Part shown: piece after piece, positions 1 to 64,000 of the stretch
Layout of the letters: each line of letters begins with the position of its first letter
Position numbering within the stretch: the stretch's first letter is position 1
DNA from: an uncultured Verrucomicrobiae bacterium
GTDB lineage: Bacteria; Verrucomicrobiota; Verrucomicrobiia; Limisphaerales; JAFGQR01
Length of the DNA stretch: 64,000 nt
Reading direction: 5' to 3'
Assembly (NCBI GenBank): GCA_963788655.1
Contig: CAWBHS010000006.1
Span: 64,001-128,000 of the forward strand
The notes under the pieces: model-generated
The model's database searches: none
What the model was told of the DNA's origin: nothing
Seen by the model: the letters and a program-made list of their open reading frames with translations, nothing else
Made by a program: the position numbers and the translations under genes

Positions 1-1041
1 TTGGTGATGGGTCTGGGCGCGGGTTTGGCGTTGATTTATCTGCTGGGGCGCCTGGACGACCGGTTGGAACTGGCCGAAGAAATCGAGGCGGAGCTGGAGC
101 AACCGGTGCTGGGCCAGATTCCCCAACTCGACACCGAGCATTTGCGACAAGGGCGCGCGCTGATCTCCAACCTGGAGGACCATCACTTGTTTGCCGAATC
201 GCTGCGCAGCGTGCGTTCGGCGGTGCTGCTCAGCAAACAAGAACGCCCCCCGCGGGTGCTGATGATGTCCAGTGCGGTTCCCGGCGACGGCAAGACCACC
301 TTCACCGTCAACTTCGCCATCGCCCTCGCGATTGCCGGCCAACGCGTGCTGTTAGTGGATGCGGACCTGCGCCGCGGTGATACGCACAATTTCTTCGGTC
401 ACTCCCGCGAACCGGGCCTTTCCGATGTGCTGACCGGCCAATTGCACTGGGCCGAGGCCAAGCAGGAAACGCCGGTGAAAACTCTGCAAGTCATTCACTC
501 CGGCCCGCTGCCGGCCAATCCGGGCGAACTGCTGATCGGTCCCATTGTCAGTGAGTTCGTCAAAGAAGCGCAGCAGGAGTATGACTTCGTCTTGTTTGAT
601 TGCCCGCCGCTGACCACCATTGATGACAGCTTTGCGTTGGTCCATTTGGTGGACGGTTTGGTCTTCGTTGTGCGCTCGGGCCAGACCTCGATGCGTTTTG
701 CCAAAGCCGCCCTCGAGGCCGTGCATAAACGCGGCATCAATGTGCTTGGATTCGTCCTGAACGGCATCAAAGCCGACAATCCCTACTACTACTACAAACA
801 CTACTACTACTCCTACTACAGCCACGACCAACCGATCGTGCCGGATTCCGAATCCGCCCCCAAACCGGCCCTAAAAATGGCCCGCCGCAAAGAGGTGTCC
901 AGCGCGGCCGCCACCCCGCCGGCCGGGCCGGACGTGGTTCCGACGCCGTCCGCGGAAAACCAGATTATCTCGCTCGGCAGCTTCCCAGAGCCGCCGACGG
1001 ACGACCATGACCAATCCTGGCCCCAATCCGGCACCGCCTAA
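1..1041 (+). CDS. wzc: Wzc/CpsD-CapB family polysaccharide co-polymerase tyrosine autokinase (5' partial)
   Basis: Last TM helix then P-loop AVPGDGKT, LLVDADLRR, VLFDCPP and a C-terminal Tyr cluster PYYYYKHYYYSYY; ORF open at window start. Confidence 0.9.
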   Translation: MVMGLGAGLALIYLLGRLDDRLELAEEIEAELEQPVLGQIPQLDTEHLRQGRALISNLEDHHLFAESLRSVRSAVLLSKQERPPRVLMMSSAVPGDGKTTFTVNFAIALAIAGQRVLLVDADLRRGDTHNFFGHSREPGLSDVLTGQLHWAEAKQETPVKTLQVIHSGPLPANPGELLIGPIVSEFVKEAQQEYDFVLFDCPPLTTIDDSFALVHLVDGLVFVVRSGQTSMRFAKAALEAVHKRGINVLGFVLNGIKADNPYYYYKHYYYSYYSHDQPIVPDSESAPKPALKMARRKEVSSAAATPPAGPDVVPTPSAENQIISLGSFPEPPTDDHDQSWPQSGTA

Positions 1042-1212
1042 GGAATCCATAGCCGGGTTGCTTCACGCGCCAGACGAAAGATTGACCGCCGGAAATTATC
1101 AACCAACGGACCGGCTCGCAGGAGTGCCGACCGACATTCCAGCCGAAAGGATCGAACACATTCGCAAGCAACTCTCTTTCGCCCTTGTTCGTTCTGTTCG
1201 GTATTCCGCAAC

Positions 1213-3381
1213 ATGAACTGGCGGCACTACCCGTGGATGCTGGGATTGTGCCTGGCACCGGTTCTGTTTGGCTCAGTCACGCCAGTAGGCCAGACAACTG
1301 TCGCCGTCCTGTTTGCCATTAGCCTGATCCTGCTGCTGCCCGATGGGGGCCGGCCGGGAACATTTCAAGGAATCGTCAAACCCGCTTGGGCTGGTTTGGC
1401 ATTGATCTGCCTCGTGCTTCCGCTGATCCCACTGCCCGTCGGATTGGTCGAAGTCTTGAGCCCGCAGCGCGTCGCTTTGGCGCGCCGTTTCCCCATTGAC
1501 GCGGGAGTAACGTCCGGCTGGCTGCCCCTTACCTTGTCACCGGCCAACACCGTGCAGCGCTGGTGGGAACTGGCTTTGATCGTGACCGCATTTTGGCTGG
1601 CACGTTTGGCGGCGGCCGAAGCGGGATTTTCTCGGCGCCTGGTGTTCGCGGTAGGTGCCACGTTACTGGTACTCGCCGGCAGCGATCTCTGGTTTCGCCT
1701 GACGGGCCAACAGCGCCTGCTTGGACTATGGCCCAATGCGGCCGGGCACGCTGCAGGCACCTTCGCCAACCGCAACCACTTCGCCGGTTGGATCTATGTG
1801 GCCGCGCTATTCTGCTCCGGCTGGCTCCTCCGCCAACTCTGGCCGCTTCAAAGTGCGCGCCAGCCCCGTAGGAGAGGCGTCCCGCCTGTCCCGAACACCC
1901 CTGCGCGTCCAACCGCACCCAATCCTCCCGAACAGTCGCATCCCTCTCCGCGTTCAGGCCAAGCACGTTCAACTGCCATCCCAACGTCCGCTCCAAAGAA
2001 CGCCCTGTTTCCTTCGGGACAGGCGGGGCGCCGGTCCTACTTCGGGGTTCTGCTCCTCGCTCTTACCTTGTTGTTCGCCCTCATAATGGCTGTAAGCACC
2101 GGTTCACGCGCCGGCCTCTTGGCTTTCGTTGCTGGGATCGCAACTTGGACTGTGCTCTTGGCGCGACGTTCCCGAAACCCGAAACGCTGGCTGGCCCTCG
2201 GGGTCGCCAGCCTGCTGGGACTGATGCTCCTTTTGGCCGCCAGTAATTATCTATTGGATCGGCTGGTGGCCAGCCGCAGTGACCTGGCCTTCAAGCTGGC
2301 CATCTGGAAAGATGCCCTGACGATTGGAGGGAAGTTTCCTTTGCTCGGCGTCGGTCCCGGCTCGTTTGTCACCGCCTTTAATCATTTCAAAACCTTCGGC
2401 GGTGACCACACCTTCCTGCACGCCGAAAACGAATACGTGCAACTGCTGGTCGAACACGGCCTGCTCGGCACGCTGCTCCTTGGTGGACTGGTAATCGCGC
2501 TTGGTTTCGCCGCGTTCCGTTACGCAGGGCAAAATAAACTGGCCGAGCCCGAAATGATCTTCAGCGCCCTGGCGGGCCTGGTAGCGTTCGCGGTCCATTC
2601 ACTGTTCGACTTCCCCTTTCAAATTCCGGCCAACGCCCTGCTGGCCGCCGCGCTGTTGGGCTTCGTGCTGGGCCACCGCGATCAAGCCCATCGGGCACCC
2701 GTCCTGGTTCCTGCGCGGCGTCTGCAAATTCTGATCACCCTCGGTTGGGCGGCGGCCTTGCTGGCGATCGCCAGTCTGCAAGCCCTGGCTTGGTGGCATT
2801 GGCAAACGGCGCGCCGAGCCACTTCGACCGACGAACTCGTCCAACACATCCGGCGGTCCGTCGAACTTTGGCCGTGGTCAACCGAGCGCCCAATCGTCCT
2901 GGCCCGGGCACAGGTGAAACGTCTGCAAACACTGAAGCTTGCTGACGCCTCGACCATCCGTGACGAAGCGCGGCGCATCCGCCGGCAATTGCACCAGGCC
3001 ATGACGCGCGATCCCTTCAATTGGGAACTTCGCCTCGAACGCGCCTGGCTGGACTTGGCCTATTGGCCTGAAGCCCGGCGCTCCCTTGAAGAAGCCTGGG
3101 AAGTCACGCGCCTCAATCCGCTCCAGCCGAAAATCCCCCTGCGCTTTGCCCGCCACTTCCGTACTCGGAATCCCGAACTCGCGATGAAATTCGTCCGCAC
3201 CGCGCGATTGTCCACGCCCGAAGACATTTATGAAGCATTACGCCTGGCCTGGGAAATAAACCACGAGCCCGCCCAGTTATGGGAACTCGTGCCACCGACG
3301 CGCACCGGATTGGATTCGCTGGCCCGTTTCGCCGCCGACCAGCAGCTCATGCCGCTGGCAGCACAAGCCCGTGAACGCTGA
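1213..3381 (+). CDS. O-antigen ligase (WaaL/Wzy_C) family membrane protein with C-terminal helical/TPR-like extension; carries an in-frame palindromic insert
   Basis: Multiple TM segments, GTFANRNHFAG, STGSRAG, GVGPGSF, HAENEYVQLLVEHG and VHSLFDFP motifs. Confidence 0.88.
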   Translation: MNWRHYPWMLGLCLAPVLFGSVTPVGQTTVAVLFAISLILLLPDGGRPGTFQGIVKPAWAGLALICLVLPLIPLPVGLVEVLSPQRVALARRFPIDAGVTSGWLPLTLSPANTVQRWWELALIVTAFWLARLAAAEAGFSRRLVFAVGATLLVLAGSDLWFRLTGQQRLLGLWPNAAGHAAGTFANRNHFAGWIYVAALFCSGWLLRQLWPLQSARQPRRRGVPPVPNTPARPTAPNPPEQSHPSPRSGQARSTAIPTSAPKNALFPSGQAGRRSYFGVLLLALTLLFALIMAVSTGSRAGLLAFVAGIATWTVLLARRSRNPKRWLALGVASLLGLMLLLAASNYLLDRLVASRSDLAFKLAIWKDALTIGGKFPLLGVGPGSFVTAFNHFKTFGGDHTFLHAENEYVQLLVEHGLLGTLLLGGLVIALGFAAFRYAGQNKLAEPEMIFSALAGLVAFAVHSLFDFPFQIPANALLAAALLGFVLGHRDQAHRAPVLVPARRLQILITLGWAAALLAIASLQALAWWHWQTARRATSTDELVQHIRRSVELWPWSTERPIVLARAQVKRLQTLKLADASTIRDEARRIRRQLHQAMTRDPFNWELRLERAWLDLAYWPEARRSLEEAWEVTRLNPLQPKIPLRFARHFRTRNPELAMKFVRTARLSTPEDIYEALRLAWEINHEPAQLWELVPPTRTGLDSLARFAADQQLMPLAAQARER
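1868..2040. repeat. REPIN-like element, family A, inside the ligase ORF
   Basis: Arms gtaggagaggcgtcccgcctgtcccgaa (1868-1895) and ttcgggacaggcggggcgccggtcctac (2013-2040) are reverse complements at 25/28; related arms at 45355-45470 and 56178-56308. Confidence 0.88.
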
Positions 3382-3554
3382 GCACCGGCGCGAGGGGAAA
3401 TTTGCCCAGGAAGCAGCTCAACACACGAGCAATACACCAAGTCTGGTTGAGTCGCATCCATCTCATCGTCACCCCGGTACACCGCCACGCAGCAAAGATT
3501 GCCTTCCTTCACTTGACCGGATTTCCTCCCCCGGCCCGGTTTTCGCGCCCGGTT

Positions 3555-3599
3555 CCTCAAAGTGTTCAGTTTTCCATGAACCGATTGAACGTTTTGAGG
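3555..3599. promoter_or_regulatory. Imperfect inverted repeat, candidate operator upstream of the GbsR/MarR gene
   Basis: cctcaaagtgttcag...ttgaacgttttgagg (12/15 complementary) enclosing gttca-N8-tgaac, about 55 bp upstream of ATG 3653. Confidence 0.35.
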
Positions 3600-3652
3600 C
3601 AAGTGACCCGGTGGCGTTGAAGCTGCTTCCCCGGTATCAGCGATTGATTGTT

Positions 3653-4123
3653 ATGACGCTGGCTCCGCTTGAAACGGAAATAATCGACCTGTTCGTGCAT
3701 GTAGCGCGGCTGCTGAACATTCCCAAGTCCGTGGCCGAGATCTACGGGCTCTTGTTCATTGCGCCCACGCCGCTTTCGCCGGACGAGATCATTGCCCGGT
3801 TGATGTTGAGCAAAGGCGCGGTGAGTCAGGGATTGCGGCTGTTGCGCAATCTGGGTGCCGTGCGTGCCGTGTACGTACCGGGCAAACGCAGCGATCATTT
3901 CGAGGCGGAAGTGGAACTTCGCAAACTCGTCAGCGGCGTGCTCAAGGACAAATTGGAACCTCATTTTCACGATGGCAGCGACCGTCTCCAGCGTATGCAA
4001 AGCCTCATCAACGAGCTGCCCACCAACGAACGCGAGCGCGTAAGTCCACGCCTCGACAAATTACGCAGTTGGCAAAAAGCCGGACAGCGCATTCTCCCGC
4101 TGGTCCGGCAGTGTCTGGCCTGA
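3653..4123 (+). CDS. GbsR/MarR-family winged-helix transcriptional regulator
   Basis: IPKSVAEIYGLLFI...LSPDEIIARLMLSKGAVSQGLRLLRNLGAV...PGKRSDHFEAE; start chosen at ATG 3653. Confidence 0.85.
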   Translation: MTLAPLETEIIDLFVHVARLLNIPKSVAEIYGLLFIAPTPLSPDEIIARLMLSKGAVSQGLRLLRNLGAVRAVYVPGKRSDHFEAEVELRKLVSGVLKDKLEPHFHDGSDRLQRMQSLINELPTNERERVSPRLDKLRSWQKAGQRILPLVRQCLA

Positions 4124-4347
4124 AACGGGGCCGAACCAATCCCCGGTGTCCCCGGGCAACATAACCAACGGTCTGCGGCTCCGATCGCTCCGGCGAACCC
4201 CGCACCACCGACAACGACGCAACGTGATCGTGCCGTCCCTCCGGCCAATCGCCAAGTGCGGCAGCTTGTTTCCACCGCGCATGAAAATGCCGATGAACTC
4301 CGGCAAGCTGGCATCTTGCAGGAGCCGTATCGATGCTCCATCCATGG

Positions 4348-4496
4348 TCGCGCCCGCGTTTGGAGTGCGCGGAGCTTGCTCCCGCTTTCATTGGGAACGA
4401 GGCCAACCGACACCAAGCCAAGCATCCATGCGTATCGAATTACCTTCTCAATTCGACAGCGCCGGCAAGCCGGACGCACTCCAAACGCTGGCGCGA
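4348..4496. repeat. REPIN-like element, family D (GCGTTTGGAGTGCG arms)
   Basis: tcgcgcccgcgtttggagtgcg / cgcactccaaacgctggcgcga complementary at 21/22; both arms recur at 30675-30779. Confidence 0.88.
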
Positions 4497-4555
4497 CTCA
4501 CAGCCCACCGTTCCCCAGACTCCGCTTCTCGCATCACCTGCGTCATGCGAATTTC

Positions 4556-5401
4556 ATGAGCGCCTCATCCAACTCCCCCGCCCTCCCCCACGAACTGGTT
4601 CTTGAACCCGGATCGGGCACTGGCCAATATTGGCGTGACGTCTGGAACTATCGCGAGTTGTTCTATTTCCTCGCCTGGCGCGACCTCCTGGTGCGTTACA
4701 AGCAAACTGTTGCCGGCGTCGCCTGGGCGTTGCTTCGTCCGTTCATGACGATGATCGTGTTCACGGTCGTCTTCGGTAAATTCGCCAAACTCCCTGCCGG
4801 CGGCGTGCCCTATCCGGTGCTGGTGTTCGCCGCCGTTTTGCCCTGGCAATTCTTTGCCACTGCCCTCGCCGAAAGCAGCCACAGCTTGGTGACCAATTCG
4901 AACCTGGTGGCCAAGATCTATTTCCCGCGTCTGATCGTGCCCGCCAGCACGGTGGTCACCGGCCTGGCGGACTTGCTCATCTCCACCGTGTTTCTGCTGG
5001 GCTTGATGCTTGGCTATCACGTGACGCCCACGTGGCGGCTGTTCGTGTTGCCGGTGCTGGTTCTGTCCGTCGCTGGGGCCGCGCTTGGGCTCGGACTATG
5101 GTTTGCCGCGTTGACAGTCAAGTATCGCGATTTCCGTTTTATCGTGCCGTTCGTGGTGCAACTGGGCTATTTCATCTCGCCGGTGGGTTACAGCAGCGCC
5201 GTGGTGCCGGAACCATGGCGCGACTTGTATTCGCTCAATCCGTTGGCCGGCATCATCGAGAGTTTTCGATGGGCGATCTGCGGTGGGGCCGTGTTCCCAC
5301 TGACCGGATTGCTGACCGCGGCGCTGCTGGTGACGCTGCTGCTCGTCAGCGGCTTATGGTATTTCCGCAAAACCGAACGCGCGTTCGCGGATGTCATTTG
5401 A
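4556..5401 (+). CDS. wzm: Polysaccharide ABC transporter permease (Wzm/RfbA family)
   Basis: RDLLVRYKQTVAGVAWALLRP, KIYFPRL, LNPLAGIIESFR, ending ERAFADVI. Confidence 0.93.
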   Translation: MSASSNSPALPHELVLEPGSGTGQYWRDVWNYRELFYFLAWRDLLVRYKQTVAGVAWALLRPFMTMIVFTVVFGKFAKLPAGGVPYPVLVFAAVLPWQFFATALAESSHSLVTNSNLVAKIYFPRLIVPASTVVTGLADLLISTVFLLGLMLGYHVTPTWRLFVLPVLVLSVAGAALGLGLWFAALTVKYRDFRFIVPFVVQLGYFISPVGYSSAVVPEPWRDLYSLNPLAGIIESFRWAICGGAVFPLTGLLTAALLVTLLLVSGLWYFRKTERAFADVI

Positions 5402-5402
5402 C

Positions 5403-6710
5403 ATGACCGTTCCCCCCATGATCCGGGTCGAGAATCTGGGAAAAAAGTATCCCTTGGTGCATCGCGGTCCCAGAGATCGTGGCTTGCGGCATTTGATCAG
5501 CGATTCGCTGCGAGCGCCGGTACGGTGCTTACGGCGATTGGGCTCGAGCAGTTCCGCGGCCTTTCGCAGCCGCGCCACCACGGAAGATTTCTGGGCGTTG
5601 AACGAGGTTTCCTTCACCGTTGCCCGCGGGGAGGTGCTGGGCATCATCGGCCGGAATGGCGCGGGCAAATCAACCCTGCTGAAGATCCTGAGTCGCATCA
5701 CTTCTCCCACCGCCGGTCGGGTGCGGCTGCGCGGACGGGTGGCCAGCCTGTTGGAAGTGGGCACGGGATTTCATCCCGAACTGACCGGCCGCGAAAACAT
5801 TTTCCTGAATGGCGCCATCCTCGGCATGGGCCGCGCAGAAATCCGGCGCAAGTTCGACGCCATCGTCGCCTTCGCGGAAGTGGAACGTTTCATCGACACG
5901 CCGGTGAAACGTTACTCGAGCGGCATGTACATGCGGCTGGCGTTTGCCGTGGCGGCGCAACTGACTTCGGAGATCTTGATCGTTGATGAAGTGTTGGCGG
6001 TGGGCGATCTGGCCTTTCAAAAGAAGTGTCTCGGAAAAATGCGCGAAGTCGCCGGCCAGGAAGAGCGCACGGTGCTGTTTGTGAGCCACAACCTGGCGGC
6101 GGTTCGCAAACTCTGCACGCGAGCCATTCTGCTGAACCAAGGCCGCATCGTAATTGAGGGCCCGCCAGATGCCGTCATCAACCGATACGTCAGGGTCAAT
6201 GAGAGTCACCTGGCCGCCAGCATCGCTTTGCCGGCAATGGGCGCGGAGGTGCAACCGCCACAATTGCACTTACTGAACGAGAGCGGTCAATCCCAAGCCC
6301 AATTCCGCCTCGGCGAAACCTGGCGAGTGCAGTTCGATTTCCAGATGGCCGCGGCCCGGCCCCATGTGATCGCGGCCGTCGGCTTGCGCACGGTGGAAGG
6401 AACGCCGTTGATCACGTATTGGTCGGCCCCGAAGGATCTGGCGGCGGGCGCCTATCGCGTCGAGTTTCGTTGTCAGTTACCGTTTTGCGCCGGCGAATAC
6501 AACTTTGCCGTGGGCGTTTCCTCCAACGAACGGGCGATTTACTACACCGAAGGCGCCGGAGCTTTGAGCATTACCGAAGTCGCCCAAGGCGCCCAACCCT
6601 TCCGCGCGGCCGGTGCGGGCTTGATCGCCAGCACGGCGCGCCCGGAGATCGTCCGTCTTGAAGACGAACCGGAAGCAACGCTGGACCCTCCGCTTTGTGC
6701 GAATGGGTGA
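5403..6710 (+). CDS. wzt: Polysaccharide ABC transporter ATPase with C-terminal Wzt_C domain
   Basis: GRNGAGKST, LLEVGTGFHPELTGRENI, YSSGMYMRLAFAVA; about 170 aa C-terminal beta domain; alternative ATG at 5391. Confidence 0.93.
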   Translation: MTVPPMIRVENLGKKYPLVHRGPRDRGLRHLISDSLRAPVRCLRRLGSSSSAAFRSRATTEDFWALNEVSFTVARGEVLGIIGRNGAGKSTLLKILSRITSPTAGRVRLRGRVASLLEVGTGFHPELTGRENIFLNGAILGMGRAEIRRKFDAIVAFAEVERFIDTPVKRYSSGMYMRLAFAVAAQLTSEILIVDEVLAVGDLAFQKKCLGKMREVAGQEERTVLFVSHNLAAVRKLCTRAILLNQGRIVIEGPPDAVINRYVRVNESHLAASIALPAMGAEVQPPQLHLLNESGQSQAQFRLGETWRVQFDFQMAAARPHVIAAVGLRTVEGTPLITYWSAPKDLAAGAYRVEFRCQLPFCAGEYNFAVGVSSNERAIYYTEGAGALSITEVAQGAQPFRAAGAGLIASTARPEIVRLEDEPEATLDPPLCANG

Positions 6711-6829
6711 CTGGCGAACCATGATTGGCCTGGCCACTTACAACGCGTTTCGCCCCAAAACCAATCCAGGTAGGGCAAGCCCTGAAGAAGTCCGCGCAAT
6801 AATATCTTCGTCGTCACGCGATTTCTCCC

Positions 6830-7519
6830 ATGTTCTTCCCTGAACGCATACGCTCGATCCAAGCCGGTGACCGCGTCCTCGAAGTTGGTCCGGGCGGCAC
6901 GCCCCATCCGCGCGCGGACGTGTTTCTCGAACGGCACTTCGATGCCGCGGAAGCCGCCGCCCAACGCGGCCACGCCCCGCCGACCGTGCTCAATAAACCG
7001 ATCGTCTATTATGACGGTGACCGGTTCCCGTTTGCGGACGGCGAGTTTGACTACGTGATCTGCTCGCACGTCATCGAGCACGTGGAGCACGTGGACAACT
7101 TCGCCGTTGAACTCAGCCGCGTGGCGGGCCGCGGTTATCTCGAATATCCGACCGTCTATTACGAATATCTCTACAATTTCCACGTGCATCGCAATGTCCT
7201 GCGTCGCGTGGAAGACGTATTGCTCTGGCTGCCAAAAGGCAGCCTGCCGTTCGCCGAATTCCTGCCCGTGCAACGCTTCTTCTACGAGTCGCTCGGCGCT
7301 GGATTCGACGAAATCGTCGTCGCCTTAAAAGCGACCTTGATGGAAGGCTTTGAATGGCAGCAAGCCATCAAAATGCGGCCGGCCCGGAACCTCGAGGAGC
7401 TTTGCTTGAGCCCGAATGAGATTCAGTTCGGCCCCAATCCATGCAAAGCACCGCGGCCCAGCACGGAACTGGTGGCGGACCTCGCGCATCGTCTCAAACG
7501 GCGCGTCCTTGGCGCATGA
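6830..7519 (+). CDS. Class I SAM-dependent methyltransferase (Methyltransf_11-like)
   Basis: VLEVGPG; FPFADGEFDYVICSHVIEHV. Confidence 0.85.
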   Translation: MFFPERIRSIQAGDRVLEVGPGGTPHPRADVFLERHFDAAEAAAQRGHAPPTVLNKPIVYYDGDRFPFADGEFDYVICSHVIEHVEHVDNFAVELSRVAGRGYLEYPTVYYEYLYNFHVHRNVLRRVEDVLLWLPKGSLPFAEFLPVQRFFYESLGAGFDEIVVALKATLMEGFEWQQAIKMRPARNLEELCLSPNEIQFGPNPCKAPRPSTELVADLAHRLKRRVLGA

Positions 7520-8802
7520 ACCCGGCCCGTCTCTCCAGCACAACCTCCGGGCATCCGGTAAGTGAAGGATCCCTGGCGGTCGTCCAGGAAACGTCCCAGC
7601 CTGCGTCCCTCCAACCGTCGGCTCGGTCGGCCGGACAACGCATTGCGGAGTTCGAAGGGCTGCGTGGCATGTTGTCGTGGTGGGTGGTGGTTGATCACCT
7701 GTTCCTGGCGTGCGGCCGGAGCGTGGACGATTTGCCGCGGTTCGTCCGGGTGCTGGCCCATGGTGACTACGCGGTGGACCTGTTCATCATTCTCAGCGGT
7801 TACGTGATCTTCAAGCTGCTCGAAGAAGGCCGTGAATCCTACCGCGTCTTCATGACCCGGCGGTTCTTTCGGCTGATGCCCGTCTTTCTGGTATGCCTGG
7901 CCGGATCGATGTGGTTGCAACCGTTGCTGCACGCCAACCTGCTCGGCGCCAGTTGGAACACAACTCCGGTGTTGCAACGTTGCCTCCAGAATTGGCAGGC
8001 GGACAATGCGCACCCCATGGGAAACCTGTTCGCCCACCTGACGCTCTTGCACGGCGCGATTCCCGAACGCTGGCTGCCCGGCGCGGCCGTGGCTTTCCTG
8101 GGCGCCGCTTGGAGCATTTCGCTGGAATGGCAATTCTATCTGGTCGCGCCGGCAGTGCGCACGTTTCTCAAGCGCTTCGCCGCCGCCGGCGCGTTGGGCT
8201 TCATCAGTGGGGCGATTCTCCTGCAATGGTGTCTGGGAAGCCGGTTGGAAACGCTCTATCCGATGCACTCCTTTTTGCTGCAAAAACTGTGGTTGTTTTG
8301 GATCGGCATTGCCTCCTACCTGATCGCCCACAAGCTTCGCGCAATCGGCCAGGACCGCGAGTTGGGCACGCTGGTGTTGGCGTGGATCAGTCCGATTGTG
8401 TTGCTCACCACCCTCTCGATCCCGCTGGCGCTGTGGACCGCCGTGTTTGCCGTCAGCATCTCGCCGCCCACGGCATCGTTTTGGGGCGTTCGCGCCGTCC
8501 GACGGACACTGAACTCGCGCCCGATGCAATGGCTGGGCAAAGTCTCCTATTCGACATATCTCGCGCACGCCCTGTGCATTTGGTGCGCGCAGGCGCTGGT
8601 CTTGAAGTGTTTCCCCAAAATCACCGCCATGGAATGCTTCGCCTGGATGCTGCCGATCACCAGCCTGTTGACGCTGCTGGTGTCCGGCGCACTGCACCGG
8701 TATGTGGAACGTCCGGGAATGGCCTGGGGCAAACATTGGGCCAACCGGCTCGCAACGGCCCGGCCCGCAACGACTGCGAAAATCATCCCTTTGAATCCGT
8801 GA
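7516..8802 (+). CDS. Acyltransferase_3 (OafA-like) membrane O-acyltransferase
   Basis: FEGLRG, AVDLFIILSGY, RRFFRL, AWSISLEWQFY, LGKVSYSTYLAH, YVERP; ATGA overlap with the previous gene. Confidence 0.92.
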   Translation: MNPARLSSTTSGHPVSEGSLAVVQETSQPASLQPSARSAGQRIAEFEGLRGMLSWWVVVDHLFLACGRSVDDLPRFVRVLAHGDYAVDLFIILSGYVIFKLLEEGRESYRVFMTRRFFRLMPVFLVCLAGSMWLQPLLHANLLGASWNTTPVLQRCLQNWQADNAHPMGNLFAHLTLLHGAIPERWLPGAAVAFLGAAWSISLEWQFYLVAPAVRTFLKRFAAAGALGFISGAILLQWCLGSRLETLYPMHSFLLQKLWLFWIGIASYLIAHKLRAIGQDRELGTLVLAWISPIVLLTTLSIPLALWTAVFAVSISPPTASFWGVRAVRRTLNSRPMQWLGKVSYSTYLAHALCIWCAQALVLKCFPKITAMECFAWMLPITSLLTLLVSGALHRYVERPGMAWGKHWANRLATARPATTAKIIPLNP

Positions 8803-8820
8803 GAGCCTATTTGAAAGAAG

Positions 8821-8906
8821 GTGGCAGCCGACGTAAGGAGGTTCATTATTTCTCGGAGAACTGTTTTGATCACGATAATAATGAGCCTCCTTACGTCGGC
8901 CGCTAC
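8821..8906. repeat. REPIN-like element, family B (GCCGACGTAAGGAGG arms)
   Basis: gtggcagccgacgtaaggaggttcattatt / aataatgagcctccttacgtcggccgctac complementary at 27/30; 8801-8841 also repeated at 17201-17241. Confidence 0.88.
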
Positions 8907-8995
8907 GTGCTGGCTGGAGTTTTAGGCCAGTCGTTGAGAGCTACAACAGAGATCGCACGACGCACTGCGGACTGCTGCCTCATCCGCACCTTCCT

Positions 8996-10133
8996 GTGAA
9001 CTCTCCCCTGCGCATCTTCTACGCGGCGGATGATTCGCCCAATCCGGACTTTGCGTCCCGCTTATGGCGAACGAATTTGCACGATTCGCTGGTCGATCTT
9101 GGGCATGAAGTCATTGACTTTGATTACGACCTGGCCGAGACGTTTCGACATCTCGATCCCGAACAATCCGACCACCTCGCTTTCATCCAACAAAACCGTC
9201 CGCGCCTCACCGTCGCGTTGCTGAAGCAAATCCACCAGGCCCACCGCGAACGGCCCATTGATCTGTTCTTCAGCTATTTCTACGACGCGTGCGTGTTGCC
9301 GGAAGCCATCGACGAAATCCGGGCGTTGGGCATCAAGACCGTCAATTGGTTTTGCAACGGCTCGTTTCAATTGCACCTCGTGCGGGAAATTTCACCGCAC
9401 TACGACTGGTGTCTGGTGCCGGAACAATTTCGGTTGCAGGATTACACGGCGATGGGCGCGCGACCGATCTACTGCCAGGAAGCGGCCAATCCGAAGAAAT
9501 ACCAGCCACGTACGGTGTCGCAAGATTACGACGTCACGTTTGTTGGCCAATGTTATGGCGACCGGCCTGACTATATCCGGCATCTGTTACACTCGGGCAT
9601 TCCCGTGCGGGTTTGGGGCGCACGCTGGGACTACCTCCGTGAACCCGTCCCGGCGCGCAATCCGCTCCGCCGTTGCGCCGGCATCGTGAAGCGCGCTTGG
9701 TTCAAATCGTCCGGGCCCGCCGCAGACGGGACGCGCTATTTACCGGCGCATCTGGTGGGCGGTGTGCTGTCGGACGACGCAATGATCACGTTGTACAGCC
9801 GCTCGAAAATCAATCTCGGCTTCTCCAGTTGCGGGGAAACCCACCGCCACCGAGAACGCATCGTGCAGGTTCGCTTGCGGGATTTTGAAGTGCCGATGTG
9901 CGGCGGGTTTTACCTGGTCGAGCAGATGGAAGAATTGGAGGCGTTCTTCGAACCGGATCGCGAGATAGTCTGCTACCGCAGCCAGAGAAGAACTGGCGGA
10001 CAAGATCAAGTTCTATCTCCGCCACGAAACTGCCCGCGAAACGATCCGCCGGGCCGGCCACGAACGCTGCCGACGCGATCACACCTGGCAAAAACGCTTC
10101 GAAGCCGCGTTTGCCCAGATGGGGCTCGGATGA
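8996..10133 (+). pseudogene. CgeB-like (Glyco_trans_1_2) glycosyltransferase with a +1 frameshift near 9983 (or sequencing error)
   Basis: YDVTFVG, SKINLGF, RLRDFEVPMCGGFYL, EIVCYRS in frame 8996; natural C-terminus EELADKIKFYLRH...RDHTWQKRF...LG* continues in the +1 frame 9987-10133. Confidence 0.8.
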
Positions 10134-11146
10134 TGCCACCGCAAGTCTCCATCATCATGCCGGTCTATAACGCCGAACGCTATATGGCGGCGGCGGTCAA
10201 TAGCCTGCTGGCGCAAACCTTCAACGACTTCGAATTGATCCTCGTGGACGACGCGTCGTCCGACGGAAGCTGGTCCGCTGCCTCGTGGTTCAACGACGTC
10301 CGCATCCGACGGTTCCGTAATTCCCACAACCGGGGCGCGGCGGCCACGCGCAATTGTGGATTGCGGGCAGCACGGGCCAACTATATCGCATTCCTTGACA
10401 GCGACGACATGGCCTTGCCGGCGCGCCTGGAACAGCAAGTTACCTTTCTCGGCGCGCACCCATCCGTTTCCGTGGTTGGCTCGCAAGTCGAAGTGTTGGG
10501 CTGCGACTTCACAGAAAATCCGAAGCTGCGCCGGCGCGCGGAAGAGATTCCCGCAACGTTGCTCTTCGAAAATTGCCTTGCGCAATCCACGGTGATGCTA
10601 CGCAAAAGCAGCCTGCCCGCGGACCCGTTCGATTCGGAGTTCGAGCCGGCCGAAGACTATCATTTGTGGGCGCGGCTGGCTCCTGGCGCCGCCTTCTTCA
10701 ACCTCGAAAAAACGCTGGTCCAATATCGACACCATCCACAGAGCATCAGCCATTCGGCAGCAGCGCGGATGCAACAATCCATCCGCGGCATTGCCGCTCT
10801 GCAACTCGAACGTTTGGGCATCTCCTCACCCGATTTGGAGCTGCACGTAAGCCTGAGCGAGTGGCCCGTCCTGCCTGAACGCCAACAATTGCGACGCGCC
10901 GAAACCTGGTTGCGCGAACTCCAACAAGCCAACCAGGCGCGGGCAATCTATGCGCCCGACGTATTTGCACGCATCCTGGCTGAGCGCTGGTGCGCGGTGT
11001 GTTGCGCCTCGTGGCAACTGGGACTGTGGGCGTGGCTGACTTTCTGGCATTCGCCCTTGAGCCGATTACATCCGGCTCCCATCGTACCGCTCTTGCGATT
11101 GCTCCGCCATGCACTACCCCAAACGATCCGCGGCCGGCGTCGATGA
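10130..11146 (+). CDS. Glycosyltransferase family 2
   Basis: VSIIMPVYNAERY, ILVDDASSD, IAFLDSDD, AEDYHLW; ATGA overlap with TGA 10131-10133. Confidence 0.9.
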   Translation: MMPPQVSIIMPVYNAERYMAAAVNSLLAQTFNDFELILVDDASSDGSWSAASWFNDVRIRRFRNSHNRGAAATRNCGLRAARANYIAFLDSDDMALPARLEQQVTFLGAHPSVSVVGSQVEVLGCDFTENPKLRRRAEEIPATLLFENCLAQSTVMLRKSSLPADPFDSEFEPAEDYHLWARLAPGAAFFNLEKTLVQYRHHPQSISHSAAARMQQSIRGIAALQLERLGISSPDLELHVSLSEWPVLPERQQLRRAETWLRELQQANQARAIYAPDVFARILAERWCAVCCASWQLGLWAWLTFWHSPLSRLHPAPIVPLLRLLRHALPQTIRGRRR

Positions 11147-12600
11147 AGATCGCCTTCGTCAATAATCAGCTTCAATTGGGCGGGGCCGAAACCGTCGTGG
11201 AGCAACTGCGCGCCGGCGCCGGGCAGGCCGGCCATCAAACCCCGCTCTACGTGGCACACGGCAAGACGTATCCGACGGACGTGCAACCGCTTTATCCCCG
11301 CCGGCTCAGCCGGCTCAGTCACACCCGGCTTCACCCATTCGTGGAGCGCTGCTTCCCCCGCGCCACCTGGACCGACCGCGCCTTTCGCCGCTTGGCCCAT
11401 GGCGACGCCGACGTGATTCATGTTCACAATTTCCATGGCGATTATGCCAGCATCGACTCGCTGGCGTATGTGGCCCGGCGCAAGCAAGTCGTTTGGACCT
11501 TCCACGCCTTTTGGGGGATCACCGGTGGCTGTGATCATCCGCTCGATTGCCGTCGCTACCAGAACGGTTGTGGCAATTGCCCGCAGGTCGGCACCTGGCC
11601 CGTCGGCCCGGTGGACCTTACCGCGGAACAGTGGACTGGGAAAGTTGACCAACTGGCGGTTCTGCCGCTGCACGTCATTGCGCCCTCGCGTTACCTGGCG
11701 AACACGGTGCGCGCCAGTCGTGTGGGCCGGCATTGGACGATTCATCAGATCCCGAACGGAGTGAATCCAGCCCGGTTTCCCGGGGCCCGAAAACACGACC
11801 GCAGTTGCCGCGCTAAACTGGGACTTGCCCCGGACGCCACGGTGATCTTGATCGTGAATCGCGCCTTTCGCGATCCGAACAAAGGATTTCCAGTTGTGCT
11901 TGAGGCACTGACGAAGGTATGGGGTAGCCCCCCGGCCAAGGAACTCACATCGCGAGCCACAGACTCGTGCCAACCCGGTAGCGCCGAGTTGCACTCGGCG
12001 GAATCGCAGAGTTGCCATCGGCCCGGGGGCGGCACCAGATTGAAGGTCCAAGCTACGGAAAGGCATCGCCCGTCCCACTGCCACATCGGCGAAATGGCCA
12101 CGGAGCGAGTGAGAGCTGCCCAGCCATCAGTGCAAGTGGTACTGGCGGGAATGGACAGCGCCTGGGCCGCCCCGCAACTGCCCCCCACACTTCCATATTT
12201 CGATGCCGGCTACGTGACTTCGCGCGAACAATTGTCGGGGTTGTTTGAAGCGGCGGACATTTTCCTGTTTGCATCGGCGGCGGAGAACTTTCCTTGCGTA
12301 ATCCTGGAGGCCATGGCGGCCGAATGCTGCGTCGTGGCCACGCCCACTGGCGGCGTGAAGGAACAAATCGCTCATCGCACGACTGGTCTGTTGAGCGAGG
12401 AAATCACCGGCTCATCGTTGGCGAAGCAATTGCGGGAAGCGCTGGCCCATCCACTCCAGCGCCGCGCCTGTGGAGCCAACGCCCGGCAACGGGTGGAGAA
12501 GGAGTTTTCCGAAGAACGCATGGTGACGGCGCACTTGGAATTGTACGCCGAAGTCGTGAACAAGCAACGGATTGAACCGGCTCTGCCCCGCGCCGCATGA
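11143..12600 (+). CDS. GT4 glycosyltransferase (WcaC-like) with an in-frame insert of about 60 aa
   Basis: GGAETVV, IHVHNFHGDY, WGITGGC, ENFPCVILEAMA; low-complexity insert between LTKVW and VQVVLAG. Confidence 0.88.
   Translation: MKIAFVNNQLQLGGAETVVEQLRAGAGQAGHQTPLYVAHGKTYPTDVQPLYPRRLSRLSHTRLHPFVERCFPRATWTDRAFRRLAHGDADVIHVHNFHGDYASIDSLAYVARRKQVVWTFHAFWGITGGCDHPLDCRRYQNGCGNCPQVGTWPVGPVDLTAEQWTGKVDQLAVLPLHVIAPSRYLANTVRASRVGRHWTIHQIPNGVNPARFPGARKHDRSCRAKLGLAPDATVILIVNRAFRDPNKGFPVVLEALTKVWGSPPAKELTSRATDSCQPGSAELHSAESQSCHRPGGGTRLKVQATERHRPSHCHIGEMATERVRAAQPSVQVVLAGMDSAWAAPQLPPTLPYFDAGYVTSREQLSGLFEAADIFLFASAAENFPCVILEAMAAECCVVATPTGGVKEQIAHRTTGLLSEEITGSSLAKQLREALAHPLQRRACGANARQRVEKEFSEERMVTAHLELYAEVVNKQRIEPALPRAA
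11978..12056. repeat. Degenerate GTAG...CTAC hairpin element (family H) inside a GT4 gene
   Basis: gtag followed by a perfect 8-bp hairpin cgccgagt-tgc-actcggcg, ends ...agctac; a similar arm gcagcgcagagttgcgctctc lies at 32230-32250. Confidence 0.55.
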
Positions 12601-13412
12601 AAGTCAGCGCCTACATCCCCAGTTTCAACAATGCCGACACACTTCCGGCGGCCATGGAATCCGTCCGACAACAATGCGTTCCCCCGGTGGAACGTTTCGT
12701 AATCGATGACGGATCGACCGACGGCTCCCCTGCCCTGGCGCGCGGATTAGGCTGGCGAGTGATCTCCAACGTCCAGAACCTTGGGCGTGGGGCCGTGCGC
12801 GCCCGTGCCATGTTGGAGGCCCAAAATGAATTCGTGCTCGCCTGCGACGCCAATGTGGCGTTGCCGGTGGATTTTCTGGAGCGCGCCGGCGCCTGGTTCA
12901 AGGATGAAGAGGTGGCCGCCGTCATGGGACGGGTTGGGCAAACTGATTTTCGCACCGCCCCGGCGCGCTGGCGGGCGCGACACTTGTTTAAAATGGAAGC
13001 GCCTTGCGCCGTGAGCGAACACGCGAGCCTCGCCACCGGCGCAGTGCTTCTCCGCCGGTCACTCGTGCTCCGGGCTGGCAACTTCGACGCCCAGTGTCGT
13101 CACAGTGAAGACGCCGATCTGGGCCAGCGGTTGTTGGCGGCAGGTTGCAAGGTGGTCTTTGATCCGGCGCTGCAATTTCACGATCTCTCCCGCAATACCC
13201 TCGGTCAAATCCTGGAGCGTTACTGGCGCTGGAATGCCGCGACCATGGGCCGAATGAACTTTCGCAATTTCATCCGGCAGCTTGCTTATGCGTGCAAAGT
13301 GATGGCGCGCGAAGACCTGCGAAAGGGTGATTTCGGAGCGGCGATGATCAGCTTGCTGTGTCCCTCCTATTTACTGTGGAAGTCAAATGTCCATCGGCCT
13401 GCACGGCAATAA
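12597..13412 (+). CDS. Glycosyltransferase family 2
   Basis: VSAYIPSFN, VIDDGSTDGS, SEDADLG. Confidence 0.88.
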   Translation: MKVSAYIPSFNNADTLPAAMESVRQQCVPPVERFVIDDGSTDGSPALARGLGWRVISNVQNLGRGAVRARAMLEAQNEFVLACDANVALPVDFLERAGAWFKDEEVAAVMGRVGQTDFRTAPARWRARHLFKMEAPCAVSEHASLATGAVLLRRSLVLRAGNFDAQCRHSEDADLGQRLLAAGCKVVFDPALQFHDLSRNTLGQILERYWRWNAATMGRMNFRNFIRQLAYACKVMAREDLRKGDFGAAMISLLCPSYLLWKSNVHRPARQ

Positions 13413-13454
13413 GACGGACGCACTGCCAGCGCTGGCGCGACTTTCCTGCTGGCC

Positions 13455-14438
13455 GTGAAATCTAAGCCAAACACGATGGCGGCCACCACGTTGCACTGCC
13501 TTTCCATCATCATCCCCACCTGCCACCGGCCCGCGCAGTTGGCCCGTTGCTTGGCAGGGGTCTTCGCGGCGGCGCAACGGTGGACCGCCTGTTCGTGCGA
13601 AGTCATCGTCACCGACGACAGCCGGGATGAACGCACGCGCCAAGTGGTCGAGTCGCGTTTCCCCTGTGCCACGTGGACGCGCGGTCCGCAACGCGGTCCG
13701 GCGGCAAATCGTAATCATGGGGCGCGCGAAGCCCGCGGCGAATGGCTGGTCTTTGTGGATGATGATTGCGAACCCACCCCCGAATGGCTCGGCGCCTTCG
13801 GGACCGCGCTCACCCGGCAGGACGTTGAAGTGTTGGAAGGCCGCACCCTCTGCCCCAATGCCCCGGACAGTCCTTCGGTCGAGCGCGTGGAGAATCTGCC
13901 CGGTGGCGTGTTCTGGAGCTGCAATCTTGCCATTTGCCGGACGACCTTTGATTGGCTTGGTGGCTTTGACGAAGATTTCGCCGAAGCCGGCGGCGAAGAC
14001 ATGGAGTTTGCGTGGCGACTGCGGCGGCATGGTTGCCGCACCGCATTCGTGCCGGATGCGCTGGTGGTGCATCCACCGCGGCGGATCGGTTGGCGGCAAA
14101 TCTGGTGGCGCACGTTTCTGATGCGCTGGATGCTGTTATATCGCTTGAAAACGCGCCAATCGCCCCCGTTGGGTTCAGGTTCCTTGCGAGTGGCTGGTTG
14201 GTTGACGGGGCAACAGGCCGTCGAGTTGCTGCGGGCCACGGTGCATTTGGCAACGCGCTTCGAACGCCGTCGCTGGCGCACGCGGCTCTTTTACCTGGGG
14301 TGGAAATGGCTGACGTTCCCAGTGCTGTTTCCCTATTTGGTCACTTGGGAATTTCGATTCCGGAAGCAATGCGACCGGACCTTGAAGGAAGGATCCTTGG
14401 CGTTGCATCTACCGCAACGATTGCCCACCAACCGATAA
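13455..14438 (+). CDS. Glycosyltransferase family 2
   Basis: LSIIIPT, GPAANRNHG, VFVDDDC, GGFDEDF, GEDMEF; start GTG 13455 or ATG 13476. Confidence 0.88.
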   Translation: MKSKPNTMAATTLHCLSIIIPTCHRPAQLARCLAGVFAAAQRWTACSCEVIVTDDSRDERTRQVVESRFPCATWTRGPQRGPAANRNHGAREARGEWLVFVDDDCEPTPEWLGAFGTALTRQDVEVLEGRTLCPNAPDSPSVERVENLPGGVFWSCNLAICRTTFDWLGGFDEDFAEAGGEDMEFAWRLRRHGCRTAFVPDALVVHPPRRIGWRQIWWRTFLMRWMLLYRLKTRQSPPLGSGSLRVAGWLTGQQAVELLRATVHLATRFERRRWRTRLFYLGWKWLTFPVLFPYLVTWEFRFRKQCDRTLKEGSLALHLPQRLPTNR

Positions 14439-15266
14439 ATGATGTCGAACCTCCTCGGGCATTTCTTGAAAACCGCACCGGCCTTTCGCGGACGCGGTCG
14501 GTTGGTTCGTCATTGGGTCAACCGCCGACGTCGGCCGACGCTGCGAATGCGGACTCTGCCCGGTGGTGCGCGCATCCCCTGCGACCTCTCGGTGCCGTAC
14601 GAAGCCACGGTCTGGCTCCAGCAAGAAGAAGAGCGCGATCTGCAAGTGCTGCGGGAATTGCTGAAGCCGGGCCAGGTGTTCGTGGACGGCGGCGCCAACA
14701 TCGGTCTCTGGACCCTCGTAGCGGCGCGGGTCGTCCACTTGACCGGATTGGTGCTGGCCTTCGAGCCGAATCCCACCACGTTCTTGAGCCTGACCGCCAA
14801 CGTGGCGGCCAATGAGCTGGACGCCAGCACGCGACTGTTCAACCTGGCGTGTGGCGAAACCGCCGGGGAATTACCGTTCCGCTGTCACGCGGCTCACAAC
14901 CTTTCGCAAATCGTTCCGCACAGTGACGACCGCACCATCCAGGTTCCGGTGGCCACACTCGATACCGTGCTTGGCAATTCGGCCGTTCACGGACTCAAGT
15001 TGGACGTGGAAGGCTTTGAACTCGCCGCGCTCCGAGGTGCGGTTGCCATCCTGCAAACCCAACGACCGTGGATCTGCGTCGAGTTCAACCCGCTACTGGC
15101 AGGGCACACCCGGTTGCGCGACTGGCCGGTGCATCGTTGGCTTACCGACTTGGGCTACGCTGGCCGGCGGTTTGCAGAGGCATTGGATCATACCGCATCC
15201 GCCCGGCTGCCGAACGACTGGACGACGGCCGGTTACTGCAATCTGTTTTACAGACCACTTGGTTAA
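14439..15266 (+). CDS. FkbM family methyltransferase
   Basis: FVDGGANIG, LAFEPNP, LKLDVEGFELAALRG. Confidence 0.92.
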   Translation: MMSNLLGHFLKTAPAFRGRGRLVRHWVNRRRRPTLRMRTLPGGARIPCDLSVPYEATVWLQQEEERDLQVLRELLKPGQVFVDGGANIGLWTLVAARVVHLTGLVLAFEPNPTTFLSLTANVAANELDASTRLFNLACGETAGELPFRCHAAHNLSQIVPHSDDRTIQVPVATLDTVLGNSAVHGLKLDVEGFELAALRGAVAILQTQRPWICVEFNPLLAGHTRLRDWPVHRWLTDLGYAGRRFAEALDHTASARLPNDWTTAGYCNLFYRPLG

Positions 15267-16204
15267 TGTCCGAAGGCGATTTCCATCCGATCCAATTGAG
15301 CGTGGCCCTGGTGACGCGCAACCGCCCCGAGTCCTTGCGCCGTTGTTTGCGGAGCCTGCGAACGCAAAATCCGCAACCGTGTGAAGTGATTGTTGCCGAC
15401 GATTCCGATGCAATATTCGCTCCGGATGCAGCCGCGCTGGCCACCGCCTACGACTGCCGTTATGTGACCGGGCCGCGGCGCGGTCTTTATGCGAACCGCA
15501 ACTGTGCCGCCCGCGCCTGCCGCGGCACCCACGTCCGCACCATGGACGACGATCACACGTTTCCCGACGGACACTTCGCGCGCTGTCTGGCGGCGGTTCA
15601 TTCCGATCCGCGGGCGGTATGGACGACCGGAGAAACCTCCTATCTGAATGGCTTGCACTACGACACCGCGACCACGGCCAATCAGTTACACCCCTCGGGC
15701 GTGGGTTGTGCGGTATCCAATCCGGACGACAATTGGGCCATCGCCGACGGCTCGACAATTTACCCGCGCGAAGTGTTTGCGCGCGGTTTATGGATGGTGG
15801 AGGAGTTTGCGTATGGCTCCAGTTACCTGGAATTCGGAGCCTTGTTGCACCGCTGCGGGTACCGTAGCCGCTGCATTCGCGGTGCTCTCGTGGAGCACTA
15901 CATTGATCCCGAAACCATCCGGCGCCAGCGCGATCCACGAACGGCGCCGAGCCGCTTGTTCGCCAGTTTGTGCTACAACCTGTGCTTTCAACCCAACTGG
16001 CTGCGCGCCGGTCGGTATGCGTTGGCCTGTTGGCGCAGTGATCCGTCCAATCGGTCATTGCTGGCCAGCCTGCCGCGGTTTATCGCCGCCGCGCGAGCGC
16101 GATGGAGTATTGGAGCAACGATTGATGCGGCGACGAAGATCCCTGGGCTGCCGGACCAAGCTGGAAGCAGCAAACTCAGCGGGCGTGTTTCAGCAATTCG
16201 GTAA
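15266..16204 (+). CDS. Glycosyltransferase family 2
   Basis: LSVALVTRNRP, VIVADDS, GLYANRN, TMDDDH; TAATG coupling with the previous gene. Confidence 0.87.
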   Translation: MSEGDFHPIQLSVALVTRNRPESLRRCLRSLRTQNPQPCEVIVADDSDAIFAPDAAALATAYDCRYVTGPRRGLYANRNCAARACRGTHVRTMDDDHTFPDGHFARCLAAVHSDPRAVWTTGETSYLNGLHYDTATTANQLHPSGVGCAVSNPDDNWAIADGSTIYPREVFARGLWMVEEFAYGSSYLEFGALLHRCGYRSRCIRGALVEHYIDPETIRRQRDPRTAPSRLFASLCYNLCFQPNWLRAGRYALACWRSDPSNRSLLASLPRFIAAARARWSIGATIDAATKIPGLPDQAGSSKLSGRVSAIR

Positions 16205-17031
16205 TGGTTCCGCTCGTCTCCCTTTCAACTTTGCGCCGCGGCCTGCAATCGTTGCTGGCGCGCCATCCGCACCTCTATTGCCGGCTGCTGGGTTGGATTC
16301 ACCGCGGCCGCCTCGAGCAAAGAATCTATCTCACGCTGACTCGGCCGGGGGACGTGGTGTTCGACGTGGGTGCGAATCAGGGGCATTTCACGTTGTTGTT
16401 TGCGGACCTGGTCGGGCCCTCCGGCGAGGTCCATGCCTTCGAGCCGTTACCGCCGACGTTTGCGCATTTGCGCACTGCCGTGGAGCAACACCCGCGCGCG
16501 GACAGGGTGCTGCTCAACAACGTCGCCTGCACCGAACATCCGTGCGAAATCACCCTGCACGTGCCGGACGACGATGGCGGACAAGCGTCGTTGCGACGGC
16601 AGCGTGAGGGATCGTGGCGTTCCGCCGAAGGCCTCTCCATGCTGCCGGTCCAAGCCATTCGCTTGGACGACTACGAACGTGGTCGGGCGGCGGACCAAGT
16701 CGATTTTGTCAAATGCGACGTCGAAGGGGCCGAGCTCTTGGTGCTACGGGGCATGACGAACAAACTGGCCCGACACTCACCGCTGTTGTTCCTGGAGGTC
16801 AATGCGGCCTGGACCGAGCCCTTTGGATATCGTCCCGCCGATCTGATCGCGTTCCTCGAATTGATGGGCTATGATTCGTTTTATCTGGTAACGGATCAAA
16901 TATCACCCATGGCCGATCCCGGCGCCACGGTCGCCATGGCGGCAGCAAGTGAAGCAATCAATGTGCTTTGCGCCCACGCGGAACATCACGCGGAGCGGCT
17001 GCAAAGTCTGGCAGTGATCCGGTCGCACTGA
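16204..17031 (+). CDS. FkbM family methyltransferase
   Basis: VFDVGANQG, HAFEPLP, VKCDVEGAELLVLRG. Confidence 0.92.
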   Translation: MVPLVSLSTLRRGLQSLLARHPHLYCRLLGWIHRGRLEQRIYLTLTRPGDVVFDVGANQGHFTLLFADLVGPSGEVHAFEPLPPTFAHLRTAVEQHPRADRVLLNNVACTEHPCEITLHVPDDDGGQASLRRQREGSWRSAEGLSMLPVQAIRLDDYERGRAADQVDFVKCDVEGAELLVLRGMTNKLARHSPLLFLEVNAAWTEPFGYRPADLIAFLELMGYDSFYLVTDQISPMADPGATVAMAAASEAINVLCAHAEHHAERLQSLAVIRSH

Positions 17032-17053
17032 GCGGTATGAATTCACGCAACCT

Positions 17054-17242
17054 GGGGAGCGTGCCCGCCTCGGGCGCTGTCAATGGCGCCTCGCCATCGA
17101 CTCGAATAGTGCCGGGCGTTGAAACCATTGTGAGCCATCCTCCGTCCGATGGTCGGCGCGAGGCGCGCCGACCGACAGGCGGGGCGCCTGTGGTCCCCAT
17201 GCGAGTCTGTTTGAAGGGTGGTAGCAGCCGACGTAAGGAGGC
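17054..17242. repeat. Composite REP cluster: family C element (17054-17198) plus a family B arm (17221-17242)
   Basis: ggggagcgtgcccgcctcgggcgc...ggcgcctcgcc also at 27175 and (reverse) 35813-35855; perfect 10-bp hairpin ggtcggcgcg-agg-cgcgccgacc at 17151-17173; gtagcagccgacgtaaggaggc at 17221. Confidence 0.82.
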
Positions 17243-17288
17243 TTACTTTTATGGCTAGGAGTCCGGCTGCCAATTTCAAGTTCTCACC

Positions 17289-18413
17289 ATGTCCTGGAAA
17301 CGGTGTTTGATGGAAGCAGCGGTATGGTCCGCTGGCCGGCTGGCCCATTCGGTTTCGACGCTGCCGGCCAATCCGCGGTCGATTTTCGTCCTGCGCAACA
17401 ATGACCTGGGCGATGTGCTGGTGATCACGCCGCTGTTCGAAGCGCTGCGGAAGCGCTTTCCTGGCGCGCGCTTGGTTGCTGGGGTCGGCAGTTGGAGCGC
17501 GCCGTTGCTCGAGGACAATCCTTATGTCTCCGAAATCGTGCCGGTCAACGCCCCCTGGCACAATAAAGTCATCACCCCTAACGGCAGGCAGGCGGCCTTC
17601 CAATACATTTATGCCTCCGCCGAGGCACGCGCGTTGTCGCGCCGACGGTTCGACATCGGCATTGACGTACTGGGAAGTCCGTGGGGTTCGTTATTGCTGA
17701 TGCGTTGTGGCATCCCGTATCGATTGGGGGTGCAAGGATACGCCGGGGGACACAGCGCGACGCAGCAGTCCGTGCTATTCAACTCACGCGAACAGGTCGG
17801 ACGCGCGGCGTTGCGCTTTGCGGAATTGCTCGGCGCAACGAGCCTGCCGCATAATCAGCCGCAAATTTTCCTGAGCCCAGAAGAACAGGAGACTGCCGAA
17901 CGACGCTGGCATCAACTCGGTTTACCGATTCCCAACCTGGCGACGCGGATCGTGGTGGCACCGGGTGGCGGCTTTCCGGAGAAATGTTGGCCCCGCTCGC
18001 ACTGGGCGGAATTGCTGCACCTATTGGGCGACGAAATCACATGTTCGCTCCTGGTGGTCGGCAGCCAAGCCGACCAGCGCGCCGGCGCCGAACTGGCGCA
18101 AGCACATCCGCTGGTGCGCAGTCTCTGCGGTCAGACCAGTCTGCGGGAAACCTGCGCGTTGGTCGCCCGCGCTGATCTGGTCATCTGCAATTCCAGTTTC
18201 CTGATGCACGTGGCCGCGGCCTTGGGCAAACCGGCGGTCGTAATACTCGGTGGCTGGTTTCCGTCGGCCACGGATCATGAGGTTCAGTGGGGTTACCCCA
18301 AGGGCATGGTCGTGTTCGGCCGGGACAGGGATCGTCCGCGCATCTTTTCGCCACGCGAAGTCTATGCCGCGCTCGAGGATTTCTTCACCAACCACCAGGC
18401 GCTGGCCGCATGA
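17289..18413 (+). CDS. Glycosyltransferase family 9 (heptosyltransferase-like)
   Basis: NDLGDVLVITPLFEALRKRFP, PGGGFPEKCWP, LCGQTSL, ICNSSFLMHVAAALG. Confidence 0.9.
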   Translation: MSWKRCLMEAAVWSAGRLAHSVSTLPANPRSIFVLRNNDLGDVLVITPLFEALRKRFPGARLVAGVGSWSAPLLEDNPYVSEIVPVNAPWHNKVITPNGRQAAFQYIYASAEARALSRRRFDIGIDVLGSPWGSLLLMRCGIPYRLGVQGYAGGHSATQQSVLFNSREQVGRAALRFAELLGATSLPHNQPQIFLSPEEQETAERRWHQLGLPIPNLATRIVVAPGGGFPEKCWPRSHWAELLHLLGDEITCSLLVVGSQADQRAGAELAQAHPLVRSLCGQTSLRETCALVARADLVICNSSFLMHVAAALGKPAVVILGGWFPSATDHEVQWGYPKGMVVFGRDRDRPRIFSPREVYAALEDFFTNHQALAA

Positions 18414-19540
18414 AGATTGCCTTTCTCACCAGTTGCCTGGCGCCGGGCAAAGACGGCGTCGGCGATTACACGCAGTTGCTGGCGGAAGAGTGTGAACGCC
18501 TCGGACACCGTTGTGCGCTGCTGGCGCTGAACGACAAATTTGCAGCGGACGAATCAAGCCCGGGCTTGCGCTTGAGCGCCGACCGGCCCTGGTCCGAACG
18601 TCTGGCGCAGGCCCGGAGTTTTTTGGAGTGGTTCAAGCCGGACGCGGTGAGTCTCCAGTTCGTTTGTTACGGCTATCATCCCAAGGGCATCCAACCGCGG
18701 CTGGCCAAATGGTTTCAACCGCTGATCAACGGCGCGCGATTGCACCTCATGCTGCACGAGCTATGGATCGGCGAGGAAACCGGGGCGTCGCTCAAGGCGC
18801 GTTTGATCGGCGCCGCCCAGCGCTGGAGTGTGTTGAACATGGTGCGTCGGCTGCAACCGAACGTGGTCAGCACCACCAATCCCGCCTATCAAAGCGTCCT
18901 TCGGCACCGCGGGATTGCCGCCGGCCAACTGCCCTTGTTCAGTCCCATCCCGGTGCGGCCCGCCGGACAGAGCGCCTGGGTGTTCGACGAGTTGCAACGC
19001 GGCGGCGTTTCCGTCACCCCCGAGACGCGCGATACGTATTGGCTTTTTGGTTTCTTCGGCACGCTGCATCCAGTCTGGCCGCCGGAACCGCTGTTCGCTT
19101 ATCTGCGCGAAGCGGCCTGGCGCCACGGCAAACGCCTCGGAGTCTGCGCCATTGGACGAATCGGCTCCGGCGAGGTTCGCTGGAAAACCATGACTCGCGA
19201 TTACGCGGGGGCGTTTGCTTTTTGCCCATTCGGCGAGCAACCGCCGGAGCGGGTGTCGGATTTTCTGCACGCCATGGATTTCGGGATTGCCACGTCTCCC
19301 TTGGTCCTGCTCGGCAAGAGTGGGACGGCCACCGCGATGATCGAACATGGCCTGCCGGTTATTGTGAATCGCAACGAAGTGCGTTTTCGGGCCCACGCCG
19401 AGACGCCCAACGGCACCTCGCCGCTGGTGGTGCGGATGGATCCCGAACTGCCGCGCAAACTGGCCGCAATACGCCGCCAGCCACCGCAACCGACGTTGCC
19501 CACGGTGGCCAGAAAATTCTTGTATGAACTCGAACGCTGA
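18410..19540 (+). CDS. GT-B fold glycosyltransferase (GT4-like)
   Basis: GKDGVGDYT, HLMLHELW, GFFG, LGKSGTATAMIEHGLPVI. Confidence 0.75.
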   Translation: MKIAFLTSCLAPGKDGVGDYTQLLAEECERLGHRCALLALNDKFAADESSPGLRLSADRPWSERLAQARSFLEWFKPDAVSLQFVCYGYHPKGIQPRLAKWFQPLINGARLHLMLHELWIGEETGASLKARLIGAAQRWSVLNMVRRLQPNVVSTTNPAYQSVLRHRGIAAGQLPLFSPIPVRPAGQSAWVFDELQRGGVSVTPETRDTYWLFGFFGTLHPVWPPEPLFAYLREAAWRHGKRLGVCAIGRIGSGEVRWKTMTRDYAGAFAFCPFGEQPPERVSDFLHAMDFGIATSPLVLLGKSGTATAMIEHGLPVIVNRNEVRFRAHAETPNGTSPLVVRMDPELPRKLAAIRRQPPQPTLPTVARKFLYELER

Positions 19541-20279
19541 ACGGAGTTATTCCCCGGCTCCCCAATCGCCGCGGCCGTTGCGTGACTTCTTCCAATACCG
19601 CCTGTCCACGCTCTGCGCGCAGCCACGGATCACGGGAGCGGACGCCGGCTTTGCCCTGCCCAATTCGTCGCTCGCCTTGTTGCGCGACATCATCGACGAA
19701 CTCGAACTGAAGCAAGTGTTTGAATTTGGCACGGGCCGTAGCACCCAATTATTTCTGGACTGCGGTTGCCATGTGACCGCCGTCGAAGACAACGAAGATT
19801 GGTTGCGGCGCACGCTAATGGCGTTGGCCTGGGAGCCGCGCTCGCGGTTGCGCGCCAAGTTGTGTCCGTTGAAAACCGTGTACGACGACGGCTCACCGTT
19901 CCTGGGCTGGCGACTGGACCGGGAACAACGGCAGGCACTGCGGGACGCGGAATTGGTGTTGATCGATTCGCCGGCCTTTCCGCCCTTTCGCGAACACGCG
20001 CTCATCACGGCCTTGAAACTGAACCGCCGCGCGGTGGTCGTGCTGGATGACGCCGCCATTCCCACGGTCCAACGTTTTTGCACGCGGTTGACCGCTCGCA
20101 ACCAGCTCGTGCGACATTACACCCGGATGGACCACGGATTGTTCTTCTTTTGTCCGCCACCCGCCGACACTCGGCTTGACACGGCGCGCGGTTGGGTGGA
20201 AACGGTGAAAGCTTGGCGCCGTTACGTGCTGGGGTCGCGACTTTGCTTCCGTCCGAAAGGCACCGCCGTTCCGTTATGA
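19524..20279 (+). CDS. Putative class I SAM-dependent methyltransferase
   Basis: VFEFGTGRST, VTAVED, LVLIDSP, VVVLDDA. Confidence 0.65.
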   Translation: MNSNAERSYSPAPQSPRPLRDFFQYRLSTLCAQPRITGADAGFALPNSSLALLRDIIDELELKQVFEFGTGRSTQLFLDCGCHVTAVEDNEDWLRRTLMALAWEPRSRLRAKLCPLKTVYDDGSPFLGWRLDREQRQALRDAELVLIDSPAFPPFREHALITALKLNRRAVVVLDDAAIPTVQRFCTRLTARNQLVRHYTRMDHGLFFFCPPPADTRLDTARGWVETVKAWRRYVLGSRLCFRPKGTAVPL

Positions 20280-21529
20280 AGATATTGATGTCCTCGCACT
20301 TGTTCCCGCCCAGCGTGGGCGGCATCGAACGCGTCGGCTGGCTGCTGGCGCGGGGCTTTGCCGAACTGGGACACGAGGTGCGCGTGGTGACGCAGACGCC
20401 GGCAGGCGGCCAAGGAAATTGTGGTGTTGCGCCTTTAGCTAGAAAAATTCGCACGCCGCTTGAACCACTGACAGCTTGTAGCCGCCGACGTGAGGAGGCG
20501 GAGGAGGGTCAGGAAACATTGGATCCGCCTCCTGATGTCGGCGGCGGTCATGGGGATAACTGGAGTGCCGAACCGCCTCGTCTCTCGCTGGTCGCGCGCG
20601 CACCGGAAGTCGTACGCCGCCCTTCCTGGACCGAACTCGTGCGGGCCGTTCGCTGGTGTGACTTGTATTTGCACAACAACATCAGCCTGCAAACGGCCTG
20701 GCCATTATTGTTTGCGCGGCGGCCATGGGTGCTGGTGCATCACACCTGGATTGCGCGGGTCAATGGCACGCTGGGTTGGCGGGATCACCTCAAGCGCCTG
20801 GCGGCGCGATGGGGCTTTTCGATCACCGTCAGCACAGCGATGGGCCGGGCGTTGCCGGTTTCGTCCATCGTTCTGCCCAATCCTTACGATGACGAACTGT
20901 TTCAGGAACTGCCGGGCGTTGAGCGCGACCAGGAGTTGATCTTTGTGGGCCGCTTGGTGTCGGACAAAGGAGCCGACGTGCTGATCGAAGCCTTGGCGAA
21001 ATTGCGACAGCAAAACCTGACGCCGCGTTTGACTCTGGTAGGCGATGGACCGGCGGCGGCCCGATTGAAAGCGCTCGCTTATGAACGCGGCGTGAAACCG
21101 CAGATCACCTTCGCCGGGGCGAAGACGGGGCTCGAACTGGTTGAGTTGCTGAATCGGCACCGGATTATGGTGGTGCCATCGCGATGGCAGGAACCGTTCG
21201 GCCTGGTGGCGCTGGAAGGCATTGCGTGCGGATGTGTCGTCGTCGGCTCCAGCGGCGGCGGATTGCCGGAAGCCATCGGGCCGTGCGGGGTAACGTTTCC
21301 CAACGGCAACAGCGAGCGGTTGGCGGAAGCGCTGGGAGACTTGCTCCGAAACCCGGCTGCATTGGACGGCTATCGCGCGCCAGCCCGGGCGCATTTGCGG
21401 CCGCACCAGCGCAAACACGTCGCGCAGGCTTATCTGACCGTCTTCCAAAACTTGCTACAATTGAAACGGCACAATCCATTCGCCATTCCACCTAGGCAAC
21501 AAACGGTTCCCGTGAAACGCGCCGCTTGA
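20276..21529 (+). CDS. GT4 glycosyltransferase with an in-frame insert of about 60 aa
   Basis: FPPSVGGIE, FVGRLVSDKG, EPFGLVALEGIACG; insert after VRVVTQTP contains a family B repeat. Confidence 0.9.
   Translation: MKILMSSHLFPPSVGGIERVGWLLARGFAELGHEVRVVTQTPAGGQGNCGVAPLARKIRTPLEPLTACSRRREEAEEGQETLDPPPDVGGGHGDNWSAEPPRLSLVARAPEVVRRPSWTELVRAVRWCDLYLHNNISLQTAWPLLFARRPWVLVHHTWIARVNGTLGWRDHLKRLAARWGFSITVSTAMGRALPVSSIVLPNPYDDELFQELPGVERDQELIFVGRLVSDKGADVLIEALAKLRQQNLTPRLTLVGDGPAAARLKALAYERGVKPQITFAGAKTGLELVELLNRHRIMVVPSRWQEPFGLVALEGIACGCVVVGSSGGGLPEAIGPCGVTFPNGNSERLAEALGDLLRNPAALDGYRAPARAHLRPHQRKHVAQAYLTVFQNLLQLKRHNPFAIPPRQQTVPVKRAA
20478..20548. repeat. REPIN-like element, family B, inside a GT4 gene
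   Basis: gtagccgccgacgtgaggaggcgga / tccgcctcctgatgtcggcggc form a hairpin; arm matches intergenic copies at 8821 and 17221. Confidence 0.85.
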
Positions 21530-21595
21530 GCAGCCGTTACTATGAAGCAGCGTGGGGGCAGTTAACGGCCACTTGCCTGTTGAAAGCGCCGGCAA

Positions 21596-21789
21596 CGTGC
21601 TGCCGGCGTCCCGCCGGCAGAAACGGATGTGGTGAGAGCGGCCGAACCATTGTCCTAAAATCGACCGCTGTTTGTCCGTTCGATCTGCCGGCAGGATGCC
21701 GGCAGCACGCTGGTGCTGGCGTTCACTTGGAACACGCGATGCCATGTCGCGCAAACGTTTGGCCGTGTGTGGGGCTTGCTCCCGCTTTC
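21596..21789. repeat. Composite REP cluster: family E hairpin (21596-21709) plus a degenerate family D arm (about 21755-21789)
   Basis: cgtgctgccggcgtcccgccggcaga / tctgccggcaggatgccggcagcacg complementary at 24/26; gcttgctcccgctttc identical to 4374-4389. Confidence 0.82.
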
Positions 21790-21881
21790 GTTCGCAGCCG
21801 AACGCTCCTAAAGCAAACCAGCGCAGCTATGAAATTTGACGGCGTCTCGTCAGCGACAAGTGTCGCGTCAATGGTGAACGC

Positions 21882-23237
21882 ATGATTCTCATCAGCCATC
21901 CCACGGGAAATACGTTCGTGCGAGCCCTGTTGCAGGGACTTGCCGACGGGGGCCGCGATTATACGTTTCACACGACCTTGGCGGCAGACACAAACCGATG
22001 GTGGACTCGCTGCTTGCCAACCGGTTTGCGCCGGGAATGGATGCGCCGCTCGTTTCCGGTGCCGCAAACACGTTGCCGGCAGCACCCCGTTCGCGAATTT
22101 GGACGGCTGCTTTCTGCCCGTCTGGGACTGGCACCGCTGGTGCGGCATGAGACGGGGGTGTTCTCCGTCGATGCGGTGTATCGGGGTCTGGATCGAGCGG
22201 TGGCAGGCAAACTGCGAACGATGGTCGGCACTCAACCAGTGCAGTCGGTGTATGCCTACGAGGACGGCGCCCACGCCACGTTCGTTACGGCAAAGGAAAG
22301 GGGCATCCAGTGCTGCTACGAATTGCCCATCGCGTATTGGGAAACGTGCCGGCAATTGTTGTCCGAAGAGGTCCAACGCTGGCCGGAATGGGAACCGACG
22401 TTGCTGGCCGCGCGGGATTCCGACGCCAAGTTGCAACGCAAGACCGAGGAACTGTTACTCGCCGACGTGGTGATTTGTCCCAGCCAGTTTGTTTATCGCT
22501 CGCTGCCGCCGCCCATCCGGAACGCGAAACGATGCGTGATCGCAGAATTTGGATCACCCGCGGTGCCGGTCTTGGGATTGAATCGTGGCGGTATCCCGGC
22601 CGGGTTCAGGGCAAGAGCGACGCAAACGATTTGCGAAAGTCAGCGCCTCTTTGCGTCGGCTGCTACCCGCCCGGAAGGGCGCGCCCCGTTGCGAGTCTTG
22701 TTTGCCGGCGCGATGACGCAACGCAAAGGGCTGGCCGATGTCTTTGCCGCGATGCGCCTGCTCCGACGTAGCCACGTGGAATTGGTGGTCATGGGATCGC
22801 CACTGCTGCCGCTCGAATTCTATCGGCGCCAGTTTTCAAATTTCCTTTATGAACCACCGCGCGCGCACGGTGATTTTCTTGAGTTGATGCAGCAATGCGA
22901 CGTGCTCGTGCTGCCTTCAATTGTCGAAGGGCGGGCGCTGGTGCAGCAGGAGGCGCTGAGCTGCGGTCTCCCCCTGATTGTGACCGCCAACGCCGGCGGC
23001 GAGGATTTGATCGAAGCAGGCCAAACCGGCTGGTTGGTGCCGACCGGCGATCCGGAGGCGCTGGCGGAAAAGCTCACTTGGTTTACGGATCATCGCCGGG
23101 AGTTGCCGGCCATGCGTGAAGCCGCCCGCACCAAAGCCGCCGCCTACACTTGGGAACGCTATGCTCAAAAGATCCTGCAGACGGTGGCGCCAACCAAGCC
23201 GTCGGCGTCCACCCTGGCCGCCGCCATAGCCGCTTGA
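21882..23237 (+). CDS. GT4 glycosyltransferase with a repeat-derived insert in the interdomain linker
   Basis: ADVVICPSQF, LRVLFAGAMTQRKG, PSIVEGRALVQQEALSCGLP. Confidence 0.9.
   Translation: MILISHPTGNTFVRALLQGLADGGRDYTFHTTLAADTNRWWTRCLPTGLRREWMRRSFPVPQTRCRQHPVREFGRLLSARLGLAPLVRHETGVFSVDAVYRGLDRAVAGKLRTMVGTQPVQSVYAYEDGAHATFVTAKERGIQCCYELPIAYWETCRQLLSEEVQRWPEWEPTLLAARDSDAKLQRKTEELLLADVVICPSQFVYRSLPPPIRNAKRCVIAEFGSPAVPVLGLNRGGIPAGFRARATQTICESQRLFASAATRPEGRAPLRVLFAGAMTQRKGLADVFAAMRLLRRSHVELVVMGSPLLPLEFYRRQFSNFLYEPPRAHGDFLELMQQCDVLVLPSIVEGRALVQQEALSCGLPLIVTANAGGEDLIEAGQTGWLVPTGDPEALAEKLTWFTDHRRELPAMREAARTKAAAYTWERYAQKILQTVAPTKPSASTLAAAIAA
22645..22666 (-). repeat. Single family B arm inside a GT4 gene
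   Basis: Reverse complement gtagcagccgacgcaaagaggc matches 17221-17242 gtagcagccgacgtaaggaggc at 20/22. Confidence 0.75.
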
Positions 23238-23245
23238 ATGAAACG

Positions 23246-24685
23246 ATGACAAATTCGCCCGTCAACTATTCGGGAGCCGCAACTTCGGCGAAGGAGGGCA
23301 TTACGCGGAAGCGAAAAGCCGACGCCAAAACGATTCTGCGACGGCTGCTCTGGCTCTATTTCTGGCTGCTGATCTTTGAAGGCGCCATGCGCAAATGGCT
23401 GTGGCCGCAATTCTCGGCGCCGTTGTTGATCATCCGCGACCCGCTGGTGATGGGGATGTATTTCCTCGCGTTGCGGCACGACCTGTTTCCTCAGAGCGGT
23501 TTCCTCAAGGCGCTACTCAAGCTGGCGATTATTTGCGGATTCATCGCCGTGTTGCAGTTTCTACTGTTGGGAGTTTCCGCCAGCGTGCTGGTTTACGGGT
23601 GGCGTACGGCGTTCCTGCATCTGCCCCTGATTTTCCTGGTGCCGGAGATTTTCGGCCTCGAAGACCTGCGGCGCCTGGGAAAATGGATGCTTGTGCTCGC
23701 CATCCCGATGACGCTGCTCATGGCGTATCAGTTCAAGTCCCCGTCGGAGGCCTGGATCAATCGCGCCCCCGGCCTGAACGGCGGCAAGCAGTTGTATGCG
23801 GCCATGCAACGCGTCCGGCCACCGGGCACTTTCTCGTTCATTACCGGACCGGTCTGCTTCTTTTCCTTGGCCGCCGCGTATCTGTTGTTTGCCATGCGGA
23901 AAGGACGCGAAGGTTATTCGCCCTTGTTGTTGGCGGGGGCCGGCATCAGCGTGATTCTGGCGGGGGCGATTTCGGGGAGCCGCTCGGTGATCGTGTCGGC
24001 GGGCATCGTGATGGCGGGATGGCTGTTGGGCCTCGCCGCCTCGCGGCAAGCCTCAAGCCGCGTTCCCCGAACTCTGCTGTTGGTGGGATTATCCTTGCTC
24101 GTGCTGACGCAGGTGGGTTTGTTCAAGGAAGGCACCGAGGTGCTCTCCACCCGTTGGGAAATGGCCGCGTCGTCGGAACGCGCGGGGGGCGGAATGGCGG
24201 GCCGTATTCTCAATTCGCTGGTGTCCCCGTTGATGGTGCTGCCCTCCGTGCCACTGCTGGGGGAAGGTTTGGGGGTGGGCACCAACGTCGGGGCGCACTT
24301 GTTAACCGGACATACCCAGTTCCTCCTGGCGGAGGAGGAATGGGGACGCCTTGTGCTCGAGATGGGACCACTGGTAGGCTTGGCGTTCATCTTGTTTCGC
24401 GTCACCCTCGCGGTGTGGTTGGCGCGCCAAAGTGTCCAGTGCGCCAGCGCGGGCCATCTGCTGCCCTTGCTGCTGTTCAGCGCCTGTGCCGCGAACCTGT
24501 TGACCGGCCAGATTGCCCAACCCAATATTCTAGGATTCACCGCGCTGGGAACCGGGTTGTGCCTGAGCGCGATCAAGGGCGTGACTGTTTCCGCCGACCA
24601 GCAGACATGGAAGCCGCGCTCGCCGCGATGGTATCCTTTAAAACTCTGCGCGAGGGCGGATGAAAAGGACCGGAGAGCAGCATAG
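23246..24685 (+). CDS. Wzy-like polysaccharide polymerase / polytopic membrane protein
   Basis: About 10 TM segments, FEGAMRKW, RPPGTFSF, SGSRS, GEGLGVGTN, EMGPLVG; located within the GT cluster. Confidence 0.7.
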   Translation: MTNSPVNYSGAATSAKEGITRKRKADAKTILRRLLWLYFWLLIFEGAMRKWLWPQFSAPLLIIRDPLVMGMYFLALRHDLFPQSGFLKALLKLAIICGFIAVLQFLLLGVSASVLVYGWRTAFLHLPLIFLVPEIFGLEDLRRLGKWMLVLAIPMTLLMAYQFKSPSEAWINRAPGLNGGKQLYAAMQRVRPPGTFSFITGPVCFFSLAAAYLLFAMRKGREGYSPLLLAGAGISVILAGAISGSRSVIVSAGIVMAGWLLGLAASRQASSRVPRTLLLVGLSLLVLTQVGLFKEGTEVLSTRWEMAASSERAGGGMAGRILNSLVSPLMVLPSVPLLGEGLGVGTNVGAHLLTGHTQFLLAEEEWGRLVLEMGPLVGLAFILFRVTLAVWLARQSVQCASAGHLLPLLLFSACAANLLTGQIAQPNILGFTALGTGLCLSAIKGVTVSADQQTWKPRSPRWYPLKLCARADEKDRRAA

Positions 24686-24738
24686 GAAAAGACCGCCAGT
24701 CCGCATTTCAGAATTCTGGCAAACTGAGCCGCCTGGAA

Positions 24739-25935
24739 ATGAAGCTTCTGCTTATTGGCAATTACCCCGGCGACCAACAAGAAAGCATGCGTCGGTTTGC
24801 GGACTTGTTGCACACGCAACTGCTTGCGCGGGGCGTCAAGGTGGAGTTGCTGCGTCCTCCAAGGGTGTGGAACCGATTCGGAAGTTCGTTGCGTGGCTTG
24901 GGGAAATGGCTGGGTTACGCGGACAAATTGGTGATGTTTCCCCGCCTGCTGCGCCGCACCATCGCGCCACCTTTGAGTGCAAATTCCGGCCCGTGCATCG
25001 TCCATATCTGTGATCACTCGAATGCGGTGTATGTGCGGCACTTGAACGGCACGCCGCATTTGGTGACGTGCCATGACCTGCTGGCCGTCCGTGCTGCGTT
25101 GGGCGAATTCCCTCCGCGGCGTACCCGGTGTTCCGGCCGGCAATTGCAGCGGATGATTCTCGCCGGTTTGCGCCGTGCCGGCCGGGTCACCTGTGTTTCG
25201 GAAGCGACCCGCCGGGATGTGCTGCGGGTAAGCGGACGGGATCCAGACCAAACCAAGGTCGCGCCGCTGGGCTTGAATTACGCCTATTCCCCGATGCCGC
25301 CAGCGGAAGCCCGGCGTCAGATTGCCACGCTGCTCGACCGAACGCGCGCCACTGCCTCAATCGTTCGTCAATCATTGGCCACGACTGAACCCTTCCGCTA
25401 TCTCCTGCACGTGGGCGGCAACCAATGGTACAAGAATCGCTTGGGGGTTCTTAAAATGTATGCGCACTTGTGCGCCCTCGAGGCCGAAGCCCCGCGATTG
25501 GTCATGGTGGGGAAGCCATTCACGAAACCGATGCAGCAGTATATTGAAGCCAGCCAGCTTGCCGACAAAGTTGTTTCGCTCGCAGACTGTGACAACGAAG
25601 CGCTCCGCGCCCTGTATTCCCAGGCGGAACTGTTGCTGTTCCCCTCGCTGGCCGAAGGCTTCGGTTGGCCGATCATCGAAGCGCACGCCTGCGGTTGCCG
25701 CGTGGCCACCACCGACCAACCGCCCATGAACGACGTGGCGGGCGAGGCCGCATTCTTGCTTGAACCAAATGATCCGGCCAGCGCAGCACAGTGCGTAAAA
25801 CGGGCGTTGGCCGAGGACGCCCAGGCGCGGGCGGAACGGAGCAAACGCGGCCAGGAAAATGCCGCCCGGTTTTCCACGGAAGCCATGGTGACGAGCTATT
25901 TGCAGCAGTACGGAGAGTTGGCGGGAGTCAGTTGA
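24739..25935 (+). CDS. GT4 glycosyltransferase
   Basis: VTCHDL, HVGGNQWYKN, FPSLAEGFGWPIIEAHACG. Confidence 0.9.
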   Translation: MKLLLIGNYPGDQQESMRRFADLLHTQLLARGVKVELLRPPRVWNRFGSSLRGLGKWLGYADKLVMFPRLLRRTIAPPLSANSGPCIVHICDHSNAVYVRHLNGTPHLVTCHDLLAVRAALGEFPPRRTRCSGRQLQRMILAGLRRAGRVTCVSEATRRDVLRVSGRDPDQTKVAPLGLNYAYSPMPPAEARRQIATLLDRTRATASIVRQSLATTEPFRYLLHVGGNQWYKNRLGVLKMYAHLCALEAEAPRLVMVGKPFTKPMQQYIEASQLADKVVSLADCDNEALRALYSQAELLLFPSLAEGFGWPIIEAHACGCRVATTDQPPMNDVAGEAAFLLEPNDPASAAQCVKRALAEDAQARAERSKRGQENAARFSTEAMVTSYLQQYGELAGVS

Positions 25936-25946
25936 CGTTTTATCCA

Positions 25947-27152
25947 ATGCGCATTCTACATTGCATTCATTCCGTAAACCCTCGAATTGGCGGACCGATT
26001 GTCGGCCTCAAGAGTCTGGCCGCGCTGCACCAGTTGGCCGGGCGCGAGGTGGAAGTTGCTTCGCTCGACGCGCCCGACGCCCCCGGGGTGCGGGACGGTC
26101 CGCTGCAGGTCCACGCGTTGGGACCTGGCCTCCTGAAATACGGTTATAGCCGAAGGCTGGTTCCGTGGCTGCGGCGGCACCACGCGGACTACGACGTGGT
26201 GATCGTCAACGGCATCTGGCAATACCACAGCTTCGCCGTTTGGCGCGCGCTGCGGCCGATGCGCCGTCCGTACTATGTGTTTACGCACGGCATGTTGGAT
26301 CCGTGGTTCAAGCAGCAGTATCCGCTCAAGCACTTGAAGAAATGCCTGTATTGGCCGTGGGCGGAATACCGGGTGCTACGCGATGCGCGAGCGGTCCTGT
26401 TCACCACGGCCGAGGAACGGGAACTGGCCCACCAGTCATTTCGGCGCTATCGCTGCCGCGAAGTCGTGTTGGGCTACGGCACCCAACCTCCCTTGGGTGA
26501 TGCCGCCGGACAACGCGAGGTGTTCCAGCACCTCTTCCCCGAATGCCGCGGCAAACGCGTGTGGCTCTTCCTCGGCCGCCTCCACCCCAAGAAAGGTTGC
26601 GACCTGGTGTTGCAAGCGTTCGCGCGTTTCGCGGCCCACCATCCGGAACTTCATTTGGTCCTGGCCGGGCCCGACCAGGATGGTTGGCAAAGTCATCTCC
26701 AGGCCTTGAGCACCAGGCTGGGACTCGAGGGACGCATCACTTGGCCGGGAATGTTGGAAGGTGATTTGAAATGGGGCGCTTTTCGGACGGCTGAAGTCTT
26801 CGTCCTGCCCTCGCACCAGGAGAACTTCGGGATCGCGGTCACGGAAGCCATGGCGTGCGGGATACCGGTCCTGATTTCCACCAAGGTCAACATCTGGCAG
26901 GAAATCCAAAGCCATGACGCGGGCCTGGTCGAAGCGGACGACCTGGGCGGCACGCTTCGTCTCTGTTCGCGGTGGCTCAAGCTATCGCCGTCGGAACGAC
27001 AGATGATGGGGGAACGCGCGCGCTGGTGTTTTCAAGAGCAATTTGACGCGCAACAAGTGGTCGATAGATTGATGGCCCTGTGGTGGGCGGATGGAATCGG
27101 AACGGCGGCATCGGTAAACTCCGAGCATGGCCCGTTAGTAGCGGCGTGTTAA
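25947..27152 (+). CDS. GT4 glycosyltransferase
   Basis: THGMLDPW, FLGRLHPKKG, LPSHQENFGIAVTEAMACG. Confidence 0.92.
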   Translation: MRILHCIHSVNPRIGGPIVGLKSLAALHQLAGREVEVASLDAPDAPGVRDGPLQVHALGPGLLKYGYSRRLVPWLRRHHADYDVVIVNGIWQYHSFAVWRALRPMRRPYYVFTHGMLDPWFKQQYPLKHLKKCLYWPWAEYRVLRDARAVLFTTAEERELAHQSFRRYRCREVVLGYGTQPPLGDAAGQREVFQHLFPECRGKRVWLFLGRLHPKKGCDLVLQAFARFAAHHPELHLVLAGPDQDGWQSHLQALSTRLGLEGRITWPGMLEGDLKWGAFRTAEVFVLPSHQENFGIAVTEAMACGIPVLISTKVNIWQEIQSHDAGLVEADDLGGTLRLCSRWLKLSPSERQMMGERARWCFQEQFDAQQVVDRLMALWWADGIGTAASVNSEHGPLVAAC

Positions 27153-27174
27153 GGTGTCTCAACGCACGTGAGCA

Positions 27175-27294
27175 GGGGAGCGCGCCCGCCTCGGGCGCTC
27201 GCCACGGCGCCTCGCCGTGGAGTCGAACGACCCCGGCGCGACACGGCTCCGAATTCGCCGCGCATTCGCCGGGCCGGCGGGGCGCCTGTCCTAC
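27175..27294. repeat. Chimeric REP element: family C left arm and family A right arm
   Basis: ggggagcgcgcccgcctcgggcgc...ggcgcctcgcc then ggcggggcgcctgtcctac. Confidence 0.75.
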
Positions 27295-27301
27295 CCATTT
27301 G

Positions 27302-27859
27302 ATGAACTCCACCCACACCAGTCCTTCGTTCAGCCGGCGCAATCGGGCCGGCCGCGTGCTGTGGTCCATCGTCAATGCGCTGCTGTTCCGTCCCAGCCCC
27401 CGACCGTTCCATGCCTGGCGGGCAATGCTGTTGCGGATGTTCGGCGCGAAAATTGGCCGGGATTGCCATATTTATCCGCGAGTGGTCATCTGGGCGCCGT
27501 GGAATCTGGTCTGTGGCGACGAGGTTGGGGTCGCGGATGGGGTGATCCTTTACAGTCAGGCGCGCATCCTGCTGGGTGATCGATGCGTGATTTCGCAAGG
27601 CAGCCATTTATGCACGGGGACGCACGATTACACGTCGCCGCGATTTCCCTTGATCGCCCAACCGATCCAGGTGGGTGAATGCGCGTGGATTTGCGCCGAA
27701 AGCTTTGTGCATCCGGGCGTAACCATCGGGGCGGGCGCCGTCATCGGCGCACGGTCAGTGGTGACTCACGACCTCCCCGAATGGATGGTGTGCGCCGGCC
27801 ATCCTTGCCGTCCGCTCAAACCTCGCGCGATGCAACCACCGTTGGCGTCCGCCGCATGA
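27302..27859 (+). CDS. wcaF: WcaF-like hexapeptide-repeat acetyltransferase
   Basis: LLRMFGAKIG, IWAPWNL, HLCTGTHDY, GAVIGARSVVT, CAGHPC. Confidence 0.88.
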   Translation: MNSTHTSPSFSRRNRAGRVLWSIVNALLFRPSPRPFHAWRAMLLRMFGAKIGRDCHIYPRVVIWAPWNLVCGDEVGVADGVILYSQARILLGDRCVISQGSHLCTGTHDYTSPRFPLIAQPIQVGECAWICAESFVHPGVTIGAGAVIGARSVVTHDLPEWMVCAGHPCRPLKPRAMQPPLASAA

Positions 27860-29268
27860 AGGTGCCCGTTTCCATCTTGATCCCGGTCCGAAACGAGGCG
27901 GCCAACCTGCCGCGTTGCCTCGGATCGGTAACGTGGGCGGATGAAATCTGGGTGGTGGATTCGCAAAGCACCGACGATTCGGTTGGCATCGCCACGGCCC
28001 GCGGCGCACAGGTGGCACAATTCCATTTCAACGGCACCTGGCCCAAGAAGAAGAATTGGGCGTTGGCCAAGCTTCCGTTCAAGCACGAATGGGTTTTCAT
28101 CCTCGATGCCGACGAAGTGTTGCCCCCGGAAGCGGCGGAAGAAATTCGTAGCGTCGTCACCGACTCATCCACGGAAATTGCCGGTTACTGGATCAACCGT
28201 CGGTTCTGGTTCATGGGGCAGTGGCTACGGCACGCCTACTATCCGAACTGGAATCTTCGCCTCTTCCGGCATCGGCTGGGGCGTTACGAGCAACTCACCG
28301 CAACCGATACCGCAAGCGGCGACAACGAAGTCCACGAGCACGTAATCGTCCAGGGGCAGACGGCCCGCCTCCGGTGCGAGCTGGACCATTATGCATTTCC
28401 GTCCGTCGAGGTATTCGTTGAGAAGCACAATCGCTATTCAAACTGGGAAGCCCGCGTGGCCGTGGCCAATTCGGGGTTCGATGGCGGACCATCCATCCAA
28501 AGCCAAACGGTGAATTGGCGGCGCCGATTGAAACGCTGGTCTCAACGGCTGCCGGGACGTCCGTTGCTGCGCTTTCTGTACGTGTATGGGTGGCAACGCG
28601 GTTTCCTGGATGGTCGCGCCGGATATTATTTCGCCCGGCTGCATGGCTTTTACGAATTCCTCAGCGTGGCGAAGACACACGAACTGCACAAACTGAAACG
28701 CGAAGGGCAGTTAAACCCGAAATCCGAAGGTTCGAACGCAGCCACGTCGGGCCGCAGTCGTTCTCCGCTGAACTTCACCCTGACCGTGTTGTTTTGGGTT
28801 TGTCTGGCCGGTGTCTTGTTCTTCGCCTTGCGGCCATCGCCGCACGGGGAACGACTTTCGGGATTGCCGGACCCCATGGCGCTCTGGGTGGCGCTGCACG
28901 ATGGCGGGAGCAATCTGGTCGCGTTCGCCACGTTGGGCTTCCTGGGATTGGTGGCGGAATGGCGGCCCATCTCCAACGGCGGTTCACCAAGTCCGGGGGC
29001 GAGATCGGCCAATGGACGCATCCTAAGACGCCGGCTGCTCTGGCTGTTGGCACTGGTGCCAACCCTGGAACTGGCCCAGTTGGGCATTCCGGGGCGCGTG
29101 TTCGATTGGAATGACATCATCGTGGGTAGCCTGGGCGTGTTATCCGGCTGGACAGCGGGGAAGATCCTTGGCGCGATCATGCGGAAATTGACGAGTTACC
29201 ATTTCGGCGTCTCCACCGTCGAGCGACCGGGAGCACTGCCGCCACCGGTATCCGAGTCCTCTTTATGA
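27856..29268 (+). CDS. GT2 glycosyltransferase (WaaE/KdtX-like) fused to a C-terminal VanZ-like membrane domain
   Basis: VVDSQSTD, LDADE, VHEH, KHNRYSNWEA, GFLDGRAG; then 4 hydrophobic segments with LELAQLGIPGRVFDWNDI. Confidence 0.82.
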   Translation: MKVPVSILIPVRNEAANLPRCLGSVTWADEIWVVDSQSTDDSVGIATARGAQVAQFHFNGTWPKKKNWALAKLPFKHEWVFILDADEVLPPEAAEEIRSVVTDSSTEIAGYWINRRFWFMGQWLRHAYYPNWNLRLFRHRLGRYEQLTATDTASGDNEVHEHVIVQGQTARLRCELDHYAFPSVEVFVEKHNRYSNWEARVAVANSGFDGGPSIQSQTVNWRRRLKRWSQRLPGRPLLRFLYVYGWQRGFLDGRAGYYFARLHGFYEFLSVAKTHELHKLKREGQLNPKSEGSNAATSGRSRSPLNFTLTVLFWVCLAGVLFFALRPSPHGERLSGLPDPMALWVALHDGGSNLVAFATLGFLGLVAEWRPISNGGSPSPGARSANGRILRRRLLWLLALVPTLELAQLGIPGRVFDWNDIIVGSLGVLSGWTAGKILGAIMRKLTSYHFGVSTVERPGALPPPVSESSL

Positions 29269-30578
29269 AAGTCACCGTTTGGGGCATTAATTACGCGCCG
29301 GAACTGATCGGCATTGGACCGTACAACACGGCACTTTGTGAGTACCTGCACGAACGCGGTCATGACGTGCGGATGGTCACAACGTTTACCTACTACCCGG
29401 CGTGGCGGAAACAAGCGTCCGAAGCCTCGAAGCTCTATCGCACTGACAACGTCGAGGGCGTGACGGTGCATCGTTGCTGGCATTACGTTCCCCGCCGGGC
29501 TTCGACACTCAAACGCATTTTCCACGAAGGCTCGTTCGTGTTCACGTCCTTGCTGCGTCAACTTGTGCTCCCCCGCGCGGACGTGCTCGTGGTGGTGTCC
29601 CCGCCGTTGTTGTTGGGCGCGGCAGCGTGGTTGTTGGGGAAACTGAAGCGCATGCCGTTTGTGTTTCACGTGCAGGATCTGCAACCCGACGCGGCCGCCA
29701 GCCTGGGCATGCTCAAACAATCCGGTTTGCTGGGTGCGCTTCGTGGCCTGGAAAAGTTCGCGTATCGAAAAGCCGGCCTGGTTAGCGGCATTATGCCCGG
29801 CATGCTGGCTTCGTTTGAACGTAAAGGGGTGGAGGCGGCGCGCCGGTGCTATTTTCCCAATCCCGTGGAGTTAAGCAAACCCTTCGAACCGACGGTGCGC
29901 GGTCGATTTCGGCAACGGTTGGGGATGGACGAAACCGATTTCCTGGCGGTGTATTCGGGTAACCTGGGCGTCAAACAAGGGCTGGATGTTCTGATTGAAG
30001 CGGCGCGTTGCGTGAAACACCCGCGCGTCCGTTTGGTGATCTGCGGCAATGGCAGCCAGCGGGTGCGGTTAGTGCGGCTGGTGCATCGTTACGAATTGGG
30101 CAACGTGGTGATTGTGGATCTGCAACCGCCGGACCGCTACGCCGAACTGCTGGTCGATGCGGACGTGTGCGTCATTCCGCAGCAACCGGGTTCGGGCGGC
30201 TGTTTTTTCCCGAGCAAACTGCTCACGACGCTGACCTACGCTCGGCCGGTGCTGACGGTGGCTGATGATCAAAGCGACTTGGTCGTGGCACTGAAGGAAG
30301 GACGCTTTGGGGTGAACGTGCCGCCCGGCGAACCACAGCAACTCGCCGAAGTGCTCGAGCAACTGGCCGATCAACCGCAGCAGCTTCAGAAATACGGGGA
30401 AGCTGGCCACCGCTATGTCACGCAGTTTGAACGGACCCAAGTGCTTGGCCAATTCGAACGCGTCTTGCAGGGGTTGGTCGAGCCGGCAACGGTGCGGGCG
30501 CAACCGGAAGTCGCCGTCCCCAAGATTGTGCGCCTTCCGGGAACAGAATCGGCACCGGCGAAAAAGAAGGCGGCGTAA
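29265..30578 (+). CDS. wcaI: WcaI-family glycosyltransferase
   Basis: WGINYAPELIGIGPY, HVQDLQPDAA, YSGNLGVKQG, FPSKL. Confidence 0.88.
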   Translation: MKVTVWGINYAPELIGIGPYNTALCEYLHERGHDVRMVTTFTYYPAWRKQASEASKLYRTDNVEGVTVHRCWHYVPRRASTLKRIFHEGSFVFTSLLRQLVLPRADVLVVVSPPLLLGAAAWLLGKLKRMPFVFHVQDLQPDAAASLGMLKQSGLLGALRGLEKFAYRKAGLVSGIMPGMLASFERKGVEAARRCYFPNPVELSKPFEPTVRGRFRQRLGMDETDFLAVYSGNLGVKQGLDVLIEAARCVKHPRVRLVICGNGSQRVRLVRLVHRYELGNVVIVDLQPPDRYAELLVDADVCVIPQQPGSGGCFFPSKLLTTLTYARPVLTVADDQSDLVVALKEGRFGVNVPPGEPQQLAEVLEQLADQPQQLQKYGEAGHRYVTQFERTQVLGQFERVLQGLVEPATVRAQPEVAVPKIVRLPGTESAPAKKKAA

Positions 30579-30674
30579 GAAGATCCTTTGCTTTCAATCG
30601 AACGGCGCGGGTGGAGAACCGGCGCCGTTTTTGTTTTTGCAGGAAGGTTTACCGCGGTGCGGGCAGCACCCACC

Positions 30675-30779
30675 GAAAGCGGGAGCAAGCTCCACGCACT
30701 CCAAACGCTGCCCGAGGTGCGGGCGCCCCATCGGATTTCGCGCCAGCGTTTGGAGTGCGTCCGGCTTGCCGGCGCTTTC
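30675..30779. repeat. REPIN-like element, family D, between convergent genes
   Basis: gaaagcgggagcaagctccacgcactccaaacgctg and tcgcgccagcgtttggagtgcgtccggcttgccggcgctttc are near-exact reverse complements of the two arms at 4348-4496. Confidence 0.88.
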
Positions 30780-30822
30780 GCACGGTGAATGGCAGTCAAT
30801 TTCCCAACCGCCTTTCCACATT

Positions 30823-32220
30823 TTAGTAGGCCGTGCCCGGGGGCAAAAGCATCTGTACCGCCGTTCGAAGGATGATCGCCAGGTCGGCGCTCAACGACCA
30901 ATTTTCCAGGTAGTACAGGTCAGATTCAATTCGCTGCCGCACCCTGCCTTCGTCAGTGGCTTCGCCACGAAACCCGCGCACCTGCGCCAGACCGGTGATT
31001 CCCGGTTTGGCAAAACTGCGGATGTAATAGTTTTGCATGACGCGCGCAAACAAGACGTCGTGTTCCGGCAGGTGCGGACGCGGTCCCACCACGCTCATCT
31101 CCCCCCGCAAGACGTTCACAAACTGAGGCAGTTCATCCAGGCTGAGCCGTCGCAACCACCGGCCGGCAGCAAAAATGCGCCGGTCGTGTTTCGTAGCCTG
31201 CCGCGCCGCGTTCGTGGTTTGTCCGTGCATCGTGCGAAACTTGAGGATGCGAAAACATCGATGATGAAAGCCGGCGCGTTCCTGGCAATACAACAGCGGC
31301 CCCGGGGACTGCCGGCGTTGCAGCCACCAAACCACCAGCGCCATGGGGGGCAAGACCAGGAGCACGATGGGTAACGCGACGGCCACGTCGAGCGCTCGTT
31401 TCAGGGCGCGGTTAAAAGGATTCTCCAACGGCTCCTGCCGTAACGCAAAAATGTGGCGTCCGTCGTTTTCCAAGTGGATTACCCGGTGGCGAAACTTTTC
31501 CTCCAGATCGCTGATGACCAGGAACCGCACGCCCAGCAGTTCGCATAACGCCGAGAGCCGGCTGAGGAACACCGGCCAGGCGGGCAATTCCGCCGCAATG
31601 ACCTGGGTGACCTGCTGCTCGCGAATGATGCGCTCGAGGTCGTCCACGCGCCCCAACACCGGCCAATCGCCAACCCGTTTCACCCGTTCGTCGCACAGCA
31701 CGCCCACCATCTCGAGGCCAAATTGTGCTTTGCGTGCCAACCAATCGGTCATGGCAAAAATCTTCTTACTGGAACCAATGAGGACCGTTCGCTCCTTGGG
31801 ACCCCGTTGAAAACTGAAGTGGGCAATGATTGGCGGCAGTTTCCACGCACTCCAAAGCAATAACACGTATAGCACCGGCAGAAAGCTGAACAGGAACATC
31901 CGCGAAATTACGGCGTCCTTGGTCGCCACCAGGAAGAAGACCACCGGCCCAGCGGCCCAGAGGGTCTGTCGCAACGCGAGACGATGTTTGTTGAGCAAGC
32001 CCTCCTGAAACACCTGCGCTTCACGGTCGTAGCGAAAGCTGGCCTCCAGCAGCAATCCCATGAGGAACAAAACGCAATACAGGACGTAATTCTTCAGAGC
32101 TGCGGCTTCCGCATAAAAATGCTCTACCACCAGGAAATGACCCCAGTACGCCACCACGCAACAGCCTAGTTGCAGCACTGCCAGCAGATCGTAAAAGCCG
32201 CGGATGCGTTGCGTAATCAT
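30823..32220 (-). CDS. Priming undecaprenyl-phosphate sugar-1-phosphate transferase (WcaJ/WbaP family)
   Basis: KRALDVAVA, SPGPLLYCQERAG, KFRTM, SLDELPQFVNVLRGEMSVVGPRP, KPGITGLAQVRG, DLYYLENWS. Confidence 0.93.
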   Translation of the reverse strand: MITQRIRGFYDLLAVLQLGCCVVAYWGHFLVVEHFYAEAAALKNYVLYCVLFLMGLLLEASFRYDREAQVFQEGLLNKHRLALRQTLWAAGPVVFFLVATKDAVISRMFLFSFLPVLYVLLLWSAWKLPPIIAHFSFQRGPKERTVLIGSSKKIFAMTDWLARKAQFGLEMVGVLCDERVKRVGDWPVLGRVDDLERIIREQQVTQVIAAELPAWPVFLSRLSALCELLGVRFLVISDLEEKFRHRVIHLENDGRHIFALRQEPLENPFNRALKRALDVAVALPIVLLVLPPMALVVWWLQRRQSPGPLLYCQERAGFHHRCFRILKFRTMHGQTTNAARQATKHDRRIFAAGRWLRRLSLDELPQFVNVLRGEMSVVGPRPHLPEHDVLFARVMQNYYIRSFAKPGITGLAQVRGFRGEATDEGRVRQRIESDLYYLENWSLSADLAIILRTAVQMLLPPGTAY

Positions 32221-32332
32221 GGGAAATAGGCAGCGCAGAGTTGCGCTCTCGCAGCCGCAGGCGTGCGGTGGATGCAATTCGCAATGACCCGGATAAACCC
32301 GTATTCGCAGGAGCCTGAAGTCCAGCCGGTCG

Positions 32333-33538
32333 CTAAACTGCCTCGCGCAGCGAGGAATTGCCGAGTTCCTTTCGCCATATTTCTACGCGGTCCTGCAACT
32401 CCAGTTCTGTCAAATAGGCCATATCAAGCTGGCTGGGGGCAATGTTCACGCCACCGGCGTCCTTCTCGTGATGCAGGCAATTGGCCACGTGCAGGGCGGT
32501 GGTCAGCGTAAAGCTCTTGGTGTCGTCGGCGGTCGGGCGATGATGCCGCGCGACGGCTTCCACCAACGGAGTGGGCAATCCCCACAAGCCAAGCAGATAC
32601 GCGCCCACCTCCGCGTGGGTCGAGCCGAGCAGTTCCAGTTCGGCCTGCCAGAGGGGAACGCGATTGCGGCGCTGGTGCTGCACCACGTCGGGATATTCCT
32701 TGGGCAGACCCGTGGCCAATACCAGCTTGCCCACGTCGTGGAGCAAGCCGCACAGAAACGCATGATCGGCCGCGCGGGCGTTGAGCGATTCGATCTCCGC
32801 GAGATCCTTGGCCAAAGCCCCGGTGGCCCAGCAATGACTCCACAGGCGGTCAAAGGAAATGACATTCAGTTTAGTGTCGAAGCCGTTAAGAATCCCGATG
32901 GAAAGCACCAAACGTTTGACGGTGTTGATGCCCAAATACAGAATGGCTTCGCCGGGATTCGTCACGTTCTCGGGCAAGCCAAAGAAGGGAGAATTCACCA
33001 GTTGCAGCAACTTGGCGCACATCCCCAGGTCCTGCGAAATCAAGTGACCCAGTTTGATCACCGAAGGATCTTCATTCCGCAATTCCTTGAGCACTTCGTT
33101 GTACACGGTGGGTACCATGGGCAGGGTCTGTACCTGCGACACGAGGCGCTTCAGTTTCTCGTCGGTCAAAAAGTCGCGCAGCACGAACGCCCGTTGCACT
33201 GCATCGCGCAGCACGTCCGCTTCGCACGGTTTGGACAGATACTGGTGCGCCGGTCCGACGAACTGCGGCATGGCCCCCTGGTTCGACTGTTCGGATACGA
33301 GAATACGCACCGCGTCCGGAAACTGCTCCGCCACGTAGTTCAACAATTTCGCCCCCGTGGTTCCCGGCATCACGTCATCGGCTACGACCACGTCGAAAGC
33401 GGATTGCGTCATCAACTCCAAGGCCTTTGCACCGCTTTCCGCGAACGACATGTCCCAGTCGGCACAAGCATCGCCGAGGTCACGTTTCAACTCCGCCAAA
33501 ACCAGCGGCTCGTCATCAACCAGCAAAATTCGAATCAT
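32333..33538 (-). CDS. Response regulator receiver + HDOD domain protein
   Basis: RILLVDDE...VVADDVMPG...LSKP; DLGMCAKLLQLVNSPFFG, GLLHDVGKL, THAEVGAYLLGLWGLP. Confidence 0.92.
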   Translation of the reverse strand: MIRILLVDDEPLVLAELKRDLGDACADWDMSFAESGAKALELMTQSAFDVVVADDVMPGTTGAKLLNYVAEQFPDAVRILVSEQSNQGAMPQFVGPAHQYLSKPCEADVLRDAVQRAFVLRDFLTDEKLKRLVSQVQTLPMVPTVYNEVLKELRNEDPSVIKLGHLISQDLGMCAKLLQLVNSPFFGLPENVTNPGEAILYLGINTVKRLVLSIGILNGFDTKLNVISFDRLWSHCWATGALAKDLAEIESLNARAADHAFLCGLLHDVGKLVLATGLPKEYPDVVQHQRRNRVPLWQAELELLGSTHAEVGAYLLGLWGLPTPLVEAVARHHRPTADDTKSFTLTTALHVANCLHHEKDAGGVNIAPSQLDMAYLTELELQDRVEIWRKELGNSSLREAV

Positions 33539-34228
33539 AGAATTAACCGGGGAGCAGATTCCCAGTCTAAAGACGCCGCTTCGAAAAACAACGTTGTGAG
33601 TTTTGAAAACAAGGGAAGCCGATCGTTTCCGAAACGAAGCGATTGCCGTCGGAAAGAGTTGCCGGAGGGAAGAGCAAACCCGAAGGCCTCCTCGCCGCGA
33701 AGCGCTCAAGCCCTCGGTTCATTTCCGTTGGTTCACCATTCATTCCATTGCCAATCAACAGGTTTCGATAGTTACAAATGTCGCCGCCACAGGCGCCGAT
33801 GCTTCACGCCCATTGCCAAGCATGGCTTGTTCCAAGCAGCAAAGACAGAGTAACGGCCAGGATCAAAAGACATCGGAGCCATCCTTACTCGCGGATTTGA
33901 CCAACAACTCACTCAAACCTGGACTTTCGATATTTCTTAGACCTCGCCGGAACAGGGATCGGGGTTCCCGGGCAAATCGGTCGTACCAACTGCATCTCCT
34001 GGCGGGTTGAACGCTATGCGGGGCTGGGGCTGGCGCCGACGCGGCCACGTCGTGGAGTCCGACAGCTCGCACAGCTCCTGGTCATTCGAATCGGCGACGA
34101 TATTCCAGCGAGTGTGCTGCCCTACTGGAAGCGTCCAAACGTCAGGGTGTACTGGCTCGCTTGTCCAATTCGCAAATGGTGGGTTACCGCTCGAACTCAC
34201 CGTCGAGGAGGATTGCGAGACAGAACTT

Positions 34229-35098
34229 TCAAACGGTGACCTTGGACAGTGTCGGCGCCAACCAACCGTTGGAAGCGATGACGCGATACCGGTCGGCCGA
34301 CATGGCGGGCTCGTGCCAAAACTGGCCGCCGGCGCATTCGATGATCAAACCGCCCGCCGCAATGTCCCACAGGCGCAAGCCGTATTCGATATAGGCATCC
34401 ATCCGTCCCGAGGCGACATACGTCAGCGACAATGCGGCCGCGCCCATGATGCGGATCTTGCGCACCCGGTGGACCAGGTGTTGGAACGTCGGCAACATGC
34501 GTTCGAGGGTATATTTCTCCTTGGCGAAACCAATGGACACAATCGCCTCGTTCAACCGCCGCCGCGAGCTGACCCGGGTCACTTTGCCGTTGAGCCGGGC
34601 AGCTTGCCCGCGGATGGCCGTCCACAAGTCGTCGCAAAACGGATCATAAACCACACCCAGGATGGTCTCGAAAGAAGGCGGCAGCGGCTTGGCCGGTTTG
34701 CGGCGGACCCGCACGATGGATTGGGCTTCCGCGACCGGTGGTTGAAGCTTGCGCACCTGGAGGGCAATCGAAGTGCAGGCGTGCGGAATGCCGTAACTGA
34801 AATTAACGGTGCCATCGATCGGATCAACCACCCACCGATAATCGGCGTCCGGATCGCCCACCACGCCTTCTTCGCCGAGAATGGCGGTCTTCGGAAACGC
34901 TTTGCGGAGCGTCCGCTCGATGGTTTTCTGGCAACGGACGTCCAGTTCCAATTTGATGTCGTGTTGCGTTTGCGAGTTGATCTTCTTGCGCGATCCCATG
35001 TTGGTGCGCATCAGGTGTCCAGCGGCATGCGCGGCTTCCACCGCACACTCCAGGGCTTTGCCTGCGGTTAATGCCGCTGCTTCAGTCCGTTTTTCCAT
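34229..35098 (-). CDS. suhB: Inositol monophosphatase family protein
   Basis: LGEE, WVVDPIDGTVNF, GAAALSL, WDIAAG. Confidence 0.9.
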   Translation of the reverse strand: MEKRTEAAALTAGKALECAVEAAHAAGHLMRTNMGSRKKINSQTQHDIKLELDVRCQKTIERTLRKAFPKTAILGEEGVVGDPDADYRWVVDPIDGTVNFSYGIPHACTSIALQVRKLQPPVAEAQSIVRVRRKPAKPLPPSFETILGVVYDPFCDDLWTAIRGQAARLNGKVTRVSSRRRLNEAIVSIGFAKEKYTLERMLPTFQHLVHRVRKIRIMGAAALSLTYVASGRMDAYIEYGLRLWDIAAGGLIIECAGGQFWHEPAMSADRYRVIASNGWLAPTLSKVTV

Positions 35099-35167
35099 GG
35101 CGGAAGTTTAGGGGCGCTGCGGCGACGGAGCAAACCTTGTGTGAATTGAGAAATGAGTTGTAACGCG

Positions 35168-35524
35168 CTAATCGTCGGTGGCTGGCGAATTGGTCTGGAT
35201 CCGATTGATCGCCTTGGCCGCGCGATTGCGAACAATATCACGCGGATCATTGGTGGCGCGTTCGAGTGCCCCCAAGGCTGGACGCGCCGCGGATCCCACT
35301 TCGAACAACGTGCGCGCCGCCAGATAACGCACTTCTGAATCGGGATCTTGCAGCGCTTGAATCAAGTCGGGCACGGCGGGGGCGGCGTCCGGGCCGAATT
35401 GTTCGCACACAGTGAGCGCTTCACGTCTGGCTTCCACGTCGCCGTGTTGGATGGCGCTGGCCAGGGCCGTCAAGCTGACCGGATCCCGACAGTGCAGGGC
35501 AACAATCAGTTTGACCTGCTTCAT
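35168..35524 (-). CDS. HEAT/PBS-lyase repeat protein (possibly truncated)
   Basis: AVPDLIQALQDPDSEVRYLAARTL, ALERATNDPRDIVRNRAAKAI; start uncertain because a repeat lies immediately upstream. Confidence 0.65.
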   Translation of the reverse strand: MKQVKLIVALHCRDPVSLTALASAIQHGDVEARREALTVCEQFGPDAAPAVPDLIQALQDPDSEVRYLAARTLFEVGSAARPALGALERATNDPRDIVRNRAAKAINRIQTNSPATDD

Positions 35525-35530
35525 CAACTC

Positions 35531-35703
35531 GGTAGGGCAAGACTCCGTCGAGCCCTGATTTCCCCGAATGGCATTCGCAAATCCACAACCGACCAAAGGG
35601 AAATTGGGGGTGTTCGATACATCCAAAGCCTTTCCGCGGTTTCGGTTTATTGAATTCGAAAACGTTTCGGAGAAATCACGGCTCGACGGAGTCTCGCCCT
35701 ACC
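35531..35703. repeat. REPIN-like element, family F
   Basis: ggtagggcaagactccgtcgagcc / ggctcgacggagtctcgccctacc complementary at 23/24. Confidence 0.88.
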
Positions 35704-35731
35704 GCGGGTTGGGGTGCTCAGTAAGAAGGCC

Positions 35732-35857
35732 AAGGGGGAAGCGCGCCCGCCGGTTGACCCCGGGACTGAGCCGTCAATGAATAGTGAGTCCCTTGGGATC
35801 TTCGAAAGTAGTTGGCGAGGCGCCAACCACGGCGCCCGAGGCAGGCGCGCTCCCCTT
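35732..35857. repeat. REPIN-like element, family C, just downstream of atpC
   Basis: aagggggaagcgcgcccgcc...ggcgaggcgcc...gcgcccgaggcaggcgcgctcccctt; right arm is the reverse complement of the arms at 17054 and 27175. Confidence 0.78.
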
Positions 35858-35875
35858 TCTAACTGAATCGCTGCG

Positions 35876-36286
35876 CTAAGAGGGCCGGCGACGCTTTACT
35901 TTCAATTGGGCCAGCGAATTGGCCAGGGAGGCATTGACGGCAGCGGATTCGGCGGCGCTTAGTTTCTCCTGCAATCGGGCTTCGGCACGGCGGCGGGCTT
36001 CTTCGGCCATCGCCTCGTCGATGTCTTTTGCCTGAATGGCCATGTCGGTCATGATGGCGACGCGTTCGCCGGTGATCTCCGCGAAGCCGTCGCCTACCGC
36101 GAGGAAAATTTCTTCGTTGCCCTTGCGCACCGTCAATTGGCCGGCCTGGAGTTGGGTCATCAACGGCACGTGTGAAGGGAAGATGCCCATCTCGCCTTCC
36201 GCACCGGGCAGCGTGACCATCTCCACGTCGTCGGAGAAGGTCTGGGCTTCGGGCGTAACGATTTCGAGTCTTAAGGTGTTGGCCAT
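35876..36286 (-). CDS. atpC: F0F1 ATP synthase epsilon subunit
   Basis: LEIVTPE, GEMGIFPSHVP, GFAEI; operon position. Confidence 0.96.
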   Translation of the reverse strand: MANTLRLEIVTPEAQTFSDDVEMVTLPGAEGEMGIFPSHVPLMTQLQAGQLTVRKGNEEIFLAVGDGFAEITGERVAIMTDMAIQAKDIDEAMAEEARRRAEARLQEKLSAAESAAVNASLANSLAQLKVKRRRPS

Positions 36287-36318
36287 GGTGCGCGTGGATG
36301 GTGGCGGCCGGGCGTAGC

Positions 36319-37761
<1,443 letters not shown>

Positions 37762-38640
37762 CTAGCCCATGGACATTTGAGCCGAGGCGATTTCCAACAG
37801 TTCTTTGGTGATGGTGGCCTGGCGAATCTTGTTATATTCGACGGTCAGATCCTTGATCAGTTGCAGCGCATTGTCCGTGGCGTTCTTCATGGCCACCATG
37901 CGGGCGCTGTGTTCGCTGGCCTTGGCTTCCAACAGCAACTGGTAAATCTGGAAGTTGAGATAATGCGGCAGCAAGCCGCCCAGCACCGCGCCGGCGCTGG
38001 GTTCGAACTGGAACTCGGTAGCGCCGGTGGAAAACGGTTGGGGTTGGGCCTCGGACTGAGGGCCAGCCTGCACGGCTTGAATTTGGCCAATGGGCAACAG
38101 GGGCAACCGCTGGGGCTTCTGGCTCAGGGTCGAGAGAAACCGATTGTAAAGCACGTCCACCGTATCGACTTCTTTTTTCAAAAACATGTCCTGCACGAAC
38201 TTCGAAATGGCACGCGCTTCGGTGAACGTGGGGGCATCTTTGTAGGTGAATTCCGCCGCCAGTTTCCGCTTGGTGCGCGCGATGAACTGGGAGGCCTTGC
38301 GGCCCGCGGTAATGAACACCGTGGTGTCGCTGTCGTATTGGGCCGTTTCGCGCATCAAGTTGCCGTTGAGCGCGCCGCAAAGTCCCTTGTCGGTGCTGAT
38401 CAGGATGACGGCCCGCTGGTTAACCCGGCGCGGATCCATCAGCGGATGCGAGAAATCGCCCGCGTGGGCAGTGACTTCGCCCAGCACTTTGTTCATGAGC
38501 GTGGCATACGGACGCCCCGCCATCGCCGCCTGCTGGGCGCGCCGCATTTTCGACGAAGCCACCATCTGCATTGCCTTCGTGATCTGCGAGGTGTTCTTAA
38601 TCGACCGGATGCGGCGTTGTATATTACGGGGACTGGGCAT
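37762..38640 (-). CDS. atpG: F0F1 ATP synthase gamma subunit
   Basis: QITKAMQMVA, DKGLCG, SEHSARMVAMKNATDNA, RQATITKEL. Confidence 0.98.
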   Translation of the reverse strand: MPSPRNIQRRIRSIKNTSQITKAMQMVASSKMRRAQQAAMAGRPYATLMNKVLGEVTAHAGDFSHPLMDPRRVNQRAVILISTDKGLCGALNGNLMRETAQYDSDTTVFITAGRKASQFIARTKRKLAAEFTYKDAPTFTEARAISKFVQDMFLKKEVDTVDVLYNRFLSTLSQKPQRLPLLPIGQIQAVQAGPQSEAQPQPFSTGATEFQFEPSAGAVLGGLLPHYLNFQIYQLLLEAKASEHSARMVAMKNATDNALQLIKDLTVEYNKIRQATITKELLEIASAQMSMG

Positions 38641-38663
38641 GGCCGGGGGGTGCTGTGAGCGCC

Positions 38664-40202
38664 TTAATCAGCTTTGTAGGTCTGTTTGAATTCGGTAGCG
38701 GCAGCCTTGAGTTCCGCGGTCAGCGGTTCGCTGAGCACTTTCTCCTGCGCAATGCGCTGCACCAGGGCCGCCTTGCGATTCCCCAGGAACTCCGCCAGCT
38801 TGCTCTGCCAGTCTTTGATCTTCGCGACGGGCACATCGTCAAAAAAGCCGTTTTGGGCCGCCCACAGGATGGCCACTTGAATTTCGACCGGCACGGGATG
38901 GTATTGCGGCTGTTTGAAAACTTCGACGATCCGCTTGCCGCGTTCGATCTTGCTTTGCGTGCCAGGATCCAGGTCGGAACCAAACTGGGCGAACGCCGCC
39001 AGTTCGCGGAACTGCGCGAGGTCGCCCTTGATGCGGCCGGCCACCTGTTTCATGGCCTTCACTTGCGCTGCGGAACCCACCCGGGAGACGGACAACCCGA
39101 CCGAAATGGCGGGACGAACGCCTTGATAAAATAAATCCGTTTCCAGGTAAATCTGACCGTCGGTGATCGAAATCACGTTGGTAGGAATGTAGGCCGAAAC
39201 GTCGCCCAATTGGGTCTCGATGATGGGCAACGCGGTCAACGAACCGCCCCCTTCTTTTTCGCTCAACCGCGCCGAACGTTCCAACAGGCGGCTGTGCAAA
39301 TAGAACACGTCGCCGGGGAACGCCTCCCGACCGGAAGGCCGTTTCAACACCAGGGAAACCTGGCGATACGCCACGGCATGCTTGGACAGGTCATCGTAAA
39401 TGATCAGGGAGTCCATGCCATTGTCCCGGAACCATTCGCCCATGGCGCATCCCGCGAATGGCGCCAGGTATTGATTGGTGGCGGAGTCCGAAGCGGCGGC
39501 CACCACCACGATGGTGTACTCCAACGCCTTTTCCTTCTCCAACACGCTGATGACGCGGGCCACGTTGGACTGCTTCTGGCCGACCGCCACGTAAATGGAA
39601 TATAGGGGACGGTAGTTCTGGTCGCCGGCTTCCACAGCCGCACGGTTCAGCCGGGCCTGATTGATGATCGTGTCGATGCCAATGGTCGTCTTGCCGGTGG
39701 AACGGTCGCCGATGATCAACTCGCGCTGGCCCCGGCCAATGGGAATCATGGCGTCGATGGCCATGATGCCGGACTGCACCGGCTGATTGACCGATTGCCG
39801 TTTGATGATGCCGGGCGCGATCTTCTCGACCGGATAGGAGGCTTCGGCATTCACTTCGCCTTTGCCATCCAGCGGTTGGCCCAGCACGTTCACGACGCGA
39901 CCCAAGAGACCTTTGCCGACCGGTACTTGCAGAAGTTTGCCGGTGGTGCGGACTTCCTGGCCTTGTTTCACCGTGGTGTAATCGCCCAGGATGATGGCGC
40001 CAACTTCGGTGTCTTCGAGGTTGAGGGCCAGGCCGGTCACGCCGTTGCCGAAGTCGAGCATTTCATTCAGCATGGCCTCGGTAAGACCTTCCACTTTGGC
40101 GACGCCGTCGCTGATTTCGCGGACGACGCCGACGTTCTGTTTGGCGATGGAGGTTTTGACTCCCGCGATTTGGGCTTCGATTTCCTGTAACAGATTGCTC
40201 AT
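38664..40202 (-). CDS. atpA: F0F1 ATP synthase alpha subunit
   Basis: [38 protein letters not shown]. Confidence 0.99.
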
Positions 40203-40270
40203 ACAGACTGATTGAGAGTTGAGGCGGAGCGTTGAGGGATTAGGGTTCGGAAACTCAACGGTGCCTCGGG

Positions 40271-40663
40271 CTAAAATTTGTCCTGCAACGCGGCCAACCG
40301 GCCCTGGATGCTGCCATCGTAAACGTCACTGCCGACCTGGACCCGCATCCCGCCCAGCAACGCGGGATTCTGCGTGAACGCAAAGGTCAAAGCCGGGCCA
40401 TACACTTGGGTTAGGTTTGCTTGCACCGCCGACTGCTCGGCCGGGGCGAGCGGAATCATGCTTTCAACATGGACCGAGCGGCGGGCCAAATCGAGCTTCA
40501 CCAGCCGCTGGAAGTGCGACAGCGTGGCCAGATAGCCGCGCGGTTTGCGCGCGATGACCTGCTGCACCGCTTCGCGGACGCGGCCTTCGTCGAGCGCGCC
40601 GTTCGCCATACAGGCGCGCAACAGTTCTTTGGCTTGCCGCCGGGCTTGTTTGGTGATCTTCAT
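40271..40663 (-). CDS. atpH: F0F1 ATP synthase delta subunit (short form, 130 aa)
   Basis: C-terminal [20 protein letters not shown]; lies between atpF and atpA. Confidence 0.9.
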
Positions 40664-40697
40664 TCGTCGCGAATATCCAAAGGCAAAGTCACGGAGC

Positions 40698-41249
40698 TCA
40701 AGCCGCCAATCCTTGATTGGCTTCCTGGATCAGGCGCTGCTGGTCCTCCGGAGTCAACACTTTGCCGCTGACCTTGGCGGTGGTGGCCACGACCAATTGG
40801 CCAATCTCCCGTTTTAGTTCGCTCAGCATGCGTGCGTGATCCTGCACCGCGGTTTCGCGGGCGCGGGTGATAATCTGCTCCGCCTCGGCGATGGCGCGTT
40901 GGGTTTCCTGTTCCTGCACCCGCGCGGCGGCGGCATGGGCTTCTTCGATCAATTGGTTGGCCTGTTGATTGGCCTGGGCCAGCACTTCCTGGCGCGTGGC
41001 TTCGGTTTGGGCGAGTTCCAGTTTGATCTTGTCCGCGTTGGCCAGGCCCTCGGCAATGCGTTCCCGCCGTTCTTCGAGAACTTGCAGAATTGGCTTGTAG
41101 GCGAACCGGTATAGCAAGGCCGCCACGATCGAAAAGCTGATGACCTGCGCGATAAAATGCGGCCAGTCCACGCCGAACGTGGTGGCGGTACTTTTGGCGA
41201 TGTCGGTCAGTTCACTGCCGATATCCGCGAAAAAAATCAAATGGCTCAT
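40698..41249 (-). CDS. atpF: F0F1 ATP synthase subunit b
   Basis: TM helix then YKPILQVLEERRERI and a coiled coil. Confidence 0.95.
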   Translation of the reverse strand: MSHLIFFADIGSELTDIAKSTATTFGVDWPHFIAQVISFSIVAALLYRFAYKPILQVLEERRERIAEGLANADKIKLELAQTEATRQEVLAQANQQANQLIEEAHAAAARVQEQETQRAIAEAEQIITRARETAVQDHARMLSELKREIGQLVVATTAKVSGKVLTPEDQQRLIQEANQGLAA

Positions 41250-41313
41250 AGCGTAACTGAATTGGCGCGGGGCAAGGGAGGATGCGGAACCGTGAGGGCT
41301 CCGCACCGCCCAA

Positions 41314-41577
41314 TTACTTCACCAGGAAGATGGCATAGAACACGATGGCTTCGGCGAAGGCGATCGCCAAAATGGCTTGCACCAGGATTTTGGTCGCCGC
41401 GCCGGGATTGCGCCCAACGGCTTCGGAAGCTTTCATGCCAATGAACCCGACGCCGATGGCCCCGCCGAGCGCGGCCAGACCGACGTGCAGGTTGCCAGTC
41501 ACTCCTACTGCTTTCGCCGCTTCGGTGACCGGTTGGGCCATGTCGGCGGCGGCGGCAAACATTGTAGGTATCCACAT
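41314..41577 (-). CDS. atpE: F0F1 ATP synthase subunit c
   Basis: GxGxxG helix, GRNP loop, carboxylate in AFAEAIVFY. Confidence 0.96.
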   Translation of the reverse strand: MWIPTMFAAAADMAQPVTEAAKAVGVTGNLHVGLAALGGAIGVGFIGMKASEAVGRNPGAATKILVQAILAIAFAEAIVFYAIFLVK

Positions 41578-41657
41578 AATAGTTGTCCTTTCGTTGCTGT
41601 TCTCAGCGGCTCCCGCGATTGAACACGGTCAAACCGCCGAAAGAGTTAAAGTCAAAA

Positions 41658-42620
41658 TTAATGGGCTGTTTTCTCGTGTTCTTCATCGTGCATGCAGATC
41701 AGCAAAGTGAACACCGCCGTTAGCAGCATGAACACCATGGCTTGGACAATCCCGACCAGCAGTTCCATAAAGTAAAAGGGAACGGGCAACAACATGCGGG
41801 ACAGCGTGGCTGCCCAGGCTGGGTGTTGGACCATGTTGGCCATGGTTTCCAACATGTTCTCGCCGGCAAAGATGTTGCCATACAATCGGAAGCTCAGCGA
41901 AATGGGCCGGAACAGGATCGACAGGATTTCCAGGAAACCGACGAGGAAAAAAATGGCAATCATCAGCAGGCGAAGCACGCCGGTCGTGTCTCCCTTGGGG
42001 CCGAACAGATGAAGAAAGAAGCCTTTGACGCCGTTGGATTGCAACGCCCAGACGATCCACAGCGCAAAGAAGATCAGCGCCATCGCAAAGGTCATGTTCA
42101 AGTCGGCGTTGGCCCCGCGCAGATAGGGATCGATGACGTGGAAACCATGAGGGCCTTGCACCCCGTCGCCGATGGTCCCCACTCCCGGGATCAAGCCAAA
42201 CCAGTTGCTGAAGAGAATGAAAATGAAGATCGTCGCAAAAAACCAAAAGGTCTTCTTGACCAGTTCCGGTCCGATGATGCCTTCGAGAAAGTTGTAGAGA
42301 ATTTCCACCAGCCACTCCCAAAAGTTCTGCGCGCCGGAGGGAACTGCCTGAACCCGGCGCGTGGCAAACCGCGCAAAACCAATGAGCAGCACGGCCACAA
42401 TCCAGGTCGCGACCATCGAATTGCTGATAGGCAGCGGGCCGACGTGGGTCAGGTCGGGTGCGGCCTGCGGTACGCCATGATGCTCGCCGGCCGCGGGGGC
42501 AACGGCCGCCGGCCCCGCAACCGGTGGAGAAACGGCAGCGGAGGCATCGGCCCCCACACTCAAGCGGGCTGAACCAGCCATCAACAAGAGCAGGACTGCA
42601 ATTGTCTTTAGTAAATGCAT
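41658..42620 (-). CDS. atpB: F0F1 ATP synthase subunit a (N-terminal signal-like extension)
   Basis: SNWFGLIPG, RPISLSFRLYGNIFAGE, ELLVGIVQAMVF; start uncertain (42620 or 42635). Confidence 0.95.
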   Translation of the reverse strand: MHLLKTIAVLLLLMAGSARLSVGADASAAVSPPVAGPAAVAPAAGEHHGVPQAAPDLTHVGPLPISNSMVATWIVAVLLIGFARFATRRVQAVPSGAQNFWEWLVEILYNFLEGIIGPELVKKTFWFFATIFIFILFSNWFGLIPGVGTIGDGVQGPHGFHVIDPYLRGANADLNMTFAMALIFFALWIVWALQSNGVKGFFLHLFGPKGDTTGVLRLLMIAIFFLVGFLEILSILFRPISLSFRLYGNIFAGENMLETMANMVQHPAWAATLSRMLLPVPFYFMELLVGIVQAMVFMLLTAVFTLLICMHDEEHEKTAH

Positions 42621-42916
42621 CAAATTTCTAACCATTATGAACGAGACCTGATAATCTCGCCGACGAGAAAAATCCGACGTTTTGCCGAAAGCGGCGCAAA
42701 AGTTGCCCAAGGATGAATCATTTCACAAGAAGTTTTTGAGTAAAAGTGAGCACCGCGAACCACCGGGGCCGAACATCCCTGGCAGAAGGGGTTTCCTCAC
42801 CGAAGTCGCCTATGCGGGGCCAGCGGTTTTCGCTGGACAGGAGGCGACCATTATTTCAAAACCGTCAGAGAATAAGATGGTCGCCGTCGGACCTCTGGTT
42901 ATACTCAGGCACACGT

Positions 42917-43822
42917 ATGGTTACCGCTGACATACCAAACAAGTTTAAGCAGTTCGAGATTCCGGACCGGGTCACGATTCTGGAGGGCAACGGAGAACTG
43001 CCGAAAATCGAAGCCGTCTCGGACTGGGGCACGGCGGAGATTTACTTTCAAGGGGCACACGTGACCGACTTCCACAAGCGGGGGGAGGCGCCCTTATTAT
43101 TTATCAGCCAATGCAGCCAGTTTGCTGGTGGCCATCCGATCCGGGGCGGCATTCCGGTGATCTTGCCCTGGTTCGGCGCGCGGGAAGGCGTGCCGACCCA
43201 CGGTTTTGCCCGGGCCACCGAATGGGATTTGCACGAAGCCATTTCCCTGCCCGAAGGCGGCGTAAGCCTGCGCTTTGGTTTTCCCGAGACCGCTCTCAGC
43301 GCCACGTATCCACCCTTCAGTGCCAATTATGTGGTGACCGTGGCCAACGTCTTGAATCTGGAGTTGATCATTACCAACCTTTCCCGAGAACAGCCGCTGA
43401 CGTTCGAAAACTGCCTCCATACCTATTTCAATGTCGGAGCCATTTCCGACGTGTCCATCGTCGGCCTGAACGGAGTCACCTACCTGGACAAAACCGACAA
43501 TTTCACCGCCAAGGAAGAGAAGGCGGAGGCCATCAAAATCGCCGCGGAAGTGGATCGCATCTACCTCGACACCACCGGAACCATCGAAGTTCTCGATGCC
43601 AAACTGGGCCGCAAAATCCGCATCGAAAAAAGTGGTTCGGCTTCGACCGTGTTGTGGAATCCCTGGGTGAACAAGTCCCAACAGATGCCGGATTTCGGCA
43701 ACGACGAATATCAACGGATGGTGTGCGTGGAATCGGGCAACGTTGACAAAAACAAAATCACCCTGCCCCCCGGAAAATCCAACGTGATGAAAGTCACCTT
43801 GCGCAGCGAGCCGCTCACTTGA
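42917..43822 (+). CDS. D-hexose-6-phosphate mutarotase (aldose 1-epimerase family, YeaD-like)
   Basis: IRGGIPVILPWFG, HGFAR, LHTYF, VLWNPW, MVCVE. Confidence 0.92.
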   Translation: MVTADIPNKFKQFEIPDRVTILEGNGELPKIEAVSDWGTAEIYFQGAHVTDFHKRGEAPLLFISQCSQFAGGHPIRGGIPVILPWFGAREGVPTHGFARATEWDLHEAISLPEGGVSLRFGFPETALSATYPPFSANYVVTVANVLNLELIITNLSREQPLTFENCLHTYFNVGAISDVSIVGLNGVTYLDKTDNFTAKEEKAEAIKIAAEVDRIYLDTTGTIEVLDAKLGRKIRIEKSGSASTVLWNPWVNKSQQMPDFGNDEYQRMVCVESGNVDKNKITLPPGKSNVMKVTLRSEPLT

Positions 43823-43930
43823 ACGCGGTTGAAGAATTGAAGCGCAAAGCGTTGCAAGGGACGTGGAATGTCCGCGGCTAGGGGATATTCGTTGGGACCA
43901 AGAATTTGCGATACGTGACTTATTCCTTCC

Positions 43931-45352
43931 ATGCCTGAAGCCGATTTATCCGGATTGAGCATCCTGATCGTCGAGGACGAATCATTACTGCGCAAACAAC
44001 TCGCGGCCGAGCTGGAGCGTTTGCGCGCCGATGTGACCGGCGTGGGCACGCTGGCCGCCGCCCGCCAATGGGCTGGTGAACAGGGATTTGATTTTATCTT
44101 GCTGGACGTGCATCTGCCGGACGGACAAGGCACCGATCTGCTCAAGGACAAGGTGTTCTCGCCCGCCGCCGGCGTCATTGTGATGACTGCACACGGCGAC
44201 GTCACCGGCGCCGTGGAAGCCATCCGGTTGGGGGCGTTGGATTACTTGGTGAAACCGCTGGAAGCCGGTGAACTGCCGCTGATTGTCGCCCGCGCGCGCC
44301 GCACCCGGCAATCGGCCCGGTTGGACGAACACCGCCGTCAGGACACCGCGCAAACCGGCGAGGATTTTTACTTCGGCACGTCCCTGGCCGAAATGCAGAA
44401 ACAGTTGGCGAAGATCATTGCCGCGGACCAGCGCATGCAATCCCATTTGCCGCCCGTGCTGATCCAGGGTGATACCGGCACCGGCAAAACGACGATTGCC
44501 CGTTGGTTGCACAACCGGGGACCACGCGCCGCGCAACCGCTGGTGGAAATGAACTGTTCCGCCCTGCCGGAAACGTTGGCAGAATCCGAACTGTTCGGCC
44601 ACGAACGCGGCGCCTTTACGGATGCCCGCGCCGCCCGCATGGGATTGTTCGAAGCGGCCAATGGCGGCACGTTGTTCCTGGATGAATTACCAAGCCTGGC
44701 TTCCGGGTTGCAGGCCAAGGTGCTGAAGACCCTGGAAGACCACCGTATTCGTCGCCTGGGCGGCACGCGGGAAATTCCCATTGACGTGCGGGTCATTGCC
44801 GCCACGCACCGCGATCTCAAACAACTCATGGCCGCGGGCCAGTTTCGCGAAGATCTGTATCACCGCCTGGACTTATACCGCGTGCATATCCCTCCGTTGC
44901 GCGACCGAGGCGACGACATCATCAAGCTGGCCGAAAACCTGGTCGGTCAATTGTGTCAGCGCCACCGGTTGCCCCGCAAACGCGTCACGGCCAACGGACG
45001 ACAGCGCTTGCTGGCCTATCCCTGGCCGGGGAATGTGCGTGAATTGTCGCACGAATTGGAACGGGCCATTGTCTTCGAGGAAAGCCAGCAATTGGACTTC
45101 GCACAGCTTCAATCCTCACCCGTCACACCGGCCACGTCGGTTCCTGCAATCGATCCCGATGATTGGTTCAATCCGGCGTTCCGCTTTCCATCGGAAGGTT
45201 TTGACCTCGAGGCCGCCATCGGGCGAATGATTCAACATGCCTTGAGTCAGACCAACGGAAATGTCTCCGCCGCCGCGCGATTGCTGGGGGTCACCCGCGA
45301 TTACCTCCGCTACCGGCTCGCCGGCCAAAAACAGCCGCCCGCGGCGGACTGA
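43931..45352 (+). CDS. Sigma-54-dependent response regulator (REC-AAA+-HTH, NtrC family)
   Basis: ILIVEDE, LLDVHLPD, GDTGTGKT, ESELFGHERGAFTDA, FREDLYHRL, WPGNVREL, NVSAAARLLG. Confidence 0.95.
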   Translation: MPEADLSGLSILIVEDESLLRKQLAAELERLRADVTGVGTLAAARQWAGEQGFDFILLDVHLPDGQGTDLLKDKVFSPAAGVIVMTAHGDVTGAVEAIRLGALDYLVKPLEAGELPLIVARARRTRQSARLDEHRRQDTAQTGEDFYFGTSLAEMQKQLAKIIAADQRMQSHLPPVLIQGDTGTGKTTIARWLHNRGPRAAQPLVEMNCSALPETLAESELFGHERGAFTDARAARMGLFEAANGGTLFLDELPSLASGLQAKVLKTLEDHRIRRLGGTREIPIDVRVIAATHRDLKQLMAAGQFREDLYHRLDLYRVHIPPLRDRGDDIIKLAENLVGQLCQRHRLPRKRVTANGRQRLLAYPWPGNVRELSHELERAIVFEESQQLDFAQLQSSPVTPATSVPAIDPDDWFNPAFRFPSEGFDLEAAIGRMIQHALSQTNGNVSAAARLLGVTRDYLRYRLAGQKQPPAAD

Positions 45353-45354
45353 CG

Positions 45355-45470
45355 GTAGGAAAGGCGGCCTGCCTGTCCCGGACGCTGCGAAACGTCTAAT
45401 TTCAAATTGCACTGCCAACTACCAATGGGGCCATCCTGGACCTTCGGGACAGCCGAGACGGCTGTCCTAC
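45355..45470. repeat. REPIN-like element, family A, filling the gap between convergent genes
   Basis: gtaggaaaggcggcctgcctgtcccgga...ttcgggacagccgagacggctgtcctac; final C shared with the stop codon of the reverse gene. Confidence 0.82.
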
Positions 45471-46579
45471 TACAGGCTGTCCACGTACTTCTGCATGGCC
45501 TCTTCCTGTTTGATGATGGATTCCACCAGTTTGAACTGCGTGCGGCAGCGGTCGAGGTTGTGGTGCGGACGATGGACCCGGAAATACGTGTCTCCTTGGA
45601 GGTAGTCGGTCAAAAACCGGATGCCGATGGTGTAAGTGATCAGTTTGCCGGCAAACGCAATGAAGGATCTTTCCTTCTTCTTGAGAAACGGACTGGCGGC
45701 CTCGAGGTAACCGCGCGCAAGGGCCTTGAACATCGGCATTTGCATGCGGACCTGCGTCAGGTCCAATTCGTCCTCCGGCGTGGGGCTGGTCGTGGTGCGG
45801 ACAATGTCGCCGAAATCGTAATGAACCAGGCCAGGCATCACGGTGTCCAAATCCACCACGGCCAGGGCGCGGCCGGTGGCATTGTCGAGCATCACGTTGT
45901 TGAACTTGGTGTCGTTGTGAGTGATCCGTTCCGGAATCTCGCCCTTCTTTAACGCGTTGAGAAGCACGTCCACAATCGGCTCCAGTTGCAACGCAAAATC
46001 GATTTCCTTCTGCGCCTCTTGGGCCCGATTGCGACTGTCAGCCTTGATCGCGGCTTGCAGGGCGAGGAAACGTTTGCGCGTGTTGTGGAAGTCTGGAATG
46101 GTCTCCGCCAGCCGTTTGCCGGGCAGATCGGCCAGGAGACATTGGAACTTGCCGAACGCGAAACCCGCCTCGTAAGCCTGTTCGGGCGACTGCACCGCTT
46201 CGTAGGTCTGGGCGTTTTCAATGAACACGAACGTCCGCCAGCACTCCCCGTCGCCATTGCAATAATAGGATTTGCCTTCGTGCGTGGGGATGATCACCAG
46301 GGCTTTGCGAGTAATGTCGCTTTCACTATTGGCGACCAGTTTCCGGCGCAAATGCTGCGTCACGCGGGTGACGTTGTCCATCACCTCCATGGGCTTGCGA
46401 AACACGGAGGTGTTGATGCGCTGGTGAATGTAGCGCACCGCGACGCCGCCCTGATTATAGGTGGCGGTGTAGGTTTCGTTGATATGCCCGATTTTGCACG
46501 GCTCCGCGTGTTGAATCTCCCCGTAAATCTGGAACTGCTTCGAGACGTCCAGCAACCTCTCTTCTTTGTAAATAGCCAT
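45470..46579 (-). CDS. APH/choline-kinase-fold phosphotransferase (N-acetylhexosamine kinase-like)
   Basis: GHINETY, ETIPDFHNT, THNDTKFNN, VDLDTVMPG, YDFGD, RFLTDYL. Confidence 0.88.
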   Translation of the reverse strand: MAIYKEERLLDVSKQFQIYGEIQHAEPCKIGHINETYTATYNQGGVAVRYIHQRINTSVFRKPMEVMDNVTRVTQHLRRKLVANSESDITRKALVIIPTHEGKSYYCNGDGECWRTFVFIENAQTYEAVQSPEQAYEAGFAFGKFQCLLADLPGKRLAETIPDFHNTRKRFLALQAAIKADSRNRAQEAQKEIDFALQLEPIVDVLLNALKKGEIPERITHNDTKFNNVMLDNATGRALAVVDLDTVMPGLVHYDFGDIVRTTTSPTPEDELDLTQVRMQMPMFKALARGYLEAASPFLKKKERSFIAFAGKLITYTIGIRFLTDYLQGDTYFRVHRPHHNLDRCRTQFKLVESIIKQEEAMQKYVDSL

Positions 46580-46792
46580 CGATCGGTTTTCCTCTGGTTG
46601 TGCGCTCTGATACTCTTTGTTCCTGGGGGAATTACCGTTTCCTGGCAGACCAAGTCTGCAAATGCCCCCGGAAGTTATTTTGGCAGAACTATAGTGAGCC
46701 CTGGCCAAACCTAAAGCAGATTTTTCGTTCAATGCACTTGCCACGCCGAGCATGCGCGGATGAGCAACATTTTCCATGCCGATTACCGGGCA

Positions 46793-47785
46793 TTAACTCC
46801 CCTGGCGCCGCCAAGCGCTGAGGATTTCATCGCACACCACGTCAAGCTGCGGCTTCAGGTTCTGCTGGTCCGGATGCGCCCGGAACCAGGCAACCGATTC
46901 GCGCACGCCCACCCGAAACGGTTTGCGGCATTGGAAGCCGGGCACCAGTCGCTTGAGTTTTGAATTGTCAAAGACTCCTGGATGCGCCTTGTCGCCTTTC
47001 AATGGGCCAGTCATCTGCGAAGCCACGCCGCAAATAAACTCGGTGGGCACCTTCACAATGTCTGGCGATGACACGCCCAGAGCGGATGCGATCTCCGCAT
47101 AGATTTGGTTCCACGTGAGCACTTCATCGCTCGTGATATGAACGGCCTCTCCCAGGGCCTCAGTTTTACCGATCAGACCGCCCAATCCAGGGGCGAAGTC
47201 GCTTGAGGCCGTCAGCGTCCAAGGCGTCTCGCCATCATCGGGCATGAATACCGGTTTGCCCTGTTCCAGGCGCGCGGCAAAGGTGTAGCTTGAGCTGGAC
47301 AGTAGATTGGGAATCCAACGCTCCGAATACGTATGGGACGGACGGACAATCGTGACCGGAAAGCGCGTTTCCTGCCACTGCTGCCGCAACCATTCTTCGC
47401 ACGCTACCTTCTTTTGCGCGTATTCCCAAAAGGCATTGCCCAGCGGCGCGTCCTCGGTCACGGGCAACTGCCGGGGCGGCTTGGCATAAACGGTGGCGGA
47501 GCTGATAAAAACATATTGTTGCACCCGGTTCCGGAACAACTCGCCATCAAGCTGCACGTCCTCCAACTCATAGCCCAGGAAATTGACCACCACGTCGGGC
47601 GAGACGTTCGCCAGGGCGGCGCGCATCATCGAGGGATTCTTCCGATCCGCTTGGATGGCCGTGTAAATGGAGGGCACGGCGCTCACGCCCCGGCTGAGCA
47701 CCAGGATTTCGTGTCCCTGCTCGTAAAGCCAAGCCGCGCACGCCGCGGAGATGTTGCCGGTGCCGCCCAGGAAAAGGATCTTCAT
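46793..47785 (-). CDS. NAD-dependent epimerase/dehydratase (extended SDR)
   Basis: LFLGGTGNIS, FISSATVY, YAQKK, IVRPSHTY. Confidence 0.9.
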   Translation of the reverse strand: MKILFLGGTGNISAACAAWLYEQGHEILVLSRGVSAVPSIYTAIQADRKNPSMMRAALANVSPDVVVNFLGYELEDVQLDGELFRNRVQQYVFISSATVYAKPPRQLPVTEDAPLGNAFWEYAQKKVACEEWLRQQWQETRFPVTIVRPSHTYSERWIPNLLSSSSYTFAARLEQGKPVFMPDDGETPWTLTASSDFAPGLGGLIGKTEALGEAVHITSDEVLTWNQIYAEIASALGVSSPDIVKVPTEFICGVASQMTGPLKGDKAHPGVFDNSKLKRLVPGFQCRKPFRVGVRESVAWFRAHPDQQNLKPQLDVVCDEILSAWRRQGS

Positions 47786-47866
47786 AAATCAAGAGGTTGG
47801 ATCGTTTGTTTTGGTGCTTGTGCCGTGTTCCCTAATCCGCTTGGTGGCGAAGTTGCGGCTGACAGT

Positions 47867-48583
47867 TTACGTCCACCCTGTTCTTACCAAACAGATGATG
47901 CTCGGCAAACAGCCAGCCATTTGCGCGCGGGCGGGGATAATCCCCGAAGGTGATGTGTTCCGCTGGTTTCGCATTCTCACTCGGAAGAAATAGAAGGCCA
48001 CCGAACCCAGGATCAGCAGGATCACGCCGACGATAATGACCGCAGCCACCGTCCGCAGGGTTTTGGCCTGCCGATACATTTTTTCCCGCTGTTCCTTTTC
48101 AGCGGTCTTGAACAACTCAAATTCCTGGTCCAGCGACAGGGCGGCAGCCACGGGTTCGTCTTTCAACTTAAGGCACAGCCAAGGACGGTCGTCACCAGCG
48201 AACGCTTCCGGTAGCTTGGACCGCAGTTCGTCCCCGACGTCCAGAAATCCGTTGGCATGGTAGAAGGGCGTGGCCAACTGGGTCCAAACCCGGAACAATC
48301 CGTGGTTCTTCATGATGATCTGCATCCGCTGCAGCAGATGATCCCGCATCGGGTCCGCTTCCTCCGGCAAGGCGAACGCTTCACTGTGCAAGCAGCCTTC
48401 CATCCCGACGATTTGCAATCCCAGCGTTCCCCGGAGGTCGCCGCCATTCGTTTCGACCACCTGGAATTCCTTGAACCGCTTGCTCAGGCTTTCGCTGGGC
48501 AGCCCCTCAGCTTCCCAAAGTGCCATCAGCTTGGGTAAATCTTCAATTGTCGCCCGGCGAACCTGCAGGTCCGGTGTTGTCAT
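47867..48583 (-). CDS. Hypothetical membrane-anchored protein with a GNAT-like N-terminal domain
   Basis: QVRRATIEDLPKL, FYHANGF, C-terminal TM helix; it is the 3' part of the 760-aa antisense ORF. Confidence 0.65.
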   Translation of the reverse strand: MTTPDLQVRRATIEDLPKLMALWEAEGLPSESLSKRFKEFQVVETNGGDLRGTLGLQIVGMEGCLHSEAFALPEEADPMRDHLLQRMQIIMKNHGLFRVWTQLATPFYHANGFLDVGDELRSKLPEAFAGDDRPWLCLKLKDEPVAAALSLDQEFELFKTAEKEQREKMYRQAKTLRTVAAVIIVGVILLILGSVAFYFFRVRMRNQRNTSPSGIIPARAQMAGCLPSIICLVRTGWT

Positions 48584-48766
48584 CGCCGCCATCATAAGGA
48601 CCGGATAATTCTCGTAAAGCCTTACGTGCAATGCGGGGGCGCACACAACAAGGCCACTCGACCGTAACGGGTTCGATGTCGCCAAGCCGGGAGGGAAAGC
48701 GGTGCCCCATGACGAAAAAGATTGGCTAGCCGGTCGGTTCCGTGTTTCATCCCTGCCTGTTTGCTT

Positions 48767-50272
48767 ATGCCGAAGCGCACCGACATACATTCCGTCCTCA
48801 TCATAGGCGCCGGTCCGATCATCATCGGCCAGGCGTGCGAGTTTGATTATTCGGGCACCCAAGCCTGCAAGTCGCTCAAGGAAGAAGGCTTCCGCGTGAT
48901 CCTGGTCAACTCCAATCCGGCCACGATCATGACCGATCCGGAGTTCGCGGACCGCACCTACATTGAACCGATCACGCCGGAGTGCGTCGAGAAAATCATC
49001 GCCCGCGAGGTGGCGGAATTGGCGCGCCTGAAAGCCCCCGGCAAATTGGTGCTGTTGCCGACCTTGGGTGGTCAAACCGCCCTCAACACCGCCATGGCCC
49101 TCAACCAGCGGGGCACTTTGGAAAAATACGGCGTCGAGATGATCGGCGCCAATGCGGGAGCCATCCAGCGCGGCGAAGACCGCCAGGTGTTCAAAGAGTT
49201 GATGCTGTCCATCGGGTTGGACGTACCGGTCAGCGGCATCGCGCACAACCTCGAGGAAGCCCGCGCCATGACGGAAAAAATCGGCCGGTTTCCCGTGATC
49301 ATTCGACCTGCTTTTACGCTCGGGGGCACCGGCGGCGGCACCGCTTACAACCGCGAGGAGTTTGAGGAGTTGGCCAAAAAGGGCATCGACTTGTCGCCCG
49401 TGAACGAGATTTTGGTCGAGGAATCGCTGCTGGGGTGGAAGGAATACGAAATGGAAGTGATGCGCGACAAGAACGACAATTGCGTCATCATTTGTTCGAT
49501 CGAGAACTTCGATCCCATGGGGGTTCATACCGGCGATTCCATCACCGTGGCGCCGACGCAGACGCTGACCGACAAAGAATTCCAAATCATGCGGGATGCC
49601 AGTTTCGCCGTAATCCGCGCGGTGGGCGTCGAGACGGGCGGCTCGAACATCCAGTTTGCCGTCAGTCCGGACAACGGTCGCATGGTGATCATCGAAATGA
49701 ATCCGCGCGTCTCGCGCAGTTCGGCGCTGGCCAGTAAGGCGACTGGTTTTCCGATTGCCAAAATTGCCGCGAAACTCGCGGTGGGTTACCTGCTCGACGA
49801 GATTCCCAACGACATCACCCGGGAAACCCCGGCCAGTTTCGAACCCACCATCGATTACGTGGTGGTGAAAGTGCCGCGTTTTGCGTTCGAGAAATTTTCC
49901 CAGGCCGATCCGACGTTGAACACGCAAATGAAGAGCGTCGGCGAAGCGATGTCCATCGGGCGCACGTTCAAGGAAAGCCTCCAAAAATGCCTGCGCTCGC
50001 TGGAAATTGGCCACTACGGTCTGGGCGGTGATGGCAAACCGTGGCGGGTGGGCAATGATCTCTTTGCCGACCGCGAGGTGCTGCCCCGGGACTTGATTAC
50101 CCGCAAACTCAGCACGCCTAACGCCGAACGAATCTTCTTTGTTCGCCACGCCTTTCGGGCCGGCTTCACTATTGAAGAACTGTTCGAACTCACCAAAATC
50201 GACCGCTGGTTTCTAACCCAGGTCAAGGAAATCGTGGACTTCGAGGAGGAGTTGGCGGAATCCAAGAATTGA
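48767..50272 (+). CDS. carB: Carbamoyl-phosphate synthase large subunit, N-terminal half only (501 aa)
   Basis: [52 protein letters not shown]; stops after IDRWFL...EEELAESKN. Confidence 0.93.
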
Positions 50273-50288
50273 GCTGAGAGCTCAATTC
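50266..50288. terminator. Short perfect hairpin overlapping the carB stop codon
   Basis: gaattgagct-gag-agctcaattc, 10-bp stem; no U-tract, so terminator function is doubtful. Confidence 0.3.
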
Positions 50289-50576
50289 CGATAAGGCTTG
50301 GGCGGTTGGGCGCACGGCACCTCGAGGGAAGGAGCGTCAGAGTCAAGCATACGGTTTTGAAGTCCGGGCCAATACGGCAGCGCCAGACAACGAGCGCCGA
50401 CTGTAATCCTTGCCCCGGCCTGAGGCAAGCGTCCGCCCCGCGAAATTCGACGCTTCGCGGCCGCAGCCATTCACGTCGCTACGCCGCTGAAGTGGGAGGG
50501 GTTTGATTTCACCGAACAGAAATGGACGATCCGTTGCCCGAGGTGGAGAACAGTCCTCCGACGGCGCTCTGGAAGC

Positions 50577-52826
50577 ATGCTGGAAATATGCAGCTTAACC
50601 TTGGCACAACCCCGACCGGCGGGATATGTTACGCCAGTGCGGCTACTTATTATGTGCATTAGCTTGTGGGTCATCCCGGCGGAAACGCGGGTCAGGGCGA
50701 CCGGCGGAAGCAAGGCGCAGGTTCCGCAAACAACAGTCAACGTGGAAAGCAACAACGTGAGCAAAGCGATCACCAACCAACCTCCGACCCCCAAGCATAC
50801 GAACCGATTGGCCGGGGAGAAATCACCGTATTTGCTCCAGCACCAGCATAATCCGGTGGCCTGGTATCCGTGGGGCGAGGCGGCGTTTGCCAAAGCCCGC
50901 GAGGAAAACCAGCCCATCTTCCTGAGCATCGGTTACTCGACCTGCCACTGGTGTCATGTCATGGAGCGGGAATCGTTCGAGGACGAATCGGTGGCCGCCT
51001 TTCTGAATGCGCACTTCGTGGCCATCAAAGTGGACCGGGAGGAGCGCCCGGACGTGGACAAGATTTACATGACGTTTGTCCAGGCGATGACGGGCCAAGG
51101 GGGGTGGCCGTTAAATGTTTTCCTGACGCCCGACTTGCAACCGTTTTATGGCGGCACGTATTGGCCACCCGCTGAAGTTCACGGGCGCGCCGGATTTGTG
51201 ACGGTTCTACATCAGGTCCAGCAAGCGTGGGCGGAGAAGCGCGAGCAAATCGCGGCTTCGGCCTTGGACATGCAAAAACGATTGGCGCAGGTCATGGCGC
51301 GCAAACCCGCTCCGTCCGAACTGCCGGAGGAATCGGTCCTTCGTCAGGCCGGCCTTCAACTGAAGCAGAATTACGATCCGGCGAACGGCGGATGGGGTCA
51401 CGCCCCCAAATTTCCCACGCCCAGCCACCCGGCGTTCCTGCTGCTTTACGGCACGAAATACGACGACCCGGAAGCAATCAAGATGGTGTTGCACACGTGC
51501 GACCGCATGGCCCACGGCGGCGTTTACGATCAGCTTGGCGGCGGATTCCATCGCTACTCGGTGGACGAGAAATGGCTGGTGCCGCATTTCGAAAAAATGT
51601 TGTATGACAACGCCCAGTTGCTCGCGCTTTATCTCGATGCCTACCTCGTGAGCGGACAAGCGCAGTATGCGGAAGTCGCTCGTGGGATTGCTGGCTACGT
51701 CTTGCGCGATATGACGCATCCCGAGGGTGGATTCTATTCGGCGGAGGATGCGGACAGCGAGGGCAAGGAAGGGAAATTCTATTGCTGGACGCGCGCCGAA
51801 TTGTCGCAGTTGCTGACGGTGGAGGAATTCAACGTGGCGGTAAAATTCTTTGGCGTGACCCAGGAGGGCAACTTTATTGATCACAGCGATCCCAGTCCGT
51901 TGCCGCACCAGAATGTGCTGAGCGTGGCGGTCCCCGCGCTGCCGCCGGCGGACCGACCAGTGCTCGCATCGGCCCGAGCCAAAATGATCGCCGCGCGCCG
52001 GCACCGGGTTCGACCGCATTTGGATGACAAGGTTCTCGCCTCCTGGAATGGGCTGATGCTCGGAGCTCTGGCGCGCGCTTCGGTCGTGTTGGGAGAAACC
52101 GCCTACCGCGAAGCCGCGGAACGGAACCTGGCCTTCCTGAAGGCAGTACTTTGGGATGCCGCCAGCACGACGTTGTATCATCGCTGGCGGGATGGCGAAA
52201 GGGACTCGGTCCAACTGTTGGATGCCTACGCGTCAGTATTGTCCGGCACGCTGGAATTGTATCAGGCCACATTGAAGCCCGAGTATTTGGAATTTTCAGT
52301 GACATTGGGGGAGAGTCTGCTGAAGAATTTCTACGACGCTGAGGCCGGCGGTTTTTGGCAAAGCCGGAGCGATGACTTGATTCTGCGCGTGAAGGAGGAT
52401 TACGACGGTGCCGAGCCGTCGGGAAATTCCGTTGCCATTCTTGCCCTGCTCAAGTTGAGCGCCTTGACCGGACGCCAAACTTTCCGGGACGCGGCCGAAA
52501 AGAGTTTGCGCTTGTTTGGGGACCGGATGCAGCAAATTCCGCAGGCGGTGCCCTACCTGCTGGCGGCACTGGATTATGCGCTCAAGGAACCGCGACGGAT
52601 CGTCATCGCCGGCGCGGTCAACGGCCCCGAAGGCCGCGAATTATTGCGGGCCGCGCACGCGGTGTTTCAGCCGCACAAAGTTATTATGGGAACGACCGGC
52701 CCAGTGGAAGAGTTTGTGCGGACGTTAGCGGCCCCGGAGGGAAAACCGACGGTTTATCTCTGCACCGGCAACGCCTGCCAGCCGCCGACCCAGGACGCGA
52801 AACAAGTGATGGCCTTGCTGCGGTAG
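50577..52826 (+). CDS. YyaL/SPATA20-like thioredoxin-domain protein
   Basis: [56 protein letters not shown]; true start uncertain (50577-50757). Confidence 0.93.
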
Positions 52827-53774
52827 CGCTTCGGCGGGATCAATCCAGTCGAGCGAGGGCGAATTGGGCCGGGACGCGGGCGCCCAAAACCGGACATACT
52901 GTTCCACGCCCGCCTCCGCGGTTTCATCCTTCTTGAACCGCCATTCGCCGTCCTTACGAAACCGTTTGAGAAATTCCTTCATGTGGATTCCCGTCAACAC
53001 GTACGACCGCTTGCCTTCCATCCAGCAGAACGTCGCCCAATGATGGCACTCGGCCATCTGAATTGTTTTCGGTAACGGCGCATCCGCCATGTCGGGCAGA
53101 TCGCCGACCAGGAAGTGCAAGTGTTGCGGGCCCTGCAAATAACAAAGGAAAGCGACTTTGTGTCCATTCCACTCCAACACCCGCGCGCCGAAGAGGGAGG
53201 CTTCTTGCAGCGCCGAGGGAACCGTAAACGAGCTGTCCACGTGCTTTGCCTGCAGCCAGGCGCGCACAACGGCCAGGTTGTTCGTCTGGAAATCAACGTG
53301 CCGATGCTGGTTCCAAGTGGCGGCTACGACCTCATTCAAGTAACGCGCGAAATCGCGCGGTTGTCGACTGCTCAGCAGCACCGGCACAAAGGCGAGGAGC
53401 GTAAGGCAGACCATCAGCGCCACGCGGGCAGGCCAGTGCCGCCACCAGTTCGAGGCCAATACCGCTTTCTCCGGAATAATGGGCGCGTTCAATACGCGAG
53501 TAACCGTGTGCAGTACGCGGGTCCAAACCGAATCAGCCGTCTGCGGAACAACAAAAGGTTCCGTCTGCAAGGTTTCCAAAAGATGCGCCGGCACCGAAAT
53601 GGATTTCAGGATGGCGCTCATGGCCGCGTCAAAGGCCAGTTGCTGTCCAAACCATTCCCTAAGCTCGGCATCTTGCTCGGCCACAGCAAGCGCGGCGGCA
53701 AATTGGGGGTCAGAAGCATCCTGCCCACCGGCCCGGTACAACGCTAAGATGGCTTTAGCTTCTTGACGATTCAT
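52725..53774 (-). CDS. Putative membrane anti-sigma factor
   Basis: Directly downstream of the ECF sigma; N-terminal helical domain, one TM, periplasmic domain; 3' end overlaps the convergent gene. Confidence 0.65.
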
Positions 53775-54324
53775 GGTCTAACTCCAGGGGATTGGCGTTC
53801 AAGTTCAGTTTGCGCCCATTGGTAGGGTCGGGCTGTTCCGCCAAGCGGGCGCGCAACAGTTCGCGTCCGCGCGAGATGCGCGACATTACGGTGCCGATGG
53901 GCACTTGAAGAATTTCAGCGATTTCTTTGTACGAGTTGTCCTCCAGATAAAAAAGCACCAGCGGCGTGCGAAAGGGTTCCTCCAGCTTCAGCAGGGTTTC
54001 GCGCGCGGTGGCGCCGTCCACCTCGCTGCTCGCGACGGCCGACTGCGTGCTGGGCTGATGATGATCCATTTGCGGATCGTATGCTTCAAAGCGCGACTGA
54101 CGCTGTTTGGAGTCCACAAACTCACGATACAAGGTGGTAAAGAGCCAGCTTTTGATGCGGGATAAGTTTTGAATCTGATGCCCCTTCTGGGCCAGCAGCC
54201 GGTAGGTTTCCTGGGTCAAGTCGCAGGCGTCGGCTTCCCGATGCGTCAGGCTCCAAGCAAAGCGATAGAGCGATTCATAGTGCGCTTTCACGGCTTGCTC
54301 ATAGATCGACTTGTCCAAGGTCAT
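53755..54324 (-). CDS. ECF RNA polymerase sigma factor
   Basis: DACDLTQETY, KSWLFTTL, SYKEIAEILQVPIGTVMSRISRGR. Confidence 0.95.
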   Translation of the reverse strand: MTLDKSIYEQAVKAHYESLYRFAWSLTHREADACDLTQETYRLLAQKGHQIQNLSRIKSWLFTTLYREFVDSKQRQSRFEAYDPQMDHHQPSTQSAVASSEVDGATARETLLKLEEPFRTPLVLFYLEDNSYKEIAEILQVPIGTVMSRISRGRELLRARLAEQPDPTNGRKLNLNANPLELDHESSRS

Positions 54325-54518
54325 GGGACGCGCGCTTTTTCAGTATTACTACCGAATACTTCGCATGACCGCCGGCCGATGTAAATACTTCTCTCACGAT
54401 CGCTTCGAGCACACGCCTGAATTGATTGGGCGAATGGGCGTTCTCCATGGGGCTCTGGTCGTCAAAAGTATGCGGGGGCGTCGTCCAATCCCGACGCCCC
54501 CCCCAGTCAACCAGAAGT

Positions 54519-55307
54519 TTAATTTCCCAGCGGGAACAGAAAGTGCAAGTTTCCGTTGTCGTCTCCTTGCTCCAGCGCGTCATTCAATCCGATGTCCGTG
54601 GTCTTTTCGACGCTCCCGTCCAGCTTGGCGATGTTGCCCGAGCCTTCACCATGGATGCCTTTTTCCCAGTAGGATTTCTCGCCATTGGCGATGTTAATTC
54701 CCTGCGCCGTGTTAATGCCTGAAGAACAGCCGACGTTAACCCCAAACGTATGCATGTTGCGATCCGTCAAGAGAATGTGCTGTTGGGCGGCCGCCCAATT
54801 CAATGAGCCGTTCTTGTACCCGCCATCCAGGGCCAGAACGATGCTGACTGCGTTGCCTTTAAACGCGCCATTCAAGAATCCGCCATCGGCACTGTGCGAC
54901 CAGTCGAATGCGGCCGTTTTCGCTTTATCCGCGGGGCACACCAGAATCTTGGGTGACGCCAGCTCGTTGGAGATAAACGCATACTGAAACCAAAGGTTGT
55001 TCTGAAATCCCGCCCAGGGCGGTTGTTGACTTGGAGTGCAAGTTGGGTTGGATCCGGTGAGTTTGAGCCCCCCATCGTCATAGCAGACGCGGAAGGGGAG
55101 GTTATTCTTGTCGTTGTCGTTGACCCATAAGTTGTAGGCCAGAGCGATTTGCTTCATGTTGCTGACACAGGCAATCTGCAAGGCTTTGGCTTTCGCCCGA
55201 GCCAGGGCTGGCAGGAGTAATCCCGCCAGGATGGCGATGATGGCGATGACGACCAGGAGTTCGATCAGGGTAAACCCGGCTTGCGTGTTTTGATGCTTCT
55301 TTTCCAT
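54519..55307 (-). CDS. Prepilin-type N-terminal cleavage/methylation protein (PVC-type, H-X9-DG-like C-terminus)
   Basis: [54 protein letters not shown]. Confidence 0.92.
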
Positions 55308-55527
55308 AAGCGTAATTGTTTATTCATCGATTTTGCCGCTGCTGCCCGCCTACTCCGTAGTGTTGCAGACGTGCGATTTGTGGGTACGACCGGTATCCCT
55401 GGGATCTTATTCCCGGAAAGAGCAAATTTGTGCAAGGCAACTATGGGAAAGGCAAATTTCGCGCGGAAACGGAAGTTGCATGGAGCGCCGGCTGGAAGAC
55501 CGTGAAGATCGGAAGTATGGACGCGGA

Positions 55528-55944
55528 TTAAATGTAATACATCTTCTCGTGGGCGGCGGCGTCGAGCAATTGCTGGAAGGTGATGGCATTGGCGGTTTCA
55601 TCCAGCGTGGATTGCAGTTTCTTCCACGCCTTCGCCAGTTCCGGAGGACAATCCGGGTCCGCCAAAGCCGGCGAATCAAATACCTGGCCATGGATGGCGC
55701 GCAGCACGGATCCCAAAGAGATGTCGGACGGCGAAACTGCCAGCAGGTATCCTCCATCTTTGCCACGGATGCTTTTGACGAGGTGCTTTGATTTCAACTC
55801 GATCAATATCTGCACTAGAAAATTGGCCGGGATGCCAAATTCGGAGGCCAGTTCCTCGACCTTCACGGCCTTGCCCCTGAGGTAGTGACGGGACAAACCG
55901 AGCACGGCCCGCGTGGCATAATCACTTTTAACGGACAACTTCAC
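55528..55944 (-). CDS. Rrf2 family regulator (CymR-like)
   Basis: KLSVKSDYATRA, IPANFLVQIL, SIRGKDGGYLL, C-terminal MYYI; lacks the three-Cys Fe-S motif. Confidence 0.9.
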   Translation of the reverse strand: MKLSVKSDYATRAVLGLSRHYLRGKAVKVEELASEFGIPANFLVQILIELKSKHLVKSIRGKDGGYLLAVSPSDISLGSVLRAIHGQVFDSPALADPDCPPELAKAWKKLQSTLDETANAITFQQLLDAAAHEKMYYI

Positions 55945-56177
55945 TGGCGGGAAGTTAGGAAGGACCGCCAGCCGGCGCAATGAAAACAACTGCGCCCCGC
56001 ATGTTTCAACGTGGTGCCGACGACTTGCCGGCCCCTCAAACGGAAGATTGCGCAACGAATGGAGCTAAGCGTTCAAGCCTGCCCGGCGCGTTCGTTTCGG
56101 TCGGCAGGACGCCTGCACTTCGACAGCGGCGTATAATATCCGAGTTACCAAGCAGCAAACTTGGCCGAGACTATTCA

Positions 56178-56308
56178 GAAGGACAGGTGTCCACCTGTCC
56201 CGAACGGGTGCCAACCAACAACTTGTATCACAGCGCCGCGAGTCTTCCTATGTCGCTAAACGGTGAGGAGCCTTGGGTTATCCGAGACAGGCGAGACGCC
56301 TGTCCTAC
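56178..56308. repeat. REPIN-like element, family A
   Basis: gaaggacaggtgtccacctgtcccgaa...tccgagacaggcgagacgcctgtcctac. Confidence 0.8.
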
Positions 56309-56366
56309 CACGCCGAACTGCCTCCTCGCCGCTCCAGCCACTGAATTGATACGGCCAAGCCGAGGG

Positions 56367-57338
56367 CTACTGGGTCCGGAAGGCCCGGCGCAACATGGCA
56401 ATGCTCTTGGGCACGGCAATATCCGGGTCTTCCTTACCTTCCATTTCCAGGGAAACGTAGCCGGTGTAGCCAGCGTCTGTGAGAATTTTGGCAATGCGCG
56501 GGTAGTCCAAATCCAGCGTGTACCATTCACCGCCACCGTAATAAGTCTTGGCCTGAACAAACACAGTCTTGGGAGCGATCTCCTTGAGTTTGTCGTATGG
56601 ATTCTCAAGGAAATTGCCCGTGTCCATGAGTACCCCAAGCCACGGATCCTGGATCGCCTTGGCGATGCGCAACAGCCCTTGCGGCGTGCCGGTCAGGCCC
56701 CAGTGGTTTTCCAGCGCCAGCAAAACACCGCATTCCGCAGCCTTGGACAGGCATTTCTCGATGCCGTCAATGCACCACTTGAAGCCCTCGTCCTCGGTAT
56801 GGCCGGGCAGCACCGGTTCGATACCACGCGCCTTCATCAGGTCGTCGAAGTCCGGAATGGTGTTCCACCGACCGGAGTTTAAGCGAATGCATGGGATGCC
56901 CAATTCATAGGCGATCTCGATGCACTTGTGGGTGTGCTCGACTTGCTTCTGCCGGAAGGCGGGGTCCGGGTCCACGAAGTCCTGGTGAACTGAAAGGCAG
57001 ATCAGATCGATCCCGTTCCGGAAGGCCTGACGTTTGAGCTTCTGCAAATAAGGACGCTGCGCCGGCGTCAGCGGTTCCTTCTCCGGAATGTCCATCTGGC
57101 GATGAAGAATATCCACGCCTTCCACGCCCAGGATGGCGGCTTTGTCGATGACCGTCTCGATCGGCACTCGTTCGGTCCGGAAGTGCCAGTAGGAGTATGT
57201 GGAAATGCCCAGTTTAATACGCTTGTGCCGGCGGGATGCCGGCGGTGTGGCGGCGGTAGCAGTCGGGGGTGATCCAAGGGCAATGGCCGCGCCAGTCACG
57301 GCGGTGGCGGAGAGAAATGATCGTCGATTGAATTGCAT
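56367..57338 (-). CDS. Tat-exported sugar phosphate isomerase/epimerase (AP_endonuc_2 TIM barrel)
   Basis: NRRSFL signal, LALENHWG, MDTGNF, QAK, SLEMEG. Confidence 0.9.
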   Translation of the reverse strand: MQFNRRSFLSATAVTGAAIALGSPPTATAATPPASRRHKRIKLGISTYSYWHFRTERVPIETVIDKAAILGVEGVDILHRQMDIPEKEPLTPAQRPYLQKLKRQAFRNGIDLICLSVHQDFVDPDPAFRQKQVEHTHKCIEIAYELGIPCIRLNSGRWNTIPDFDDLMKARGIEPVLPGHTEDEGFKWCIDGIEKCLSKAAECGVLLALENHWGLTGTPQGLLRIAKAIQDPWLGVLMDTGNFLENPYDKLKEIAPKTVFVQAKTYYGGGEWYTLDLDYPRIAKILTDAGYTGYVSLEMEGKEDPDIAVPKSIAMLRRAFRTQ

Positions 57339-57519
57339 AAATTTATGGGACTGTGCTGTTTTATTCGGGGATTGTAACGCTGGCGGCTTTGGCTTTCAAT
57401 AACTACATGAACGCGCCTCATCACTTGTTCCGGCTGGCTCGGTGCTGAATAGCCCTTACTAGCGTGTTCCGCTCGCAAGTTTCTGGCAAAACGCTTCCAG
57501 CTTGCTAGCCTCCAAACCC

Positions 57520-58296
57520 ATGAAAACATTTGTCCAAGCGCCAAAAGAACGGTCATGGCCTCCATTGGTGAACAACCCGGCTTGCAACTGCGTGATCGCT
57601 CTGAGCCTCGCTGTCATGGGGCTGGTGTCTCCCCTCCACGCCGCCGAGGCCTTGGCGAATCCGGAAATCAACGGCGCCACGCCCATCAATCCGCAATTGG
57701 TGGAGCGATGGGATGCGATGTATCGATCCGGTCGCCGACCGCCATGGGAAACCGGCCGGCCTTCCACGGAATTGAAACGCCTGGTTGAACAACAGGTGAT
57801 TCGACCGTGCCGGGTGTTGGAACTGGGCTGCGGCACTGGCGAGAATGCGGTGTATCTCGCCAGCCAGAAATTTGACGTCACCGCCATCGACCTGGCGCCG
57901 ACGGCGCTGAAGCTTGCCGAAGAACGCGCCCAAAAAGCCGGCGCCAAGGTGCGCTGGATTCAGGCGGACGTGTTGAATCCGCCCGCGCTGAAGCCGTTCG
58001 ACCTCATTTTTGACCGCGGTTGTTACCACGGCGTTCGGCGCCAAAATGCGACGGGGTACGTCACGACTGTCAAAACCCTGTGTCGGCCCGATGGACACCT
58101 ATTGATCCTGGCGGGCAACGCCAACGAACCCGGCGCTCGCGGCGGACCACCGCGCGTGGATGAAACCGAACTGGTCGGCGATTTCGCCGGCGCGTTTGAC
58201 TTCGAGCGCCTGCGGGAAATACGCTTCGACACCGCGGACCCGAAAGTCCCGGGAGCCTGGGCTTGGTCGCTGCTCCTGCGACGGAAACCGCTCTGA
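57520..58296 (+). CDS. Class I SAM-dependent methyltransferase (TPMT-like)
   Basis: PPWETGRP, VLELGCGTG, AIDLAP, FDLIFDRGCYH; start uncertain. Confidence 0.88.
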   Translation: MKTFVQAPKERSWPPLVNNPACNCVIALSLAVMGLVSPLHAAEALANPEINGATPINPQLVERWDAMYRSGRRPPWETGRPSTELKRLVEQQVIRPCRVLELGCGTGENAVYLASQKFDVTAIDLAPTALKLAEERAQKAGAKVRWIQADVLNPPALKPFDLIFDRGCYHGVRRQNATGYVTTVKTLCRPDGHLLILAGNANEPGARGGPPRVDETELVGDFAGAFDFERLREIRFDTADPKVPGAWAWSLLLRRKPL

Positions 58297-58326
58297 GCCG
58301 CAAGCCACTTACAATCGTACCGACCG

Positions 58327-58641
58327 GTGGCTGGAAAACACTTCATACCGCAAAAGCTGCGACCGTGGATCGATGCGCGCCGGAAGTTTCACCTGAGCCA
58401 CGCCCAAGTGCAGATGGCGCGTGAGCTCGGGATGAACCCTAAGAAATTCGGTCACTTAAACAACCACAAGCAGGAACGCTGGAAACTGCCGTTGCCGCTC
58501 TTCATCGAAGAATGTTATTTCAAGCGATTCGGCAAAACCCAACCTGAAGACCCGCGTCCCCTCGAAGCCAAGCTCGCCGAAAAAGCCGCGAAAAAGGCCC
58601 TCAAGAAAGCGATAGAACAATCCCAGCCACAGAATTCCTGA
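58327..58641 (+). CDS. Small basic hypothetical protein
   Basis: Protein-like ORF (QMARELGMNPKKFG...WKLPLPLFIEECYFKRF), GTG start. Confidence 0.7.
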   Translation: MAGKHFIPQKLRPWIDARRKFHLSHAQVQMARELGMNPKKFGHLNNHKQERWKLPLPLFIEECYFKRFGKTQPEDPRPLEAKLAEKAAKKALKKAIEQSQPQNS

Positions 58642-58740
58642 TCGGCTGCTTTGACCACTCGAAGGGCGTGGAATCGGCGTGAACCCCCTCATGAAACATG
58701 CGGGTCGAAATTAAATGTCATGCGTGAGAGAATGGCCTAA

Positions 58741-58813
58741 TTCACCGCGAAGACACGAAGAGCGCAAAGGATGTGGAAGGTTACCTTTGCGCTCTTCGTG
58801 TCTTTGCGGTGAA
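58741..58813. repeat. Long hairpin between convergent genes (repeat element or bidirectional terminator)
   Basis: ttcaccgcgaagacacgaagagcgcaaagg / cctttgcgctcttcgtgtctttgcggtgaa complementary at 29/30, 13-nt loop. Confidence 0.8.
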
Positions 58814-58877
58814 CTGGAGCCGTCCCAATCCATTTTTGCGGCGACTCAACGGCTGCTTTCAGGCCGAGTATTTCGCC

Positions 58878-60284
58878 TCAATACTCCCGGTCTTTGAGCC
58901 GGCCGGGCTGGGGCATGGGGTATTTGCCGTCGAAATCCAAGGCAACTGGCGCACTTGAATCTCCGGCGAATTTGTCCACATCCGGCGCGAACTCATAAGC
59001 ATCATTCAACATTTCATCAAACTCAACGACCTGCCCAGTGTGAACCGCCCGTCGCCCCATGGCCACGACGAAGGCCGCTTCAGCGCCGCGCTTCACTTCG
59101 TTGTAGGGTTGGTCCTGGCGGATGGCCTTGACCAAGTGCTCCCATTCCAATTCGTAGGGATTTGGCTCCGGTTGGGGAAACGCCCACGTCATTGCCGCGC
59201 GGGTGAAGTTGTGTCCCTTAAACGTTCGGCACTTGGTGGGGGTGTGCATGAAGGAGGAAATCACCGCCGAACCTTTGGTGCCGTGGGCGTAACTGGCGAA
59301 TTCCTCGTGGCAGCCGCGCATGTAACGTGAGTTTAGAAGGAGCTTGGTTCCGTCGGCAAAGGTGTATTCAACCGAATAGGTGTCCAAATTCTGGTCCACC
59401 GCATTCTCGCGATACTGACGCGCGCCCACCCCTTGGGCGCGGACAGGCCAGGCGCCTTTCATCCAGCAACACTCGTCCAGGTTGTGGGCGACATAATCGT
59501 GAAACACTCCGCCGCTGGCCCACATAAAACCGAGGTATTTCTGCACCTGGAACAGCAGTTCATTCATTGCATTCGGCTTGGGGCCAACGAAGCCCGCCGG
59601 GGAAACCAAACGGTATGATCGGAGCATCGTGAGGTCACCGATCTCACCTTGTTGAACCCGCTCCAACAACGCCTGGCGCGCCTGGCAATGCCGGCACATC
59701 AAGCCCACGCCCACCTTCAGGTTCTTTTGGGTCGCGGCTTCGCCAAGCTGGATCATGCGACGCGTGGTGGGACCATCCACGCAAATGGGTTTTTCCATGA
59801 ACACATGAAGCCCTTTGGCGATGGCGTGCTGAAAATGAACCCACCGAAACGCCACCGGCGTCGTCAGGATCACCACGTCACCGGGCTTCAGACAATCCAT
59901 GGCTTTTTGGTACGCATCAAAGCCAAGGAACTGGCGCTCGGATGGCACCTCGACTTGCGCGCCGCTGAAGCCCATGATCCAACTGTCCGCTGATCCTTCG
60001 ACTTTCCGGGCGGCGCTCTTCAACGCGTCGTAACTGCGGTCGAGGCGCTCCTGGAAGAGGTCGGCCATGGCGACAAGTTTGATCGGGCCGCCGTGACGCT
60101 GGGTGGCGAGGGCATTGGCGACGGCGCCGGTGCCGCGTCCGCCGCAGCCGATCAACGCGAGTTGAATCGTGTTTTGTTCGGCGGTATAGCCGGCTCGTGG
60201 CACAGCCGCCGCCAAGGCAATTCCCGCGGCGGCGTGGCTGGAGGTTTTGAGGAATGCACGGCGCGAAGTAATTGGAGTTTTCAT
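58878..60284 (-). CDS. Tat-exported Gfo/Idh/MocA oxidoreductase
   Basis: SRRAFLK signal, LIGCGGRGTGA, VFMEKPI, HNLD. Confidence 0.92.
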   Translation of the reverse strand: MKTPITSRRAFLKTSSHAAAGIALAAAVPRAGYTAEQNTIQLALIGCGGRGTGAVANALATQRHGGPIKLVAMADLFQERLDRSYDALKSAARKVEGSADSWIMGFSGAQVEVPSERQFLGFDAYQKAMDCLKPGDVVILTTPVAFRWVHFQHAIAKGLHVFMEKPICVDGPTTRRMIQLGEAATQKNLKVGVGLMCRHCQARQALLERVQQGEIGDLTMLRSYRLVSPAGFVGPKPNAMNELLFQVQKYLGFMWASGGVFHDYVAHNLDECCWMKGAWPVRAQGVGARQYRENAVDQNLDTYSVEYTFADGTKLLLNSRYMRGCHEEFASYAHGTKGSAVISSFMHTPTKCRTFKGHNFTRAAMTWAFPQPEPNPYELEWEHLVKAIRQDQPYNEVKRGAEAAFVVAMGRRAVHTGQVVEFDEMLNDAYEFAPDVDKFAGDSSAPVALDFDGKYPMPQPGRLKDREY

Positions 60285-60522
60285 GAGCGCACAGTGTAAC
60301 GACGGCGCGGGGGCAGTCACGGCTGAACTTCGGATTTCAAACAAGGCATGGCGCCCAAACACTAAAGCGCGAATGAAGTGATCGTACTCGATTTCTGAGG
60401 GCAACTCAAATTTGCGCTTCGGCGTCCAAGGCGAGCTGGTCCTGACGGCTCAACCATGTCATACCGCTGGCTGACCTGGAACGCGGTTCAACTGTCAGTC
60501 GCCGGCAGGTCAGGCGAGGACA

Positions 60523-61089
60523 TCAGAATAACTCGTAGAACGACTCCTGGCCGAGGTGCTTCAGGAATTGCCCAGCAAGTTTCTCGAGCTTGCCGGGGAG
60601 GCCGATGGAAATCCAGTCGTCCACGCTCCCGCGAAAACAATACCGCTCCGAGGCAAACAGTCGCTGGTCGGCGTCCACGAGAGCGAAACGCAACACCGGT
60701 TGGTAGTGGGCGAAACGCTCCGCCAAGTCGTCTGTCCGTGGCAAAGCAAAGGGCGCGGCGAATTCCCGGAGGAAACCGAAGTCACTGCTGCTTTCATGAA
60801 CCGTGAGCACATTGCCCCGCACCTCGATTTTGTAGCGGTGGACGCCGCGGGGGGAGGCAATTCGGCGCCGGACGCAATCGACTTCGGAATCGCGGATGAG
60901 TTTCGGTTGCTGCCGGCGCAGGTAAACCTGACCATTGACCGATTCGTAAACCTCGAAACCCTTCGGCAAGTGCTCGGCGAGTGTGCCGGTTGCTTTGCTG
61001 GAGAAATAGTATTGGATGCCGCCGCCCCGCTTGGGACCGGTATGCAAGTAATACGTTTTGCCGGTGCGGCTGGTGTACGTGATCGCCAT
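60523..61089 (-). CDS. Hypothetical protein
   Basis: Protein-like ORF from MAITYTSRTGKTYYLH to GQESFYELF; no function recognised. Confidence 0.7.
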   Translation of the reverse strand: MAITYTSRTGKTYYLHTGPKRGGGIQYYFSSKATGTLAEHLPKGFEVYESVNGQVYLRRQQPKLIRDSEVDCVRRRIASPRGVHRYKIEVRGNVLTVHESSSDFGFLREFAAPFALPRTDDLAERFAHYQPVLRFALVDADQRLFASERYCFRGSVDDWISIGLPGKLEKLAGQFLKHLGQESFYELF

Positions 61090-61183
61090 ACGGCTGAGGC
61101 TAGGACAACATGGCGCGTGATCCGAGTGAAATCTCGGCGTCACAGCCGGCTCTGCCTTTCGAAAGCCTCAATCCGGCGATTTC

Positions 61184-61249
61184 GGAGCGCAGACTTTCCT
61201 GTCCGCCCGCCCGTCGTCAACAGAGTGTGGACAAGAATGTCCGCGCTCC
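61184..61249. repeat. REPIN-like element, family G
   Basis: ggagcgcagactttcctgtccgc / gtggacaagaatgtccgcgctcc imperfect inverted arms. Confidence 0.7.
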
Positions 61250-61359
61250 AATCGACGAATTCGAGATCCTCCACAAAGGGGAATGCGCCAATCATTGCCG
61301 CTCCAGGAAAAGGCATCGACAGTCCATCGGCCTGAGCCAATAATGCAGTCCTCACAACG

Positions 61360-63096
61360 ATGAAAAAAACATCACTGCTTTGCTTCCTGTTGGTCGCGTT
61401 CGCCTCTGCGAAAGCCGCCCCGGTCTCCGTCGAACGGCCCAATATCATCCTGCTCATGACCGATGACCAAGGCTACGGCGATTTGGGCATTGCGGGAAAT
61501 CCCATTGTCGAAACGCCCAACCTCGATGCGTTGGCCCGGCGTAGCGCGACCCTGTCGAACTTTTATGTGAGTCCGGTCTGCGCGCCCACCCGCGCCTCGC
61601 TCATGACTGGCCGCTACAATTATCGGACGCGGGTGGTGGACACGTGGAAGGGCCGGGCGATGATGGAACCCTCCGAAGTCACCATCGCGGAAGTGTTGAA
61701 GCAGGCGGGTTACCTGACCGGCATTTTCGGTAAATGGCATCTCGGCGATTGTTATCCAATGCGGCCCATGGACCAGGGCTTCGAGGAATCGTTGGTGCTC
61801 CGCGGCGGCGGGTTGGCCCAACCGTCGGAGCCCATCGCCAACGCGCGTCACTACACCGATCCCATTTTGTTCCACAACGGGAAAGAAGTCGCCTCCCACG
61901 GTTATTGCACGGACGTCTATTTCGACGCCGCGATGAAGTTCATCGACCGGGCCCGTTCCGCGGGCAAACCGTTCTTCATTTACTTGCCACCCAACGCGCC
62001 GCACGGGCCGTTTCATGACGTGCCGATGGACCTTTATGAAAAGTATCGCCACAAAGATCTGACGCCGGTGTTGCTTGGGCACACGCAGGATGCGGACATG
62101 GTGGCGCGGGTGTATGCCATGGTGGAGAACATCGATCAAAACGTCGGCCGGCTTATGGCGAAGCTGAAAGCCACCGGCCTGTGGGACAACACGCTGGTGA
62201 TTTTCATGGCCGACAATGGCCCGGCCTCGGTGCGGTATGTTGGTCCCTTCCGCGGCAAGAAAACCGAAGTCCACGATGGCGGGATTCGCTCGCCGTTCTT
62301 TGTGCAATGGCCGGCCCGTTTGCGTCCCGGCACCCGGAGCGACCGTATCGCGGCACACATCGACGTGATGCCCACCTTGCTGGAAGCAGCGGGAGTCCCT
62401 GTGCCGGCGGGCCTCAACCTGGATGGACGCAGCCTGTTGCCGCTGCTCGAAGGCAGGCAGGTCGCCTGGCCTGACCGGACGTTGGTGCTCCAAATCCATC
62501 GTGGCGACACGCCGGTGTCGCGTCACCAGTTTGCCATTCGCAACCAGCGTTGGGGGCTGGTCCACTCGACCGGTTTCGGACGCGAAATGCCGCCGCCCAA
62601 CGTGCCCTACGAGTTGTATGATCTCACCGCGGATTCCCGGGAAACGAACAACCTGGCAGCGCAACACCCGGAAATCGTGGCCCAACTCGAACGCGCCTAC
62701 AACGTCTGGTTCGACGACGTGTCCCACACCCGGCCCCACAACTTTGCGCCGCCACGGATCGTCGTGGGGACCGATCACGAAACGCGGACGGTATTGACCT
62801 GGCAAGACTGGCGGGTCACCGAACGGGGCGGCTGGGGGCGCCAAGGCAAATGGCTCCTGCACTTAGCCGGGGAGCACACGTATGACATTGAATTTCGATG
62901 GCCGAAAACGATTGCACCGGGAACGCTCGTGCTGCACATCGGATCGCAACAACAAACCTTGGCCGTGCCGCAGGCCACCGCGAACGTGGTTGTCCAAAAG
63001 GTCCGGATTCCCGCGGGCGATGCCGATTTGTGGGCTACCGTCAAACGCGACACCGAGTGGGAAAGCCCCTACCATGTGGTGCTGATCCGGAGATAG
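61360..63096 (+). CDS. Secreted arylsulfatase (formylglycine-dependent, S1 family)
   Basis: Signal peptide, PNIILLMTDDQGYGD, CAPTR (CxPxR), GKWHLG, ADNG, ELYDL. Confidence 0.95.
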   Translation: MKKTSLLCFLLVAFASAKAAPVSVERPNIILLMTDDQGYGDLGIAGNPIVETPNLDALARRSATLSNFYVSPVCAPTRASLMTGRYNYRTRVVDTWKGRAMMEPSEVTIAEVLKQAGYLTGIFGKWHLGDCYPMRPMDQGFEESLVLRGGGLAQPSEPIANARHYTDPILFHNGKEVASHGYCTDVYFDAAMKFIDRARSAGKPFFIYLPPNAPHGPFHDVPMDLYEKYRHKDLTPVLLGHTQDADMVARVYAMVENIDQNVGRLMAKLKATGLWDNTLVIFMADNGPASVRYVGPFRGKKTEVHDGGIRSPFFVQWPARLRPGTRSDRIAAHIDVMPTLLEAAGVPVPAGLNLDGRSLLPLLEGRQVAWPDRTLVLQIHRGDTPVSRHQFAIRNQRWGLVHSTGFGREMPPPNVPYELYDLTADSRETNNLAAQHPEIVAQLERAYNVWFDDVSHTRPHNFAPPRIVVGTDHETRTVLTWQDWRVTERGGWGRQGKWLLHLAGEHTYDIEFRWPKTIAPGTLVLHIGSQQQTLAVPQATANVVVQKVRIPAGDADLWATVKRDTEWESPYHVVLIRR

Positions 63097-63130
63097 TAAC
63101 ATTAAAATTGTGAAGCCCCATGGCGTCGGC

Positions 63131-64000
63131 ATGAGAAGATTTTTTATCAAGGTGAAGCGGGTCAGTCTCGCATTGGCGCTGTTGGTTCTCGGCGGATCGT
63201 CGAGCACCGGCAGCACCAGGACGACCAATGCGGTTCAGGAAGAGAATTGGTATTCACCCTATCCGCGGGTCACCAATATCACCGAGGAGATTTCCTGGCC
63301 GAAGGGGCAGGCGCTGCCGATTTTCGCCACGCCGGCAGCCGGGTTGGACACCATCGAAGTTCAGGCCCTTTCGCGGGATGAGCAAATCACGTTCTCCGCC
63401 TTGCAGGGTCAAGTCAACCGGAAGCGGCCAAGGATTTATCTGCTCGACGCCCGTTCCGACGAGGGCCGGGATACCTGGGCCAACAGCCCAACTGTCGCTC
63501 TTCAATCTAAGAATCGTTACACGCGGGAAACCAAATATGATCTGGTGGCCAAGTACGCCGGAGAGGTCGCGGGAGTGGTGCTTTATGATCCGTCCGTATG
63601 TCCCCACTACCGGAATCTGGCGGGGACGGTGGCGGGCTTGCGTCGGGCGTTGCCGGTGACAGCCGAGGTCCGCGAGCACTTGCGGGAGCACGGGATCTCC
63701 CTCGAAGTCCTCGTCGATCTGACCACGCTAAAGTATTCGTCACCCATCCAAATCTACCAGTATCTCCACGACCACTACTGGGCACACTGCAACCAGCGGT
63801 TGATCGTTAGCGCCCGGCCGGATAACCGCGGGGGCGACTTCCATCATACGCGGGACATCGCGGCCGCGTGCGGCGCGGCGGTGGTGTGGCTGGACAACCG
63901 CGTTCCGGCGGAGAAGGACATGATGCGCAAATTCTTCGGCGACATGAAGGCGGGTGAAGCCATCGCGCTGGGCTGGTATTCCACGGAGCGCTCGGGGATT
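63131..64000 (+). CDS. GxGYxYP-family putative glycoside hydrolase, N-terminal part (3' partial)
   Basis: Stop-free frame from ATG 63131 to the window end (absent from the ORF track): MRRFFIKVKRVSLALALLVLGG...WPKGQALPIFATP...LQGQVNRKRPRIYL...LGWYSTERSGI. Confidence 0.7.
   Translation, partial: MRRFFIKVKRVSLALALLVLGGSSSTGSTRTTNAVQEENWYSPYPRVTNITEEISWPKGQALPIFATPAAGLDTIEVQALSRDEQITFSALQGQVNRKRPRIYLLDARSDEGRDTWANSPTVALQSKNRYTRETKYDLVAKYAGEVAGVVLYDPSVCPHYRNLAGTVAGLRRALPVTAEVREHLREHGISLEVLVDLTTLKYSSPIQIYQYLHDHYWAHCNQRLIVSARPDNRGGDFHHTRDIAAACGAAVVWLDNRVPAEKDMMRKFFGDMKAGEAIALGWYSTERSGI

Follow-up and report, generated by a model that had tools for sequence, protein, structure and literature searches.

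Four genes of a polysaccharide locus in an uncultured Verrucomicrobiae bacterium each bear an in-frame extra segment of 27-66 codons that contains a GTAG-tagged palindrome and is absent from homologues, and these segments are probably tolerated passengers in disordered loops rather than adaptive modules. The locus lies in the window, the 64,000-nt stretch at positions 64,001-128,000 (forward strand) of contig CAWBHS010000006.1 in assembly GCA_963788655.1, a draft genome of 115 contigs that is 86% complete with 5.6% contamination. Against the homologues, the sequence shows each segment to be an insertion that holds a copy of a genome-dispersed repeat family and leaves the frame open. Some 30 further sites in the genome have the same kind of in-frame insertion, housekeeping genes included. 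We propose a model in which the repeats would spread as single-stranded hairpin DNA by way of a RAYT (HUH Y1) nuclease, a link supported for family A only. Copies that disrupt a reading frame or the protein fold would be lost; the survivors would be those few that reached a tolerant loop or linker and came with a total added length divisible by three, and they are presumably translated as unstructured loops.

Four extra segments in one polysaccharide locus

Of the four host ORFs, three encode GT4 glycosyltransferases and one is a ligase-like gene with a Wzy_C domain. The features, in coordinates of the window, are as follows.

1213..3381, + strand: O-antigen-ligase-like gene, 722 aa, with Wzy_C at aa 284-423 and a long C-terminal extension (ORF, translation, Pfam)
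1868..2040, no strand assigned: family A REPIN, arms 1868-1895 and 2013-2040, in-frame aa 219-276 (BLAST, orthologue gap, fold)
11143..12600, + strand: GT4 glycosyltransferase, 485 aa (translation, Pfam; model pLDDT 85.4, pTM 0.83)
11920..12117, + strand: 66-codon in-frame insert, aa 260-325, 198 nt (no counterpart in homologues)
11978..12056, no strand assigned: decayed family H element (GTAGCGC-hairpin ... CTAC), 79 nt (regex family, compensatory stem changes)
20276..21529, + strand: GT4 glycosyltransferase, 417 aa (translation, Pfam; model pLDDT 83.4, pTM 0.82)
20420..20596, + strand: 59-codon in-frame insert, aa 49-107, 177 nt (no counterpart in homologues)
20478..20548, no strand assigned: 71-nt family B palindrome of canonical size, with a diverged right arm (BLAST, pairing, fold)
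21882..23237, + strand: GT4-like glycosyltransferase, 451 aa (translation, Pfam)
22587..22667, + strand: inter-domain linker expansion of ~27 codons, aa 236-262, 81 nt (homologue alignment)
22645..22666, - strand: one remaining family B arm, decayed, its CTAC end lying at the 3' edge of the linker expansion (14-mer match to family B)

Relative to homologues the extra segments amount to 49 codons in the ligase, 66 in GT4-11143, 59 in GT4-20276 and 27 in GT4-21882, and a GTAG/CTAC-tagged palindromic repeat is present within each. The GTAG/CTAC ends were read directly at 1868/2040, 11978/12056, 20478 and 22666; the B copy is diverged at its right end. The first-pass annotation had described low-complexity segments of about 35-65 aa; the length measured here is 27-66 aa. 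It had also suggested alignment with orthologues as a check; this was run, and homologues are without the segment at the ligase, GT4-20276 and GT4-11143 and have a short linker in 28/34 cases at GT4-21882.

Ligase orthologues are present in 23 other genomes (200 searched), and a 49-aa gap falls exactly at the REPIN in 8/8 of the orthologues compared, the REPIN by itself covering the gap so that this insert is wholly accounted for by repeat. Its arms of 28 nt are 89% complementary, are covered ~260-319 and 123-192 times genome-wide by relaxed BLAST and have sharp edges at 1868 and 2040. The copy is off-size, at 173 nt vs the canonical 115-117 or 133 nt, with a unique loop, and its RNA fold reaches a z of -5.1 vs shuffles. 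At GT4-20276, aa 49-107 have zero aligned residues in 41/42 homologues and a single one in 1/42, and a tight 8-residue turn occupies the site in those 41. The insert is 2.5 times as long as its repeat (177 vs 71 nt), of which the left arm has ~118 matches in the genome and the whole palindrome folds with a z of -7.6 vs shuffles. Beside this insert RAP stands in place of a conserved FPF motif. No residue of aa 260-325 of GT4-11143 has a counterpart in 40/40 homologues, nor in the same-genus orthologue; the fold of its decayed H element is weak (z -0.6). The linker of GT4-21882 is 27 residues longer than in the 28 homologues, and the other 6/34 have expansions of their own there. The terminal 14-mer of its arm matches ~141-151 family B copies, with ~20/24 matches to the B consensus when counted by eye, and the fold z is -2.1, one arm being left of a decayed copy.

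Structure prediction, which the first-pass annotation had suggested for locating the inserts, places both of the modelled ones, those of GT4-20276 and GT4-11143, in apparently disordered loops within confident GT-B folds. Both are predicted without secondary structure at pLDDT<50, a low value to which the lack of aligned rows at the inserts itself contributes; in GT4-20276 the stretch concerned is aa 46-103, with strand 34-39 before it and strand 111-114 after it, and in GT4-11143 it is the insert, between helix 249-260 and strand 330-337.

The earlier statement that the four ORFs remain open is borne out: all are open, the expected domains are found by Pfam (Wzy_C once, Glycos_transf_1 three times), and an E-x7-E motif is seen 3' of the insert in each GT4 translation (11143, 20276, 21882). 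That the insertions inactivated the four genes, whose frames would then be open only through recency, is a reading that we consider very unlikely. The replaced FPF motif of GT4-20276 speaks for it, but the four segments are all multiples of three and stop-free amid intact, closely spaced locus genes, the E-x7-E motifs are retained, the H and B2 repeats have decayed yet their host ORFs are open, and like inserts occur in uvrA and a PBP1A-type gene.

Still more improbable, to the point of being almost negligible, is a mis-joining of repeats into genes during assembly of the metagenome-derived draft. The draft status and 5.6% contamination would favour such an artefact, as would a contig that ends at the edge of the B arm and comes from the one public run that was found. 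Against this, the frame is exactly continuous at each site and unique sequence flanks every repeat; the public-run contig is identical to the window over 20285-20480, the unique left flank of the insert, although it is not independent, because it possibly comes from the same sample. The same phenomenon is furthermore among the entries tabulated for Opitutus terrae PB90-1 (NC_010571) in PMC3733652.

Repeat families and the DNA beside them

Exact pattern matches in the genome number 58 for family A and 156 for family B, with 0 for both in the backward control, and fixed-size inverted pairs comprise 86 A pairs (115-117 or 133 nt) and 59 B pairs (70-71 or 86 nt). Family H is a real but small repeat family: BLAST returned no genome copy of 11978-12056 at E<=1e-3, while the GTAGCGC-hairpin regex gave 12 strict, 31 loose and 45 core matches vs 0, 1 and 0 in the reversed genome, with compensatory stem changes among the copies. 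The expectation that the arms are multicopy thus holds well for A and B, to a small extent for H, and at the fourth site for only one decayed B arm.

Twelve Y1_Tnp matches were found in the genome. One such gene (C75:71867-72097) has A REPINs on both flanks and an HVH motif visible in its translation; another, on C2, has one B arm 46 nt past its stop. No B-flanked RAYT was found in this genome, nor at any of the 30 loci fetched out of 43 Y1_Tnp matches in four B-rich relatives. The proposal that RAYT nucleases mobilise these repeats is therefore supported only for family A, by the gene flanked by A REPINs, and not for family B, which we class simply as a GTAG-tagged palindrome because no B-flanked RAYT was found.

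At three sites the repeat is part of a longer insert. Recognisable repeat makes up 71/177 nt at B, 79/198 nt at H and 22-58/81 nt at B2, about a third to two thirds, and the leftover 23-119 nt are unique in the genome, unlike any repeat consensus and not an outer palindrome. The claim that repeats donate new peptide loops consequently applies to the whole insert at the ligase, and at each of the other sites to a part only. Only 18/84 A and 6/57 B canonical elements have lengths divisible by three, and since most are not multiples of three, simple insertion alone cannot explain the kept frames. The non-repeat DNA of the three inserts may derive from a lineage-specific loop of greater age or may be compensating DNA.

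It is conceivable, though we hold it doubtful, that the sites were already lineage-specific, length-variable linkers to which REP copies came late, adding part of each segment. The independent expansions in 6/34 GT4-21882 homologues are in keeping with this, as are the unique, repeat-unlike character of the non-repeat parts and the element lengths that are not multiples of three. It fits poorly with the empty site in all 40 homologues and the same-genus orthologue of GT4-11143, with the tight turn in 41/42 GT4-20276 homologues and with the ligase gap spanned by the REPIN alone; moreover, neither the B flanks (106 nt) nor the repeat (71 nt) has a length divisible by three, so that flanks without repeat would have broken the frame. 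Somewhat less probable again, and offered tentatively, is that REP insertions seed new protein loops, a frame-keeping event adding unique DNA and leaving a disordered loop of 60-200 nt that persists after the repeat is gone. On such a reading in-frame survival would need extra DNA, because the REP covers only part of three inserts and canonical lengths are mostly not multiples of three, and such loops would accumulate in packed operons, this glycan locus among them, because these offer repeats no intergenic space to persist in.

In-frame repeats across the genome

The GTAG repeats of this genome are predominantly extragenic, with convergent gene flanks in 114 cases vs divergent ones in 51, and 31/1140 repeat clusters lie in frame within ORFs with coding-like flanks. 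In-frame hosts include UvrA (two sites), DnaE2, PBP1A, TrpE, HypF and LarC; compared with PDB 9gxk, UvrA has insertions of about 70 aa and 43 aa at its repeat sites. The three intragenic left-arm GTAGs of the locus do read xGT-AGx, as had been pointed out, but this shared phase is no special feature, because both non-stop phases occur genome-wide: among 12 in-frame sense sites, a count drawn from sites selected for open frames, 8 read xGT-AGx, 4 GTA-G and 0 G-TAG.

The suggested concentration in glycan genes is not upheld, as only 3 of the ~17 well-supported in-frame sites lie in envelope/glycan genes, 8 lying in genes for DNA repair, replication or restriction and 6 in genes of other kinds, and the effect is genome-wide. 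We accordingly regard as improbable an adaptive remodelling in which REP loops are recruited preferentially into surface-glycan enzymes, tuning or diversifying polysaccharide synthesis. Its best evidence is that four sites fall within 21 kb, that by a uniform criterion 2/31 in-frame clusters lie in the locus vs ~0.07 expected by length, an enrichment which is post hoc because the locus was chosen for the feature, and that in-frame sites are more clustered than repeat clusters generally (9 site pairs within 25 kb vs 2.4 expected). However, those pairs form several clusters of which this locus is one, like clustering being seen in the UvrA, DnaE2, C109 and C65 neighbourhoods. The three GT4 inserts occupy three different positions on the fold, and disorder is predicted for the two that were modelled. 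Over the whole genome most hosts are genes for DNA repair, replication and restriction or for assorted enzymes, as in the table of PMC3733652.

Relation to known palindromic repeats

Rickettsia palindromic elements (RPE), reportedly described by Ogata et al. in 2000, are said to be mobile palindromes found in frame in unrelated genes. Our sites resemble them in behaviour only, as in-frame palindromic repeats in unrelated genes with the frames kept, and no family membership is claimed; the host phylum is another. REPIN/RAYT systems, attributed to Bertels and Rainey in 2011, are said to be REP doublets with a REP-associated tyrosine transposase. Family A is like them in its inverted doublets of fixed size and in the one Y1_Tnp gene that it flanks on both sides; the differences are that REPIN/RAYT elements are defined as extragenic and that no flanked RAYT was found for family B. 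REPtrons are treated in PMC3733652, and RPE are mentioned in PMC3733652 and PMC3184786; the intragenic Rickettsia conorii repeats found in PMC3733652 are of the CGTC class, whereas ours are GTAG-tagged.

The closest precedent is Opitutus terrae, itself a verrucomicrobium, for which the tabulated data list 70 rows of intragenic GTAG REPs, including uvrA, dnaE2 and HypF (Di Nocera et al. 2013, BMC Genomics 14:522, PMC3733652). The Rickettsia-like character claimed in the first-pass annotation stands as a likeness of behaviour, and the O. terrae table of 2013 removes any exclusiveness of in-frame insertion to Rickettsia. There too, GTAG/CTAC palindromes are single or dimeric and mostly extragenic, a minority being in frame in known genes, and the hosts overlap with ours in uvrA (two sites), dnaE2, HypF, an N6 DNA methylase and GH2 (PMC3733652). 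The words glycosyltransferase, O-antigen and polysaccharide have 0 matches among the rows of the supplements of that paper. Our observations thus widen a known verrucomicrobial habit, in-frame GTAG repeats within real genes, by one O-antigen-ligase-like protein and three GT4s, and add a single draft genome with about 30 in-frame repeat sites. They warn annotators that long low-complexity loops in such genomes are repeat-derived rather than functional domains, and offer natural maps of where the GT-B fold and UvrA tolerate insertions.

The REP-encoded residues tabulated for O. terrae mostly number 7-53, while at three of our sites the insert exceeds its repeat two- to threefold in length (PMC3733652). 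In a comparison that concerns another genome and leaves out families B and H, the O. terrae GTAG-19 peptides TGGTPVP and GTGVPPV match family A, which reads TGGTPVLP beside the RAYT gene and RRGVPPVPN in the ligase (PMC3733652).

Palindromic repeats, their candidate mobilisers and the polysaccharide locus

The studied genome, in which the window is C6:64001-128000, is an 8.96-Mb draft of 115 contigs (59.6% GC, completeness 86%, contamination 5.6%), and homologues of the window proteins, where named, belong mostly to Verrucomicrobiota MAGs. It is rich in short palindromic repeats, as 2003 canonical 16-mers with at least 10 genomic copies form 3358 blocks and 1379 clusters; several heptamer tandem repeats (with GATGCCG, ATCCAGC, GATGACC, CAATGAC, CAGTGAC and GATTACT among their units) are also among its commonest 16-mers. 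The pattern of family A, GTAGGACAGGCG-NNN-CGCCTGTCC, has 58 exact matches in the genome against 0 in the backward control, and its paired GTAG...CTAC elements (n=86) measure 115-117 or 133 nt. Family B (GTAGCNGCCGACGTRAGGAGGC; 156 matches) forms paired elements of 70-71 or 86 nt (n=59). Family A is present in only 3 of 41 genomes searched, with 0 copies in the same-genus genome; family B, present in 19 of the 41, is patchy across the order (G026, G031, G039, G005, G001), with 163, 150, 102 and 70 exact arms in four relatives and 0 in the same-genus genome.

The first-pass annotation had named REP-associated tyrosine transposases (RAYTs) as the usual mobilisers of GTAG-class REPs, which has support here for one family. 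Twelve Y1_Tnp matches lie above the Pfam cut-off, and the gene at C75:71867-72097, with an HVH motif in its translation, has family A REPINs (inverted REP pairs) on both sides. This is the classical RAYT arrangement, and RAYT mobilisation of family A is therefore supported. For family B, on the other hand, no flanked RAYT was found in the genome, nor at any of the 30 Y1_Tnp loci examined, of 43 matches, in four B-rich relatives. The Y1_Tnp gene at C2:9895-10869, which has 325 codons and a long C-terminal extension, is preceded by tandem GAAGGGGTCG-like repeats; one family B arm lies 46 nt beyond the stop codon, with none upstream, and the Y1_Tnp gene on C110 is flanked by another repeat family. 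A common motif, ATAAAGTGACAGGTTCAAAG, accompanies four further Y1_Tnp genes (C50:3938, C60:344912, C62:172989 and C49:85244) at a distance of about 80-130 nt; these genes look like IS200/IS605-type copies rather than RAYTs.

The four genes under study belong to a polysaccharide locus that occupies bases 1-24000 on the + strand.

Features of the polysaccharide locus
1-24000 (within), +, P-loop ATPase with an AAA_31 domain
1213-3381, +, Wzy_C ligase-like protein (the ligase)
1-24000 (within), +, ABC-2 permease and ABC ATPase, a Wzm/Wzt-like pair
1-24000 (within), +, methyltransferases and an acyltransferase-3
1-24000 (within), +, several GT2 glycosyltransferases, one GT9 and three GT4

The Wzt_C match of the ABC ATPase is weak, scoring 29.3 bits where the cut-off is 30.4. 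The locus has 6 repeat clusters where 3.0 are expected, about double the mean density of the genome; a compositional island is rejected, as GC content stays flat at 0.60-0.62 throughout. Further intergenic palindromic clusters of other families lie at 8816-8911, 17063-17243, 21591-21792, 30667-30787, 35530-35842, 56213-56355 and 58741-58813. In the ABC-2 permease gene the longest ORF takes in another such cluster, at 4347-4497, which lies upstream of the domain and so probably sits 5' of the true start.

Inserts in the ligase and the three GT4 glycosyltransferases

The ligase provides the simplest case. Its inverted repeat has 28-nt arms (1868-1895 and 2013-2040) that are 89% complementary and are covered about 260-319 and 123-192 times in a relaxed BLAST against the genome, coverage falling to single figures immediately outside 1868 and 2040. 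Within the order, 24 of 201 genomes searched have a ligase match (E<=1e-25), the studied genome being counted in both figures. Among the orthologues listed, the match falls into two pieces, the first ending near query residues 217-228 and the second starting at 269-284, with only a few codons between them in the subject, and in a MAFFT alignment all eight orthologues show a 49-residue gap that coincides with the family A repeat. As the REPIN is read as residues 219-276, by arithmetic from the ORF start, the repeat explains the whole gap. The insert follows a conserved PLQSAR motif, lies between hydrophobic stretches and is arginine-rich; by the positive-inside rule it would form a cytoplasmic loop.

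At the family B site in the glycosyltransferase GT4-20276, the expectation that gap and repeat would coincide was borne out only in part: homologues indeed do without the segment, but the gap is larger than the repeat. The palindrome (20478-20548) has the canonical family B size of 71 nt and a left arm with about 118 genomic matches, while the insert measures 177 nt (20420-20596), leaving 106 nt outside the palindrome. Two syntenic orthologues (54-55% identity) lack about 58 residues here, and residues 49-107 have nothing aligned in 41 of 42 homologues and a single residue in the other, a tight turn of about 8 residues standing in place of the insert. Among the matches listed, single-domain homologues are mostly 310-376 aa, against 417 for GT4-20276, and the top matches, of 629-724 aa, are longer forms. 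The orthologue in G026 is without the insert despite a family B-rich genome. One public run covers a share of 0.08 of 19900-23300, no RNA run being listed as matching, and its contigs are identical to the window over 20122-20272 and 20285-20480, ending at the family B arm.

In GT4-11143 the insert spans 198 nt (11920-12117): the same-genus orthologue (65% identity) is without about 66 residues, and residues 260-325 have no counterpart in any of 40 aligned homologues. BLAST found no second genomic copy of its 79-nt element (11978-12056) at E<=1e-3; the best weak matches are elements of the same design, a GTAGCGC tag with a hairpin GCNGA-NTTGNNN-TCNGC, among which stem changes are compensatory. 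Copies of this design number 12 (strict), 31 (loose) and 45 (core) by regular expression, whereas the reversed genome yields 0, 1 and 0; among the 12 strict copies, 10 have a stem with perfect complementarity. Family H is real, if small and heterogeneous, and its copy in GT4-11143 is decayed (fold z -0.6).

AlphaFold2 models of both enzymes show a confident GT-B fold (GT4-20276, 43-sequence alignment, mean pLDDT 83.4, pTM 0.82; GT4-11143, 41-sequence alignment, mean pLDDT 85.4, pTM 0.83). The insert of GT4-20276 (aa 46-103) is in the N-terminal domain, flanked by strands 34-39 and 111-114, and that of GT4-11143 (aa 266-325) is in the C-terminal domain, preceded by helix 249-260 and followed by strand 330-337. 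Both are placed without secondary structure at pLDDT<50, although, with empty alignments there, such low values are partly to be expected.

The fourth site, in the inter-domain linker of GT4-21882, retains a single family B arm (22645-22666), whose terminal 14-mer is covered about 141-151 times and whose CTAC end sits at the 3' limit of the expanded segment. Two orthologues are without 22+5 residues, and the interval from EFGSP to PLRVLFAG, 61 residues in GT4-21882, is 32-35 in 28 of 34 homologues and 37-66 in the other six. The homologues P0277, P0326 and P0316 show independent expansions, of up to +32 residues, at the same linker.

Non-repeat DNA and reading phase

At three of the four sites (families B and H and the decayed arm in GT4-21882) most of the insert lies outside the repeat, and neither the repeat nor the remainder alone has a length divisible by three. 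By BLAST, the parts of the family B insert outside the palindrome are unique in the genome; the loop of the family A element and the flanks in GT4-11143 and GT4-21882 draw no more than background-level matches under relaxed BLAST. Local alignment of seven segments with 83 repeat consensi gave scores within the shuffled range for all of them. An older, nested palindrome is unsupported, the left and right flanks not being complementary: shuffles equal the observed score in a fraction of 0.88 (B), 0.42 (H) and 0.97 (outer flanks of A). Either the repeats entered older lineage-specific loops and small indels then brought back the frame, or extra DNA came with the event by which the insertion was fixed.

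It had also been claimed that the intragenic GTAG is read in one stop-avoiding phase. The three intragenic left-arm GTAGs are indeed read as xGT-AGx. A special reading phase is rejected, as the 12 distinct in-frame sense GTAGs genome-wide use both possible phases (8 xGT-AGx and 4 GTA-G); the count of zero for the stop-bearing G-TAG phase arises because open frames were a selection criterion. Among 57 paired B elements, 49 have no stop in the first phase and 39 have none in the second, and a length divisible by three occurs in 6 of these 57 and in 18 of 84 A elements.

In-frame repeats across the genome and in known cases

For a genome-wide census we used a codon-usage score trained on long ORFs, which gave the correct frame in 265 of 291 test windows, and required a stop-free frame that runs through the cluster and at least 200 nt beyond it on each side, with distal flanks scoring as coding in that frame. 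Distal flanks were used because cluster-adjacent flanks missed window sites, clusters there covering one arm only. Clusters of 20-600 nt were admitted, excluding 239 of 1379 as shorter or longer, and a conserved gene motif of 16 nt (TCAACGAAATCATGTA) was left out as not being a REP. Thirty-one of 1140 clusters pass (24 in a stricter version), an underestimate, since the census recovers only two of the four window sites, family H and the arm in GT4-21882 being too low-copy or decayed. About 14 of the 31 lack two-sided Pfam support, and among them some may lie upstream of the true start or in intergenic DNA. An example is C47:2558-5569, where a single stop-free frame runs from OEP (TolC-like) through a 271-nt repeat cluster (4060-4330) to HlyD_3; the two domains are either fused or joined by reading through an intergenic repeat array. 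A tally of Pfam scans and orthologue evidence supports about 17 sites as internal.

Hosts of the in-frame sites supported as internal
UvrA, two sites; UvrA-like protein, one
DnaE2, two sites
UvrD/PD-(D/E)XK protein
SNF2/type-I-R-like protein; MmeI-like enzyme
PBP1A; TrpE; HypF; LarC; GtaA-type protein
FAD-oxidase/Fe-S protein; 6119-codon ORF
In the window: ligase; GT4-20276

By function these comprise 8 repair/replication/restriction, 3 envelope/glycan and 6 other sites, so that the proposed concentration in surface-glycan enzymes does not hold genome-wide, and we find nothing in support of the suggested adaptive role in glycan synthesis. Compared with all repeat clusters, in-frame sites lie close together, with 9 pairs within 25 kb where 2.4 are expected (P=0.003) and 4 within 5 kb where 0.54 are expected (P=0.005), and the polysaccharide locus is one among several in-frame repeat clusters.

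The in-frame repeats are real and of a known kind. Di Nocera et al. 2013 (PMC3733652) describe intragenic REPs in several species, many of them in replication and repair genes; part 1 of Additional file 3 has, by word count, 70 O. terrae rows, which include uvrA, dnaE2, HypF, N-6 DNA methylase, GH2 and LpxK. Peptides given there for O. terrae REPs, such as TGGTPVP and GTGVPPV, are also those encoded by family A in the studied genome. Four supplementary files of that paper contain none of the words glycosyl, O-antigen or polysaccharide, the review by Delihas 2011 (PMC3184786) treats in-frame repeat-gene fusion, and our literature search returned no report of REPs inside glycosyltransferase or O-antigen-ligase genes. 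The novelty lies in the host genes, one ligase-like and three GT4 genes of a single locus, together with the size of the insert relative to the repeat and a quantified census in one genome.

UvrA may offer a parallel: each O. terrae uvrA has two listed REP sites (PMC3733652), whose residue numbers roughly resemble those of the two repeat-derived in-frame insertions found here. Against the solved structure PDB 9gxk, our UvrA (C39:104533-107697) aligns in three pieces (9-254, 344-517 and 561-1055), with about 70 and 43 extra residues at the two repeat sites; the second insertion is partly a tandem heptamer (GGATGCT/GGATGCC). At C88:211459-216030, ImuB-like (IMS, IMS_C) and DnaE2 domains share a single stop-free frame, and DnaE2 carries two in-frame repeat clusters, at 212959-213016 and 214454-214544.
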